Source of the DNA: Centroscyllium fabricii
Lineage: Eukaryota
Direction: 5' to 3'
Assembly: GCA_051313645.2 (NCBI GenBank)
Contig: JBNRSN020000012.1
Span: 69,626,001 to 69,690,000, forward strand
DNA length: 64,000 nucleotides
The translations under genes were made by a program, and so were the position numbers. Every line of letters starts with the position of its first letter. The first letter of the stretch is position 1. The notes beneath the pieces are model-generated. The model was not told where the DNA came from and did no database searches. It saw nothing but the letters and a program-made list of their open reading frames with translations. Shown here one piece after another: positions 1 through 64,000 of the stretch.

Positions 1-400
1 ACCTGAGTGATCTCCTGGACAAGTTTCGATCGCCTGGATTGGGGTCGGAGAGGAATTTCCCGGATTTATTTTCCCAAATTGGACCTGGGTTTTTATCCGG
101 TTTTTCGCCTCTCCCAGGAGATCACACGGTTCTTTGGGTGGGAGAAGGGTGATAGTGGTACAAAGGTTAGGGTAGGATCAGCAATGATCTTGATGGGTGA
201 GGGGGCGGGCTCGGGGGGCCGATTGGCCTAGTCCTGCTCCTATTTATGGGGTTCTTGTGTTCTTGTGTTCCTGTGTTCTTGTGTCTTCTGTTCTTGTGCT
301 CTTGTGTTGTGTTCTTGTGTTCAGCCATGAACGTATTGAATGGCGGTGCAGGCTCGACGGGCCGAATGGTCTACTCCTGTACCTATTTTCTATGTTTCTA
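1..400 (+). mobile_element. CR1-type LINE 3' UTR fragments with (GTTCTTGT)n tail
   Basis: Ends in the ggctcg..gggccga.tggcct...cctgctcct stem-loop, then an 8-mer tandem tail at ~251-320 and a second tail ending ttctatgtttctatgt. An antisense homolog lies at 18857-19022. Confidence 0.7.
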
Positions 401-640
401 TGTAAGGTCATTGATGAAGCAGCTAAAGATAGTTGGGCTGAGGACACTACCCTGAGGAACTCCTGCAATTATGTCCTGGGGCTGTGATGATTGACCTTCA
501 ACCACCACAACCATCTTCCTTTGCGCTAGGTATGACTCCAGCCAGTGGAGTGTTCTCTTTCCCCCCCCCCCCCCAATTCCCATTGACTTCAGTTTTACTC
601 GGGCTCCTTGATGCCACACTCGGTCAAACACAGCCAGTTT
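401..640 (-). mobile_element. Non-LTR retrotransposon RT fragment (CR1/L2 group)
   Basis: ORF 398..697 contains WLESYL..RKMVVVV..GVPQGSVLSPTIFSCFINDL. Same family as 22660-23670 and 40230-41515. Confidence 0.8.
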
Positions 641-1666
641 CAGAGCTGTCATTGATGGACCACAATTTGCCAGTTCACCGTCATCCTGACCCCACATTCG
701 GGGCCTGTTTCAACTATAGAAATTTAATTGCCATTTAGTGATCATTTGTGCAACTGTTTCAAAAAGTGATTCTGGTTGCCTTGGTTCCTGGTGCAATGAA
801 GCCCACAGCATTTATGTTACAGGACCAGTTTCAAAATACAGACAGTAATACAAAAACTGGGCTAGCTATCTATAGACTTTCCTTGATACTCAGCATGAAA
901 GCAGAAGAAATAGTAACAATCAACGACAGCAATGTGCCTTCAGTTACCATGGGGGGGAGAAAATAAACGTTGAACTCATACTTGTGTCCTGTAGGGATGT
1001 ACACTGCCTTGTTTATTGCTGGCAGCATCCGTGTAATAAAAATGCAGCACTGCTGTTGATGAAGCTAGTGGGAAGTTTATGATTTAATTTAATCTTCATA
1101 TGGCAAGACAAAAGGATAGTTAAAATAACCGAGGAGAATGTACATCGTTAACCAATAAATGTGTGGCCGGACAAGGCGATTTAATTGAGAAATGTTGCTA
1201 TATTTCATAGAAGGTGCAAAATAGAAACATGACTACTGCTTTTATTAAGTTTAGAAAAAAAAGATTTTGCAGTTCAAGTCAGAAAGGAGTCTTCAAATAG
1301 AATGATTTGGTCTTGCACAAAACAGATCAAAGAAGCAACTATAAAGCTATGATCCTGAAACCAATTTTCTTTTAATCAGAAAATTACTTTTTAGTTTTGA
1401 AAGTTAAATACTGAACATAGTCAAACTACTTTATGATATCATAAACCTTATGGGAATTCATAAAGAATAAGTTCCATATCGGATAAATTTTATTTCCAAA
1501 GAGTAGCAAAAATTAACTATATTTGGATTATTTCCTAGTAATACGTGGTCAATGAAAATGTTTTATCTTCTAAGTTTTAATGATACATGTAGCAGATGAT
1601 TTTGTTCTACATCCTATGCTTGTTATTACACTGCTATCTGTGTTGTTCCACCTCTGCTATGCTTAG

Positions 1667-1684
1667 CCTGTCTGCCACAAAGCA
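1667..1684 (+). CDS. ACAP2: Candidate 18-nt microexon (PVCHKA) between the BAR and PH regions
   Basis: ttag|CCTGTCTGCCACAAAGCA|gtaaga. Frame-preserving in a phase-0 intron, with TGC motifs upstream. No homology support recalled. Confidence 0.3.
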
Positions 1685-2416
1685 GTAAGAAAGGACAAAA
1701 AGTGTGATGTTATCTTTTGTATGCTCTTTAACTTAAAATATTGTTGGTAATAGGGGAAAAACATGGTGGACTAATACTTAGAGGAAAGACCTGAAGAAGA
1801 TGGCGAGGTCTTTTACTATGCCATTGGCAGTCAGCAGCTAGCTGGGTTAGGATGACTGGCTGACTGATTGACTGAAACATTTGTGAATGGCTAGCAGAGC
1901 TTTCCAAGACCAATTGGGGAAAGTGCGCTCTCTCATCAGCTTGAGGAGCAGTTACACTCTTGCTGCATAGTATGGGGAACTATGATGCCAGATGGAAGGA
2001 AACAAGGTAAAAAAATAAAATTAAATGAAGCTAACCAAAGCAAGTACTGTACTGTACTTCACATGTAAGGCAGCAGGGCCCCATTGTACTTCACGAAAAG
2101 CTATTATGCTTCAGTGACAACTCTGCCTAACAAAAAATAGAAGTCAGAGTGATTATAATTAGGCTAGCGTTGTTTGTTCTCTCATTAAGATGGTGATCCT
2201 TTAAGAACTTGGAAAAGCAAAATTTGATGTTATGACCAAGATTATTGTGGTAACTAATATTTCACTATGCATGTGTTCCAGCAACACAATTTTACATGTT
2301 CATAGGATGGCCGTGCTACCAACATTACTGAGTTAAACTATCTTTCGTACGTCATTTCTTTCCTGTCTGTCAAGTAATTGTTGCTTTTATATTTGGTTTA
2401 AAATCATACACTTTAG

Positions 2417-2529
2417 GACTTCTCCAGCGATGATCCCAAGATAGAATTTAACACCGACGCTGCCAATGGCATAGTCATGGAAGGATATTTATATAAACGA
2501 GCCAGCAATGCCTTCAAAACATGGAACCG
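2417..2529 (+). CDS. ACAP2: ACAP2 exon, PH domain start (DFSSDDPKIEFNTDAANGIVMEGYLYKRASNAFKTWNR)
   Basis: tttag|GAC...AACCG|gtaaga, 113 nt. Closely matches recalled ACAP2 sequence. Confidence 0.95.
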
Positions 2530-3059
2530 GTAAGATTAGATTTTGGTTTTAGAATGAAATACTCTTCTGCAGTTGATATGCAATCACAGTACAGTAAAGG
2601 GCATGTGGATAACATAAAATCGTTGATACAGTGTAAGTACACCTATGGTTTTGTTGATTATCATTTGTCAGTAGAAACATGAGAATAATGTAATATGAGT
2701 CCATTACATTAACTGATGAGAACATGAGAATTATGTTTCACAACCAAATGAAATAGCCAGTTACCAGATTTATTTCATCTTGCATGTAATGACGGAATAC
2801 AATACAAAATGGCCAAACATCAGATTTGGCTGTCCAAAATGATACTCTAGTTTTCCTTAAACATTTCCAATTAAACCTTTTATAATTTGGAAAATTTAAA
2901 CTACAGAAGCAGTTTATCAAACAATCCAAGGCTTACAATAGATCATGAGTGACTGATTAAAAGTTGGGAAATGCTACAAAGCCAGCTAGGCTCGAAGCGG
3001 TACACTCCCAGTTAACCAAGCTTGACGACAACTGAAACTGCTTGGAAAATTATGCTAGC

Positions 3060-4035
3060 CAAAAACAAGTAGACTCGTTCTATTTGGCTTGAACTTGTGT
3101 GTATGCAGCTTGACCGTGTCGCATCAAAGCGGAGTAACTTCTTTCTGAACATTCAGACTTCCAGCGTATCCGGAGCTTCTAGTGATGTTCATTAAGTGGC
3201 AGGTCTTGAGTTTTCTGGGGGGCCGGTTGTGTTCTCTAATTATTGCTGCTTCTCTTCTGAGAGGTGGCGGTAAGATATGTGCACGGCAGGGAGTCAGACT
3301 GTCGGTATTGGTTTCAATGCTCCTGTGATGATTCTCGGTGTCGAGTTGCACGTCAATGAGATTTGCATGTGCACTCCCTGCCCATACTGGTGCGCAATAT
3401 TCAGTGAGTGAAGAAACAAGAGCCAAGGTGTCTGTCTGCAAAGTGTGAGCATCTGTACCCCAACTTGTCCCGGCTAATTTGGAGATTAAGTTGATCCTAG
3501 TCTTTATCTTGGCAACCGTTTTCGTCAGATGTTGACATGAAACTACAATCCAGAGCCACTCCAAGTTAATTTGGGAAGTCACCATGCCTGAGTTAAGTCT
3601 GACCGAAGGGAGCATTCAGGCACTTCTTCGCATGCCAGTTCAAATGAAATGCAGAGATGAACACTTTCTGAGGATTTGGATGAAGCCGCCACAGTTCTAA
3701 TTGTCAAGTATTTTTAAGTCTTCTGCAAGTGTGCGTTACGCTTGGGCAAGAGTTGTCGCTTGGACGGCTATCACAAGGTCATCTGCATATCCAGATTTCC
3801 TCAACTGAGTTGGTGGGATATCACTGATGTAAATACAAAAAAGTGATGTTGCCAAGACTGAGCCCTGTGGGAGCCTATTATTCAGTTGTTGAGGTCTGCT
3901 AATCGTGAGATATCGCTGAACTTGTGGTTAGTGAGCATGACTGTTAGTAGGCCAATGTTTGCTTGCAGCGTCGTATTCTAGATATTTTCAGCAGAAGACC
4001 GTGTCTCCCTACCACATCATATGCTCCAGACAAGT
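3060..4035 (-). mobile_element. Vingi/ingi-like (I group) LINE fragment, degenerate RT
   Basis: KIKTRINLISKLAGTSWG...ALVSSLTEYCAPVW (ORF 3124..3615). Upstream LNNRLPQGSVLA and GYADDL motifs are readable on the minus strand. Confidence 0.75.
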
Positions 4036-4329
4036 CCACAGAGGCCACTGCTCTTTTATGCCCACACTAATACCCAGCTTCAATGTGGGTTGGGAGTACT
4101 ATTACCTGGTCACAGGAGTTCTGTCCAGGTCTGAACCCACATTGCTCCTTCAGGTCGTAATTCCCAAAGAGTGGCATGAGTCCTTTGGTTAACATCCTTT
4201 CCAGGAATTTGCACAAAACACCCAGTAATATACCGGCCAGTAATTTTTTGGAGCATCGGCTGGTTTGCGACTGCTATTCTGAAAGGATGTAAACAAAATT
4301 AATATTGTGAGGAACATAGTACAAAATGT

Positions 4330-4514
4330 AAAATCAAAACAAAAAATGCTAGAAATACTCAGGTCAGGCAGCAGAACTGACAAAAGGTCATTGACCTGAA
4401 ATGTTAACTCTGTTTCTCTTTCCACAGATGCTGCCTGACCGGAGTGTTTCCAGCATTTTCTGCTTTTATTTTAAATTTCCAGCATCTGCAGTATTTTGCT
4501 TTTGTAATACGCTG
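4330..4514. mobile_element. Penelope-derived fold-back insert (family A) with degenerate hammerhead core
   Basis: Inverted ends. CTGACAA-AGGTCATTGACCT-GAAA at 4377-4401. Flanking duplication TAGTACAAAATGT at 4317-4329 and 4515-4527. Confidence 0.7.
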
Positions 4515-4584
4515 TAGTACAAAATGTGATGGTTACTACAGTTAACTATACAGGTCCAACCAATCTTGCATAAACAAGAACTCT

Positions 4585-5152
4585 GGGGCGGGGGGAACAG
4601 GGCGGTTGGAGAAACATTGGCCTGGATATTAACAGGGGACGGGTTACGAGGCTTACAGCGGGGTGGGGGGGGCGAAGTTTTGGATGGGAAGTCCGGGTTT
4701 CCCCACAGGATGTGGTGTTTTAACTGGCCTGGAAGTCAGCCTGATTGACTTGCAAGGCACAAGACCAGTTAGATCAGATCCGCGACCCCAGTGGGCGGGG
4801 AGGTCCGATCTCCAACCTGGTCGTGTGGAGGGCCCCGATCACTGACCCCGGAGGGAAGGACTCCAGCTCCTCCTGGCCCACAAGCAGCGCTGTGACGGCA
4901 CTTATCTCCTCACCGAAGCTGCCCTTGCCTTGCTTCAGCTGCAGGCTTTCCCGAGGCCTGAGAAACTCTGCTTCCCACTAGAAAACCTAAATCCGAGACT
5001 TCTAGCCTCATTAACATTTAAATTGCCAACCCGCCCATCCCTTGTCCTGCCTCCATAAAACCCGGAAGTAGGCGGGTTGGGGTCAGGGTTCATAATTTTT
5101 AAATTTTCACTCCCCACCCATTTTATGTGTGCTAAAATGCTGCCCCCCCCCC
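4585..5152. mobile_element. GC-rich non-autonomous element, probably Harbinger-type MITE
   Basis: GC/CpG-rich block in an AT-rich intron ending aaaatgctgcccc, like the TIR of 41797-42622. The left TIR is not clearly preserved. Confidence 0.45.
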
Positions 5153-5459
5153 CATTAAGTCTGCAATTTAATCTTCTTTTGTAGAGTAATATTTTTGTGC
5201 ACAAAAGAACACCTATGAAGAACTTTCAATTTTGTACTTGAGCTTTTTGCCAGGTAATTCAAGTTTCTGGAAATCCGTGACCGACTATTTCCTTCAGCAC
5301 TTAATTTAAAAAAAAATCAAATCCTGTACTTAGAATGTGCATAAACATTTTACCAAGCCTGACCATTCACTTCCTGCCAAGACTTACTGTTTGTAAGCCC
5401 CGCCTCTTTGTCCACCCCTATGTAGTGATGGAAAACTACTGATGACAAAATCCCCCAGA

Positions 5460-6600
5460 TTAATCTGGAAAGGAGTCGATTGAGAGGTGGTCTGATAGAG
5501 ATATTCAAGATTGTTAAAGGTATAGAAAAATTAATCCGGAATATTACTTCAAATTAAACTGCAGGAGTAGAACTAGGGGACACTGGTATAAAATAGAGAA
5601 GGGTATCTTATGGGCAAATATCAGGAAATTTTTAACACCGTGTGATCAAGTATCAAATAAACTTCCAGATAGAGTAGTGGAGGCAAAATCTCTTGCATGT
5701 TAAATAAACAACTGAATGCTACAATGGAGATACATTAGGATTCTTAACTTTGTTTTCAAATCCCTCCAGTGCCTCGCCCTTCCCTATCTCTGTTACTTCC
5801 TCTAGCCCTACAAACCTTTGAAATCTCCGCGCTCCTCCAATTCTGGCCTTATGCACACCCTTACTGGGCTGGAGCGCTTCAGCTCTGAAGAAAGACTGGG
5901 CAGGCTGGGGTTGTTTTCCTTGGAGCAGAGAAGGCTGAGGGGGACCTGATTGAGGTGTACAAAATTATGAGGGTCATAGATAGGGTAAATAGAAAGGAAC
6001 TTTTTCCCCTTGGTAGAGGGGTCAATAACAAGGTGACATAGTTTCAAGGTAAGGGGTGGGAGGTTTAGAGGGGATTTGAGGAAGAACTTTTTCACCCAGA
6101 GGGTGGTTGGAATCTGGAACTTACTGCCTGAAAGGAAGCTAGAGGCAGGAACCCTCAACATTCAAGAAGCATTTAGATGAGCACTTGAAGTGCCATAGCA
6201 TAGAAGGCTACGGACCAAATGCAGGAAAATGCGATTAGAATAGACAGGGCTCGATGGCTGGCATAGACGCGATGGGCCGAAGGACCTCTTTCTGTGCTGT
6301 GAAACTCTATGACTCTATCCTTGATTTTCATAGCTTCAGCTGCCTAGTCCCTGAGCTCTAGAATTCCCTTCTTAAACCTCACCACCTCTTTAAGATGCTT
6401 CTTAAAACCTAGCTCTTTGATCAAGCCAGTCCTAATATCATCTTATGTGGCTTGGTGTAAAAATAAAATTTGATAACGCTCCTGTGAAACGCCATGGGAC
6501 ATTCTACTACATTAAAGGCGCTACATAAATGCAAGTTGTTGTTGTTGTAGGATCCCTCCGGATGGATGAATTCTTATGGGCCAAATGGTCTTCCCCATCT
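5460..6600 (+). mobile_element. Nested LINE 3' ends: old CR1, interrupted by L2, interrupted by younger CR1
   Basis: Old CR1 (5460-5740) resumes at ~6550. The L2 3' end (5745-5860 plus 6320-6547) ends ataaatgcaagttgttgttgtt. CR1 5865-6317 ends ctctatgactctat. Confidence 0.7.
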
Positions 6601-7024
6601 GTGCAACAGGATCACATAATTACAATCATACCTGTATTTATACATTTCTATAATTAGACGGAGCTTCATAAACTCCCCATACCGATACCCGCAGCATCAC
6701 AGAAGCATGCTGAGGAAAATTTGCGTTGTCCAGATTTTTCCATGGGCAGTACCGTGGGAGAGTCACTAGTATGTAGTAAATCTGTAGCGACTGCATGCTT
6801 ACTCATCAAATGTACCAACAATTTCAAGTCTTTATGCAGTGGGTTTCTGTCTCCTACGGTATATAACTTTTACTCCATGGTTATTGATCAGTGTACAGTA
6901 CTGACAGCAAATGCATATTTCTGTAATTTTACAGCCACATTGTGAAAATGTGAAACTTGATTTGCATCAAACAGTACAAGAATACTGAGTCTCCTCTGTT
7001 GGGACCTTGCGCAAAAAGGCTATA

Positions 7025-8385
7025 CATGTAAACAACCCTTTAGCCGAAAACCTCTGGACCGGCCGGGTTTCAGTTTTCGGATAAATCCGGTTTTTAGAGT
7101 TGGCCCCAGTGCGCATGCGTTGCCGTGTTTGCGGCCCAGCTCGCAGTCGGGGAACGGCTATCGGCCGTTTGGAGCGGAGGGTGGGCCGTTTGGAGCGGAG
7201 GGTGGGCCGTTTGGAGCGGAGGGTGGGCCGTTTTTTTCCTCAGCACGACATCAGGGTAGGAGCGTTTTTTTCTGCTGCAGCTTCAGTTTATTTGAGAAAA
7301 GGATCGGTTTTGGGACCCTTACTGTTTCTAGTATACATCAATGATTTGGACATGGGAGTAGGGGGTACGATCAGCAAATTTGCTGATGATACGAAAATTG
7401 GAAGGGTGGTAAATAACGATGAAGATAGTAAAAGGCTCCAGGAAGATATAAATGTAATGGTTAGTTGGGCAGAAAAATGGCAAATGGAGTTCAACCCAGA
7501 GAAATGCGAGGTCATACAATTCGGCAGACCAAATGGGGTAAGGGAATATACCATGAACAAAAAAACATTAGGTAGGACCGAGGAACAGAGGGACCTTGGG
7601 GTACAGGTGCACAGCTCCCTGAAGGTTGCTGGACACGTAAACAAGGTGGTTAGGAAGGCATACGGAATTCTGGCCTTTATTAACCAGGGCATAGTATACA
7701 AAAGTAGGGAGGTAATGTTAAACTTGTATAACACGCTGGTGAGACCTCAGCTGGAGTACTGTGTGCAGTTCTGGTCACCGCACTTGAGGAAGGATGTGGT
7801 TGCCCTGGAGAGGGTGCAGAGAAGGTTTACCAGGATGATACCTGGTCTGGGGGACTTATGCTACGAGGAAAGGCTGGACAGGCTGGGATTGTTTGCCTTG
7901 GAGAAGAGAAGATTAAGGGGTGACATGATTGAGGTATACAGGATCATGAGAGGACACGATAGGGTGGATAAAGGGGCATTGTTTCCCTTGGTGGGAGAGT
8001 CAAGTACTAGGGGACATAGATTCAAGATTAGGGGGGGGAGGTTTAGGGGAGAGGTAAGGAGAAATTTCTTTACTCAGCGGGTGGTGGAAGTGTGGAACTC
8101 CCTGCCTGTAAGGGTGGTGGAGGCAGAAACCATCGCAACATTTAAAAAATATTTGGACCAGCACATGAAGGACCGTAACATACAGGGTTATGGGCCAGGT
8201 GCGGGCAAATGGGGTTAGTATAGTGAGGAGTTTCCTGGGCCGGTGCGGACTGGATGGGCCGAATGGCCTTTATCCGCACTGTAAAGTTAAAAAAAAATAA
8301 AAAATGATTATGTTGGCGCAACCCTAGACTTCGGTTTTTGGAGCTTTTTGGTTTTTGGAGTTGCGGATAAGGGATTGTGTACCTG
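7025..8385. mobile_element. Tc1/mariner (pogo/Tigger-like) MITE interrupted by a CR1 insertion
   Basis: TA|catgtaaacaaccctt...aagggattgtgtacctg|TA imperfect TIRs. Internal 21-nt repeat ggccgtttggagcggagggtg x3 at ~7163-7232. Confidence 0.75.
7301..8303 (+). mobile_element. 5'-truncated young CR1 LINE with uninterrupted RT C-terminal frame
   Basis: GSVLGPLLFLVYINDL..ISKFADDTK..YNTLVRPQLEYCVQFWSP..FFTQRVVEVWNSLP, open to 8218. Followed by the 3' stem-loop and an A-rich tail. Confidence 0.95.
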
Positions 8386-8526
8386 TACTAGCTTATACTG
8401 CTTTACTTTGAGTATGCATTTAATCTTCCTGTGTTGTCAGATCATAGTTAGTGTTTCATTTTACTATTTTCATTTTTTCTGTTTTCTTTCTATGTCTTGA
8501 TCCCACCCCATTTTGTCATGTAACAG

Positions 8527-8547
8527 GAAAAAGACCCCCCACATCAG
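8527..8547 (+). CDS. ACAP2: 21-nt microexon inserting KKTPHIR into the PH domain
   Basis: taacag|GAAAAAGACCCCCCACATCAG|gtacca. Phase 2-2 matches the flanking exons. Long pyrimidine tract upstream. Resembles a recalled ACAP2 isoform insert WNRKKPDHIRRWF. Confidence 0.75.
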
Positions 8548-9689
8548 GTACCAACCTGTCAGCTGGACATCTTATCTGCTCCCCATTCCTAGCTCTGCAT
8601 ATTAGCTCTCACCTGTCTGCAAGTGTCCAGAGAACTTCGGGTAAACCTGGTTTAATCCATGGCCTATAAACTGGTCACTGTGCTGTCCTTTTTACAGCAT
8701 GGGCATTGTTAGCTTCAAATCAGAGGCAGCACTCTTTGCTTGTTTTGCCTTTCGCAATATTAACAACTAATCATCCTTTCTACTAACCTGCTGCACTTCA
8801 AGTTCTGACTGTGTGGTAAACTGATGGTTTTAATAATAAACAAAATGTTCAAGTTTTAAAATTCCATGTTACGAAAGTGTTCAACTAACGAACTTGATTT
8901 ATTTAGAAAAAAATCATTTACTCACATTTGTTTAAAAAAAAAAGACTTTAATATCAGTTTTGTGAAAACTAGGTTTTTTTTCCCCAAGTGTGGAACTTTG
9001 TTCTGTTTTAGTTCTTAAGTGAAAAATATATCTGGTTTAAAGTGATCACATTTCATTATAAAATGGAAATACATTTTCTAGTGATTAATCAATTTATGGT
9101 GCAATGGCGTGGCAGGATGAAGATTTGCAGGGATATAATAGTATAGTGGGTATGGTATTAGACTAGCAACCTAACTTTTGAGCATTCAAATCCCACCAAG
9201 ATAGTTTGGGAAATTGAATTCAAAATATCTGGAAATTTGTGGGCTGATGCCAGAAAGAATTGGCTTGAAAGTTGGTGGATTGTCGTAAAAGCTCAAGTGG
9301 TTTCTAATGTCTTTTCCCGCTCCTGCCTGGTCTGGCCAATATGATTCCAGACCACTCTATATGTGGTGGACTCTTAAAACCAGCAAGCAGTTAGAGATGG
9401 GCAATAAATGTGACCTTGCCAGTATCAACTACATCCCAACAACATTAAAAAAAAAAGTCCCCTTCATGGGATTCTAGTTTCAAAGTGTTGAGGCACTTCT
9501 CTGGAGGAAGGGAAAGTGGAGGGGTGATCACCCGAAGTAACGTTACGTACTTCTTTACCGTCAACACAAGTGGACACATGTCGTCGGCCTGCTGCCTTGG
9601 CTAGGGAATACTCAGTGTCAGAAAAAGGTGGTGGGGAGCAGGAAGGAGGGCGGCGGAAGAGGAAGAGGATCTCGCCCAGTAACTCAGTT

Positions 9690-10010
9690 GTGAAAGCATG
9701 TGTGTAGCTGAGACACATGGACCAACGTTCCTGGTTTGCGCTGAGCTAGCTGATCTCAAGTCAGTGTGTTATTTGGGGTGCTACAATTGGTGGTGGCACC
9801 TCAGGCTAGGGAAAAAAGAAAATCAGTTAAGTTTCTGCTCCTGATCACGGTCCAGTGAACTATGTTGAAAACTGCATATGCATGGGCATGGCCTGAGAAC
9901 AGAATTGGGTTTGGCTGTGGTTCCCCCTCCATGGTAAAATAGTACTGTGTCGGCTCGCACATGGCCACTTGAGATAAGTGCTGGTGGAGACGGAGTCATT
10001 GCCTTCAGAA
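9690..10010 (+). mobile_element. Old SINE-like interspersed repeat
   Basis: Shares ctgctcctgat..ccagtga and aattggg/aattgg..tggctgtg blocks with the antisense copy at 28700-29050. Confidence 0.45.
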
Positions 10011-10138
10011 AATGGGCCTACAAGAAGCAGTGGAGCAAGACTATTTTCAAAGCTGTCCAAATATTGCAGTCATTAAATGTATATTTTGTTTTTGTAGTAC
10101 TCCTCCCATCTACAACCTACAAGTTTTTCTCTTTACAG

Positions 10139-10190
10139 GCGATGGTTTTCAATTCAGAACAACCAGCTTGTTTACCAAAAGAAGTTTAAG
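10139..10190 (+). CDS. ACAP2: ACAP2 exon, PH domain (RWFSIQNNQLVYQKKFK)
   Basis: ttacag|G CGA TGG...TTT AAG|gtaagc, 52 nt. Confidence 0.95.
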
Positions 10191-10595
10191 GTAAGCAAAA
10201 AGTGCATTGTGTATTGGACATAAAATGTTGAGCTATCAGCTGCCAATTATTTAGTAATAAATCTTAAGTTAATGATACCAAGGTTCTGAAACATGGTGTC
10301 ACTAATACCACCATACAAATCCTCACCAAAAAAATCAGTAACATTGAAATATTTATAAAGACGACTCTGCACCAGTGTATGACTGTAAAGTCAGTCTAAT
10401 ATGTTTCATTGGCTTTTGTAATCCTGTTGAGCGTTACTGTTTTGGTTTCATGGCACCTGAACGCCATACAGTAATTAGTTTTAATCCTTGTATTTACTCT
10501 CTATTAGCTATGGTTCTATGATAGTGATAATCAGTATTGTTTAAATATTCAATCAATTTAATATAGCTGAACAATTTTTTTAAATTTCCTCACAG

Positions 10596-10696
10596 GATAG
10601 CCTCACTGTAGTAGTTGATGATTTACGACTTTGTACAGTCAAACCATGTGAGGATATTGAAAGGCGTTTCTGTTTTGAAGTAGTGTCTCCTACAAA
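10596..10696 (+). CDS. ACAP2: ACAP2 exon, PH domain (DSLTVVVDDLRLCTVKPCEDIERRFCFEVVSPTK)
   Basis: cacag|GAT...ACAAA|gtaagt, 101 nt. Confidence 0.95.
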
Positions 10697-11054
10697 GTAA
10701 GTGCCCACACATTTTGCCTACATTGTGAAGGACTATAATTATGATTCAGAATGTATATTGTGTGTCCCTCTGCATGCAGATTTATTTTGCAAGTTAAAGT
10801 TTGATTTTTAAGATCTGAAAATAGCCCTTTGGTGGGAACAAAAGGAAATAACACATGATTTTAAAATAACACATGGTGTTTTCAGGTTGCATATGATTTT
10901 TCTGCATGGTCATAATTTTTTATTGATGTTCAGTACCAGTTTTTGCTTTGTGCTAAAATGCTTTTTAAAGTCTGTAGTCACCAGTACTTTGTCATGTTGT
11001 CCATTATCTTCAAAGATGTAGGCTTAGTGCCAACATGGCAGAATAGTAAATAAA

Positions 11055-11148
11055 AACAGAAAATGCTGGAAATACTCAGCAGGTCAAGCAGCATCTGTGG
11101 ATATAGAAACTGTTAATGTTTCAGGTTGATGACCCTTCATCAGAACTG
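11055..11148 (-). mobile_element. Penelope-derived insert (family A) with hammerhead core
   Basis: Minus strand reads AGTT-CTGATGA-AGGGTCATCAACCT-GAAAC. GTAAATAAA is duplicated on both sides. Confidence 0.7.
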
Positions 11149-11413
11149 GTAAATAAAGCAGTTGGGTTTCATCTTTTTTTGTACTTACTAATAATATTTG
11201 ATGTACAAAATTGATGAAATATAAAGTTGTACTCCTGATTCTCATAGTTATCAATTGCTTCCAAGTTCAGCATGAAAAATTTTACCTTTTTTTCATGCAT
11301 GATATATTTTCAGTCATGGTAGTACTTGGACAATAGCCAAGACATCTAAATCTTGCTATTTGTTTCCAGAGGCTCCATAAATTTTAAATCTCTGCATGTC
11401 TTCACACTTACAG

Positions 11414-11525
11414 GAGCTGTATGCTGCAAGCAGATTCTGAAAAAATCCGACAAGTCTGGATCAAAGCTGTTCAAGCTAGCATAGCTACAGCATACAAAGA
11501 GAAAGGGGAAGAGAGCTATGCAGAT
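11414..11525 (+). CDS. ACAP2: ACAP2 exon, end of PH domain (SCMLQADSEKIRQVWIKAVQASIATAYKEKGEESYAD)
   Basis: ttacag|G AGC...GCA GAT|gtgcgt, 112 nt. Confidence 0.95.
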
Positions 11526-12261
11526 GTGCGTATACAGTATATTTTCACTTCTTAAACCTCATAGACTGCAGCGAGTTCAAGGAGAAAGCCTGCCACCGTC
11601 ATGGGATGGGCAGTAAATGCAGCCTTGCCAGCATCTTCCACATCCCAAGAGAATTTTTTTTTTAATTGACAAGTGGCCCTGTTTAATACTTTTACCTGGT
11701 GGGAGATTTGCAGGCTTGAGCCGAGCCATGCAATCATATATCTAATACTGACATCTCAATGTAATGTTAGAGGATGCTGTGCAGTTAGAGGCATCACGTT
11801 TGAGTATCACCTTTCTAGATCCATTGAGCAACGAGGAAGCCATTCAGCCCATTGTGCTTGTGGCAGTGTTAGCTCTTCAACCGAAACTATACACTAATCC
11901 TATTTTCCTGACCTTGGTCTAATTCTTTTTATGTTTTCCTTTTCAAATACTTATTAAATCCCCTTTTAACTATTGTTATCTCTGCCTCAATAACCATTTG
12001 TGGTAAAGAATCACATATTTTAACGACCTTCGGTGTGAAAGAATATTCGAATTAACTTCTCTTGTTTTTCGTGATAATTCTGAGATTATACCCCATTGTT
12101 ACCGATTGCAAAGAGCTGAAGAGAATGGAACCATAATTTCACCAGTTTTCCCTCCTACATAACTACCTTATTTTAGAACCAAATTCAAAAGCAATTCTGT
12201 GGTCACATTGGCATGGTTTTACCACAAGTTGTGATTGTAGTTTTTGTCGCAATAAAACTAT

Positions 12262-12550
12262 ATAGAAACATAGAAGATAGGAGCAGGAGTAGGCCATTCG
12301 GCCCCTCGAGCCTGCTCCGCCATTCAATGCGATCATGGCTGATCATCCAAATTCAGTACCCTGTCCCTGCCTTTCCCCCCCATATCCCTTGATCCCTTTA
12401 GCTTTAAGAAATATATCTAACTCCTTCTTGAATATATTTAATGAATTGGCCTCTACTGCCTTCTGTGGTAGAGAATTCCACAGGTTCACCACTCTCTGGG
12501 TGAAGAAATTTCTCCTCATCTCTGTCCTGAATGGTTTACCCCTTATTCTT
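12262..12550 (-). mobile_element. CR1 (HER1-like) LINE 3' end
   Basis: tagaaacatagaa tail, stem-loop, and antisense FFTQRVVNLWNSLP. Confidence 0.85.
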
Positions 12551-13029
12551 ACTAAATAATGGAGACTCTGAGTCCATCACATTTTAAAGTGCATTCTACC
12601 AAAATGGAAGAAATTTTGCATCGATCAGTGTATCTACTTTTTTTCTAGTGTTTCTGACTTCGTAAAATGCTGGTTGCAGTTGATATAAAAGAAAAATTCA
12701 ATCTTGTGCTGTGCTGTCATAAAATGAGCAATTATTGTTACACTATTTACTAGTCCAGCTCCTGTGAGTTAGGAATTTGAAGATTACCAACTTCTGCATG
12801 TCAGTATTATCTTATTCACAAATGTCTCAAATTTGAATGCAGATTATAGTGGATTAAGCATCATTTGTTATCATGAAAGACATAGAGAGCATGACTGTTG
12901 ATGTTTTTAGTTAGTGTCATTTTATGAAGACAAATGCTTCTTCATAAGTGAATCATTCCAGGTATAGTTATTTTTAGTTTGTTTTGGCAGACTTGGTCTT
13001 GCAATTACTGCTACAATAACTTTAACATG

Positions 13030-13490
13030 GTGAAACATTCAAAATAACCAAGGACACTGAGCAGGAGGGTGAGGAGAGATGACATAGGAACAAGAGTAGG
13101 CTGTTCAGTCCCTGTAACCATACATGGCTGATCTGTACCTCCAATGCCATTTACCTGCCTTTGATCCATGCTCCTTGATACTCTTACCTAATAAAAATCT
13201 GCCAATCTTGGTCTTACAAATTTCAATCGACCCAGCACCCACGGCCTTTTGGGGGGGAGAATTCCAGATTTCCACTACCCTTTGTGGAAAAAGTGCTTGC
13301 TACTTTCACTCATGCATGGTTAACTCTAATGTTAAGAGGTGGAGACATGACGATGAAGGCTCTGCCATTGACGGAGTGGAGGGTTGGGAATGCTCAGAAG
13401 GCCAGTTTGGTGAGATGGTAAAAGAGCAACTGAGTGCTGTGGAGGCAGGCGTGGCAAGAAGAGGCCGAGAAGCTGCAATGATTTAAAAAT
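13030..13490 (-). mobile_element. L2 remnant interrupted by a CR1 3' end (~13082-13330)
   Basis: CR1 tail acataggaacaagagtagg and antisense QRVVEIWNS. The flanks resemble the L2 3' end at 52140-52445. Confidence 0.5.
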
Positions 13491-13636
13491 ATAAATGTTG
13501 CTGTGTGATGCCACGTCTACCACATTCAGGTTAGATAAGTGACCATTTGCAGTTTAAAATCTATGCTGTTATGGGATTACATGGAACTTCTTTTGAAAGA
13601 AAGAAAAAGTAGTAAACCTGTTATTTGCTTCTCCAG

Positions 13637-13845
13637 AAATTAGATCGAAGATCCTCCCCCTCTACCAGCAGTCTGGATTCTGGGAGTGAATTGAAGGAGC
13701 GACCGGTGAAAGGAGAAAGCGCACTCCAGCGCGTGGAGTGCATTGCTGGCAATATGAATTGCTGTGACTGTGGCCAGGCAGACCCACGTTGGGCAAGCAT
13801 TAACCTTGGAATCACACTATGCATTGAATGTTCAGGAATTCACAG
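13637..13845 (+). CDS. ACAP2: ACAP2 exon, ArfGAP zinc finger (CCDC...CIEC)
   Basis: ctccag|AAA TTA GAT...CAC AG|gtatta, 209 nt. CxxC-x16-CxxC with [19 protein letters not shown]. Confidence 0.97.
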
Positions 13846-14068
13846 GTATTAATGTGAAAAAGATGAAAAGTTATGCTAGATTGAAAAATATGTGTGCGCA
13901 TTCACCTATTTGATACTAATTGGGCTCAGTATTCAGTACTGTTGCTGCTTTTCACTGAAGCAAAATTTGGATGAACAGCTTACAGGTAACTTGAAATCTT
14001 TGCTATGACTAATTTTGGTAGGGTGCTGCGCTCTCAATTGGAGGACAAAATACATTCAAAACTTGAGA

Positions 14069-14294
14069 TAACAACAGAAAATGCTGGAAAAACTCAGCAG
14101 GCCAGGCAACATCCGTGGAGATAAATATAGAGTCGACGTTTCGGGTTAGGACCCTTTGTCAAGACTGTCTTGACAAAGGATTCTAACCCGAAACGTCGAC
14201 TCTATATTTCTCTCCACGAATGTTGCCTGGCCTGCTGAATTTTTCCAGCATTTTGTTATTTTGGATTTCCACCATCTGCAGTATTTTGCTATCG
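14069..14294. mobile_element. Penelope-derived near-perfect fold-back insert with variant hammerhead cores
   Basis: Arms of ~90 bp are inverted around ~14165. TTCAAAACTTGAGA is duplicated at 14055-14068 and 14295-14308. Confidence 0.8.
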
Positions 14295-14514
14295 TTCAAA
14301 ACTTGAGACTTGATTCTGCTCAATTGGGGAGGTTTGCAAAAGAAGATCTCTAAATATGAAAAAACAAGAACAGAAAGATTAGCTGGACCATGACTGATTG
14401 ACCACAAGTATAATTTATTTCTGCCTTGTTGAGCTTCAGTACCTTGCAGAGGTTTATCTAGTGATGAATGCCTGTATTATTTGTGCTGTATTAGTTTATT
14501 TTCTCTGTGTTTAG

Positions 14515-14584
14515 AAGTCTAGGTGTCCATTTTTCTAAGGTGCGTTCCCTTACTCTGGATTCATGGGAACCTGAGCTCTTAAAA
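14515..14584 (+). CDS. ACAP2: ACAP2 exon, ArfGAP (SLGVHFSKVRSLTLDSWEPELLK)
   Basis: tttag|A AGT CTA...TTA AAA|gtgagt, 70 nt. Confidence 0.95.
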
Positions 14585-14725
14585 GTGAGTTTAGCCTTTT
14601 ATATACATATATATATATTTTTTTTTAATCGCGCTTTGTATGATGGTGTTCTATTACAATTTCATTTAACGGACTAGTTTTGCCAATTAACCATATTTGC
14701 GTAAATTAATGTAGAGCGAATAGTA

Positions 14726-15468
14726 CAGGTTGAAGTTCGTTAATCAGGCACCCGAAAAACCGGCAGCTTCAGTCATTCGGCACAGATTTTCCTGACTGCC
14801 CGGCGCATGCGCAGACAATTCAAAATGGCTGCCGTCGGGGCTGGGCTTCTCTTTCACCTAACATACTCACTGGATCCTGGCTTAGTGACCACCCCGATGC
14901 CGATGGTGAATTCCAGGCCAAGAAGATGAGGTGTTGTGCCAGCTGCCTTTCGCAGTAAGCGATACCGGCAATTCTCGGTGGCCATTGCTGCCGGAGGCTC
15001 CTGCCTGGCTGCGTGCTGACGTCACTGCGATTCGAAGCTGGCGTGCGGTGGCGTCACGTGAGCCGGGCTTGAGCCGCGCATTGGGCCTCAGGCCCGCTGA
15101 AGCTGTGCAGGCCGCTCCGTGATACGCAGCTGAATCGATGGCTGCGTGCTGACATCACCGCGATCCGAAGCTGGCGTGCGGTGGCGTCACGTGAGCCGGG
15201 CTTGAGCCGCACATTAGGCCTCAGGCCCGCTGAGGCCGTGCAGCCCGCTCCCTGACCCGCAGCAGAATCGAGTGCGAGTTCCACCCGACCCTTGGGCCGA
15301 AAATCAACTGCCAGGTACCGGCGAGCGCATGCGCAGAGCATTGAAAGTTTTGCGTTGGCCATTTTTAATGTTCTGCACATGCGCCGCTGTGACTTCAATA
15401 ATTCGGCGTTTTCAACAATCCGGCAGGGTGCTGGTCACAACCCTGCCGGATTAACGAACTTCAACCTG
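14726..15468. mobile_element. Tc1/mariner (pogo/Tigger-like) MITE
   Basis: TA|CAGGTTGAAGTTCGTTAATC...GATTAACGAACTTCAACCTG|TA, perfect 20-bp TIR. Internal duplication with 133-bp period (15006 and 15139). Confidence 0.9.
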
Positions 15469-15820
15469 TATTACACAACAAAACAGTCAAATTTTCCATA
15501 ATTTCTGCCTATGCAGCATCCAAAATATTTAATTTAGACCTCCCCACTTTAGAACAATTGCAGTCGAGATGGTGAGGTCTGATTATAATAGCATAATGAT
15601 GACATTCGTTTTAACAGTGGATCTTGCAATATAGAAATGAATTTTAGGAGAGATACAGCTCCCTTGGCATGTTGGAAGATTTGAATCAGCAAATAAGAAT
15701 TTAATCATGTTGTCAGAACAACAGTTTTACTATTGGGGGGTGGGGGGGGCACCAATTTATTTTGTGTTCCATAAAAGTTGAAGCTTAAGCTGAAATCTGT
15801 ATTCTCATTTTGTTTGGCAG

Positions 15821-15915
15821 CTTATGTGTGCGTTGGGAAATAGCGTTATAAATAGAATATATGAGGCACAGGTGGAAGAAATGCATTTTAAAAAGCCAAA
15901 TGCAGGAGACTCGAG
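15821..15915 (+). CDS. ACAP2: ACAP2 exon, ArfGAP (LMCALGNSVINRIYEAQVEEMHFKKPNAGDSR)
   Basis: ggcag|CTT ATG...TCG AG|gtaaat, 95 nt. Confidence 0.95.
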
Positions 15916-16002
15916 GTAAATAATGAACCTTATTTCTGTAAATAATTAACCTTATTTCTAAGTCGATTTCTATTGGACAAACACTTCGACAAAGGTTCAA
16001 AA

Positions 16003-16292
16003 GTGTCAGCTTGGCTCAATAGATTTTAAACTGTGGTTCAATCTGCCTGTTCTGATGGATGTTAAAGATCTCATGGCACTATTCGAAGAAGTGCAAGTTA
16101 TCCCAGTGTCCTGGTCAATATTTATCCCTCAACCACTACACTAAAACAGATTAACTGGTCATTCATTTTATTTCGGGCAGTTTTGCACACAGCATACTCA
16201 GTCATTGTATTCAAAGTAATTCATTTTATGTGAAGCACAGCAAGATATTTGAGGGATGTGATGAGAGGCTCTATATAAATGCAAGACTTTTT
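16003..16292 (+). mobile_element. DeuSINE/SacSINE-like SINE remnant with L2-type tail
   Basis: gttaaagatctcatggcactattcgaagaag...cctggtcaatatttatccctcaacc core and tail tatataaatgcaag. Antisense homolog at 47845-49000. Confidence 0.6.
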
Positions 16293-16296
16293 TCTT

Positions 16297-16699
16297 GCAC
16301 GGCACGGTGGCATAGTGGTTAGCACTGTTGCATCACAGCACTGGAGACCCGAGTTCAAATCCAGCTTCGGGTACTATCTGTGTGGAGTTTGCACATTCTC
16401 CCCGTGTCTGCGTGGGTTTCCTGCGGGTGCTCCGGTTTCCTCCCACAGTCCAAAGATGTGCGGGTCAGGTTGATTGGCCATGATAAATTTGACCCTTAGT
16501 GTTAGGGGGATTGAATATGTGGGGTTACGGGGATAGGGTGGGATATGTGTTGGTGCAGGCTCGATAGGGATCGAGGGATTATGGGGAGAGGGCAGGGGCG
16601 GGGTACTGGGTTTGGATGATCAGCCATGATCTCATTGAATGGCGGAGCAGGCTTGAAGGGCCAAATGGCCTACTCCTGCTCCTATCTTCTATGTTTCTA
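16297..16699 (+). mobile_element. tRNA-derived V-SINE (HE1-like), full length
   Basis: A box tggcatagtgg, B box gagttcaaatcc, V core ctgtgtggagtttgcacattctccccgtgtctgcgtgggtttcc, and CR1-derived tail. Confidence 0.9.
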
Positions 16700-17018
16700 A
16701 TGTTGATGTAGATTATTCAAAAATATATTAACTTAACTGCTACTCAGAGTAAAAATCATTTAATAGGATAACGGGCAGCTTCAGATGTAGATTAAATAAA
16801 TTGTATTTTTATAACTATAATGTAAAATGGATGTTAATTTTCAGGTGCAAAACTTGTAAAATATCAAATAGAAACTAGCATATAATGTACTAATAAATGA
16901 CTAGCTTGTGCCTTGCATTTCACACCGCATATAAACACACTCTAACTTGTGTTGCTTTTAAAATGTGAGAAATTACGAGCTTTCTAACTTTCAAATGTAT
17001 TTCATGCACTACTGTTAG

Positions 17019-17197
17019 GCTCGAGAAAGAAACTTGGATCAAAGCTAAGTATGTTGAGAAGAAGTTTATAAAACCCCATAGATTTTCTTCATCAAAAGAA
17101 AGAACAAAGATGTTACCACTGCCCAATCAACTTGAGGGGATACGTGAAAAATCACCCAAATCTCTCTCTGTACCAGGGAGCACTTCCAAAATTCCAG
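17019..17197 (+). CDS. ACAP2: ACAP2 exon, end of ArfGAP plus linker (LEKETWIKAKYVEKKFIK...)
   Basis: tgttag|G CTC GAG...CCA G|gtaata, 179 nt. Confidence 0.93.
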
Positions 17198-17304
17198 GTA
17201 ATACCCTATCTGTGATGTAGCATGTGGAAATAGAACAACTACCAATGACTACTGAAAAAATAAATAATTATTAATTGAATTGTGTATAAAACAAAGATGC
17301 AAAA

Positions 17305-17986
17305 CCTGAAGGCAGCAGGACAGGTGGATAAGGTGGTTAAAAAGGCATATGGGATACTTGTCTTCATTAGCCGAGGCATAGAATATAAGAGCAGGGAGGT
17401 TATGATGGAGCTGTACAAAACGCTGGTAAGGCCACAGCTGGAGTACTGTGTGCAGTTCTGGTCGCCACACTACAAGAAGAATGTAATAGCTTTGGAGAGG
17501 GTGCAGAGGAGATTCACCAGGATGCTGCCTGGGCTGGGGAGCTTCAGCTATGAAGAGAGACTGGAGAGGCTGGGGTTGTTTTCCTTGGAGCAGAGGAGGC
17601 TGAGGGGGGGACCTGATTGAGGTGTACAAAATTATGAGGGGAATAGATAGGGTGGATGGAGTGGAACTTTTTCCCTTGGTTGAGGGGGTCAATAACTAGG
17701 GGGCATAATTTCAGGGTAAGGGGCAGGAGGTATCGTGGGGATGTGAGGAAGAACATTTTCACCCAGAGGGTGGTTGGAGTCTGGAACTCACTGCCTGAGA
17801 GGGTGGTAGAGGCGGGAACCCTCACAACATTCAAGAAGCATTTGGATGAGCACTTGAAATGCCATAGTACACAAGGCTATGGACCAAATGCGGGAAACTG
17901 GTAGTAGTATAGACTGGGATTGATGGGCAGCACGGACGCGATGGGCCGAAGGGCCTCTTTCTGTGCTGTATTACTCTATGACTCTA
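17305..17986 (+). mobile_element. CR1 LINE 3' fragment (frameshifted)
   Basis: ORFs 17282..17620 and 17656..17904 (YKTLVRPQLEYCVQFWSP; FTQRVVGVWNSLP). Tail ctctatgactcta. Confidence 0.92.
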
Positions 17987-18225
17987 GTTCTGCCATCTGT
18001 TAATTTTTTTATACCAGTGGCCAACAACCATGTCTTTTTCACCTGCAGTAAAGAATTCATAAATATATTAAGCCTACCAAAGTCAGAAATGCACTTCAAA
18101 CTATTGCTAACTAACAATCTATCTTTCAATGTTCTTGTATTTTTCTTTGAATTTCTCAAAAACAATTTCCTCTGTTTTCCTCTGTTTCAATGGCTGCTTT
18201 GCTTTGCTAACATGCATGTAACCAG

Positions 18226-18327
18226 CTGCTGTTAGTAACACTGAGCCACGTCGGGAGTCTCTCTTCTGCCCAGATGAGCTAGACTCGCTATTCTTCTACT
18301 TTGACACCGCTTCAAAATCTAATAGTA
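18226..18327 (+). CDS. ACAP2: Symmetric cassette exon (AAVSNTEPRRESLFCPDELDSLFFYFDTASKSNS), ACAP3-like motif
   Basis: taaccag|CT GCT...AGT A|gtaagt, 102 nt, phase 1-1, open frame. Matches recalled ACAP3 RRDSLFCPDELDSLFSYFD. Confidence 0.85.
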
Positions 18328-18856
18328 GTAAGTACTGCACATATGGAGCTTCTTGGTGCCTATGCTACTAAATTCATCCACTGCTTGATTCCACTTTATA
18401 GGTGCATATGTATGTTTTTTTTGTGCTTTTGACCTCCCAGAGCATTTTAAAACATTTTGTTCAAGTAGCATTTTCCATCATGCATTTGATTTTCCCCTTG
18501 TATTTGTATTCAGTGTATTTCATTGTTAACCATATTGGATATTGCAGAAAGAGTAGCAATGTGAACTGATGCATTTTGTAGCAGTTTCTGTGAAATTTGG
18601 GATGTTTGGTTTTAAATCATATGTTCTCATTTGTGATTTGTTTTTCATCAGTGTAAACCTTATCTCAATATGAAGGAGCATTCTATGTTTGTGCATTCAT
18701 TTTTACATTAGTAAAATATTGTAGCACCAAAAAGGTAGTGTCAGTTTCTTTTGTGTTTATAGATCCCCAGGGAACACAGGAACATAAAATTAAAATAAAG
18801 TTAAACTTAGTTTTATTTAAAAGCATTCAGAATACAGTACTTGTGTTCTGTTAGTC

Positions 18857-19022
18857 TAACATAAGAAATAGAAGCAGGAGCAGGCCAATCGGCCCCTCGA
18901 GCCCGCTCCGCCATTCAACAAGATCATGGCTGATCTGATCCTAACCTCGAATCTACTTTCACGCTCCATCCCACCCGAACCCATGTGATCTCCCGGGAGA
19001 GGCGAAAAAACAGATAAAAACC
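18857..19022 (-). mobile_element. CR1-type 3' UTR fragment
   Basis: aacataagaaatagaagcaggag tail and stem-loop. Antisense homolog of 90-245. Confidence 0.7.
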
Positions 19023-19331
19023 GATCTCTTCTGATTGTATGTTTGTTATGTTAACATTGGGCTGTTAGGTGATAGGTAAATGATTAACAATTTGCATTGA
19101 ATATGGTTTAAAGCCTACTTTCTGTAGACTGATTTAAACATACCTTTGTTATAGCAAATAAGTGTATTAATCAAGAATATGACTGATTGCTTGATGCTAA
19201 ATATTCCACCACCTTTTTGTTCAGAAAGTATTAATCATATTCATAGAAACCTTGTTATATCAACTAAAACTGGAAAAATTATAATCGGTTTGACATGAGG
19301 CAATCTTATTTAACTTGTCCGTTTCTTTAAG

Positions 19332-19427
19332 GAGTAAAAAATTCAGACAGTGGTGTGCCGAATAGCGCTCAGGGCAGCAAGGATGTGGTAATGTCTGTGA
19401 CCTCCAATAACAGCTTATCCGAACCAG
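19332..19427 (+). CDS. ACAP2: ACAP2 linker exon (VKNSDSGVPNSAQGSKDVVMSVTSNNSLSEP)
   Basis: tttaag|GA GTA...CCA G|gttggt, 96 nt, phase 1-1. Similar to recalled ACAP2 VRSNDSG...ANSLYEP. Confidence 0.85.
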
Positions 19428-19781
19428 GTTGGTAAGATTGGCCAAGGTGAATAATAGTCGCAAAAATTAATGTTTACATATAAATGTATATCCATCTTGT
19501 GTTCTCCTACACTTTACATGCATATTCTACTAACCATTAAATGCAGTTAGAACTCCATTCATTCTAACCTGAACTTTGGTCATCAAATCGACAATCTCTC
19601 TGATCGGTGTATTTTGAGTAGAATCAGAAATGTGTGTTGAATGCTATAATATATTTAGAATACTGTGTTACTAGCTCCAAGATTAAGTATCTGTAACTGT
19701 ATAATCTTTGATCACAGTCAATGAAAGTTATGCTAAAGTTGTTTTTTGCCTCCTTAGAAAATTTGGAAGCCTCTATTATAG

Positions 19782-19969
19782 AGGGAGGCAGTAGGGAGTC
19801 ATCCGTCTTCCATGAAGAGAAAATTATTCCTGCAGGATTGCAGTTATATAACGCTGCACATGTTCGAAGTCTTCCAGATATGGCAGAAGCATTAGCCCAT
19901 GGAGCTGATTTGAACTGGGTTCATGCGGAAGATAATAAAGCAACACCTCTTATTCAGGCTGTGCTGGGG
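19782..19969 (+). CDS. ACAP2: ACAP2 exon, first ankyrin region (GLQLYNAAHVRSLPDMAEALAHGADLNW...TPLIQAVLG)
   Basis: ttatag|AG GGA...CTG GGG|gtaggt, 188 nt. A second in-frame acceptor gives a start at 19758. Confidence 0.92.
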
Positions 19970-20084
19970 GTAGGTTTGCTGTTATCTTCCCTCCCTTGAG
20001 TTTAGGGAACAAGAAATACTGTGGTTTAGTTAGAATCTGAGATCAGAAAACCACAGTACAAGAGATAAAGTAACTTAGATTCCA

Positions 20085-20296
20085 ACCAGAAGGTCACGGG
20101 TCAAGCTCATCCATCCACCTCAGTCTACCAGAAGGTCACAGGTCAAGCTCATCCATCCACCTCAGTCTACCAGAAGGTCACAGGTCAAGCTCATCCATCC
20201 ACTGCAGTCTACCAGAAGGTCACCGGTCAAGCTCACCCATCCACCTCAGTCTACCAGAAGGTCACCGGTCAAGCTCATCCATCCACCTCAGTCTAC
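20085..20296 (+). repeat. Minisatellite, 42-bp unit x5
   Basis: accagaaggtcacNggtcaagctcatccatccacctcagtct repeated five times with few substitutions. Confidence 0.95.
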
Positions 20297-21119
20297 TTTT
20301 CAACTTGGCTTCTTGGTGCAGCAACTCACTTTCAAACGTTCACTTCAGGCAGGGAATACTGACACTTCCCTTTCTCCAATTAAATAATATTTCTGGCCAG
20401 TTGACCGTGGAGAAATATTGGTGGAAACATCTGCAGCCTTGATTATTTTGCTTTCCTAAATGAAGGTGATTTAGCAGTAGCAAAGAAATTAGGGAAGAAA
20501 AAATTGAATTGACCAAATAGGAGGGACCTAAAAATGATAGGAATGTCAGGACGTGTGTATCATTACCCATAACGTAACCTGCAATGTACTGCACTGGTTG
20601 GAAATGATGTGCCGGACCCCAAAAGTGAAGCTTGGTTATCAACATCCTCTGATCACTGAGATTTATTACTACCTGGTTACACACTCTTGTTACACACATT
20701 AAGATGTACCTCTTCATAAGATGTACTGTTTAATTTTTTAAAATAATTTCTAAATAATCATGTTCCAATCAATGGCATGCTCTCATGATTGTATCACTTG
20801 CTTCACAGTGATAGTTCTATCACAGGGCAATAAAATTTGTGCATGTCATAATAAAATGAACCACATGGCTATAATTTACTTTTATCGCAAACCTTTATTT
20901 TTCCTTTTTCATCCCCTCACTTTAATGCTTTTTCTCCCCTCATTGTTTTCTCGCTCCTTCCTTTTTCCTCCTTCCACTGTCCTGTTCTGGGTATTTTTCC
21001 TTCACCTCGATGTGTTCTTCATTCTTTCCTTCTCTCCTGTGTACTGTTTATTTATTAATGTTTTAGTTCACTTTTACCTGTGCTACATTTGGATCCTGAA
21101 GTTGTGTCTTTTATCACAG

Positions 21120-21229
21120 GGCTCTTTGGTTGCTTGTGAATTTCTGCTGCAGAATGGAGCAGATGTAAACCACCGAGACACTCATGGCAGAGGGCCACTG
21201 CATCATGCCACCATCTTGGGGCATACTGG
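21120..21229 (+). CDS. ACAP2: ACAP2 ankyrin exon (GSLVACEFLLQNGADVNHRDTHGRGPLHHATILGHTG)
   Basis: tcacag|GGC TCT...ACT GG|gtaaga, 110 nt. Confidence 0.96.
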
Positions 21230-21397
21230 GTAAGAAACGTGTTTACCTTCACTGGTCTATGATGTGTTTGTTTCTCTCTCTGTCTAATAGACTGCAATAA
21301 ACTGGTTGGTGCTTTTGGACCATTTTATGTTTTCTTGCAAAAACATGCCTCGGGATTATTGAATGCTTTGAGCCTTCAAAAAATATATAATTCAAGG

Positions 21398-21790
21398 ACA
21401 TAGAAACATAGAAACTAGGAGCAGGAGTAGGCCATTCGGCCCCTCGAGCCTGCTCCGCCATTCAATGAGATCATGGCTGATCATCCAAACCCAGCACCCC
21501 GCCCCTGCCCTCTCCCCATATCCTTCGATCCCTATCGAGCCTGCATTGACACCCTATCCCCGTAACCCCACATATTCAATCCCCCTAACACTAAGGGTCA
21601 ATTTATCATGGCCAATCAACCTAACCCGCACATCTTTGGACTGTGGGAGGAAACCGGAGCACCTGGAGGAAACCCATGCAGACACGGGGAGAATGTGCAA
21701 ACTCCACACAGATAGTCACCCGAGGCCGGATTTGAACCCGGGTCTCCAGTGCTGTGAGACAACAGTGCTAACCACTGTGCCACCGTGCCG
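21398..21790 (-). mobile_element. V-SINE (HE1-like), near full length
   Basis: Reverse complement of 16297-16699 with a small internal deletion. Confidence 0.9.
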
Positions 21791-22659
21791 ACAATTCTGG
21801 GTAAAACTTAATGGGCAAATCTGTAAGTGTATATATTCTAAGATAACTTTTATAGTTATTGGAAGTTTAATAGATCAACCTCCTTTTCAGTTTTCAAAGG
21901 ACATTGTTACTGAACTGGTGGGGAAAATGGTACAAGACCTGACCACTGCATTAAAAGTAATTTTAGAAAGATCAGGCAAATGAGTGAGTGCCTAAACAGT
22001 GAATTCTGGACCCCCTACTGTTCACACTGTTGGTGAGCAGTATAAAGGATGGTACTTGTGCAATATTAAAATCTTATACCAGAAAAATTAATATAAAAGA
22101 ACAGGAGGCATCAAAATAAATGGGGTCAATTAAGTGCACAGGCTTAAGAATTGCTTTACTTGTGGGTAAATGGAAGATTATGCCCACAAACAAGCAGGAT
22201 AATGAAGGGGTTACATTTTTAAATGACCTCCTTAATTGCCGCACATTACAGGGTGGGGCCACTAATAAGTTAGAGAGAGATTCACCAACCCTAATTCATA
22301 TCATCAAAGCTGTAGAGTCCGTTAAAATTATACAAAAGGTAGAATGCATTATGCTGAATGGGCCCTCAAGCTGCAACAAGTCAGTGTAGTATGCATGGCC
22401 AGAAGAGTATGGAGATTATTCTCCGTGGGAGTTCAGCTTTGATGTGCTGTTGGATAAGAATTTGTTTTCTATAATTAATAATTGTCTGAAGTGAGTAAGC
22501 AGGTTCTGATTTTTGTGAAATGTTGAGTTCAGACAAACATTATCTACAACTTTAAGTTAGACACAAAGGTGTGGCAGTGGAGGAAACCCTAGAGATGTGT
22601 TTGGAGTGTGATATATAGGCCAATTTGGGTCTTCAGTGTATCCAGGGCAGCACATTTTC

Positions 22660-23670
22660 ACTGTCCGAAAATTGATTCTTTGCAACACAGGATCTCTGCG
22701 CTTGAGCATCTTGCGGTTCTTGTTCTTGGTGATAGAGGTTGTGGTGCTGTGAAAGTAAGCTTGGTGAAATGCTGCAGTGCACCCTGTGAATAGCACACAT
22801 TATTACCACAGTGTGCTGATAATAGGTGAGGTGGATATTGAATCCAATGATCAAATAGACTACTCTCTTCTGGATGGTGTTGCACTTCTAAACTGTTACT
22901 GCAGCTGCACCCATCCAGATGATGGGGAGTATTCCATCACTCCTGGCGAGCAGTGTAGCTGGTAGAGAAGATTTGCATGGCAGGAGGTGAACCACTTGTC
23001 ACGGCCTCTGCCCTGCTCATGTAGCCATGGTGTTGATATGATTAGTCCAGTTAAGTTTCTGGTCAGTGGGGAACCCTGCCCCTCCCCAAGATGTTCATGG
23101 TGGGTGACTTGTCAATGTAATTTATTTGCACTACTCTCTGGAGCGTCGAGTCTTCGTCTCGTTGTATTGTACTAGTACTCTGCAATGACAATAAAACTTG
23201 AATTTAATTGAATTGTTGTTGCTGTTGATGATCAGGTGGTAAGGCTTTTCTCATTGGAGATGCTCATTATCTGAAGCTTTTGTGGCACGAAGGTTACCTG
23301 CTACTCGTCAGCTGCATCTGAATGTTGTCCAGGTCCTTGGCTGGCTTGGGCAACTTTATTAGCAGAGGAGTAGTGAATGGAGCTGAACATTGTAAAATCA
23401 CCATACCTTACGATGGAGGGTAGGTCATTGGTGAAGCAGCTGAAGGTGGTTGGGTCATGGACACTTCCCTGAGAAACTCCTGCAGTGATGTTCTGGGGCT
23501 GTGATGATTGGCCTTTAATTCAACCACAACCATCTTTCTTTGTGTTCAGTATACCTCCAGTCACTGGAAGATTTTCTGTTGACCCCCCCCCCCCCCCCCC
23601 CCCCTATTGACCTCAGTTTTGCTAGGGCTCCTTGGTGCTGTTTTCAGTCAAAAGCTGCCTTGATGTCTTA
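22660..23670 (-). mobile_element. Degenerate non-LTR retrotransposon (CR1/L2 group) with nested Rex1-type tail at ~23115-23215
   Basis: Homologous to 401-640 and antisense to 40230-41515. The insert matches 48585-48654. Confidence 0.7.
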
Positions 23671-24460
23671 TGGTTATGGAGAATGAGAGGTCTTTACAAA
23701 TTTCCCATGGCATGCCACTAGCTACACCTGCTGAGCCAAAAATATCCAATTCCTCCTACTCTGCTTTTTATCCTTCAGCCATCTTCTTTCCAGCTAAGTA
23801 ATTTCCTTAGAATTTGATTAATGACCAGCCCTGTGCTGACTAGCCCATATCTCCGTGCTTAATAATGTTATCCCTTATGGCTGCTAGCAGTTTATAGTTA
23901 CCTGGAACATTTATCACCCTCCAGTCCTTTGATAATTTTCTAAAAATGCTTTGGAAATAATTTATGGTAATAAAGTAAAATGTTTTGTAGAACATGACAG
24001 TACATGAACTGGTAGGACCATGGAAATATGTTAAGGAAAGCAACCAGTAAAGGATGAATGAAATAAAATAATACGGTTGTGTAGATGCTTTGGAACCTTA
24101 CTTGATTTATTTGGGGGGTGTGCAGAAAGAAACTTTGTAGAACATTTTCTCTCTTTCTCAAAAGGGTTGGTGGAGTTGATGATAATTCAGAGCCTCTAGA
24201 TATTCCCTGCCCCATGAAAAGGCACCTGTCCTCCACTGTCTACCTCCAAAATAGCGCTGCTGAAATAAGGAGCATGGAGATAACATCTGTACTTCACCAT
24301 TATGTGATTGTGTGTTGTATCCCTGTGCTGCTTTGATTTGAAAAAATTGAATAAAGTAAAATATGTATTGTTCCAGTGTGAAATGCTCTTTAGTTCTGTT
24401 TAGAAAATTGAGTACCTTTAATTTGTAACAAAACTATTGTACTTTGCTTCTTTACCTTAG

Positions 24461-24571
24461 GCAAGTGTGTTTATTTCTGAAGCGAGGAGCTGATCAAGGT
24501 GCATTAGATGAAGCAAGGAAGGACCCACTCACCATTGCTGTAGAAGCTGCAAATGCAGATATAGTTACATT
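24461..24571 (+). CDS. ACAP2: ACAP2 ankyrin exon (QVCLFLKRGADQGALDEARKDPLTIAVEAANADIVTL)
   Basis: ccttag|G CAA GTG...ACA TT|gtgcgt, 111 nt. Confidence 0.96.
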
Positions 24572-24636
24572 GTGCGTATCACTATATTTATAGTGTTTAT
24601 TCTTTATACACGGTTTTCATTCTGTTTGTTTTGGAA

Positions 24637-25090
24637 TTAGGAACATAGGAACAAGAGTAAGCCATTCAGCTTCTTGAGCCTGTTCCGCCATTCATTGAGA
24701 TCATGGCTGATCTGTGTCCTAACTCCATTTACCCGCCTTTGCTCAATATCCTTGGCTGGCAAAAATCTATCGATCTCTGAATTAAACTTATTAATTGAGC
24801 TAGCATGTACTGCTTTTTGTGGGAGAGTGTTCCACACTTCTACCCTTTGCATGAAGAAGTGTTTCCTAACTTCTCCCCTGAATGGTCTGGCTCTGATTTT
24901 AAGGTTATATCCCCTTGTCCTAGACTCCCCCGCCAGCAGAAAATGTTTCTCTCTATCTATCCTATCAATTCCTTCAAAATCCGAAAACCGCAATCAAATC
25001 ACCCTTTAACTTTCTATATATCAGGCCTAGTTTATGTAATCACTCCTCATAATTTAACCCTTGGAGCCTTGGTAACATTCTGGTGAAATT
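24637..25090 (-). mobile_element. CR1 LINE 3' fragment
   Basis: ORF 24637..24993 (SRTRGYNLKIRARPFRGEVRKHFFMQRVEVWNTLP). Tail ggaacataggaac. Confidence 0.85.
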
Positions 25091-28037
25091 CTTGCAGATT
25101 GTAGAGGCAAAGTCCAAGGATGTGCTTTTTGTTCATCCTACCACTGTTTTATATGTAGAGTAAAATGATACATTCATCAGAATCTTCTTTGATGTTTTAC
25201 TAAAATACATCAAATGTCTTATCAGCATGGAGACTTCAAGTTGGATCTTCTTCCCTGATTGGCCATTCCGGGGGTATTGTTGACTTTGCATTATTTAGGA
25301 ACTATAGGAAACCAGGAGCTCTATAACTTCATACTGGTCAGAAAACTGCTATGAAGCTTCATGTTTTCTCAGCCAATAATGTGGTTTCCCAGGGCTCCAG
25401 ATTGACCCTTTGACAGGTTCATAGTTAAAGGCTGTTTGCAATTGAGCCACTTTTAGAGATGGAGATCAAACTCAAGGCTCTGCATGCTGGAAAAAAATCA
25501 AACCGGATTCCTGAGAGATTCTGTAGATCAAAAGTGCTCTGTTTAGACTCCCCTTTAACTAGTCTCCTCTGGAAACAAATATTAGCTTGGTAATACTGCA
25601 GAACCAGAAAAACATGTAAACGATATTTGTGATATATGTCTTGTAACAACTTAATCTATCAACACAGCACCTCCCTTTTTATTTCAAAAGATTTGATCAG
25701 CCAATTGAAACTTTTATTTTGACCATATAATTCAACATGTAGATTTAAACCAGAGGTGGCCAATTTATGTTGTGAGCCACATATGGCTCCCTGTGGCTAA
25801 GGTGTGTTTCTTTGCTTAGCCACAGCCACTGATATGCTGGCAAAGGAGAAAACTAGTAGGAACACTGACACTTTTGCAAAAAAAAAAATCACAAGCCATC
25901 AGTTCAAATCTGCATCAGAACACAAGCCAGATCCACTGCTGGATTACCACTGGATCATTCGCAATAATGGACTTCTGCAGCGGTTCAAGAAGGCGGCTCA
26001 CCACCACCATCTCAAAGGCAATTAGGGATGGGCACTAAATGCAGGCCTAGCCAGCCAGCGACGCCCACATCCCATCAATGGATTCAAAAAAAAGATACTA
26101 AATTTTTTTCAGTAGAATAGGGAACCATCATCGTACCCAGCAGATCCTGAGAATTGCATACAAAGCATTTTGCTTGATTATCTCTCTCTGACGTGCTTTG
26201 GGTTGCTTTTCCAAGTTAAAGCTACTGTTTAAATGCAAGTTGTTGATCTACAAAGTACCGATTGAGGAGTGACATGAGTGAGCGAGACTGGAAGACATAC
26301 AGAAACTCAGGTACTCCATAAACTCGGATGGAATTTTTCTCTGGTGGCTCTAGATGCCCTGCACTGAAGAACAGTGATTTCAGAAAGCAAGTTATTACAT
26401 CTTCTAAATTTCAAGTCATTATTGAGCACTGAATAGAAATGTCTATCATCTTCAAGTTGGATTATTTAACCTACCAGAATAAGAGATGGCTGACATCAGA
26501 GCTGGGCTGTAGTCCTCAATGGATTATCTATGCCTTCTCTCTGTTTCCACTTGCAGGATCATTCACAAAATACAAGTAGAGGAAATTTCACACCTTCCGC
26601 ATGATCTCTGGATGTTTAACTGAAATGGATGTTTAGCAACACAACCTAGCATTATATTTGCTTTTTGATTCCTGCCTCATGCTGTTTTGTCGCTCATCAT
26701 GTCTAAACAGTGTCAAGACAACTAATGCCCATAGTTCTCATTTCAGATTTCCTCTTCACAACTTCTGTTCCACACTTGTAGCATGAATGCCTCCAATTTA
26801 TCTTATCTGTATTGAATTCCCATTTGCAACTGATCAGCTCAGGTACAAATCCTGTCAAGCTCTGTGTGTAAAACGTTAGCCCACAGTCTAATTTAGTTTG
26901 TTTTTTGTGAATCTAACTGCCTTGCATTGAGACTGCATTTTTGAAGGAATCTTTCATACAATATTTTATCATATCTGGTACTTTACAAAAGGCATTTTGG
27001 AAGTCGAGGTACACTCCTTATATAGCGAGCCCATTCCATCATCCCCCCCCCCCCCCCTGTCAAATTTAGGATGCCATTTCAAAAAAGTCCAAGATTGGCC
27101 AGCAAATCTTTATCTTTTCAGGCACTATCAGCTGTCACTTTTTATGTGATTTTTCATACAGGTATTCTTCCATTTTGTTTCTGATTACTTCTGTTATTGT
27201 CAATTAAGGTTCTGTTGCCCTTTAAATTGGCAATTACATTTGCCTGTTACTGTCCTGTCTAAACCTCCCTTGTGTTTATTGATTTCCTTAAAATGACTCA
27301 GTGCCTCATAAATCGGCTCCCTTGCCACTAATTGCCTTGGGGCATAGTTCATCCATCGCAGAGATTGATTTGTAAATTGGATCTCAAAAGTACCAGACTT
27401 CCTGTTCTCTTGTTTGAAACACTCCGCTTCTGAGAAACCTTCAACCCTGATGGTTTGAAATATGAATTGAACAGATTTGCCCTCTGGTGGAGAAAGAGTG
27501 GATGTAAACCACTGAGATGAAACATTTCAGCTGTTGTAGCTGAAATCTTTTTTCGGTAGTTTCTTATTTTTTTGGAAGAAGTTTGACATTCATGTTAAAA
27601 GCCTCCCCCACCCTCAATCAACCCTTCTTTCTAATATCCTACTGTTAGGCTCTGTTAGCTGGGTTTTTATAAACTAATATTGCTTGTCATTTGAGGTCTC
27701 CATTGCTTTCTCTGGTTGAAGAAGTGAAGATATAATCCAGAATGAGATCTTCCATATAATAGTGGGGGAGAAATCACCTGCCCAAAATGGCAAGTCATAA
27801 AAAGATAATGACCATACCTACAGAACATAGTTGAGCAATTGTTCTCATTTATCATAGTATTAAAAATGGTTAAATGTCATCAAAATTGGCGAATCTTTTG
27901 TTGTATACGTATTTCCAAAAGGTACATTTATTGTCGCCAAACAGAATACCAGAAATATTTTTGAGGTGATATTAATGTTTGGTCCGATCTGATATCGTTA
28001 CTCTCCTCAGCAAGTTGATGTACTTTTGTTTTCACAG

Positions 28038-28182
28038 ATTACGTCTAGCAAAGATGAATGATGAGATGCGAGAATCTGAAGGCCTTGGACAGTCAGGTCA
28101 ATATGCCAGTAACAGTCATACAGAGATGCAATATAAAAAATGCATGCAGGAATTTATTAGCTTGCAACTAGAAGATTCTTGA
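28038..28182 (+). CDS. ACAP2: ACAP2 composite exon: internal 28038-28096, or terminal read-through to TGA at 28182
   Basis: cacag|A TTA CGT CTA GCA AAG ATG (LRLAKMNDEMRESEGLGQS). Internal donor CAG|gtcaat at 28097. Read-through gives GQYASNSHTEMQYKKCMQEFISLQLEDS*. Confidence 0.92.
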
Positions 28183-28699
28183 GCCTTATTAAAATTAAAG
28201 GGTTATTTTAACATCTACTGTGAGGGGCTGGGGGGTAGGAATGGGAGCCTCATGGCCGTGTCATTTGGCAGGTGATGCCGTACTTAAATTGATGTATTTC
28301 ACCCAATTGTAGGACCAATATTTTGACCAGCTGAATCACAAGAAATAGTGTATCTTTTAATCAGAAAAAGTAGATACCAAAGTTATTTGGCAAATATAAG
28401 CAATGCATCCCAAAAGTTTAAAACATTCAGTATTTACATAAGAGCTGGGATCCTTTAGTTATATTTTCCAGAATATTTTCTGTATATTTTGATCTTCGAC
28501 ATTGCATAGCTTGAACTTTTAGCAAAAGTTAGATGATACTTAATAAAGTATTGAAATTGAGAGATAGTGAATGTTATCGCTCTGAGTCAGAAATTGATTT
28601 TAAAAGGTAAAAATAGGACGTTAAAGGAAATTATTTATGGAGTGATGAGTTTTCAGAGTTCTTTTGCCTCGTTTTCTCTTTCTTCCCATCGCCCCCCAC

Positions 28700-29050
28700 C
28701 CCCACAAAAAAAGGCTCTGATTCTTGCTTAGTGTGGTTAACTGGGCACCAACAGCCCTCTGATACCTCACCCAAATCACCATACTTTCTGTGCAAGTCCA
28801 GACAGAAAAGTAATCAACCATGGAGTGCCTCACAGCCAATTCCAATCCTGTCCTTATCTGATGTCCGTACACTTGCACTTTCCAGGAGGAGTCACTGGAT
28901 AACAATCAGGAGCAGGAACTCTGGCTGATTTTATTTTTAAGCCCAGGTACCTGGAAGGCAATATTAGCACTCCCCGAACTCAACATGGAGTGGGGTGATC
29001 TGAATGTTTTAGTACCACATCAGTTGGTCCATTTACCCAGTTGGCCATCG
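28700..29050 (-). mobile_element. Old SINE-like repeat (same family as 9690-10010)
   Basis: Shared blocks in reverse complement. Confidence 0.45.
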
Positions 29051-32000
29051 GAGATGCATCAGTTTCGAGAGGTTTTTCTTCCTGTTCTATGAAAGTTGTT
29101 TTCTTCTTGCACTTTACCCCCAACATGCCCTTCTTGATTGGAAAAAGTTGTACAATTTGTGGATCATTGCCTATGATGCTGTTGAACTAGTTGCTGGGAA
29201 ACACTGAACAGCAGCATGAGTTCACTTGGCCTGGAATTTTCTTCAGGGAATGGTCGTCTTTTGATTTGGTATTCCCTTGGAATGCCATGGCTGAAGTCAC
29301 TGGGAAGAATTCATGGTCTACCATGGTGCCACAATGCACAAACATAACATGTTATGGCACTTGGCTACCTGGTGTGGATATAGTTTAATTATTGGAAAAC
29401 ACTAAGAAAATCTTGCCATTGAACTTTAAAAAAAAATACAAACATCAGTGTTTAGTTTAAATTATATTCCTGCAAAGAACTGCAGTGTAACTAGAAAATA
29501 CTGCAATTTCTGTCTGTTTTTCTGTGGTGTTACTTTTATTTGTCAGGAAAGGACCAAGATGTGAACATTTTAAGTATTATAGATGGTGTTTTCAGTTCTT
29601 TGTTTTTAATGAAGTTAATTCAGATGCTTGGCCTGCTCAAAAAAAATAAACCAATATTTTTCTCTGAATTTCAGCAAGTTTTTATGAAGCCATTTCACTT
29701 TGTGCAGATAATTTTTTGATTTTACTTTTGTCAATTTAGCATTATAAAGGGTTCCCAGCATTGAAATGTGACCTAGTCATACAGAATTAGGACAGTAGTG
29801 ACAGTTTACATTCATTTGGAGACATCAACAATAACAGGGAAATCATAAAATGGGGAAATTATTGCAGAGGTATAAAAGGTATTCATAGTAGGTGAGAAGC
29901 TATGTTGGGAAGTTATTAGAAAGCATTGTATTGTTATTTGAGATTCTGTAACTAGCAGTAACAATTCTGTCGCTATAGACCATATCTTGTTGATAGTTAT
30001 AACTTTACTATGGTAATTACTCAGTGAGTTCTGTAGTCTACTAGTAAAAGAGACCACAAAATAAATAATTATGCACTGTTCAAAGCCATATGCAACATTC
30101 TCTGCCGCTTTTATATTTAGGTTTTAACTATCAATCACAAAAGCCAAATTGGTGCTAGTAAATACATCTGATTGTTTCCTATCATTGCTTTTATTCTTGT
30201 CTGTACTGTGTGTGTCTTTTGAATGTATATCGTGTGCCTTTTTGTGTTCTTAATCTGGGATGCTAATTGCAGTATTACTGTATTTGTGTATGTACTTTTT
30301 GCACTTTAAATGCAGCATTACTGTAAAAAGAAATGCAGTTACTGATGTAAGATTTTTAAATCTTTAAGTATATGAAGACTGCAAGTTCATTGCCACTAAA
30401 TGTTAAGTATGCGTTACAAAAAACAGCTGATAGGATTGACCCGCATTCCATAGTTTCTGCTACTTTAGCAATCTGTAAAACATGATCCATCTCTTGAGGT
30501 AATGAGTTAATTAAAACTCTTGCAGTTGTAATGGTATTTTCAGAAATGAATTGTTCCCTCAAAACGCATCCCATAACTTCTAATATGACTATTAGCTTTA
30601 CAAAGGGTTTCCAATTATTTATGCTGAGTGTGAGCTCACTAAATGCATTTAAATTGCCCTTCAGTATCATACCATCTTTTTGGTATACAGGCTGATTCTC
30701 TTAAAATAAGCCTTAACTTCAGATACTTTTTTGAAATATTTTTTCTAGCGTATTTAGGTCATCTTTAGTGGCATGTTAACCTGTTCTTTTACTGAATAGC
30801 ATAACATTTCAGTACTTATTGCTGTATCTTTATTTGTATTCAAACCTGCAGGTAATTTTTGATTTGTATTTAAATGTAAGCAACAAATTAGAACTTGCAA
30901 ATAATTAATTATGATTTTGCTTCCACCACAGTTGTATATGGACCTGATTGTGCATGAAATTCTTGCATAACTCTATATTCATGGTTAAAAGCAAAACTCC
31001 CAATTTGTTCTTAACTTAGTCTGCATTAATGCCATCATTCTGGTTCTAAGCATGTCTTGTTTTCGCTAAACCTTAGTATTTCCAATTATCTACTGATTTA
31101 TATCACTGCTTTTAAGATAAATTAATTTCTGATTGACTACATAAGAGACTTGTTTAGTTCAAAAAAATTAAAATGAACCCAATAATGCTACTGTTTTTCA
31201 GTTTTCACTTTCAAATGGGAGAATTAATTGAAATGCTGGCATAATTGGAGACAAAATGAAACACGGCACTGTGACTATCATTGGTCTCTTTCTAAACTAA
31301 ATATCCAACCTGCTTCAGTAAACTATGCTTAAGATTTTGAGTGTTTGAGTTCTGAAGAAATGATTTTTTTAAACATTTAAAAATCAGTTTCATAGTATTA
31401 TGGTTAGATTAGTATGATAGGAACAAGAGATTAATTGAATTACATCAATATATGGTAGTGATTTTAATTATTTTGAAAATGTTAAATTAAGATCAATTTA
31501 ATTGATTAATGAGCCATTTATAATGTATACCATCAACTAGAATATGCATGTGGTCTGAAAAATACTGTTACAATTTTGGTGAGGTTTGCAGAAATGGGGT
31601 TGGTCTTTGTTTATTTAAGGTATCTTGTTTATTCGCTTTTGCCAATTGGTTCTCCTCTTCCCACTCTTCTTGACTGTTTCCCAACTCAACACACACCATC
31701 TACGATTGAGGGGACAAGCTGCTCCCAGCCCCCTCTCGGTGCCTTTCAGAAGTTAGCTCCTTCGGGATGTGTAGCAATAGCATCAGGAGGAGTCTCCTTT
31801 CCTTTGCATTTTCCTTCTGTTTGTGGGTTGCACTGGTCTCTATTTGGTGCTTATCCAAAGCAATGCTGATAAGATTCAGAATTTGGTAGTTTAGGAAATT
31901 GTGGTCACACAACTACAAAGTACCGTTAAGTGGTGAGATGAAGCTTTGATGCTCTGCTGAGCTTTCAACCTCTGCTGTATTACTGTGGCGTGCCAGTGAG

Positions 32001-32595
32001 TAGCTTTTTCCCCACAGGGAGGAAAAAATAAAAGGGCGAGTATTTCCTGGGTTGTTGATTCATGTGTAGCTTGAGTGATTCAGAGCAACATTGGTGGAGA
32101 CCTGGCAGCAGGGTAACCATGGACTGCAAAGGCGAGGAGGAGGGAAATGTTTTTGGGGGTGGAGGTAAAATTAGAGGGTAAATAACCTCTCCAAAACATG
32201 TGCACACACATCTTAAATGTGGAATAAGCAGGGAACTAAAGAATTTGGGAAGTTTTGAACCAAGTGGTTGAAGCTATCATCGCATTCTTTCTTATAAGCT
32301 GTCTCTTGATTCTTGCACTCTTGATTTCAATTTTGCTGCCCTGAGGTTCATGCAGGTACAGTAGTGTTACCTTGTGTGGTGTATACATTTCTTTTTCTCC
32401 CAGTATTGTAAGCTATTTACTGGTCATTGCCAGAAATTCTTGTATATGTCTTTTTTTGTATCAGTATTTTAAAACTAGCCTCCTTTTATGCGGTTTCCAA
32501 ATGCTTTATCTAAACCTGTTGACGCCTAACATCTTCTTTGAATTCTCCACAAATTAATTATTGTAAGCCAATGTGAGAGATGGCAAATTATGCTC

Positions 32596-32601
32596 AATAA
32601 A
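32596..32601 (+). terminator. Candidate polyadenylation signal for the proximal (read-through) isoform
   Basis: AATAAA near the end of an AT-rich, repeat-poor stretch, just before LINE sequence resumes (~33085). Other candidates at ~28542, 29645 and 30060. Confidence 0.35.
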
Positions 32602-33084
32602 CATTGTTATGGTGCTAGCTAAGTTATATTGAAAAATCTCATTAACCTTTATGATATTTTGACACTTTCAGCATTGTGTGTATGTTTCTATATTTCCCCT
32701 CTGTTGATGTTAGTGAGAGATTCTATGGAGGATGATGAATTACTGGGTAATTTACCATCCTATGAAGTGCCATGTCCTAGCTCTAATTAAAAAAATTAAA
32801 AACTCCGTAAATACAAAAAATACTGGCCATCTGATGCAGGGTTGTCATACACAAATTGGACTCGAGATTCAGTTCGGGAGCAAATAATTAAGTTTAATTC
32901 TTGAGGTTTGATGTCATCTGAGCTACTTGATTGGATTCTGTCCTGTAGTCCACTACATTGCCCTCTGTAGAGTGGATCAAAGTATACTGCTGTATTAAAA
33001 AAATTATCCTCCTATCTCAGATTATAGCTGTTTGACATGCCTTGCCAATACTTTGCAAAATATTTAACAGAAAATATCCACAGC

Positions 33085-34185
33085 AATTTTTATAGCACCT
33101 ATTTAATGTTTTACAAAACAGTTCCAGAATGCTTCAGAGGGGAAATGGACACTGAATAGTAGAAGAGTTCAGAGAATAGCAAAAGCATGGTTTTGAGGTG
33201 ACGTTTAGAAGAAAGAAACCGGAAAACAGAAAGTGTATTTAGAGAGTAGGGCCAAGATAGTTTATGGCTCTGCCACCAATAATGGAGGAGAAGGTGGGGG
33301 GTGGGGTGGGGGCAAGAGAGAGTTGAGACCAGAGTTGAGGTCTGACAGGCACAGGCTTGGACATGAGGCTCCAGAATTTGGTGAGGGAAGGTGGAGCGAG
33401 GCAACGATAGGATAATAAATAAGACAACGGATTTTTTTACTCAAATTGGTAGACAGGGAACCAATGCAGACTGACAAAGATGGAGTGATGGGTGTGACCA
33501 TGCAAGTTCAGGAGGAGAAGCCATTGTTGAAGATATGCTGGCAATGTTTGGACTATCTGGCAATGTTGGGACAAGTAGGAGGGAAACGACATGAAGTCAG
33601 TCCCTTCGAGGTGGACTACACAGGAGAGATGATGTCAAGTTGAATATTGCAGAAAGGTCAAATAGGTTTAATGTATCAGTCACAAATGGCATTGTTGGTT
33701 TTCACCGGGGCCGTCTCCGTGCTATGGGAAGCATGGGAGTCAAACTAAAGGGACTTGAACAGAGGCAGTTATGTGGAAAGACTGGAGAAGCTGGTGGTGT
33801 TCTCCTTCAATCAGAGAAAGTTAAGGAGAGATTTAATAGAGGTGCTCACGATGATGAGTGGTTTTGAGGAGTATATAAAGAGAAACTGTTTCCAATGGCA
33901 GGTGGGTCGGTAACCAGAGGACACAGATTTAAGATAATTGGCAAAAGAACCAGGAGTGGGAAGTTTTTTTTTTATGCAGCAAATTATGATTTGGAATGCA
34001 CCACCTGAAAGGATGATGCAAGCTGATTCATTCGTAACTTTCAGAAGGGAATTGGATACATACTTGAAAAATAAAAATTTGCAGGGCTATGTACATGGAG
34101 CGGCGGAGTGGGACTAATTGAATAGCTCTTTCAAAGATCCAGCACAGGCACGATGGCCTCCTCCTGCGCTTTAAGATTCTATGAT
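33085..34185. mobile_element. L2 remnant (minus, ~33085-33780) followed by CR1 3' end (plus, ~33780-34185)
   Basis: atttttatagcacct L2-type tail. CR1 segment taaccagaggacacagatttaagataattggc and tail ttctatgatt. Confidence 0.6.
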
Positions 34186-34370
34186 TAGGAATATTGGTTA
34201 TTGCCTTTATATTTGTGTTCTGGATTAATTAATTCAACCACAAAAGCATTCAGTAGATGTTCAGGATAAATTGACACAATAATTATACAAAGAATGTGCA
34301 TGTTTATAATAAATAAAGGAAGAAGCAGATTTTATAATTCTATGAATCACAATTTATTCTGTTTTTAATT

Positions 34371-34960
34371 TAGAAACATAGAAGATAGGAGCAGGAGTAG
34401 GCCATTCGGCCCCTCGAGCCTGCTCCGCCATTCAATGAGATCATGGCTGATCATCCAAACTCAGTAACCCGTACCTGCCTTCTCTCCATATCCCTTGATA
34501 CCTTTAGCTCTAAGAACTATATCTAACTCCTTCTTGAATACATTTAATGAATTGGCCTCAACTACATTCTGTGATAGAGAATTCCAAGGGTTCACCACTC
34601 TCTGGGTGAAGAAATTCTTCCTCATCTCTGTCCTGAATGGCCTACCCCTTATCCTTAGACTGTGACCCCTGGTTCGGGACTCTCCGACCATCGGGAACAT
34701 TCTTCCTGCATCTAGTTTGTCCAGACCTGTCAGAACTTTATAAGTTTCGATGCGATCCCCTCTCATTCTTCTAAACTCCAGCGAGTATAAGCCCAATCGA
34801 CCCAATCTCTCCTCATACGTCATTCCTGCCATCCCAGGTATCAGCCTTGTGAACCTTCGCTGAACGCCTTCCATGGCAAGAACATCCTTCCTCAGATAAG
34901 GTGACCAAAACTGCACACAATACTCAAGGTGTGGGCTCACCAAGGCCCTGTACAACTGCA
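34371..34960 (-). mobile_element. CR1 (HER1-like) LINE 3' fragment with open RT C-terminus
   Basis: LQLYRALVSPHLEYCVQFWSP...FFTQRVVNPWNSL (ORF 34461..35057). Tail tagaaacatagaa. Confidence 0.93.
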
Positions 34961-35105
34961 GCTTTGTGGAGTTTACAAAACATTGTCTCGTGTGTACTGT
35001 AGATCTCAGTTGATTGTACAAATTACAATAAATTTGTATTTCAAAAATATTTATCAAATTATTTGCTTCAGTGACTCAACAACTTTTAAATTTTTTTTAT
35101 TGCAG

Positions 35106-35206
35106 GTGATGCGACCTACCAGGATATTTTCAGAGACTTTTCCAACATGGCCTCTCATAACCCTGAAATATTAAACCGATTCCAGCGGAGATCAGAGACT
35201 GATTGA
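35106..35206 (+). CDS. ACAP2: ACAP2 canonical last coding exon (GDATYQDIFRDFSNMASHNPEILNRFQRRSETD*)
   Basis: ttgcag|GT GAT GCG ACC...GAT TGA. Phase 1 matches the donor at 28096. Matches recalled ACAP2 GDETYQDIFRDFSQMASNNPEKLNRFQ. Confidence 0.95.
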
Positions 35207-36702
35207 TTAATTTTTACTGCATTTCTCACCTTGAGATATGCAATCATTCTTTCTGTGCAATCATCTTGAAGCATATTCATCAGTTCATTTCATTATATAT
35301 ACTGTACCAAAAATAAATTGAAGTTTTGAGTTTTGAAGAAAACAATTATAAATGAAGGAGCTTTTGCTTATATATTTACAAGCAACTGCAGTGATTTATT
35401 CTACTCTGGAGTACAGTGTCTATGCAAATACCCAACCTTTGTGTTTTCATTTTTGTTTCGATGTTGAGTTGAAGCTAAAATCTTCTGAGGTGTTTCACCA
35501 CTAGGAGATGTGCAAATAGAATGGGTGTTCAAGTTGAACAGAAGTTTTGAAATTTTGTGTGCCCAAATTATAGGAATAATTCCACTTCTGTCGTCACCAG
35601 CCCATGATTTTCCATCCATTAAGCTGAATGGTCAAAGTCATGAACACGAGTATTTTTACCCCATTACCTTTTAAAATTGCGCTCAAACTATCATAGATAC
35701 TGTGATGGTTCAGCTGCAATGCAGTTGTGTACATCTCTGAAAACGGACACACTGGTAACCTATAAGTGCTGTTGGGAGCAATAAATTCATATTAGGACTG
35801 TGCCCATTTTAAATTGGTTTCCTTTTACAGAATAGAAAATGCCGTTTGTCTATTGTTTCAGGAAATATTTTATTACATTTTTAAAACTTTGTACATTCTT
35901 TATCTCATCCAAGAAATTTTAATTTGTAGTTTTTTTATATATCTTTTTAAATACTTTGCCTTCTACCCACAGTTGGCTACAATATATAGCTACTGATTTG
36001 GTGTACTATGTACATAACTTATATCTATAATTTTATTTACACCTAAACATAAAATCCAGTGCATTAAGATAAACTGCTAATAGGAATTGGGATTACTGGA
36101 TGACTAGCTGCATATTGCACCATTGAATTAATTTACGTAGTGAACAGTATATCGTCAGCAACAGACCAGTTTTTTAGTTCATAACTTCCGGATGCAAAAC
36201 AAATCGAGTGTCTTAAGTTTCTGTACAATACCCCTGATAAATAAAAATGTTGCCCACTTCATTGCCAACAATCAAACCATCTGGAGTACATGGAAATGCA
36301 AATAAGTTAATATTCTTAATTGATTTTGTTTCCCAAAGTTTAAAGAGCTAGATGACGGCAGCTTTTTAAATATATTGCCATCTATCAGTGCTGCTACAAA
36401 AGTAACACCTGGTGTATCCCATGTTTTTATGCTATGAAAAGTAGAACTTTTTTTGAAATTAAAATAAAACATGCAGAATAAGGCTTCCTGGAAAATCAAA
36501 TTTTTAATCCTTTATTTTTTTTTCCTGCAGAAGTAATATAAATATATCAATAGATGTTCCTGTGAAATTTCAGAATATGTTCAGAGATGGATAAAACTGT
36601 TTTGGTGATGCAGTTTTCTGTTTTGTTTTAGCTGTTTTGGTGCTTTTTTGTTTTGTTTTAGTACATTTGTACAAAAGAATTTAAGTATATCATTAAAACC
36701 TC

Positions 36703-36950
36703 AATAAAAATGTATTGAAAACCTATGAACTACATTATAAGCTTCAAAGCAGTTGAGCATTGTAACATGTACATTACTTGTGTTTCAGTTTAATGTTTGA
36801 TGTGACCTTTAGTGATGCCAATAAGCATTTGAAACTGCTTTTTGGCCAGTAAGCATTAGCGTGTGGAGTTATTGTGGATTTGGTACATAATCAGATCCGT
36901 TCGATCCAAAGCTGAACAATACTTCCCCGTAGTTTTGAAACTGAAATAAA
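36703..36950 (+). terminator. Candidate polyadenylation signals of the distal 3' UTR
   Basis: AATAAA at 36703-36708 and 36945-36950 with U/UG-rich context, ending a repeat-free AT-rich tract downstream of the stop. Confidence 0.45.
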
Positions 36951-38172
36951 TGTATTCATTCTCATTTGTTAATGGAATTGCATCTCGTACTATATTTATT
37001 GTATATATCAACTTTTCTGTATTGAGTATTTTTGTTCACATTGTAGAATCATTATATAAAAAGTTCCCCACAAGCTTGTGCTACTTTACATTTCATGAAC
37101 AGAAACGAAATATGCATTTAATATTTAAAACTGCAGTAGGCATTTTGTATTACAGAGGCTGCATTACATTTTTGAGGTTTACCGTACAATTTTCTGGAAT
37201 TTTTGAAGTAGGTCCAGGCTAAAATTGTCCAGAATCCCAACATTTTCTCTTGTCTGGCGAGCATTAATAATGTGGAATGGAAGGAAAAGTGGGTGAAGTA
37301 CGCTGTTATTGGAAAGTTAATGTATGCTGTGGGTTGTACTTATTTCTTATTGGCCAGTTTTTGCATGCACCCTGGGGGGGGGAAAAAGGTTTCTGCAAAC
37401 CATAATGTCTACAGTAACTAACTACAAGCATGATGGTCCAGCCAATTCTTTGTGGTTGTCATTGCACCTTTCTAACAGTCAGTTTACATCTTGGTGGGAA
37501 TCACCATTTACATCTGTAGACATGGGTATCAAGTTCTCAGCTGCAATGTGTTCCTGCGTCTCACAAATAGAGGATTCCTCTAACTGCTGGAAAAAGTGAG
37601 TGAACTCAAGTGTGAGCACCTACACTGCAGTGGAATTTTTTTTAAAACTTTTACTTTCCTGCCATATACAACAGACTAAGTAAGGAGCAGTCCACAAAGA
37701 TGGCAATGAGTTACAGTAAGCTATAATGCTGGAGTGTCTGCCTGTTCATTGGAGGCCCGTGTTCAAATCTCAGCCTTGATTTAAGATTTCAGTTCAGATT
37801 TTATATAGGTACACGTTTGACTACTTTGACAAAAAGAAAATAGGGGAGGTGTCCATTCCCATGTAACTCATCAGTCAGCTTGACGGAGGAGCAGCATTGG
37901 TCTGTTTGCATAAAGATGCTTGCCCTATTTTCTCAACTTTGGAGGATAGCATGATGCAAAGAGAAATAAATGGTGGGTTAGATTTTCCATTCGTTCATAA
38001 TCCAAATCTGTCCATAAATACTCAATAGCAAATCATAAAATACTATTCCATTTTGACAGAAACTGGTAAATAAATGTACCAATAAGGTTTGTGTAGCCAG
38101 CCTTTGCTGCTGTTTAAATAAAGAGAATGGTTTCCTGTACACAGTATAGGAAAGCATATAATGAAAATAGTA

Positions 38173-38817
38173 TGCCCCAGTTTCACTGGAGGCGAAGAAT
38201 GCCAAGAATCTCAAGAATCGTCAAGAATCGAAATTCTTGGCGATTCTGCAAAAAATGTGAAAATTCTTGGTTGATTCTTGGCGATTCTTGGTGAATTCTT
38301 GGCGATTCTGGACAAGGTTACGAATCTATCACGAATTATTGTAGGAATGAGGTACGAATCACTCACGAATATGCAGAATTAATTAAGAATCCACTACGAA
38401 CTCCACGAATAAGTTACGAATTCTACGAATTAGCTACGAATTATCTACGAATTGCATTCGTGGGCATTCGTGGTGAATTCGGCATTTTTCCACGAATTTG
38501 AGAAAATCAAGAATAGCCAAGAATGCACTACGAATCCACTACGAATCAGTTACGAACGGTAAGAAAGGGTCACGAACGGTAAGAATGGGTCACGAATTGT
38601 TTAGGAATCTATCACGAATTGGACATTCGTGAACCCTCCCACGAAATTTTTTGACAAACAAAAACTTTCTTGAAAACTCAAAGAAATCCCGCGAACTACC
38701 GCGAACTCTACGAATCCACTACGAATCAACCACGAATTGCAAGAATGACCCACGAATCGGGCAAATTTCACAATCGGCACGATTCGGCAATTCGTAGCCT
38801 CCAGTGAAACTAGGGCA
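38173..38817. mobile_element. Non-autonomous DNA transposon (Harbinger-N-like) filled with ACGAAT/AAGAAT motifs
   Basis: TIRs tgccccagtttcactggaggc and gcctccagtgaaactagggca (one mismatch). Confidence 0.85.
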
Positions 38818-38898
38818 TAAGATAAATCAAAATACACAACACAAAAAAAATACTAAAAGTGTGGAAAAAATAATTTCCCCCAAATTATTGAATTATAT

Positions 38899-40119
38899 GG
38901 CCCGGATTTTGCGGTACTCCATCGTAGTACAGGAAACTCTTTGGCCTGTTCCTGGTTGATCAAAAATCCGGATGACGGGGAGGGTTATCTACCGAGGTTA
39001 TTTAAATTTTTTTTTTTTTAAATCAAGAAATATGCAGTATACAGTAATTGGGTGCTCCCCTACGGAATGTTGTGTTAAGTGGATGGTGGAACATGCTTGA
39101 TTAAGTACTGTACTGCCAGATGAGGGTAATGCAATGACCACTAGCAGCATCGGAGACACACAGTACCCCTGTAAAATGGCAGATCAGAAGAGACTAGCAG
39201 GCGAATCCCACTCCTGTTAGAGGTATTGAGGTGTTCCGACTCCTGACAGCGCCAAGAAGCCGAGTAGTGGCAGTTTGGAGAACTACCCCCACTGACTAAC
39301 TCGGCCACCGCAGGAGACTCTGACTCTGCAACATTGCCGGTTATTGAGGTGTTTTCGGAGTGAGAATTTTGCCGGTTAATATAGAATTCTGGATATTTAG
39401 GTGCCGCTTAAAGGAAAGTTTCCTGTACCTTTGGAATCAACCGCAAGTTTGGGATTTAAGCGCATGCGCTAAATCCCGAACTTGCTGTCTTGCAGCGTAC
39501 GCGTTGAAAGGTCATCCACTCCGCATCTGAAAACCTAATTTCTGCCACCGAGTTGGGCTATTTGCCCACCAGCTGCCCAAAATTACGTTTGGAAATTTTA
39601 TGACTGGTGGAAGCAGGCACAGGGTCTGTTTCCGCAGCATATGAGGATACCCGAGATGAGAAAAATGCATTTATTTAATTAAATGATTTAAAAGCTTTAC
39701 TGAGAAGCAATCCTAGTGTATGTTAAAGCTGTAGGTTTTTAAAAAAATCATAAATACTGTGCAGAAAGTTGTTTAGAAGTGGAAATTACAAGTAATAAAT
39801 TGGATTCCTACAATAAAAGCTAAATCTGATAGTATGTTAAATGCTTTACTAATGAGTATTATAGTAATTTAAATGAATAAATGATTCTGTTTTATGATTG
39901 GCGGACCAGTTCCACATGATTCCAGGTACGCCTCTGCACAGGTTGCATCCCCGGGATCAGATACAAATGGTCAGAACATATGCTGTGTACACTTACCTAG
40001 TTGTACCAGGAAGTGAGCGGTTGAACAAATGGACCTTAAAGGGACTGCTGGAGAATACTAACAAAATGAGGTCCAAGAGATTTGTTATTTTCTTGGGCCC
40101 ACAAAAAAAATTCTGGCCC
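38899..40119. mobile_element. Degenerate Harbinger-type MITE, possibly with a nested TA-flanked element (~39040-39428)
   Basis: Ends ggcccggatttt and aaaattctggccc. Internal gcgcatgcgc. Confidence 0.4.
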
Positions 40120-40229
40120 ATTCAAGGCCCTTTCAGTGATCACCTCCCAATTTCCTGCACTCCTTGACCGCTTCAGGCTTCAGGCAGGCATGGAGCTGTG
40201 TTGACTTTTGGGGGCAAGTTAAATTTCTC

Positions 40230-41515
40230 CCCCATTGACGAGAACTAGCCACACCTCTAGCCAAGCTGTTCTAGTACATCTACCCTACAATGTGGAAAAT
40301 TGTCCAGGTATGTCCTGTCCATAAACTGCAGGATAAATCCAATCCGGTCAATTACCACCCCATCGGCCTACTTTCAATCATGGTGATGGAAGGTGTTGAC
40401 AGTGCTATCAAGTGACAATTGCTCACCAATAACATGCTCCCCAATGCTCAGTTTGGGTTCTGCCAGGATTACTCGGCTACAGACCTCGATAGTCTTGGTC
40501 CAAACAAGGGACAAAAGAGCTGAATTCCAGAGGTGAGATGAGAGAAAGACTGCCCTTGACATCAAGGCAGCATTTGACTGAGTGTGGCATCAAGTAGCCC
40601 TAGTAAAATTGAAGTCAATAGGAATTGGCGAATTCTCTTCATTGGCTGGAGTCATACCTAATGCAAAGGAAGGTGGTTGTGGTTGGTAACCACTTCAGGC
40701 CCAGGACATTGCTGCAGGAGTTCCTGAGCGGTGCCTAGGTACCACCATCTTCAGCTACTTCATCAATGACCTTGCTTCCATCACAACGTCAGAAATGGGG
40801 ATGTTCGCTGATGATTGCACAGTGTTCAGTTTCATTTGCAACTCCTCAGATAATGAGGCATGCAGGAAAACCTGGACAACATTCAGGCTTGAGCTGATAA
40901 GTGGCAAATAAATGTCATGCCACATAAGTGCCAGGCAATGACCATCTCCAACAAGAGAGTATGTAATGACCTCCCCTTGACATTCAATGGGATTCCCCCA
41001 CAATCTGCGTTGACCAGAAACTTAACTGGACCAGCCACATAAATACTGTGGTTACAAAAGCAAGTCAGAGACTGGGTATTCTGTGGCAAGTGTCTCCCCC
41101 CCTGACTCCCCAAAGCCTTTCCACCATCTACAAAGCACAAGTCAGGAGTGCGATGGAATACTCTCCACTTACTTGGATAAGTGCAGATCCAACAACACTC
41201 GAAGCCCGAAAGCAGCCTGCTTGATTGGCACCCCTAGCCACCACCTTAAACATTCACTCCTTCCACCACCAGTGCACCATGGCTGCAGCGTGTACCATCT
41301 ACAAGATGCACTGCAGCAATTTCCAAGGCTTTTTTGACAGCACCTCCCAAATCTCTACCACCTGGAAGGACAAAGGTACAGTAGCAGGTACATAGGAACA
41401 TCATGGACTGCAGCGGTTCAAGAAGGTGGCTCATCACCACTTTCTCGAGCAATTAGAGATGGGCAGTAAATGCTGGCCTTGCCAGCAACGCCCACATCCC
41501 ATGAATGAATTTGAA
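40230..41515 (+). mobile_element. Degenerate non-LTR retrotransposon RT plus 3' UTR (CR1/L2 group)
   Basis: Readable remnants KSNPVNYHPI, ALDIKAAFD, FSYFINDL and MFADDC. 3' end ctgcagcggttcaagaaggtggctcatcacc...cccacatcccatgaatgaat is also seen at ~25965-26090. Confidence 0.8.
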
Positions 41516-41796
41516 AAAAAGACAGTATCTTAATTTAAGCTTTTTTTGAAAATTAGGAACAAATTGGTTGAATTTTGAAAACTAATCATGAGTTTTTGTT
41601 GACAGCAATGTTCATATTTTCTTATAGCTGTGAAAGAGAGGCACATCTAGGAACTGAACCGAAAATATCAGATTCAGTGTTTGCATAAATCATTCAGAAT
41701 ATTACAAACAAGTGCTGCCAGACATGGGATCTCTCCTCCCCACCACTACAGACAGCTCCATATCCTACCTCTTCCTTCATTGCTGACAGACACTCG

Positions 41797-42622
41797 GGGC
41801 TGGATTTTCATTGAGGAGATGGGTAGAAGGCGGGACTACAACTTTCGGGGTTGTAGTCCCGCCTCCATCGAGTTCTAGCCAACCCATGCGATTTTGACTT
41901 GATTTACCTTGTTGAGCCCGCCCAGCGGGCTCAGCAGGCCAATTAAGGGCCACCCGGCAACAGGTGACATCACAGATTGATATTTCATCTGTCAAGAGCT
42001 TTTGACAGCCAAAATATCAGCATTTCACAGCTGTTTGAAGCTGTCAAACACTGACAATCTGTACTCCAGGTTAATTCCTCAGGATGATTTAGAAATCTCC
42101 CCAGAACAGAAAGCTGAATACTGCAACTTTTGACAGTTCGCGGCCATTCTGCTTTCTGTGCTGGTGAGATGAGGGACTCCCGAGACCTGATGGAAGGAAG
42201 GCTGTAAAGGTAAGTACATGGGAGTAATAATTCTTTAAATTCTTTACACACACCAAACACACTTACCTCTGTACTCATGCACCCATCACTCACCTAAACA
42301 CCGGACATCTCGAACCCTCCAAGCCCTTCATCCCGACGGCCCGCCTCGCTAACTTGGCGTGGTTTGGAGCCGTTGGGAATCCCACATTTCAGCAATGAAA
42401 ATAGGGATTAGGCTAAAAACTGCCTGTTAACAGGCAGTTAATTGGCACTAATCCCCTTCCCGCCTCGGGGAGCGGGTCCCAGTGTGGGTCAGGTACCCGC
42501 CTCCTTTGAAACTGGCATGGGGGTGGGTTGGGAGCGGGATGGGTTTGTGCCCCCCAATTTCAGGATTTTAACCCCCCACACGCCTCCAATCCCGCCTCCA
42601 CGGCCCAATGAAAATCCTGCCC
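41797..42622. mobile_element. PIF/Harbinger-type MITE
   Basis: TIRs gggctggattttcattg and caatgaaaatcctgccc (one mismatch). Confidence 0.75.
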
Positions 42623-43899
42623 TAGGAATCCACCAGATAACCAAGACTCACACTTATGCCCAAGTTACACCACACCTCTGGTTTGCCTTCCACAGTTCTA
42701 CCAAAACCAGATTCCCAATTCAGTGCCGCCAAATCGAAGGATAATACCTCCACGATACACCCCCCTCCCCTCCCCCCCCGCGAGAATAATGCATGGCATT
42801 ATGGAACTTAATCCCAAAAACACCAGTAAAAAAAAATTGTATTTCAAATATATATTTGGACTTTGTCAATCACTGTAAATGAGTGGTCCTGATGTTATCC
42901 TACAAGACATCAAGACCTATATTGTTGTAAAGCAGCAATTCCTCAGATTCACTAAGACCGCAGAGATCTATTGTATCATTTAAAATCTTACAGCTGTGTC
43001 CACTTTCTGTCTGCAAAACGTTACCTTTGTCTTTTTTGTCACATTTGTGCTAACTTTAAAATAGTAAACCTCAATGTCAACTTGCTCCTGTCATTAAATT
43101 AATTATAGGTTCCGACCACTAGATGGTGTTGTACTATTGGCCAAAATGCTTTTTGAATTTTGTTTATTGTTTTGCATCAGTATCTGAAATTCTAATGCCC
43201 AAAATAAGGGTTTAAATAAAATGTTTAAAATACTTATATCGCCATAACATGATTAAATTTATCCATTGGATTGTCTTATGTGCCTGCATTAAAGTTTTTA
43301 CTTGAGGGCCTCGGCCTATTCTCAAAAACTTGTGCTTGGTCTTGATATTTTTGCACAGAGCTGTGACACCCGTAGCTGAACGTAGGTCTTACATGTGTAG
43401 TATGCATGCTTTCCCTGGATGCATCAATAGTGTTTAAATTAGTCAAATTATAGAACGCTTCTCAGTTTCTAACAAAATTAATTTGGTTGCTTTTCAAAAT
43501 TATTTGAAGAAAAACATTACAAAAACTATGTGCAGGTAAAGTTTATATAAGGGTTTATTTTAAACAGGCGTGTGTGGGACAAAAACATAAATGTCATGAT
43601 TACACATCTGTTGTAGCCTTTTGTTTTGTATTTCCCAACTTATTGTGACCTTGACATGTTTGTCAAACCCAGGGTTCCCAACCCCAGTGCAGTGAAACCC
43701 AAAGACCACATCCACAATATTGCTAAATTCGGGACCTCCCCCACTGAGTTCTGACAAACCTCAGTTGAAGCCTCTGGCTCCTTTGAAGTAGCTTTGCAGA
43801 TTTCTGCCACATTTTTCAGTCGGTTGTCCACCAATGCATCGAGCAGACTACATACTTTTTCTTGCACAGTTGAGTTGACCACCCTCTCTTGGGATCAAA

Positions 43900-44400
43900 G
43901 GTCTCAATTTGAGAGAGGCTTCCAATTGGTAGATTTCCCCAAAGTTCAAGAAGTCAATGACAGAACCCATTCAGGCTCCCACCTCTATTGAGTGTCCTAC
44001 ATCAAAAGAAAAAGGTTCCATTCCATCAATGTACAGTTAGTATGTGTGATAATGGTCATTAAATCATGCATGCAAGTTCCATTTTCTGGGGAGCTGCCAT
44101 GATTTCTTCATATTAAAATAGCCCGCAACACCTGCACTCTTGAAAAAGCGAAGGCAAGTGGCCTGGAAATAAAGGCTACCCTCTTCAGTCTTGACTAATG
44201 ATAACATTGATGATCGCCAGGACACCAGTAGTGCACAGGTTCAGTCAGGTCCATTCTGCCACAAGGGTGAAAATTTAACACATGATTGGAATGTTTCAGT
44301 TGTCTCAGTAGGTCTGGTGGGCACTTCAGTTCAGTCCTGTAAGAGTGGTTAGGATAGTGGTCTTTTGGTGCATGCTGGGTGAAAATGCAGAATGCCAATT
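43900..44400 (+). pseudogene. Decayed Harbinger (HARBI1-like) transposase remnant
   Basis: Broken frames give FPKVQEVNDRTH, KRKRFHSINVQLVCD, GSCHDFFILK, GNKGYPL, CLSRSGG and FSPVRVVRIVVFWCML, in Harbinger DDE motif order. Confidence 0.65.
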
Positions 44401-44736
44401 CCAGTAAATTGGAACAGCACACTAATGTAGACAGAAGATTCAATTTTCTATCTCAATCATTCTGGAGAGGCAAATTCCACCTGAATTCTCTGAATCTGGA
44501 AAACATCCATACATGGTACTGCCTGTTACAAACTTGTTCAAACGTTATTAAACAATAGTTAGGGGACTGCAAGAAATGAAAAATGAATAGAAACCTGCTT
44601 ACTTTAGTACGTAGGAGAGAAGATATCGAGATGATTGAAGGTTGAGTAGCTTTGCCCATATCAATAGATCCATTATATCAGGCACACTGTAGCTCAGAAA
44701 TGTAAAGTTGCATGTGAACCAGGCATGATTTGGTTA

Positions 44737-45688
44737 AATGTTAGAAGTTACACAACACCAGGTTATAGTCCAACAGTTTTATTTGAAATCACAAGCTTTC
44801 GGAGAGTTGCTCCTTCATCAGGTGTAGTCGAGAGATGCATACAAACACAGCATATATAGTCGGAGAACAATGCTGGATGATTACAGGAAATCTTTCCAAC
44901 TGCCTTTCATCACACCTCGGCAGAGAGACATTCATAGCAATCAAAGGTGTGAATGGTGTCCAAACAGGTCAGTCAGGAAGACACCACCTGAAGAACAATG
45001 AGTGGAGTCACACTCTGACAATGGATGAGCGGACACCGCACAACAATCGCCAGGCAGGAGTGTTCCCTCCCAGTTGGGGAACACTTCAGCAGTCAAAGAC
45101 ATTTAGCCTCCGATCTTCGGGTAAGCATTCTCTAAGGCGGCCTTCGAGACACACGACAACGCAAAATCATTGAGCAGAAACTGATAGCCAAGTTCTGCAC
45201 TCATGAGGACGGCCTCAACTGGGATCTTGGGTTCATGTCACGCTGCATGTAACCCCACCTGATGTAGAGTCATCCAGACTTGAGTCGTCTTTGGCTAGTT
45301 CTCACTAAGAATTAAAAAAAAAAATTGTTCTGTGTTGGTTTTTCACACAGACCACAGCATGTGTAACATTTGACCCTTTGTGACTCCACTCATTGTTCTT
45401 CGGCTGGTGTCTTCCTGACTGACCTGTTTGGACACCATTCACACCTTGGATTGCTATGACTGTCTCTCTGCCGAGGTGTGATGAAGGGCAGTTGGAAAGA
45501 TTTCCTGTAATCATCCTGCATTGTTCTCCGACTATATATGCTGTCTTTGTATGCATCTCTCGACTACACCTGATTGAGGAGCAACGTTCCGACAGCTTGT
45601 GATTTCAAATAAAACTGTTGGACTATAATCTGGTGTTGTGTGACTTCTAACATTTGTCCACCCCAGTCCAACACCGGCACCTCCACAT
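44737..45688. mobile_element. Penelope-like element remnant (family B): inverted pseudo-LTRs around a GIY-YIG endonuclease C-terminus
   Basis: Arms of ~275 bp are inverted. 45020-45253 encodes IARQECSLPVGEHFSSQ..DLRVSIL*GGLRDTRQRKIIEQKLIAKFCTHEDGLNWDLGFMS. CATGATT(T/A)GGTTA is duplicated at 44724-44736 and 45689-45701. Confidence 0.85.
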
Positions 45689-46954
45689 CATGATTAGGTT
45701 ATGCTGAGCATGCCACAAAAGGATATTTTGATAAGAAACTTGTAAGCAACTAAGTTATATAAATCAGCAGATCATATGGGGTATTTAAATTTGACCCAGG
45801 GAGATTGAACTCAAGGATTGTAACTCGAAAGACACTGTTTTGCCAGCTAAGTTTGTTAGGTTGGAAGTACTTAACTTTGTTTAAGGAATTATACTTTCAA
45901 TAAATGAACTTTGCGAGTGTATTGTCTTACCATCATTGATCAATTTTGCATAATTAAGTTAAGTCGTTTACCCTATCTCATTTTGCGCTGCAAAATTTTA
46001 CCCTGCCAACGTGTTGCCCTTGCCTGCTGCAGAAGAGGGAGAAAATGGAAGGCAACAGAAGCAAATGTAGGAAGTGGATGCTGAGAACTGAAGCATTATT
46101 CAGAAATATTCACAGTACTCTCAGTCAATAACTTCTCCTAAGAACCAATAGTCCTTCCTGCAGAAATGCTCCATGCAACCTTGTTTCCCCGCAGGTTCCT
46201 GACCATCCACCATGCTCACTATCATCTGGCTAAACAGCCAAACAAACATTTCACATTCCTCATATCGCAATATACCCACCGCTACCATGTATGAAAAACT
46301 GAGGCAACATCAGCTTGAGCAGAAAATATTTTTACTTTTAGTAGTTCATCTAACTTTATCTAACTGGATGGTCCTCCAATGAGATATCTGGGAGGCTGGA
46401 GCCTGCAAGATGATTGGCTAATGGCTTCTGCATAAGGCTGTTGGGACTGTGATGGTTTTCCTCTCCTGCTGCGTACGTTCTGAGAAGGACCCGTTGCAGG
46501 CTACATCTCTACTGTTGTTGCTTGGGCAGCCTGGCCCTACTATCTCACTGATACATGCAGACAACTTTGGGGACTGACCGAAGGGTTTTCTTGACCTGCT
46601 ATCACGAGAGACAGCAGGATCATGTGAGCACATTCCTGCAGACCATTGTTACTGGGTACTCACTCTGCAAAGCCATTGATCAGTGAATGGCACAGACTGA
46701 ATGGTACCAATGAGAGGAGTGCCTGACATGGCCAAGAAAAGTCAGTCATGGACCTGCAGCTTCAAATTTAAAAGCAGTTACAAGTGCCCACCAGCTGGCT
46801 TCAACAGCTTAATAGTAGTTGAAGTTGCCTGGACTTCCCTATTTAGAGCAATGGCCTTAAAAGGCACAGGACCAGTTAGCACAACTGTGGTGCAGAACCA
46901 AGGCTCCGCAGAAGTAATGCGATGGAAAAGGCGGCAGTCTGTGTAAGTTTCTGG

Positions 46955-47675
46955 TCTTCTCTTCTTAGGCAGCCCATCGGAACTGAGGATGACTTGCTTC
47001 CACACTAAAAATGAGTTCCCAGGTGACTGATGAGTCCAATGCGGGACCTACAGTCTCTGTCACAGGTGGGGCAGGTGGTGGTTGAAGGGGCGAGTGGGTG
47101 GGGTGCTTGGGTTGACGTGCGCTCTTTTCGCTGTTGTGCTTGGCTTCCGTTTGCTCCCGGCGAAGAGACTCGAGCTATTCGGCGCCTTCCCGGATGTTTC
47201 TCTTCCGCTTTGTGCATTCTTGGGCCAGGGATTCCCAGCTGTCGGTGGGGATGTTGCATTTTTTCAAGGAGGCTTTGAGGGTGTCCTTGAAGCATTTCCT
47301 CTGCCCACCTGGGTCTCTCTTGCCATGCCGGAGCTCCGAGTAGAGCGCTTGTGTTGGGAGTCTCATATCAGGCATGCGGACAATGTGGCCCATCCATCGG
47401 AGCTGATCGAGGGTGGTCAAAGCTTCAATGCTGGGGATGTTGGTCTGAGCGAGAACACTGACATTGGTGCGCCTATCCTGCCAACGGATTTGCAGGATCT
47501 TGCAGAGGCAGCGTTGATGGTACCTCTCCAGCGCTTTGAGGTGCCTGCTGTACAAGGTCCATTTCCCTGAAGCATACAGGAGGGCGGGTATCACTACTGC
47601 TCTGTTGACCATGAGCTTAGTGCTGGGTTTGAGGTCCTTGACTTCAAACACTCTCTTCCTCAGGCGACCGAAGGT
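46955..47675 (-). mobile_element. RTE-clade LINE 3' fragment
   Basis: FGRLRKRVF..STKLMVNRAVVIPALLYAS..QLRWMGHIVRMPDMRLP and C-terminal CPTCDRDCRSRIGLISH. (AAG)n-type tail. Confidence 0.9.
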
Positions 47676-47689
47676 TTCTGGTGAGCAGG

Positions 47690-47830
47690 TGCTGTCAACT
47701 AGAGGCCAGCAGAGTGCCAGAAGAAAGTTCTGTTCCTGAAGCTGGAATGCGGCTTGGCTGTCATAATATAAGAGGCCAAATACAGAACGGTCAGGGCGTG
47801 AATGGGAGGGGAAGTTAAAGTGGCGAGGCA
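47690..47830 (-). mobile_element. Penelope GIY-YIG C-terminal remnant
   Basis: RHFNFPSHSRPDRSVFGLLY..QLQEQNFL resembles the HFN..H....L...L...R.L.EQ pattern. Confidence 0.5.
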
Positions 47831-47844
47831 CAGGGGGAAAAAAA

Positions 47845-49000
47845 TGACTTGTATTTCGATTGCACCTTTCATGACTTCAGGTGTCCCAAAGTGCTTTACA
47901 GCCAATTAAGTACTTTTTTGAAGTGTAGTCACTGTTATAATGGGGGAAAAGTGGCAGCCAATTTGCGCACAGCAAAGTCCCACAAACAGCAATGTGATAA
48001 TGTGATAATGCTACCACAGCATTAAGACCAACACAAAGAGGCGTAGGAGGAGCTTTTATCCCCAAGCCATCCGGATCCTAAATGAAGACGCTGCCAAGGG
48101 TCGGTATACTGCTCCCTGATGATTGAATGCCTTTTTCTTCTTGTAATTATTCGTTATTATTTGTATTAATTGTTATCTACCACTGCACAATCGAAAGCAT
48201 ACTGACAAGCTGCATCACAGTCTGGTATGGAAACTGCACCATCTCGGACCGGATGGCCCTGCAGCGGGTAGTCAAAACTGCCCAACGAATCACCGGCACC
48301 CAGCTACCGTCAATCGAATGCACCTACCTCAACCGTTGCCTACGGAGGTCTCTGAACATTATTAAAGACCCCACACACCCCAGCCACAGTCTGTTCGCCC
48401 CCCTGCCCTCCGGGAGACTCTACAGATCAATCCGCACCCGCACGACCAGATTCAAGAACAGCTTCTTCCCCAGGGCTGTCAGACTCCTGAACTCTAACAA
48501 AAAAGCTCAGTATCTGCACACCTGAAATGTACTTTACTGTATGCAATTTTATGTAACTTATTTGCACTACCCTCAGGAGCGGCGAGTCTTTGTTTCGTTG
48601 TATTGTACTAATACTCTGCAATGACAATAAAACTTGAATTGAATTGAATTGAATCTGGAGAGCACAGACATGGAGCTTGCGATTAAGCATTTCACTACAC
48701 TTTGTACATGTATAATGATGTATGTAACAAATAAAGTAAACTTGAAACTTGATCTGTTTTTGTTTTGTTGATTTGAAGGATAAATATTGACCAGGACACC
48801 GGGGATAACTCCCCTGCTCTTCTTCAAAATAGCGCCGTGGGATCTTTTACATCCACCTTGGTTTAACGTCTCATCTGAAAGACGGCACCTCTGACAGTGC
48901 AGCACTCCCTCGGCACTGCACTGGAGTGTCGGCCTAGCTTTTTGCACTGAGTCTCTGGAATGGGAATATGAACCCACAAACACCTGACTGAGCCACGGCT
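47845..49000 (-). mobile_element. DeuSINE/SacSINE-like SINE split by Rex1-type insertions
   Basis: Tail 47845-48010 and body/head 48755-49000 (aaaatagcgccgtgggatcttttacatccacc...aaagacggcacctctgacagtgcagcactccctc). Confidence 0.75.
48020..48748 (+). mobile_element. Rex1/Babar-clade LINE 3' fragments
   Basis: YHCTIESILTSCITVWYGNCT...RTTRFKNSFFPRAVRLLN. Tail aataaaacttgaattgaattgaattgaat. Confidence 0.88.
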
Positions 49001-49016
49001 GTGTATTTGAACATGA

Positions 49017-49470
49017 TGTGGAGGTGCCGGTGTTGGACTGGGGTGGACAAATGCAAGAAGTCACACAACACCAGATTATAGTCCAACAGTTTTATTTTAA
49101 ATCACAAGCTTTCGGAGCTTCTGCCCCTTCGTCAGGTGAAAGAGAAGCTGACTTAAAGAACACACATATGGGAGGAAGAGAGAAATCTGATCTCCCACAT
49201 CTCACCTTAGCAAAGAGACAGACAGAGCACACAAAGGCATATTAACATATTCATTGATCTCAGACTGATGTGTTAAAATATGTTAATACGCCTTTGTGTG
49301 CTCTGTCTATCTCTGCTAAGGTGAGATGTGGGAGATCAGATTTCTCTCTTCCTCCCATATGTGCGTTCATTAAGTCAGCTTCTCTTTCACCTGACGAAGG
49401 GGTAGAAGGTCCGAAAGCTTGTGATTTAAAATAAAACTGTTGGACTATAACCTGGTGTTGTGTGACTTCT
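49017..49470. mobile_element. Penelope-derived fold-back element (family B) with hammerhead cores on both strands
   Basis: Inverted arms of ~195 bp. Cores at 49103-49138 (-) and 49388-49423 (+). TGTATTTGAACATGA is duplicated at 49002-49016 and 49471-49485. Confidence 0.85.
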
Positions 49471-49649
49471 TGTATTTGAACATGAATCTTGGTGTAATTG
49501 TCCGTTCGGACGGTTTTTGAATTGAGGCCTTTCCTGAAGCTTTAGCTGGCTTTCCCAGGTTGGCATGTCTGAGCTCTGTCAATTTCCCTTCGCATCTCTG
49601 CCGTTTCGTCCTCGCATAATTAAGCTCCTTGTCAATTTCCTGAAATATG

Positions 49650-49853
49650 TCCTTTCTTTGCATTGGTTGCTGCAATTCTCAATGAATTCGCATCACGTCC
49701 GGTACGAGGTTGGATTGGTCGTTAATGCTGAAGCCAATTGGCCTGTTCCTTCACCAATCGGCTTCGCCATGGCGCTTTCCTGCGCTCGAAGCTGGAAATA
49801 GACCCGAAGTGGCCGTCAGGCGGGACAATTGGTGTCGGCACGGTGTGAAAACA
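49650..49853 (+). promoter_or_regulatory. XXYLT1: XXYLT1 CpG-rich promoter and 5' UTR
   Basis: Clustered CCAAT/ATTGG boxes (~49662, 49714, 49734, 49755), palindromic CGCCATGGCG YY1-type site at ~49765, and local CpG enrichment. Confidence 0.7.
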
Positions 49854-50360
49854 ATGGGATTGTGGAGAATGATTGTACAGACTAAGGCGAAGTTCATCCC
49901 ATTCCGCTCCTGTCAGTTTGCCCTGTTATTTGCAGCTGCACTGGCCGTTTGTGCCTTTTACTACTTTGGATCCAACCACGAAAATTTTTCCAGCACCACC
50001 AGGAGAATGAAAGAAAACCAGGCAGGGAAGAGCGGGCCGGGCGATGCTCCACCGGCAGTGAATCCCAGTGGGAAAAAACCGGCCGGATCTCCAGCAAGTG
50101 CTGCAGCCGGTAACGGCGAAGCCGGCAATTCGCCGGGGAAAGGGACCATGCAGTTTCATGCTCTTATGATGTTTACCAAAGTAGACAAAAACTACGGTCT
50201 CCAAGAAAAATTTACGGTTGCCATCAAGTCGATGGTAAATCACGCAGTGTTTAAAGACGACGAGGTGCTCCATCTGCATTTTGTTGCTGATGCAGGCAGC
50301 AAAAAAATAGGAGAACCGCTCCTGCAGAAGCTGCTGCAAGCCGCCACCTTCAAGTACCAG
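49854..50360 (+). CDS. XXYLT1: Xyloside xylosyltransferase 1, exon 1 (169 codons, type II membrane anchor)
   Basis: Kozak ACAATGG. ALLFAAALAVCAFYYFGS..ENFSSTTRRMKE and HALMMFTKV..EVLHLHFV match recalled XXYLT1. Donor CAG|gtacct, phase 0. Exon 2 was not seen in the window. Confidence 0.95.
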
Positions 50361-50391
50361 GTACCTTTCCAAGTTGTCTGCATTTTAGGGA

Positions 50392-50837
50392 TGATGTGGA
50401 GGTGCCGGTGTTGGACTGGGGTGGACAAATGCAAGAAGTCACACAACACCAGGTTATAGTCCAACAGTTTTATTTGAAATCACAAGCTTTCGGAGCGTTG
50501 CTCCTTCCTCAGGTGAAGTGACGAGATTCATTTAAACATAGCATATATAGAGAGAGAGAACAATGTGGTCTCTCCAACTGTTCCACATCACACCTCAGCA
50601 GAGAGACATCAAAGCAATCAAAGGTGTTCTAACATGTCAATTTGATGCTTTGATGTCTCTCTGCTGAGGTGTGATGTGAAACAGTTGGAGAGACCACATT
50701 GTTCTCTCTATATATATATATATATATAATGTTTAAATGAATCTCGTCATTTCACCTGAGGAAGGAGCTGCACTCCGAAAGCTTGTGATTTCAAATAAAA
50801 CTGTTGGACTATAACCTGGTGTGTGACTTCTTACAAT
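50392..50837. mobile_element. Penelope-derived fold-back element (family B) with two intact hammerhead cores
   Basis: Inverted arms of ~185 bp. Cores at 50481-50515 (-) and 50753-50787 (+). TGCATTTTAGGGA is duplicated at 50379-50391 and 50838-50850. Confidence 0.85.
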
Positions 50838-51214
50838 TGCATTTTAGGGGACCGGTTCTGTTGCTGTATCTAATGATGTCATCGACAATAACAACATTTT
50901 ACACTCTCTCTTGAGTAGTTTGTTTTGAATCGAGTTTGGTTCGATTCAACAGATGATAAATCCCTGCGAGACAGTACTTGGGTTTGAATATTTGATTAGG
51001 CTCCCTTAGCGACCGTGAGATGCAAAATTGAGTTTTAATAAGGTTTATAATGTAAGACTGAAGTTGAATTCACGTAAGTTACACCAATTCATCTTTGCAA
51101 AGGATGTTTCCCATTGTGCCTGTCCACATATACCCTATGTAAAGCGGTGTGCTTACTTGAAAATGTGCTGGCAGGACCAGATGGTTTTCATCCCAGGGTT
51201 TTAAAGGAAGTCCT

Positions 51215-51761
51215 AGTTAGACCACACCTGGAGTATTGTGTTCAGTTCTGAGCACCACACCCAAGGAAGGATATACTGGCCTTGGAGGGAGTGATGATAC
51301 CTGGACTCCAGGGGTTCCATTTACGAGGCGAGATTACCCAAACTAGGGTTGTATTCCCTGGAATTTAGAAGATTCAGGGGTGATTTAATCAAAGTTTTCA
51401 AGATATTAATGGGAACTGATAGGGTAAATAGATAGAAACTATTTCCGCTGGTTGGGGAATCCAGGATTAGGAAACATCGCCTAAAAATTAGAGCCCAGCC
51501 TTTCGGGAGTGAAGTTGGGAAACTCTTCTACACACAAAGGGTGGTAGAAGTTTGGAACTCTCTTCCACAAACAGTAGTTGGTGCTGGGTCAATTGTTAAT
51601 TTTAAATCTGAGATTGCTAGAATTTTCTTAACCAAAGGTATAGAGGGATATGGGGCAACGGCGGGTAAATCGAGTTAGGTCACAAATCAGCCATGATCTT
51701 ATTGAATGGGGGAGCAGGCTCAAGGGGATCAATGGTTGTCTCCTGTTCGTATGTTCCTATA
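51215..51761 (+). mobile_element. CR1 LINE 3' fragment
   Basis: gttagaccacacctggagtattgtgttcagttctg (VRPHLEYCVQF) through the 3' stem-loop and tatgttcctat tail. Confidence 0.85.
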
Positions 51762-52139
51762 TCCAGTCAGTGCAATTGGTTCATCTTCATAGAACATTTC
51801 AAGCTTTATATTGCACATCCCCCTCCATTCTTTTTGTATTTAATGGTAAGGGGTGCAACAGTGAACAAGTTATGTCTCTGACTCCACACTGAAATCAATG
51901 TTGGTTCATTTAAAAAATTTGCATTTAACTCTAAGATTTTCAAATCTTCATTTTCTAAAGTGAAATCCAAGTTATCTTGCTAACTTTTCTTCAGCTCATT
52001 ACCATGAGTGCTCCTGAAATGCTCATACGAGGTCATTTGGGTTTGTCTGCCCCTGTTAGGTTTTAAAAAAAAAATAGAAATCTATATGCATAATATTAGT
52101 GTATTCAGAGGTTCTGATTTTCAAAATCTGTGCCTTATT

Positions 52140-52445
52140 ACAACAACAAAAACAACTTGCATTTGTGTAGTGCCTTTACCATAGCAAAACATCCCAAGGT
52201 GCTTCACAGGAGTGATTATCAAACAAAATTTGACACTGAGCCGCATAAGGAGACTGGTGACCAAAAGCTTGGTGAAAGAGGCAGGTTTTAAGGAGCCTCT
52301 GAAAGGAGGAGCGATAACGGCAGAGCAGCATAGGGAGGGAATTTCGGAGCCTAGGGCCCAGGCAGCTGACGGCATGGCCGCCAATGGTGGAGCGATTTTT
52401 TTTTTAAAATCGGGGATGCGCAAGTGGCCAGAATTGGATGAGTCT
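52140..52445 (-). mobile_element. L2 LINE 3' end
   Basis: acaacaacaaaaacaacttgcatttgtgtagtgcctttacc tail. Antisense homolog of 6320-6547. Confidence 0.75.
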
Positions 52446-52509
52446 TCCATTTATATGGAACCTGACATAATATGTACACCGAAAGATAGCCTGCCAGCTT
52501 AAATCCCTC

Positions 52510-52653
52510 ATATAATAGCAAAATATTGCGGATGCTGGAAATCTGAAATAACAACAGAAAATGCTGGAAAAACTCAGCAGGCCAGACAGCATCGGTAGAG
52601 AGAGAAACAGAGTTAATGTTTCAGGTCTGGGACCCTTCATCAGCTTCTTCTTT
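52510..52653 (-). mobile_element. Penelope-derived insert (family A) with hammerhead core
   Basis: Minus strand CTGATGA-AGGGTCCCAGACCT-GAAAC (52619-52643). AGCTTAAATCCCTC is duplicated at 52496-52509 and 52654-52667. Confidence 0.75.
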
Positions 52654-52715
52654 AGCTTAAATCCCTCTATCACTTGTTTTCATCTGCCTGAGCATTTCAT
52701 ACCCCTGTTTCAGGT

Positions 52716-53003
52716 CATAGAATCATAGAAGATAGGAGCAGGAGTAGGCCATTCAGCCCTTCGAGCCTGCTCCGCCATTCAATGAGATCATGGCTGATCT
52801 TTAGCAAGCTAGTACCCCGTCCCCGCCTTTTCTCCGTAACCTTTAATCCCTTTAGCTTGAAGAAATATATCCAATTCCCTCTTGAATATGTTTAATGAAC
52901 TGGCCTCCACCGCCCTCTGTGGCAAGGAATTCCACAGGCCCACCACTCTCTGAGTGAAGAAATTCTTCCTCATGTCTCTCCTAAATGGTTTACCCCTTAT
53001 TCT
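52716..53003 (-). mobile_element. CR1 LINE 3' end
   Basis: catagaatcatagaa tail. Homologous to 12262-12550. Confidence 0.85.
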
Positions 53004-53210
53004 TTATATTCTAATATTACAGCCCATGAACAGACTTCAAGTTTATAGATGTTATGTTGTCCTGAAGAGAGGGTGGAAAGATGACCGTAGTTTAGGGTGG
53101 ACCAAGCAGTGCAAATACAGTGGCATCAATATAGTAAAATCAAAAAATGATGAGCAGGAATGAAGTCTGTCATCATTTTTACAGTGAAGTTGTCTTTCAC
53201 ATTTCCATGT

Positions 53211-53608
53211 AACATAGAAACATAGAAGGTAGGAGCAGGAGCAGGCCATTCGGCCCTTCGAGCCTGCTCCGCCATTCAATGAGATCATGGCTGATCATCC
53301 AAACCCAGTATCCCGCCCCTGCCCTCTCCCCATATCCCTCGATCCCTATCGATCCCGCACCGACACATATCCCACCCTATCCCCGTAACCCTACATATTC
53401 AACCCCCCTAACACTAAGGGTCAATTTATCATGGCCAATCAACCTAACCCGCACATCTTTGGACTGTGGGAGGAAACCGGAGCACCCGGAGGAAACCCAC
53501 ACAGACACGGGGAGAATGTGCAAACTCCACACAGATAGTCACCCGAGGCTGGATTTGAACCCGGGTCTCCAGTGCTGAGGCAACAGTGCTAACCACTGTG
53601 CCACCGTG
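53211..53608 (-). mobile_element. V-SINE (HE1-like)
   Basis: Colinear with 21398-21790. Confidence 0.9.
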
Positions 53609-54088
53609 TGGAAGTTTCCCACTTTGCATTCGGATGGTAAGTGCATTCCTTTTGAATAATTACAAGTGAATGAACACCAAGAATTTTTTGTGGTGTATTT
53701 ATTTTTTGGTGAGAAATTGAGGTGATAGGCCAAGTGCTGCATACCGCCAAGATTAGAGAGAGAAAAAGATGAGTTAAATTAGGAAGGAGTGGCAAAGTGA
53801 CGTGAAGTTTGTGTTTGACATCCTGAAGACGAGCATGAAAGAAGGAGTGAGCAAGGTAGGAGTCCCACAGTTTAGAGGTTTGGGAAATAATGAATTAGAA
53901 TAGTGTGATTGCTGGATGGAGGAAAAGCTTGTAGGACAGTATATTTGACACAATGAGAAGGCGCGGAGAAATTGCTACCATATTGGGTTCTTATGGGATC
54001 GTTTCACAGCACTTGGTGTAAGTGGACCTTGCTCCCCACAATCCAGAGACTGTACCGTTTTACACTTGCAGAGTTCCATAACCTAGAG

Positions 54089-54444
54089 TAAAATCAGAAA
54101 ATGCTGGAAACACTCAGCCGGTCAGGCAGCATCTGTGGAGAGCGAAAAAGAGTTAACGTTTCAGGTCACGGACCTTTCGTCAGAACTGAGAAATATAAAG
54201 GGTTTTAAGCAAGTGCAGAGGCAGGGAAAGGGGGAATGGGAGGAAAGAACAAAAGGGAAGGCCTGTGATCAGGTGCTTATCACAGTTATATCTCTAACTT
54301 TTTCTAGTTCTGACAAAAGGTCATCGACCTGAAACGTTAATTTTGTTTCTCTCTCCACAGATGCTGCCCGACCAGCTGAGTATTTCCAGCATTTTCTATT
54401 TTTATTTCTGATTTCCCCCTCATCCACAGTATTTTGCTTTTGTA
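54089..54444. mobile_element. Penelope-derived fold-back insert (family A) with one intact hammerhead core
   Basis: Minus strand AGTT-CTGACGA-AAGGTCCGTGACCT-GAAACGTT-AACT (core 54159-54183). The plus copy at 54310-54334 has CTGACAA. TCCATAACCTAGAG is duplicated at 54075-54088 and 54445-54458. Confidence 0.85.
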
Positions 54445-55018
54445 TCCATAACCTAGAGGCTTAGCAATTACCCTAGAAATATAGACAGGTGTTTTTTTTA
54501 TTTGGTACATGTACAGATTTGAGGAATTCAGGTTAAAGATGTGTTGATGAGAAAATAGATTTGAAAATACAATGCTAAAATGTTGCATAAAAACTTTTCT
54601 AAGGAAAGAGTCTTAAAATATTTACAAAGTTCATGTCTTATTATGAAACAACATACAGTACGTAAAAATGTGGAGATAGTTTAAATGGCAACTTTACTCC
54701 ACTCTGGATTACCAAACCGGGCATAAAGTGATATTACCCAACAAATTCTCTGTCGCAGAATAAGCCCTTGAATATAGAGATATTGCATGGCTTCATGACT
54801 GTGTGGAACAGGGAACAAATGATTTCAGAAAAAAAATGTCTCTCGTACCAGTCCCTTGTCTTGTCTTGCCTTCACACCTTTCTCTTTTGCATCCCTCTTT
54901 CTTTGCAGTTCTACTTAATGGACTTTCCCCAGAAGAAAAAAAAATTGTGACAAGAATATTAAATCTAAATGTACAGTACTGCTGAATTACAAAATGATAG
55001 GTTACAAGAGATGGTATT

Positions 55019-55787
55019 GGGCCAGAAATTAGCCCTGGAGCCTTCGTGCGAGTGCAGTGCTCCTAGTTGCACTTACCCAACACTTATGCCGTTTTGAAAT
55101 TTTGCACTGTGAACTTCCGAGTTGCACAGCTTGTCAAAGCTCTGTGCGAGCTGCTTGTGCAACTCAACGGCGTAATTAGTTTGAAATCTCCCACGAGACC
55201 ACGTGATTGGCAGGGAGCCAATCAATGGAAGCAATCCGCCATTCAAAACTTACACGGAGAAATCTGTGTAACTTTTGAAAGGAGAGATCTTCCAAAACAC
55301 ATCTAAACTCAAATAAAAATTTAAAAACACCATTTTTTTAACAGTACTCCAACTAGCATAAATTACCTATTTTAAACAAAAAATAAAAGTTTAGATTTTT
55401 TTTTTACACTCTTTAACAGGCCTAAAAGAATACTTACCTGTCTCTAAAGTTTACAAAAATTATAAACCTGTAAGAACAATACTTAAAATCAATAAAATAA
55501 AGACTTACCTGCTAAAAACGGGTGCTTACGACTTTTTTTCAAGCGTAGAATCTTCCATGCTTACCCGATGAAAATCTCAGGAAAAAACCCGGAAGTTTAC
55601 TGCGCACCATGTGGTGCGCAGGTTTGTGCGATAATCATCGCAGCAGCTCAATTTCTCCCCCCCCCCCCTGCTGGCCACCTTCGGAATGTCATGGAGCAGC
55701 TGCAAACGGCTGCTTCATGCGATTTGGAGCTCGGATGCGCGTGCACCCGAGCTCCAAATCAATAATCGCGATCGGAAATACTGGCCC
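55019..55787. mobile_element. PIF/Harbinger-type MITE
   Basis: ATT|gggccagaaatt...aaatactggccc|ATT: imperfect TIR with a 3-bp TSD. Confidence 0.75.
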
Positions 55788-55959
55788 ATTATGTGAAGTA
55801 TGCTGATTAGCTCAAATTTTAGATTCACCAGCAAGTAAATAATCAAAAGACAGTTAAAACCTTTGCTATGATTCTGGTTTTCTCCTGACGCATATAACTT
55901 GTTTTTGCAGCGGAAAGGTAGTTTCCATAAGCAGGCTGATGCTGCTATGAGTCAAAACA

Positions 55960-56577
55960 AGGCCATAAAGAAACAAACCAAGGTTTATTTCTAGAGGGAT
56001 AGAATTGAAAAGTAGGGAAGTTATGCTCAACCTGTATCGAACCTTGGTTAGACCACACTTGGAGTACTGCATACAATTCTGGTCGCCATATTATAAAAAG
56101 GGTATTGAGGCATTGGAGAGGATGCAGATTTACAACGATGACACCAGAAATGCTAGGGCATACCTATCTGGAATGGATGAACAGGCTGGGTCTCTTTCCT
56201 CTTGAAAAAAAGAAGGCTAAGGGGTGACCTAATAGAGGTCTTTAAAATTATGAAAGGTGTTGATAGAGTGGATACAGAGAGAATGTTTCCACTTGTGGGG
56301 AAGAGCATAACTAGAGGCCATCAATATAAGATAGTCACCAAAAAATCAAATAGGTAATTCAGAAGAAACTTCTCCCAGAGAGTGATGAGAATATGGAACT
56401 CGCTACCACAGGGAGCAGTTGAGGTAAATAGTATCGATGCATTTAAGGGGAGGCTAGATTAGCATATGAGGGAGAAGGGAATAGAGGGTTATGCTGATTT
56501 TAGATGAGGAAAGACTGGGGGAGGCTCGAATGGAGCATAAACCCAGGCATGGCCTGTTTCTGTACCATATATCCTAT
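55960..56577 (+). mobile_element. CR1 LINE 3' fragment
   Basis: KSREVMLNLYRTLVRPHLEYCIQFWSPYY (ORF 56005..56205), then frameshifted. Confidence 0.88.
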
Positions 56578-58126
56578 GCAAATTTGCACCCTTCTGCATG
56601 GGTGAATGCAGTAGTGTGCACAGGACTAATAATTACCCTTTGACTATGTGAGAAGTCCATCACACCCTCCTGTCTATTCCGAGAGGTAGTAAATACCACA
56701 GTGCTACATCATTACAGTCAATTTAAAATTGATGATTAGATTTATTTACAAATAAGATCATTTTAGAAGCTACATCAAGAACTGACAGTAGGACAAATAT
56801 TTTAAATAGTAAAGAATTAACCAGTCCACAGGGGTTAAAATATTGTTCGATCATATTTTTCTATGCCGTTTGATAATCTGAAAGACTTTTGTAGGAAATA
56901 GTTTTGGTAGATGTCCCGATTTACATGGTGTCCAGCTGTCAATTTAGACTCTGCTGAAGCTGAACTAAATTTGAGCAGCTGAAGCTTAACCTTTATGTCC
57001 AAAGAATGCATTCATACCACAGGTGGTAATGCTCAGATTTTAACCAAGTTTCTCTCGAGGATATCCCTGGTACGAGAGAGAATGATTTCATCTACTTTCC
57101 CAGTCTACAAATAGTTACATTTCAAAGAATTGCCCAATAGCGAAACAAAAATGACCTAATTGTTTACTGATTGCAGACATGGCACCAAAAAGGAAGCCGT
57201 CCTACTCTTGAAACTGCGTATGAATCAGCATGGTTTTGTGTATTGTCTCACATTTTGCCCCCTGACCCCCAATTATGGAGCTAAAGGAACTATTTCCAGC
57301 ACATCTTCTGATACCTAAAACAACGTAGGCCTACACAGGAGCCTCTAGTTTCTCTTCATTATCTTTCAGGAGGGACTTGGGTTCCCAGTATTATTTTGAC
57401 CTTCTAGTGATCTCAATGACATCTGGGGTGCAATACATGTTTATGTGCAATAGGACAGTATGTATTCCGAATCGGATGCTCTTTGTAAGAATAAAAAATT
57501 ATATACATTTTCATAGCACCTTATCCAGGCCTGAAGATGTTCTAAAGTACTTTGCAGCCAATGGATTGCTCTTGAAGTGCAATTACTGTTATGTGGGTAA
57601 ATGCAGCAGTTAATTTGCACAGTGAGGCACCACAAAAAGCACCTGAGCCAAGCAGGCACATATATACACACACATCTATCTCTCTCTCTCTATCGATATC
57701 TGCATATGTACTTGAAATTCCAGGTACGACCGACTATTTTTCTTTTATAGGTGGGATGAATAAGCCCTTATTGCTCTTTTGCTTTTAGAATGCTGTGTCC
57801 AATGCTGAAGATTCAATTCCCTTTTTTGTATCGCCATCAGTTTGGTCCTATTCTTTCACACACACAATGAATGAGCTGGACTGACAGTGTGCGCTGACCA
57901 ATTCCCCCCGCCCCCCCCCCCCCCCTTTGTGTTCAGTCAGAAGGCAAGAGGGGGTAAATGATATCTGCTTACTGGGTTATTCTGCATTTTGTTTGTGAAT
58001 ATCTTTTTTTTTACTATTGGTTTCTAACAGTTTCGTAATACACATGCAAGAGCATGGGAGGGGAGTATGCTTATAATGTATTCTGCATTGCACGCTACAA
58101 TGTTCCAGTCATTACCATAGCCTCTG

Positions 58127-58530
58127 ACATAGAAACATAGAAGATAGGAGCAGGAGTAGGCCATTCGGCCCTTCGAGCCTGCTCCGCCATTCACTGAGAT
58201 CATGGCTGATCATCCAAACCTAGCACCCCGCCCCTGCCCTCTCCCCATATCCCTCGATCCCTATTGAGCCTGCACCGACACATATCCCACCCTATCCCCG
58301 TAACCCCACATATTCAATCCCCCTAACACTAAGGGTCAATTTATCCTGGCAAATCAACCTAACCCGCACATCTTTGGACTGTGGGAGGAAACCGGAGCAC
58401 CCGGAGGAAACCCACGCAGACACGGGGAGAATGTGCAAACTTCACACAGATAGTACCCGAGGCTGGATTTGAACCTGGGTGTCCAGTGCTGTGAGGCAAC
58501 AATGCTAACCACTATGCCACCGCGCCGCCC
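58127..58530 (-). mobile_element. V-SINE (HE1-like), full length
   Basis: Minus strand starts gggcggcgcggtggcatagtggttagc. B box ggttcaaatcc, V core and tail are present. Confidence 0.9.
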
Positions 58531-58639
58531 TCACCATGAGAAACACAACAGAAGATCGACAGTTCCATAAAATATATGCTTAGTGTTTTTTGTATGTATT
58601 TTTCTTGCATATATCAAATACAGTAAGGGTAGATCCTAT

Positions 58640-58967
58640 GGGGGAACAATTAGGTTGCTTGCGCCAGCCGTTAGCGCCCTAAGAGGGCTGCTAATGGGGC
58701 ACAAGGCACTTAGCGCCTGGGCTGGTGCCTCCCGCGATATTAAGCAGGGCGTTGGCGGTACCCGGTAGCGCCCTGTGGCGCTGCGCTACTGGCGATGACG
58801 TCATCGCCGTGCGCAGCGCCTCGCTCGTGCCCCGGCCGCCATCTTCAGTTGCGCCCCCTGACTTGGCACCGGACACTGTCATAGACAGGGTCAGGGGGAC
58901 GCAGTTGCAGCCGGGCCAGTGCTATTTAAAGGGGGGGTGCCAGGCAGCCATTTTTCTTGCTGGCCGC
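58640..58967. mobile_element. GC-rich MITE-like element acting as the Gypsy insertion target (resumes after 63946)
   Basis: CpG-rich block starting ggggaacaatt. The GC-rich sequence continues after the right LTR. Confidence 0.5.
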
Positions 58968-59192
58968 TGTCGTGTTATTCAAACTTGCGCGTGGGCAAAA
59001 GCATCAAGAGTGTATATCTTTTGTGTCTTTTATTCCAGCAACCAGAACACATGTTACACAGTACTTTTGGTTTCAGTTTCCCTCTCGTTTTCCTGTCACC
59101 CGGAACCTCAAGTAATGTACTTTGACCCTCCCATAATGCCCCTTGCCATTATGCTAATGCACCTTGCCATTATCCTATCAGATTACACCAGA
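58968..59192 (-). repeat. 3' LTR
   Basis: Direct repeat of 63722-63946, six differences by eye. Abuts the PPT. Confidence 0.95.
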
Positions 59193-59439
59193 TCTCCCCT
59201 TTTCAGATTAAACAAAACCATACCTTTGCTTCTTTGTTTACTTTTGGCTTATAAATTAACATTGCCATAAACATAAGTATTTTCTCTAAAACAATATTGT
59301 CACATAACAATTCCCTTTATCAGAACATCTTATATAAGGAATTTTCCATAAACAGTGACCAAGATATGCATTCCCCACATTCAATTCTTTACACAGCAAT
59401 GTTTCTTTCCCCCCCAGTTGTTATCTTAACCATTTTTTT

Positions 59440-62400
59440 TCACAAGTCCAGTCTAGTGGGTTTTACTACAGGTCTTCCAGATCTCGTTCTGAAAGTGTGC
59501 TCCGGACTAGGTGTTTGTGGTCTCGGGGATGACACAGGAGCGTGTGTCTGGGCAGACACCTGTAAGTTGGTTGTGTCCATGACGCTCTCAGGTCCGTCCA
59601 TAGGAATAAGATGGTGCCTGTTTCTACGTACAGTCCCCTGAGGCACGTCTACTATGTAGGATCGTGGTGCTGAGTGTTCATTCACCACAGTCCCAGTGAC
59701 TTTGGCGTCAGTCACCCACACCTGTTGCCCGGATGGGAGACTGCTGAGATCAGACGCTCGGTGACGCTTGTTGTAGCGTGTCAGATCAGCGCTCCTTCTC
59801 TCCTTCTCCTTCGACTTAACTGTGGTGCTGCTCGGCAGTGCTGGGTCCAATAGCGATGGAGAGGTTGGCACAGTGGTGCGGAGCTGGCGCCCCATGAGCA
59901 GCTGAGCAGGACTAAATCCGTTCTGGAGTGGCGTCGATCTGTATGCCCGCAAGGCAAGATACGGATCAGTGGCTTTCTTGAGATTCTTTACCGTCTGAAC
60001 AGCACGTTCTGCTTCTCCGTTGCTTTTCGGATATCTCGGGCGGCTGGTCACATGCTGGAATCCATATGTCGCGGCGAAGGCTGAGAATATGCCACACGAG
60101 AATTGCGGCCCGTTATCAGTCACTGGTGTCTCAGGTACTCCATGACGCGCGAACATTGATTTGAGATGAACTGTAACATCAGTGGACTTAGTGAAGGTGA
60201 GGTTCGCTATCTCAACATACCTCAAGTAATAGTCCACCACCAGCAGGTAAATTTTACCTTTAAGTGCAAACAAATCCGCCCCTAACTTCTGCCAGGGTCT
60301 GTCAGGAAGTTCTGTCTGGATGAGCGGCTCTGCGTGGTTTGTACGTTCCCTGATACATGTTCTACAGCTTAGCACTAGCTCGTTTAGCTGCTGGCTCAGG
60401 CCAGGCCACCACACACTCTGTCGCGCCCGCTCCCTACATTTCACGACGCCCTGATGTCCTTCATGTAGCTTATCGAGGACATCATTCCTTAGGGGTGAAG
60501 GAATGACCAGCCTTGTACCCTTCAGTAGAAGACTGTCCTGTACGGTTAGGAAGGCGCGCTCCGTCCAGTACAGTTTTAAAGTTCCCTCACATGCGTTGTA
60601 CTCAGGTCATCCATCCCGACACATCCGCATAACGGTAGAGCACACGTTATCCGTTTTCAGGTGCTCTCTCAGGTTGTCCAGGTAGGAAACGCTCGCTGGG
60701 AGGTTCTCCATGATGCTGTCCACATAGATGTTTGTGCTCTCCATGAGCTCTGTGTCTGTGTCTACTGCGTTGTTCTCCATCGGTGCTCGTGACAGCGTGT
60801 CTGCGGTCCACAAGCTTTTTCCAGGAACATGAGATATTATGTAAGAATACCTCATCAGTCTCATTCTGAAATGCTGGATCCTGGGGGGTAAGGCAGAGGT
60901 TTATGATCCGTCTCTAACTCAAAGTGTTGGCCCATCAGAAAGTCTCTGAACCTTTCACAGGCCCATGTCAGCGCCAGCGCCTCTTTTTCTACCTGTGCGT
61001 ATCTCTGCTCGACTGGTGAGAGAGATCTGGAAGCGTAGGCGACAGGCCTCCATTCCTCGCCCCGTTTCTGTCGCAGGACCGCTCCCAGTCCGAAACTGGA
61101 CGCGTCTGCTGACGCCTTACTCTCTTTGTTGGGATCATACAGAGCTAGCACAGGTGTGCTCGACAGCTCCTCCTTCAGGCTGTTGAAGGCTTTGACCTGG
61201 TCGACTCCCCAGAGCCAGTGATTTTTCTTAGACAGCAAGTCTGAGTGGTTTATCCTTTTCTGCTTGCTGAGGGATAAACTTTCCTAACTGATTCACCATC
61301 CCCAGGAAGCTGCGTAGCTCAATTACATTGGTGGGCTCCTGCATCTCTCTTACTGCTGCTGTTTTAGTCGGGTCTGACTTTACTCCCTCATCTGTAATTA
61401 CGTGACCCAGGAATTTAACTTCTCTTACTGAGAACTCACATTTCTCCATGTTGAGAGTTATTCCTGCCTTCTCTATCTTCCTCAACACTGCATGAAGACA
61501 AGAGTCATGTTCTGTCTGCGTGCGCCCCCATATTAGTGCATCATCCATATGGCAAACAACGCCCTCTAAGCCCTCAGTGATCTCTGTGACCATTCTATTC
61601 TGGAAGTGCTCGGGTGCCGATGCAATCCCAAAGGGTAACCTATTAAAGTAATACCTCCCAAATGGTGTAATAAAGGTCGTCAGTTTAGCTGATTCTTCGG
61701 CTAGCGGTATTTGCCAGAAGCCCATGTTAGCGTCTAGCTTGCTAAAGATCTGAGCATCAGCTAGTGAGCCTAGAGTCTGCTGTACCGAAGGCAGTATATA
61801 CTTCTCCCTACACACTGACTTGTTTAGCATTGTGAGATCGACACATATGTGAGGCTCTCCTGACTTTTTTGCTACTACTACCATGCCTGAGCACCATTCA
61901 GTGGGCTCCTCTACCCGGCTGATAACTCCTATCCTTTCCATGTGCTCAAGTTCTTTTTTCACCTTTGGCATCAGTGGAAGAGGTACCCGTCGCGGTGTCT
62001 TCAGGGAGAATGGCTCCGCCCCAGGTTTCAGCTTGATGGTGTATGGCTGCTGTATAAGGCCAAGACCGCTGCACAGCTTTGGATAACTGTTTTTCAGTGT
62101 GTCCAGGCCGACGGTGTTGAGTGGTGCCACCAGCTCCAGCTTGGTGATGGCGGGTCTGCCTAGTAGCGCTGTGTGCAGGTTTCTTATCACATACACGTCC
62201 TCTTGTATCTGCTGTCCTCCTTTCTGTAGCGTGATGTTTGAGACTCCCAGGACATCCAGTGGAGTGCATCCTGGTCCCAGTATCGGCCTCTTTGCTTGTT
62301 GAAGTTTTGGAATATCACCTTTGAACACAGTATTAAACACATAGTCAGGGATAACAGTCACATCAGCGCCAGTGTCTATTTTAAATTTGACCTTTCTGTC

Positions 62401-63622
62401 TTTGATCTTCACGTTCACCATCCAAGGATCTCCGCCTGCTGCCACTGTGCCCAGGAATAAGCTGCTGTCCTCCTCTTCTTCTTTTACCTCGTGCACAACT
62501 TTGGAGGATGCACACACGCTTATAGTGGCCTTTCTTGCCACACGCATGACACATTACATCATTAGCAGGGCACTCCGTTTTTGGATGTGAGGGACTGTTT
62601 CCACATTTGAAGCATGATTTTGACTGTGTCTTATTTTTCTCTGTGTACGTTTTGTTTGGCTTGTTAAACTTCTTATTTCTCTGAAATTATTTACCTTTAC
62701 TCACGACTCTATCCACAGAGCATGTCTCCTTAGTATTTTCTCCCCGCAGGTTGCGCTGTTGCTGTCTCACTGCTTCCGTCTGTCTGGCCATTGCCATCGC
62801 TTTTTCTAGCGTGAGGTCTTTATCCAGCTGCATTCTCTCTGACAGGCGCACGTCCGCGAGCCCGACAACCAACCTGTCCCTAATCAGTTTATCATGCAAA
62901 GCTCCGTAGTTACAGTGTTCAGCCAAGGTATACAATGCGGTCACAAAAGAATCGATTGTTTCACCTGTTAGAAACATAGAAACTAGGAGCAGGAGTAGGC
63001 CATTCGGCCCTTCAAGCCTGCTCCGCCATTCAATGAGATCATGGCTGATCATCCAAACCCAGTATCCCGCCCCTGCCCTCTCCCCATATCTCTCGATCCC
63101 TAATCAACACATATCCCACCCTATCCCTGTAACCCCACATATTCAATCCCCCTAACACTAAGGGTCAATTTATCCTGGCCAATCAACCTAACCCGCACAT
63201 CTTTGGACTGTTCCTTGCTTCCTCATATTAAAACATGCTCTTTCATAAATCACGTTCTTCTTCACCACAAAGAATGCCAGAAATCCATCTCTTACTGCGT
63301 CATACTGTAGTTGTTGAGCGTCGGATAGATTCAGTCCTTTCAGAACGTCATCCGCTTCGTCTCCCATACAGTACATAAGAGTGTTCACTTGGTTCGCCTG
63401 TGTGGTTGTATGGAGGTTACTGGCCTGACGGAAGCGCTCAAACCTCCGTATCCACTTTTCCCATTCTTGGGGTTTGGTGAAGTCAAACGGCTCCGGTGGC
63501 TAGATGCTGAATGTAGCACTAGGCCCCGGCACGGGTGGTGGTTGAGCCATCCCCGCGGCTGCTGCTATCTGTTGTGGACTCGGACCGACTTGTTGTCTTC
63601 CGACAACTTCGTCCGTCGACAT
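59440..63622 (-). pseudogene. Disrupted gag-pol polyprotein
   Basis: ATG at 63622 with a premature TAG at ~63501. Two zinc knuckles (CFKCGNSPSH..C, CHACGKKGH..C), protease IDTGAD, RT LPFG and CHMDD, RNase H ADASSFGLGAVL, integrase TDNGPQF and SNGEAERAV. Several frameshifts and a SINE insertion. Confidence 0.93.
62970..63207 (-). mobile_element. 5'-truncated V-SINE inserted in Gypsy gag
   Basis: 3' half of the SINE flanked by CTGTT (62965-62969 and 63208-63212). Excising it restores FNMRKQGTGETIDSFV. Confidence 0.9.
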
Positions 63623-63721
63623 AGTAGCCTAGCTAGCTCTGTTTCACAACTCTCGACCAAACTTCTTCAGAACACGGCAGAACTACTCTCGCTACACTCA
63701 CTTGAAGTCACTCTGACACCA

Positions 63722-63946
63722 TGTCGTATTATTCAAAATTGCGTGTGGGCAAAAACATCAAGAGTGTATATCTTTTGTGTCTTTTATTCCAGCAACCAGA
63801 ACACATGTTACACAGTACTTTTGGTTTCAGTTTCCCTCTCGTTTTCCTGTCACCCGGAACCTCAAGTAATGTACTTTGACCCTCCCATAATGCCCCTTGC
63901 CATTATGCTAATGCACCTTGCCATTATCCTATCAGATTACACCGCA
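63722..63946 (-). repeat. 5' LTR
   Basis: TG...CA termini, followed on the minus strand by the PBS. Confidence 0.95.
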
Positions 63947-64000
63947 GCCGCCTGCCAGCACCTGCCCCCTCTGTCTTCCCCGATTGCCCCCCCCCCCCCC

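Follow-up and report, generated by a model that had tools for sequence, protein, structure and literature searches.

The 64,000-nt stretch that was analysed as a whole, hereafter the window, carried exons of an ACAP-family ArfGAP gene (putatively ACAP2), the first coding exon of XXYLT1 (xyloside xylosyltransferase 1) and eight short inserts of two families (Table 1). A PH-domain exon (~11414-11524) and an ankyrin exon (~21120-21230) were recognised in the ACAP-family gene. The original prediction had listed eight inserts, six of them fold-back, and all were confirmed where it had placed them: an inverted arm was present in 6/8, and the inserts at 11055 and 52510 were solo arms. Together the inserts occupied 2852 of the 64000 bases (4.5% of a gene-bearing window). 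They measured 92-952 bp, and coding sequence was absent from seven of them. Families A and B formed two separate groups with zero cross-match in blastn. Profiles built from the arms identified eight family A and six family B arms in the window and no additional copies there at E < 0.8. Tandem copies of either family were also absent within the window. The end of insert 5 lay ~385 bp upstream of the start codon of XXYLT1, immediately outside a stretch rich in CpG, and insert 6 began 30 nt into XXYLT1 intron 1. The predicted placement in introns and a promoter held in part: insert 4 (44737-45688) probably lies between genes and not in an intron.

Table 1. Coordinates of host-gene exons, inserts and selected insert parts in the window
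Feature	Position	Strand	Remarks
Insert 1, family A	4332-4514	+	42-nt inverted arm without hammerhead, plus tail-bearing arm; 13-bp duplication at 4317 and 4515
Insert 2, family A solo arm without tail	11055-11146	-	antisense to host gene
ACAP-family ArfGAP gene exons	11414-21230	+	
Insert 3, family A subtype fold-back	14069-14292	+	near-perfect palindrome; 88-nt arms, 94% alike; 1-nt loop; tail on right arm; 14-bp duplication
U3-A8 hammerhead variant, insert 3 left arm	14124-14166	-	missed in the original prediction
Insert 4, inverted pLTR arm, family B	44737-45012	-	intact minimal hammerhead
Insert 4, GIY-YIG remnant	45010-45252	+	C-terminal 80 codons
Insert 4, 3' UTR, direct pLTR and 35-nt tail	45253-45691	+	direct pLTR 45379-45654; 13-bp duplication of the insert, one mismatch, at 44724 and 45689
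Insert 5, family B subfamily fold-back	49013-49470	-	arms ~195 nt, 96% alike; 25-nt loop; 15-bp duplication
XXYLT1 first coding exon	49854-50360	+	
Insert 6, family B fold-back	50391-50837	-	arms ~195 nt, 95% alike; 18-nt loop; 12-bp duplication
Insert 7, family A solo arm with tail	52510-52653	-	14-bp duplication
Insert 8, family A fold-back	54089-54444	+	arms 89% alike; ~107-nt spacer; tail on right arm; 14-bp duplication

Target-site duplications of 9-15 bp, mostly 12-15 bp, flanked all eight inserts. The duplication score was ≥12 in 6/8 inserts compared with 0/300 random zone pairs; the duplication of insert 2 was weak (9-11 bp), and its score was matched by 6/300 random zone pairs. All six fold-backs had a tail confined to one arm, ~35 nt long in family B compared with ~38-48 nt in family A. 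The ends of all 14 arms fell at two sites per family. The centres of the six fold-backs all differed, as did their lengths, and there was no common 5' end, which points to separate truncation events and not to a fixed short element. A helix of 7-9 bp between the post-hammerhead segment and the tail recurred, but was rejected as a feature since it did not rise above shuffles in 6/7 arms.

The proposed Penelope origin of the inserts was supported. The GIY-YIG remnant reported in insert 4 is real (45010-45249) and links family B to an element encoding both RT and GIY-YIG. It shared 84% identity over 80 aa with P0001, an RT protein of Heptranchias that bears RVT_1 and an endonuclease end and has a CX4CxxC linker and, between its GIY- and YIG-like motifs, two cysteines. 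P0001, P0004 and P0018, the partner proteins, had a CX2-5CxxC linker that joins RT to endonuclease and a CCHH motif within the endonuclease; there is also a relative of 881 aa. The remnant contained two in-frame stops and retained only the histidine-bearing end of the endonuclease; the GIY and YIG motifs were lost through 5' truncation, and Pfam did not recognise the 77-aa remnant without them. A single ORF with a telomerase-like RT plus a GIY-YIG domain at the C terminus could be attributed to family B only, via this remnant, and no intact RT/GIY-YIG ORF was present in the window. The order within insert 4 (inverted pLTR, truncated ORF, 3' UTR, pLTR, 35-nt tail) corresponds to the textbook layout. 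Family B is putatively Neptune-type, with Neptune favoured over Nematis on the basis of vertebrate distribution, and the anatomy of family A suggests that it is also a PLE. Family A DNA patterns had 0 matches in metagenome, prokaryote-genome and viral contigs, collections with little or no shark DNA, and no ORF linked to family A ends was found in searches that were each weak. The family A pLTR contained an open frame of 43 codons, which was rejected as an ORF start because it matched no protein and is broken in other arms. The non-coding insert parts had no match among 186 proteins, and a tblastn match at 37619-37903 spanned stops and was dismissed as noise.

Thirteen arms reached the hammerhead motif. 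The CUGANGA, GAAA and NUH core elements were found together with both stems, I and II, and with the unpaired base that follows A9, and the assignment to minimal type I hammerheads with a palindromic 4-nt stem III agreed with the published consensus. Five of the 13 arms carried a fully intact hammerhead, one more a U3-A8 variant and one a hammerhead with a non-palindromic stem III; the core, stem I, stem II or palindrome was damaged in 7/13. A strict descriptor matched five hammerheads with a palindromic stem III and one without in the window, and none in 200 windows simulated with an order-2 Markov model. The palindromic tetramer (15.1-16.1), which would allow a dimeric stem III, was AGCU in 5/6 family B arms, the sixth missing the A before it, and ACGU in 4/7 family A arms. 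The motifs did not occur quite as predicted. The full family A version, enclosed by AGTT and AACT, occurred in only 1/7 arms (54151-54187, minus) and not in the other six; the family B version, enclosed by CAC and GTG, occurred in 3/6 arms, with a variant stem II in a fourth. Insert 3 lacked CUGANGA on both arms and had the triplet GUC instead of the predicted GUU or CUU. Both segments that had been proposed as cleavage constructs (50753-50787, plus; 54150-54190, minus) read as intact minimal hammerheads.

Intact copies were found on the inverted arm of insert 4 (C3 at 44821, minus), the left arm of insert 5 (C3 49135, minus), both arms of insert 6 (C3 50512, minus, and 50756, plus) and the left arm of insert 8 (C3 54183, minus). 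Stem II was damaged on the right arm of insert 5, G8 was lost on the right arm of insert 8, and the direct pLTR hammerhead of insert 4 (45566-45602) had three core changes. In insert 1, G8, the palindrome and, at the junction, the 5' strand of stem I were gone. The core was intact in inserts 2 and 7, the former with the non-palindromic stem III ACAU, the latter without the 5' strand of stem I and the palindrome. The U3-A8 variant of insert 3 (hammerhead at 14127-14166, minus) had a compensated stem I (AGUC/GACU), a G-C closed stem II and the ACGU palindrome; the right arm (14167-14201, plus) carried the same variant with a damaged stem II. Among 13 matches of Rfam covariance models at E up to 5 there was no hammerhead family, which is not unexpected for a motif without stem III.

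In the alignment of the hammerheads from the 13 arms, 87% of cells were paired and the covariation score was 0.60, compared with 0.05-0.11 when the alignment was slid; two of the five measures failed to exceed shuffles (82/500, 167/500), and the rows lack independence. At the level of this alignment, covariation that includes U3-A8 shows selection on the hammerhead in the source elements. After insertion, judged by sequence comparison, the cores decay like their flanks: sister arms differed at 4/55 core and 30/665 flank positions (p=0.32), and the excess core conservation implied by the original prediction was not observed. Folding predicted 0.74-1.00 of the core to be paired inside whole inserts. 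All fully intact hammerheads lay in fold-backs whose complementary arm is transcribed first. By its geometry, head-to-head PLE insertion always places the antisense arm first in the transcript, so that the ribozyme is silenced, and the two hammerheads of a fold-back lie on opposite strands, so that a dimer in cis is never possible. Folding of two copies did not predict a catalytic dimer held together by a stem III between the molecules. As monomers, minimal hammerheads show no activity; those in the source elements probably cleave slowly as dimers or with the help of protein, as the literature suggests, and Lunse et al. reportedly studied cleavage by dimers. With cores predicted to be 74-100% paired and not preferentially conserved, the notion of a dense ribozyme system acting in introns and a promoter was not supported.

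The inserts are best read as ordinary stubs of a known kind of element and not as a working ribozyme system. Specifically, we consider the eight inserts independent, heavily 5'-truncated insertions of two endonuclease-bearing shark PLE families (probability about 0.87). The GIY-YIG endonuclease of an autonomous copy would nick both strands of AT-rich DNA ~12-15 nt apart. RT would then start at one of two fixed internal sites of the pLTR RNA, ~35-45 nt apart, copy through the uncleaved hammerhead and stop early; we infer the two start sites from in vitro work on an Anolis element and from the two arm-end sites per family. A single arm alone would give a solo stub, and one arm per nick, joined head to head, would give a fold-back in which only one arm has a tail. 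In the stubs, the hammerhead would be carried along passively, decaying neutrally and kept shut by the duplex of the fold-back.

The short inserts, those of family A especially, could instead belong to a non-autonomous family of SINE-like or retrozyme-like pLTR derivatives, whose short, hammerhead-processed RNAs would be mobilised in trans by PLE protein. Seven of eight inserts are non-coding and family A has no ORF link; moreover, solo minimal hammerheads are widespread, retrozymes derive from pLTRs, and pLTR sequences suffice for trans mobilisation in a rotifer. We nevertheless regard both the family and this route as improbable: tandem arrays and a common 5' end are lacking, centres and lengths all differ from one another, insert 4 continues from the pLTR into the 3' UTR and ORF, and retrozymes are defined by tandem units with mostly canonical hammerheads.

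It is very improbable that at least one insert has been co-opted as a working ribozyme or hairpin regulating the XXYLT1 promoter or intron 1 or the ACAP introns. In favour are the intact sense-strand hammerhead of insert 6, just inside XXYLT1 intron 1, and the position of insert 5 next to the CpG-rich stretch. That hammerhead, however, is predicted to be fully paired to the previously transcribed arm, and each of the remaining intact motifs either runs antisense to a host gene or lies outside the host genes. The lack of excess core conservation and the inactivity of minimal hammerheads as monomers also argue against co-option. An origin of the fold-backs as miniature inverted-repeat DNA transposons or microRNA-like hairpins, with an incidental hammerhead match, is scarcely credible. 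Such hairpins would have long inverted arms, as observed, and Rfam microRNA models matched inserts 5 and 6, but every Rfam match was below the gathering score and reflected generic hairpins. The variable 9-15 bp duplications, one-sided tails and solo arms do not fit this origin, nor do the retroelement ORF end, its continuity with the pLTR in insert 4 and the hammerhead covariation.

Published accounts of endonuclease-bearing PLEs describe strong 5' truncation, an inverted 5' copy and a tail of 30-40 nt on one end (PMC3846280; bioRxiv 10.1101/2021.04.23.441226). The shark stubs resemble the insertions described there (Arkhipova et al. 2013; Craig et al.), also in their variable duplications and palindromic junctions. 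Unlike those, they are very short (92-952 bp) and mostly pLTR only, and their duplications are slightly longer, mostly 12-15 bp compared with 8-10 bp in the rotifer examples described. For the Anolis Poseidon element PAc, the published account reports two internal RT start sites in vitro that define the tail (Frangieh et al. 2024, PMC11167929), AT-rich targets, nicking and extension of both strands, and uncleaved RNA as the template (PMC11167929). PAc belongs to the Poseidon clade, whereas the family B partner has a Neptune/Nematis linker. With the published PLE minimal hammerheads examined, the shark motifs share CUGANGA, one unpaired base, stem II, GAAA, the palindromic 15.2-16.2, a short stem I and U-rich and AU-rich flanks. 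The shark stem II is shorter (4-5 bp) and, in family A, often A-U or G-U closed. The turtle entry of the published alignment has AGCU/CUU, as in family B, and its U3-A8 variants include Schistosoma, the U3-A8 rows being from flatworms; the entries examined included no cartilaginous fish. Non-LTR retrozymes are reported in one chondrichthyan genome (PMC7229834; bioRxiv 10.64898/2026.07.22.740005). Like these, the shark inserts are PLE-related, hammerhead-bearing and non-coding; unlike their head-to-tail tandem units, the inserts are scattered, either head-to-head or solo, and bear tails and duplications. No prior description of these shark elements was found in the freely accessible articles and preprint texts searched.

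The inserts extend a known class by two pLTR families from a shark and by a U3-A8 variant, and such stubs can mimic MITEs or microRNA hairpins. Silencing of the ribozyme in head-to-head insertions may make these tolerable in introns. The PLE literature, as far as available, calls the origin of the inverted pLTR unresolved, and many short, duplication-bounded, two-armed insertions provide raw material on how it is made.

Sister-arm differences clustered in stem/loop II (12/65 vs 30/665 in the flank, p=1e-4), also when CpG sites were excluded (7/53 vs 24/643, p=0.006, post hoc). Simple neutral decay leaves this excess unexplained. The clustering hints at different templates for the two arms. Conceivably, though we think it rather unlikely, a dimeric RT-endonuclease copied the arms from two different pLTR templates, one per staggered nick; these could be two separate RNAs or the two pLTRs, 5' and 3', of a single tandem transcript. 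In that case, by analogy with retroviral dimer signals, pairing of the two RNAs may be a function of the palindromic stem III no less than cutting. Another hint at two templates came from insert 8, whose arms had different loops and different upstream sequence and resembled each other (88%) no more than they resembled insert 1 (90-91%). Against two templates, private alleles are shared between the arms in inserts 3-6, which are 93-96% alike; arms of nearly equal length would suit self-priming; and a faster mutation rate of short hairpins may be explanation enough.

All eight inserts of the original prediction were present, and they formed two families, A and B, without a mutual match in blastn. 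The predicted number of fold-backs (two head-to-head arms, each a copy of the pseudo-LTR, pLTR) was also confirmed: six inserts had sister arms that were 86–96% identical, separated by loops of 1, 18, 25, 55, 107 and 366 nt. Arm profiles recovered eight A arms and six B arms, and no further copies of either family were found in the window below an E value of 0.8. Jointly, the inserts occupied 2852 of 64,000 bases. A direct repeat of 9–15 bp (57–91% AT) bordered every insert. With search zones around the insert ends picked by eye, the repeat score was ≥12 at six of the eight inserts and at none of 300 random zone pairs, while the repeat of insert 2 (score 9) was matched by 6 of 300. Arms ended at two sites in both families, with one arm ending ~35 nt (B) or 38–48 nt (A) before its partner; each of the two solo (single-arm) inserts used one site. 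In family B, all three tails finished no more than 1–2 bases from one ATG-containing site, and four of six arm ends shared several bases with the target duplication, suggesting short primer-template pairing. The inserts are real and well explained; hammerheads, inverted pLTRs, tails and duplications of Penelope-like elements (PLEs) have all been published already.

Features of the window (C3, hammerhead core residue; inserts by start position)
Feature	Position (strand)
Family A inserts (n = 5)	4332, 11055, 14069, 52510, 54089
Family B inserts (n = 3)	44737, 49017, 50391
Family B tails	45656–45691, 49013–49047, 50391–50425
Descriptor matches with palindromic stem III tetramer (n = 5), C3	44821−, 49135−, 50512−, 50756+, 54183−
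Descriptor match without palindromic stem III (n = 1), C3	11143−
Family A pyrimidine tract (also in sister arms)	54345–54362 (+)
GIY-YIG remnant, insert 4	45010–45249
Second endonuclease-like frame	47715–47837 (−)
LINE 3′ fragment	about 46950–47690
Centres of inserts 5 and 6	49209–49317; 50572–50690
XXYLT1 first coding exon	49854–50360 (+)
LTR retrotransposon	58968–63943 (−)
Inverted-repeat element	38171–38819
42-bp tandem repeat, about five copies	20085–20338
133-bp tandem duplication	15006–15271
SINE/LINE-tail copies and LINE RT fragments, scattered	12258–63108

The proposed tie of family B to an element with reverse transcriptase (RT) and endonuclease held. The GIY-YIG remnant in insert 4 (80 codons, two stops) shared 84% identity with the C-terminal end of an RT-domain protein of 643 aa from Heptranchias. 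The named homologues of the remnant were all from sharks, which marks the window as DNA of a shark or a near relative. In the Heptranchias protein and an 881-aa relative, a CX4CxxC linker was present together with two cysteines flanked by GIY- and YIG-like motifs; published excerpts give these as defining features of Neptune and Nematis endonuclease elements. From the vertebrate distribution, we infer that the family B partner is Neptune. Insert 4 comprised, in order, an inverted pLTR, a truncated ORF, a 3′ UTR, a pLTR and a tail, with duplications at both sides, the typical arrangement according to excerpts of PMC3846280 and Craig et al. (bioRxiv 10.1101/2021.04.23.441226). Family A had the same complete PLE anatomy. 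The two arm-end sites of both families fit the two internal RT start sites reported in vitro for an Anolis element that moreover nicks both strands and extends them, favours AT-rich targets and works from uncleaved RNA. No ORF tied to family A was found in weak searches of proteins and of metagenome, prokaryote-genome and viral contigs with little or no shark DNA. A candidate partner could be a short frame that resembles the terminal part of a second Penelope-type endonuclease, a more distant one (best E value 1e-4 among 167 queries, profile E value 0.33); a protein search with this frame found no homologue. It adjoins a LINE fragment that we take to be of the RTE type. Pieces of the family B Penelope ORF also lay inside predicted shark isoforms of host genes such as XRCC5, PPP1R12A-like and FSTL5 (proteins P0002, P0010, P0012–P0015, P0175), as annotation artefacts or by exonisation.

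A hammerhead descriptor (stem I ≥3 bp, CUGANGA, one unpaired base, stem II ≥4 bp, GAAA, NNUH) gave six matches in the window and none in 200 order-2 Markov simulations. An Rfam scan had no hammerhead family among its matches. The motifs, with the palindrome and the unpaired base after A9, agreed with the consensus of PMC4209133 (supplementary figure S3). On 13 arms, the proposed structure had standard pairs in 87% of cells and a covariation score of 0.60, versus 0.27 shuffled and 0.05–0.11 slid; two of five structure measures were not above shuffles, and the 13 rows are related. The motif strings predicted for the families exist, but their integrity was overstated, being complete in one of seven A arms and three of six B arms; 7 of 13 arms had damaged motifs. 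Overlooked previously, both arms of insert 3 carried a U3-A8 core, in which stem I was compensated and stem II closed by G-C, along with a GUC triplet; this core swap has been reported for Schistosoma PLEs. Because both arms share this variant, it was presumably already in the template, which is good sequence-level evidence that the source elements would have retained a functional ribozyme. Just past the cleavage site, family A pLTRs had a pyrimidine tract with CAG as its end and ATG next to it, resembling a splice acceptor; introns are known within PLE pLTRs.

The dense ribozyme-bearing system in introns and a promoter, as originally envisaged, was not supported as a working one, and the hammerheads are probably not functional in these inserts. 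In whole inserts folded with 60-nt flanks, the core was predicted to be paired with a probability of 1.00 in the U3-A8 arm and in four of the five intact arms, and of 0.74 in the fifth, 44821−. Since the arms are head-to-head, the complement is transcribed first, whichever the strand, and since the two motifs of a fold-back lie on opposite strands, no dimer can form within one transcript. Two-copy folding yielded strand-swapped stems and no catalytic dimer. The only intact motif in host sense, 50756+ in XXYLT1 intron 1, would be shut by its fold-back complement. Both solo arms were antisense and had lost the palindrome. In published work, minimal hammerheads showed no activity as monomers and little as dimers, or depended on protein. 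Nor was the expected excess of core conservation seen between sister arms, which differed at 4 of 55 core and 30 of 665 flank positions (p = 0.32; five inserts, omitting insert 1 with its short arm lacking the motif). As the core differed like the flanks, there was no sign of post-insertion selection, at low power.

In stem/loop II, 12 of 65 positions differed between sister arms (p = 1e-4); with CpG sites removed, the count was 7 of 53 versus 24 of 643 in the flanks (p = 0.006), this class having been chosen post hoc on data already seen. The arms of insert 8 had unlike loops and an upstream gap of about 10 nt between them, and were 88% alike mutually, each being 90–91% like insert 1. These differences could stem from copying of each insertion from two templates, an improbable reading, or from short hairpins mutating faster. 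Arms of inserts 3–6 were 93–96% alike versus 75–89% to other inserts, and excerpts of PMC3846280 ascribe palindromic junctions to self-priming, both of which speak against two templates.

Within the XXYLT1 pre-mRNA, insert 6 would fold into a ~190-bp duplex, possibly a substrate for editing or small RNAs. In the middle of insert 5 and of insert 6, microRNA-like hairpins scored below Rfam thresholds. The window also held plus-strand exons of an ACAP-family gene, presumably ACAP2 (a PH exon, E value 1e-6 to ACAP1, and an ankyrin exon). PLEs have reportedly expanded in whale shark introns, and retrozymes have been reported from one chondrichthyan. A description of these shark motifs was not found in the literature searched, nor a shark or skate in supplement file 2 of PMC4209133.

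The inverted-repeat element, with 23-bp termini (22/23 matching) and an interior of short ACGAA/AAGAA-type repeats, looks like a non-autonomous DNA transposon. The LTR retrotransposon, presumably of the Ty3/Gypsy type, had 222-bp repeats of 98% identity, and its ORFs, which were split, bore motifs like those of protease, RT, RNase H and integrase. The SINE/LINE-tail family had at least nine copies, accompanied by several LINE RT fragments.

Follow-up and report, generated by a model that had tools for sequence, protein, structure and literature searches.

The ACAP2 gene of Centroscyllium fabricii appears to end in a composite terminal exon, and we put at roughly 0.8 the probability of this reading as a whole, namely that the exon yields conserved alternative tails, that the switch between them predates the duplication separating ACAP2 from ACAP3, and that, by prediction, it swaps the final helix behind the ankyrin repeats. 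Both tails are encoded in the window (the whole 64,000 nucleotide stretch that was analysed), the splice junction leading to one of them was observed in related fishes, the tails are conserved, and both are present in ACAP3 as well as in ACAP2. Splicing at a donor at 28097 gives the distal tail, and skipping of this donor would allow the intron to be read, giving a second, equally conserved tail, with the read-through transcript likely ending at an intronic poly(A) site.

Composite terminal exons, which combine an alternative 5' splice site with intronic polyadenylation, are familiar from the IgM heavy chain (secreted and membrane forms) and lamin A/C. The mechanism class is ordinary, and as in those genes use of an internal donor alternates with read-through, probably to a proximal 3' end, and the C-terminus is changed. 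However, the two ACAP2 products are both full-length proteins that hardly differ in size, and two ancient paralogs share the arrangement.

The gene and its two ends

The gene in the window is ACAP2, a membrane recycling regulator. In tblastn comparisons its exons are closer to ACAP2 of the whale shark than to ACAP3 of a catshark, ACAP2 orthologues are closest to the PH-ArfGAP-ankyrin exons when compared with ACAP1 and ACAP3, and the gene forms one tree group with zebra shark ACAP2 (support 100/99). XXYLT1 adjoins it on the downstream side, as expected of an ACAP2 locus; XXYLT1 is also the neighbour of ACAP2 in human 3q29. The features are as follows, where runs X1, X2, X3 and X7 are those described in the next section.

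24460–24571, + strand: last ankyrin-repeat exon of ACAP2 (tblastn), spliced to 28038; GT..AG joint 24571–28038 in 3/4 runs
28038–28096, + strand: shared exon (LRLAKMNDEMRESEGLGQS), lengthening the last ankyrin helix; a helix in the predicted model
28097–28102, + strand: optional 5' splice donor GTCAAT, overlapping read-through codons G-Q-Y; junction in 4/4 runs
28097–28182, + strand: read-through coding tail and stop, 28 residues counting the shared Gly
28183–32350, + strand: read-through 3' UTR, ~4.2 kb or longer; covered by contigs of X1 as far as 32350 and, patchily, by those of X2 as far as 32171
32596–32601, + strand: candidate poly(A) signal AATAAA of the read-through isoform, presumed as the first AATAAA past the contig ends
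35106–35206, + strand: coding portion of the distal last exon, with its stop; matches residues 150–174 of PDB 6IF3 chain A
35207–37100, + strand: distal-isoform 3' UTR, ~1.9 kb; contigs reach about 37070–37100 in 4/4 runs
49686–50459, + strand: open frame with the first exon of XXYLT1 (xyloside xylosyltransferase 1 match, E 1.6e-12)

The exon at 28038–28096 can either be spliced to 35106, giving GDATYQDIFRDFSNMASHNPEILNRFQRRSETD with a TGA stop at 35204–35206, or be read on to a TGA at 28180–28182, giving GQYASNSHTEMQYKKCMQEFISLQLEDS. Acceptors precede 28038 and 35106, and the donor, CAG/GTCAAT, lies at 28096/28097. Both peptides and their coordinates are exactly as given by the sequence-only reading that drew attention to this locus. 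That reading had called the donor weak; by a crude count it agrees with the U1 consensus at 7/9 positions, a score that no other scored donor in the gene exceeds, although its two mismatches, at +3 and +5, fall where mismatches are regarded as weakening. By itself the 27-codon open frame is unremarkable (P ~0.15 given local composition), and it is conservation, rather than length, that marks the frame as real.

Contigs from related fishes

Four runs from relatives of C. fabricii, presumed to be RNA, were read as assembled contigs, which can show presence but neither absence nor a transcript end; X7 is from another organism. The sequence-only reading had proposed comparing the junction 28096–35106 with cover of 28097–28182, and in these relatives' contigs the GT..AG junction was found in all four runs (three studies) and read-through cover in two (X1 and X2), extending to about 32.2–32.4 kb and then ceasing. 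X3 and X7 yielded no read-through cover, which in contigs is not evidence of absence. These observations support transcription of both tails in related fishes.

The read-through contigs of X1 and X2 start at 28069, where a 31-letter assembly graph would be expected to fork, and include just 28 letters 5' of the donor, below the 31-letter bar for bridging. In X1, the depth at the upstream junction (78.3) is close to the sum of 32.5 and 44.4. Depth is 0 at 32489–33350, and the drop at 32.4 kb could reflect an indel in the relatives. The nearest AATAAA signals are not where the contigs stop, as these continue past 28542, 29645, 30060 and 32027 in the first tract and past 35312–36945 in the second. 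Nor is the first tract, described earlier as repeat-poor, free of repeats, depth spikes being seen at 28610–29040 in 4/4 runs. A retrocopy is an unlikely source of the junction; each of the four genome matches to the distal peptide follows an acceptor-like intron end.

The read-through cover might come from unspliced pre-mRNA or intron retention, with the peptide a relic, and its presence in just two of the four runs, together with an unmapped transcript end, would fit that explanation. We regard it as extremely improbable: in X1 the upstream intron has a depth of ~1 against 20–32 across the read-through region, the cover ends well short of the distal exon, and full-length spliced contigs carry the read-through tail. 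The sequence of the tail itself, with a synonymous bias between paralogs and close identity to mammals, is also at odds with a relic.

Conservation of the read-through tail

Among 122 candidate database proteins, 69 matched the read-through tail, and in all 69 the tail is at or near the C-terminal end. Proteins of 673–812 residues with this end come from single Logan contigs of only 2.2–7.2 kb (P0022, P0024, P0031, P0035, P0038 and P0039), and those contigs must therefore be spliced. The shark ACAP2 tail is identical to that of mammals at 24/28 residues and to that of shark ACAP3 at 17/28, the latter pair having 5/4/16 differences at the three codon positions (pN 0.19, pS 0.87). At the nucleotide level this pair is 69 % identical within the tail but 25 % identical past the stop. 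Coding constraint and homology to the ACAP3 tail, both anticipated by the sequence-only reading, are thus found. Of 39 proteins belonging to the mammal, crocodile and bichir type, 34 have an identical 28-residue tail, and 49 of the 54 distinct read-through tails retain G-[QH]-Y across the donor. With its 24/28 identity between shark and mammals, the read-through tail is likely to be functional, and the near-invariance of the 28 residues argues for a role at the protein level rather than through the UTR alone.

Both isoforms are already in automated annotations, as had been supposed, with the read-through tail annotated as an ACAP2 isoform from chimaera to primates. The pair of ACAP2 tails has been retained by sharks, frogs, reptiles and mammals. 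The predicted whale shark ACAP2 XP_048460154.1 is a read-through form whose tail matches that of the gene described here, and a single squirrel gene has both read-through (XP_047419483.1) and distal (XP_047419490.1) predictions with the same shared exon. These RefSeq and UniRef entries are automated predictions. No paper on ACAP last-exon isoforms, or describing or testing the read-through form, was found among the matches listed, several of the searches being broad, and ACAP names were not found in the supplementary files searched.

ACAP3 and the age of the tail pair

The ACAP3 gene of C. fabricii (contig C767) encodes both tails but, in addition to being a paralog, differs in that its distal exon lies 36 kb downstream of the read-through tail. 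The donor hexamer GTCAAT recurs in it, as it does in an ACAP3 contig of teleost-like type. Shark, frog and bird ACAP3 genes have the architecture of ACAP2 with homologous tails, and isoforms of both kinds are annotated in white shark (isoforms X1/X2 versus X3), emu (X3–X6, X8 and X9 versus X7) and Xenopus, frogs having in addition a third annotated form, in which one tail follows the other. As ACAP3 also has both tails, the pair predates the ACAP2/ACAP3 split, and the choice between them is likely to be older than that duplication, in keeping with the earlier proposal of an ancestor with both. The labels ACAP2-type and ACAP3-type for the tails reflect reference annotation, not paralog identity.

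Two other shark paralogs have the distal tail alone. Paralogs on contigs C823, C1193 and C767 were identified by sequence only, their flanks being mostly repeats in a search for neighbouring genes, and a short-alignment tree does not place C823 and C1193. An outgroup ACAP (contig L059), with 45–46 % identity to all three paralogs in a comparison that leaves the root among ACAP1, ACAP2 and ACAP3 unfixed, ends in a distal-type tail. No read-through tail of lamprey, hagfish or amphioxus was identified among 45 matches, and no named invertebrate appeared. Of the two tails, the distal one is likely to be more ancient, and the read-through tail probably arose in an early vertebrate when 84 bases at the start of the last intron became exonic.

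Alternatively, the tails may themselves be homologous, the last exon having been duplicated in tandem and one copy fused to the upstream exon. Both tails have a Tyr, two hydrophobics, an acidic residue and a Phe at the same helical spacing, but the best ungapped 12-residue match between them is no better than that of shuffled sequences (424 of 2000 reach it) and a search of the supplements to two catalogues of tandem-duplicated exons gave no ACAP gene, and we consider this origin unlikely.

Fate of the tails in mammals

The sequence-only reading had mammalian paralogs emphasising one tail each, and this does not hold for ACAP2, which keeps both in mammals: its read-through tail is among those near-invariant in the comparison above, and the 11 isoforms annotated for the squirrel gene comprise two read-through and nine distal forms. 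ACAP3 appears from the sequences to have narrowed to one tail in mammals only, long after the duplication. None of six mammalian ACAP3-type tails, one of which has a species name, retains G-[QH]-Y over the donor, and in anteater ACAP3 Ala replaces the Gly, such that the donor GT cannot be held. The mammalian ACAP3 signature was found in 0/162 distal-tail proteins compared. A mammalian ACAP3 with the distal tail was not found, in a search that likewise missed mammalian ACAP2 and ACAP1, which have one, and a metagenome scan with a mammal-type ACAP3 tail gave no mammalian genomic locus. Mammalian ACAP3 thus likely lost the splice donor late, as judged from protein sequence.

In splice-form subfunctionalisation, as described by Lambert et al. 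2015 (PMC4417111), an alternatively spliced ancestor is followed by loss of forms in the duplicates; here, the distal tail would have gone to ACAP2 and the read-through tail to ACAP3 after the duplication. An ancestor with both tails, the missing donor motif in mammal-type ACAP3 and the predominance of the distal tail among annotated squirrel ACAP2 isoforms (9/11) agree with this scheme, and ACAP1-type genes (distal only) do complement mammalian ACAP3 (read-through only). However, mammalian ACAP2 has both tails under strong constraint and shark, frog and bird ACAP3 have both, making the loss one-sided and long after the duplication. Complementary loss by each duplicate is not seen, the pattern across paralogs is one of uneven loss and not of reciprocal partition, and a reciprocal split between ACAP2 and ACAP3, which we rate as very unlikely, is largely refuted; a quantitative variant, with isoform ratios shifted between the paralogs, is conceivable. 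The ACAP pair departs from the published scheme in that neither form has gone from ACAP2, while the apparent loss from ACAP3 came late and in a single lineage. Under the composite-exon reading, ACAP2 would have kept both tails in all lineages sampled and ACAP3 likewise, mammals probably excepted, and tails that seem paralog-specific in mammalian reference proteins would be remnants of a choice of splicing that the paralogs inherited from their common ancestor.

Structure and possible function

The structure of the Rab35-ACAP2 complex, PDB 6IF3, was reportedly determined by Lin et al. in 2019. The construct contains the distal tail, 21/25 residues of which (mouse, squirrel) are identical to the shark distal tail, and this tail is ordered in the crystal. 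All solved C-terminal structures of ACAP2 and ACAP1 have the distal tail; the read-through tail is without a solved counterpart, a search of solved structures with it giving no matches at E 10. A search of the ESM Atlas gave only matches under 0.9. The distal-tail model superposes on 6IF3 up to residue 768 and the read-through model up to residue 752 only, and alignment with three ACAP1 structures, which lack Rab35, stops at 697–704. The read-through tail is a predicted helix (residues 295–312 of P0007), though the tail helices are of low confidence in both models (pLDDT ~62–67 and under 50).

ACAP2 is an effector through which Rab35 is coupled to the inactivation of Arf6 during neurite outgrowth, phagocytosis and myelination (PMC6358971, PMC11691468). 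A second conserved tail is of interest in this studied effector; the solved structures show the distal tail alone. The models predict that the tail choice swaps a helix, the last one behind the ankyrin repeats, in the Rab35-docking region. The swap may tune Rab35 binding, a final step that, taken alone, we find plausible without favouring it; more generally, the likely function would be altered engagement of Rab35 or another partner by the C-terminal module. It is doubtful, if conceivable, that the near-invariant tail of the mammalian ACAP2 isoform replaces part of the Rab35-binding surface, that a choice of splicing predating the vertebrate genome duplications turns the link from Rab35 to Arf6 on or off according to cell type, and that ACAP3 of mammals is locked into the read-through form. 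If true, such locking would help to explain the differing action of ACAP2 and ACAP3 on Arf6 in neurons.

The swap may instead act elsewhere, through another partner, autoinhibition or mainly 3' UTR stability or localisation, and leave Rab35 binding unchanged, which we judge to have close to an even chance. The Rab35-binding residues N610 and N691 (PMC6358971) lie in the ankyrin part common to both isoforms, and the ordering of the distal tail in the Rab35 complex points the other way. The tail choice would also give the mRNA another 3' UTR, and the UTR lengths differ (~4.2 versus 1.9 kb), but the 28 near-invariant residues speak against a role mainly in the UTR. Also consistent with a role other than in Rab35 binding, an acidic residue followed by Phe is kept in the helix of both tails.

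Identification of the gene and its two C-termini

The window (contig C224 of the 7.2 Gb genome) includes the 3'-terminal two-thirds of an ACAP gene on its plus strand, extending from PH-domain exons at 2.4 kb as far as the final exon at 35.1 kb. Because its exons are closer to whale shark ACAP2 than to catshark ACAP3, the gene clusters with zebra shark ACAP2 in a tree, and XXYLT1, which also adjoins ACAP2 in human, lies downstream, it is identified by sequence comparison as ACAP2. Its resemblance to proteins of whale shark and chimaera fits a cartilaginous fish as the source. The exon that starts at 28038 terminates at CAG|GTCAAT (boundary 28096|28097) and, as the sequence-only reading had proposed with the same peptides, can lead to two C-termini. 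Splicing of 28096 to 35106 produces GDATYQDIFRDFSNMASHNPEILNRFQRRSETD (distal tail), and continuing past 28097 produces GQYASNSHTEMQYKKCMQEFISLQLEDS (read-through tail).

Composite terminal exons, where use of a donor is set against read-through and intronic 3'-end formation, are a known and common class. Here, use of the donor at 28097 would compete with read-through and 3'-end formation inside the intron, the read-through form having a putative poly(A) site with a candidate AATAAA at 32596. The donor had been described as weak, and GTCAAT does depart from the consensus at +3 and +5, but by a crude count none of the other donors scored in the gene outranks it.

Transcript support

No runs recorded as RNA were listed for the window; ten were guessed to be RNA, each holding a small share of it, and four of these (X1, X2, X3 and X7, from three studies and three organisms, all relatives of Centroscyllium fabricii) were compared as assembled contigs over 24300-37200. 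The GT..AG joint 28096-35106 was present in all four, as was cover of the distal UTR to about 37070-37100, and the upstream joint 24571-28038 was found in three. X1 and X2 include an additional contig that begins at 28069 and extends into the intron, and since 28069 is the expected fork point of a 31-letter assembly graph, this was read as alternative splicing, although the 28 letters before the donor fall under the 31-letter bar for bridging. Read-through cover reaches 32350 in X1 and, patchily, 32171 in X2; depth is near 1 in the upstream intron and 0 over 32489-33350. Hence, the proposed comparison of the 28096-35106 junction with cover over 28097-28182 supported both forms, the latter in two of the four runs and not in X3 or X7, where contigs show presence rather than absence. 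Six Logan-derived proteins of 673-812 residues lend independent support: each ends in the read-through tail and is encoded on a single contig of 2.2-7.2 kb, as is possible only for a spliced transcript. Taking the runs to be RNA as guessed, the two forms are both transcribed in related fishes.

Constraint on the read-through peptide

An open frame as long as the read-through tail is unsurprising by chance (P about 0.15). The tail was matched by 69 of 122 candidate proteins, all 69 of which carry it, and identity to the shark tail is 27/28 in a chimaera and 24/28 in squirrel and gibbon; it is also found in bichir, gar, teleosts, frog and crocodile. The 39 proteins of mammal, crocodile and bichir type include 34 whose tails are identical, though these rows are not independent. 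When the tails of shark ACAP2 and ACAP3 were compared, the differences were mostly at third positions (5/4/16 by codon position; pN 0.19, pS 0.87), and identity was only 25 % beyond the stop. The coding constraint for which a dN/dS test had been suggested is seen in this comparison, and the read-through peptide is, at the sequence level, under constraint.

Distribution among ACAP paralogs

There are three ACAP genes in human and four in the C. fabricii genome (G000). Besides ACAP2 and a gene on contig C767, these are:

C1193, 50681-112689 (loci L011, L012 and L024): ACAP gene
C823, 15464462-15522207: ACAP gene

The C767 gene is ACAP3, with 100 % identity to annotated shark ACAP3 across the tail exon; it encodes the read-through tail, its donor hexamer is that of ACAP2, and its distal exon lies 36 kb farther downstream. 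Among annotated ACAP3 proteins, those ending in the read-through tail come from sharks, carp, turtles and birds, those with the distal tail come from sharks, rays, chimaera, sturgeons, coelacanth, amphibians, reptiles and birds, and both kinds are found in white shark, emu and Xenopus. The pre-duplication ancestor with both last exons that had been postulated is thus upheld, and the tail pair is judged to predate the ACAP2/ACAP3 duplication. Frog ACAP3 of several genera has a third annotated isoform with the read-through and distal tails in tandem (proteins P0253, P0341, P0343, P0345, P0347, P0375, P0376, P0378 and P0379), which would require a second donor where the read-through coding part ends, and in two further annotations (P0344, P0353) the shared exon is followed by a short tail of a fourth kind, EKFYLSML.

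The ACAP1-like gene on C823 has the distal exon, and its read-through is only GQYPCV followed by a stop; of the 12 bases that follow the donor, 10 are identical to ACAP3 (L003:1563-1580). Either the tail may have been lost recently, or the short form may itself be under constraint. The C1193 gene, on a long branch, has the distal exon, and a search of it for the read-through tail found no trace. It may be a retained fourth ohnologue. The mammalian ACAP1 counterpart would be either the C823 or the C1193 gene, which tree placement does not separate, and the tree gave no resolved order among ACAP1, 2 and 3. A metagenome contig encodes a spliced, diverged ACAP that shares 45-46 % identity with each of the three vertebrate paralogs and branches outside them in the tree; its C-terminus is a distal-type tail, and hence the distal tail is likely ancestral. 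No read-through tail from jawless vertebrates or invertebrates was identified among 45 hits, which included no named invertebrates. A paralogon study includes ACAP in the gene families that it used for the two vertebrate genome doublings (PMC6354393).

Retention and probable loss in mammals

It had been suggested that mammalian paralogs emphasise one tail each. This does not hold for ACAP2, which retains both in mammals, one squirrel gene being annotated with two read-through and nine distal isoforms. The donor overlaps codons G-Q-Y of the read-through tail, and G-[QH]-Y is present in 49 of 54 distinct read-through tails and in none of the six of mammalian ACAP3 type (one of the six species-named); anteater ACAP3 has Ala at the Gly position whose codon must supply GT. 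The mammalian ACAP3 signature occurs in 0/162 distal-tail proteins, in a search that also missed mammalian ACAP1 and ACAP2. These protein, rather than DNA, sequences would fit mammalian ACAP3 having lost both the donor and the distal exon. Hence, loss was probably late and uneven, ACAP2 being the more conservative paralog, unlike the reciprocal split of splice-form subfunctionalisation (PMC4417111).

Possible effect on Rab35 binding

Tail choice would swap the final helix, which follows the ankyrin repeats. In the paper on the Rab35-ACAP2 structure 6IF3, Rab35 reportedly binds the final ankyrin repeat together with a C-terminal helix, either the shared or the alternative one. 6IF3 contains the distal tail; a distal-tail model can be superposed on it as far as residue 768 (Z 18.1, rmsd 2.7, 144 aligned), a read-through model no farther than residue 752 (Z 24.2, rmsd 1.7, 141 aligned), and alignment to three ACAP1 structures without Rab35 stops at 697-704. 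None of the solved structures searched contains the read-through tail, for which a helix is predicted with modest confidence. We assign a probability of about 0.4 to the reading that the tail swap tunes Rab35 engagement. A role with another partner or at the UTR level is nearly an even bet, and the binding-deficient mutations N610A/N691A map to the shared part of ACAP2 (PMC6358971). An origin of the two tails by exon duplication could account for the helical pattern common to both, but their similarity is not above that of shuffles (424/2000 reach it).

Both isoforms are already in automated annotations of many vertebrates, other sharks included, and no paper on the two ACAP tail isoforms or their history was found. 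Thus, an isoform of this well-studied Rab35 effector that is deeply conserved appears to have gone unstudied, and a direct binding test of it is possible.

Other features of the window

Both gibbon ACAP2 isoform X4 and catshark ACAP3 contain the exon at 18228-18326 (RRESLFCPDELDSLF...), which whale shark isoform X2 lacks; by sequence, it is a second alternative exon common to ACAP2 and ACAP3. The unusual donor GTGCGT opens two ACAP2 introns, at 24571|24572, where splicing was confirmed in contigs of related fishes, and at about 11524. An ACAP2 intron includes five copies of a 42-base tandem repeat (20085-20296, 95 % matches). On the minus strand in the XXYLT1 region (59440-63499) lies what is, by its motifs, an LTR retrotransposon of the gypsy type, its frames for gag, protease, RT, RNase H and integrase being fragmented.
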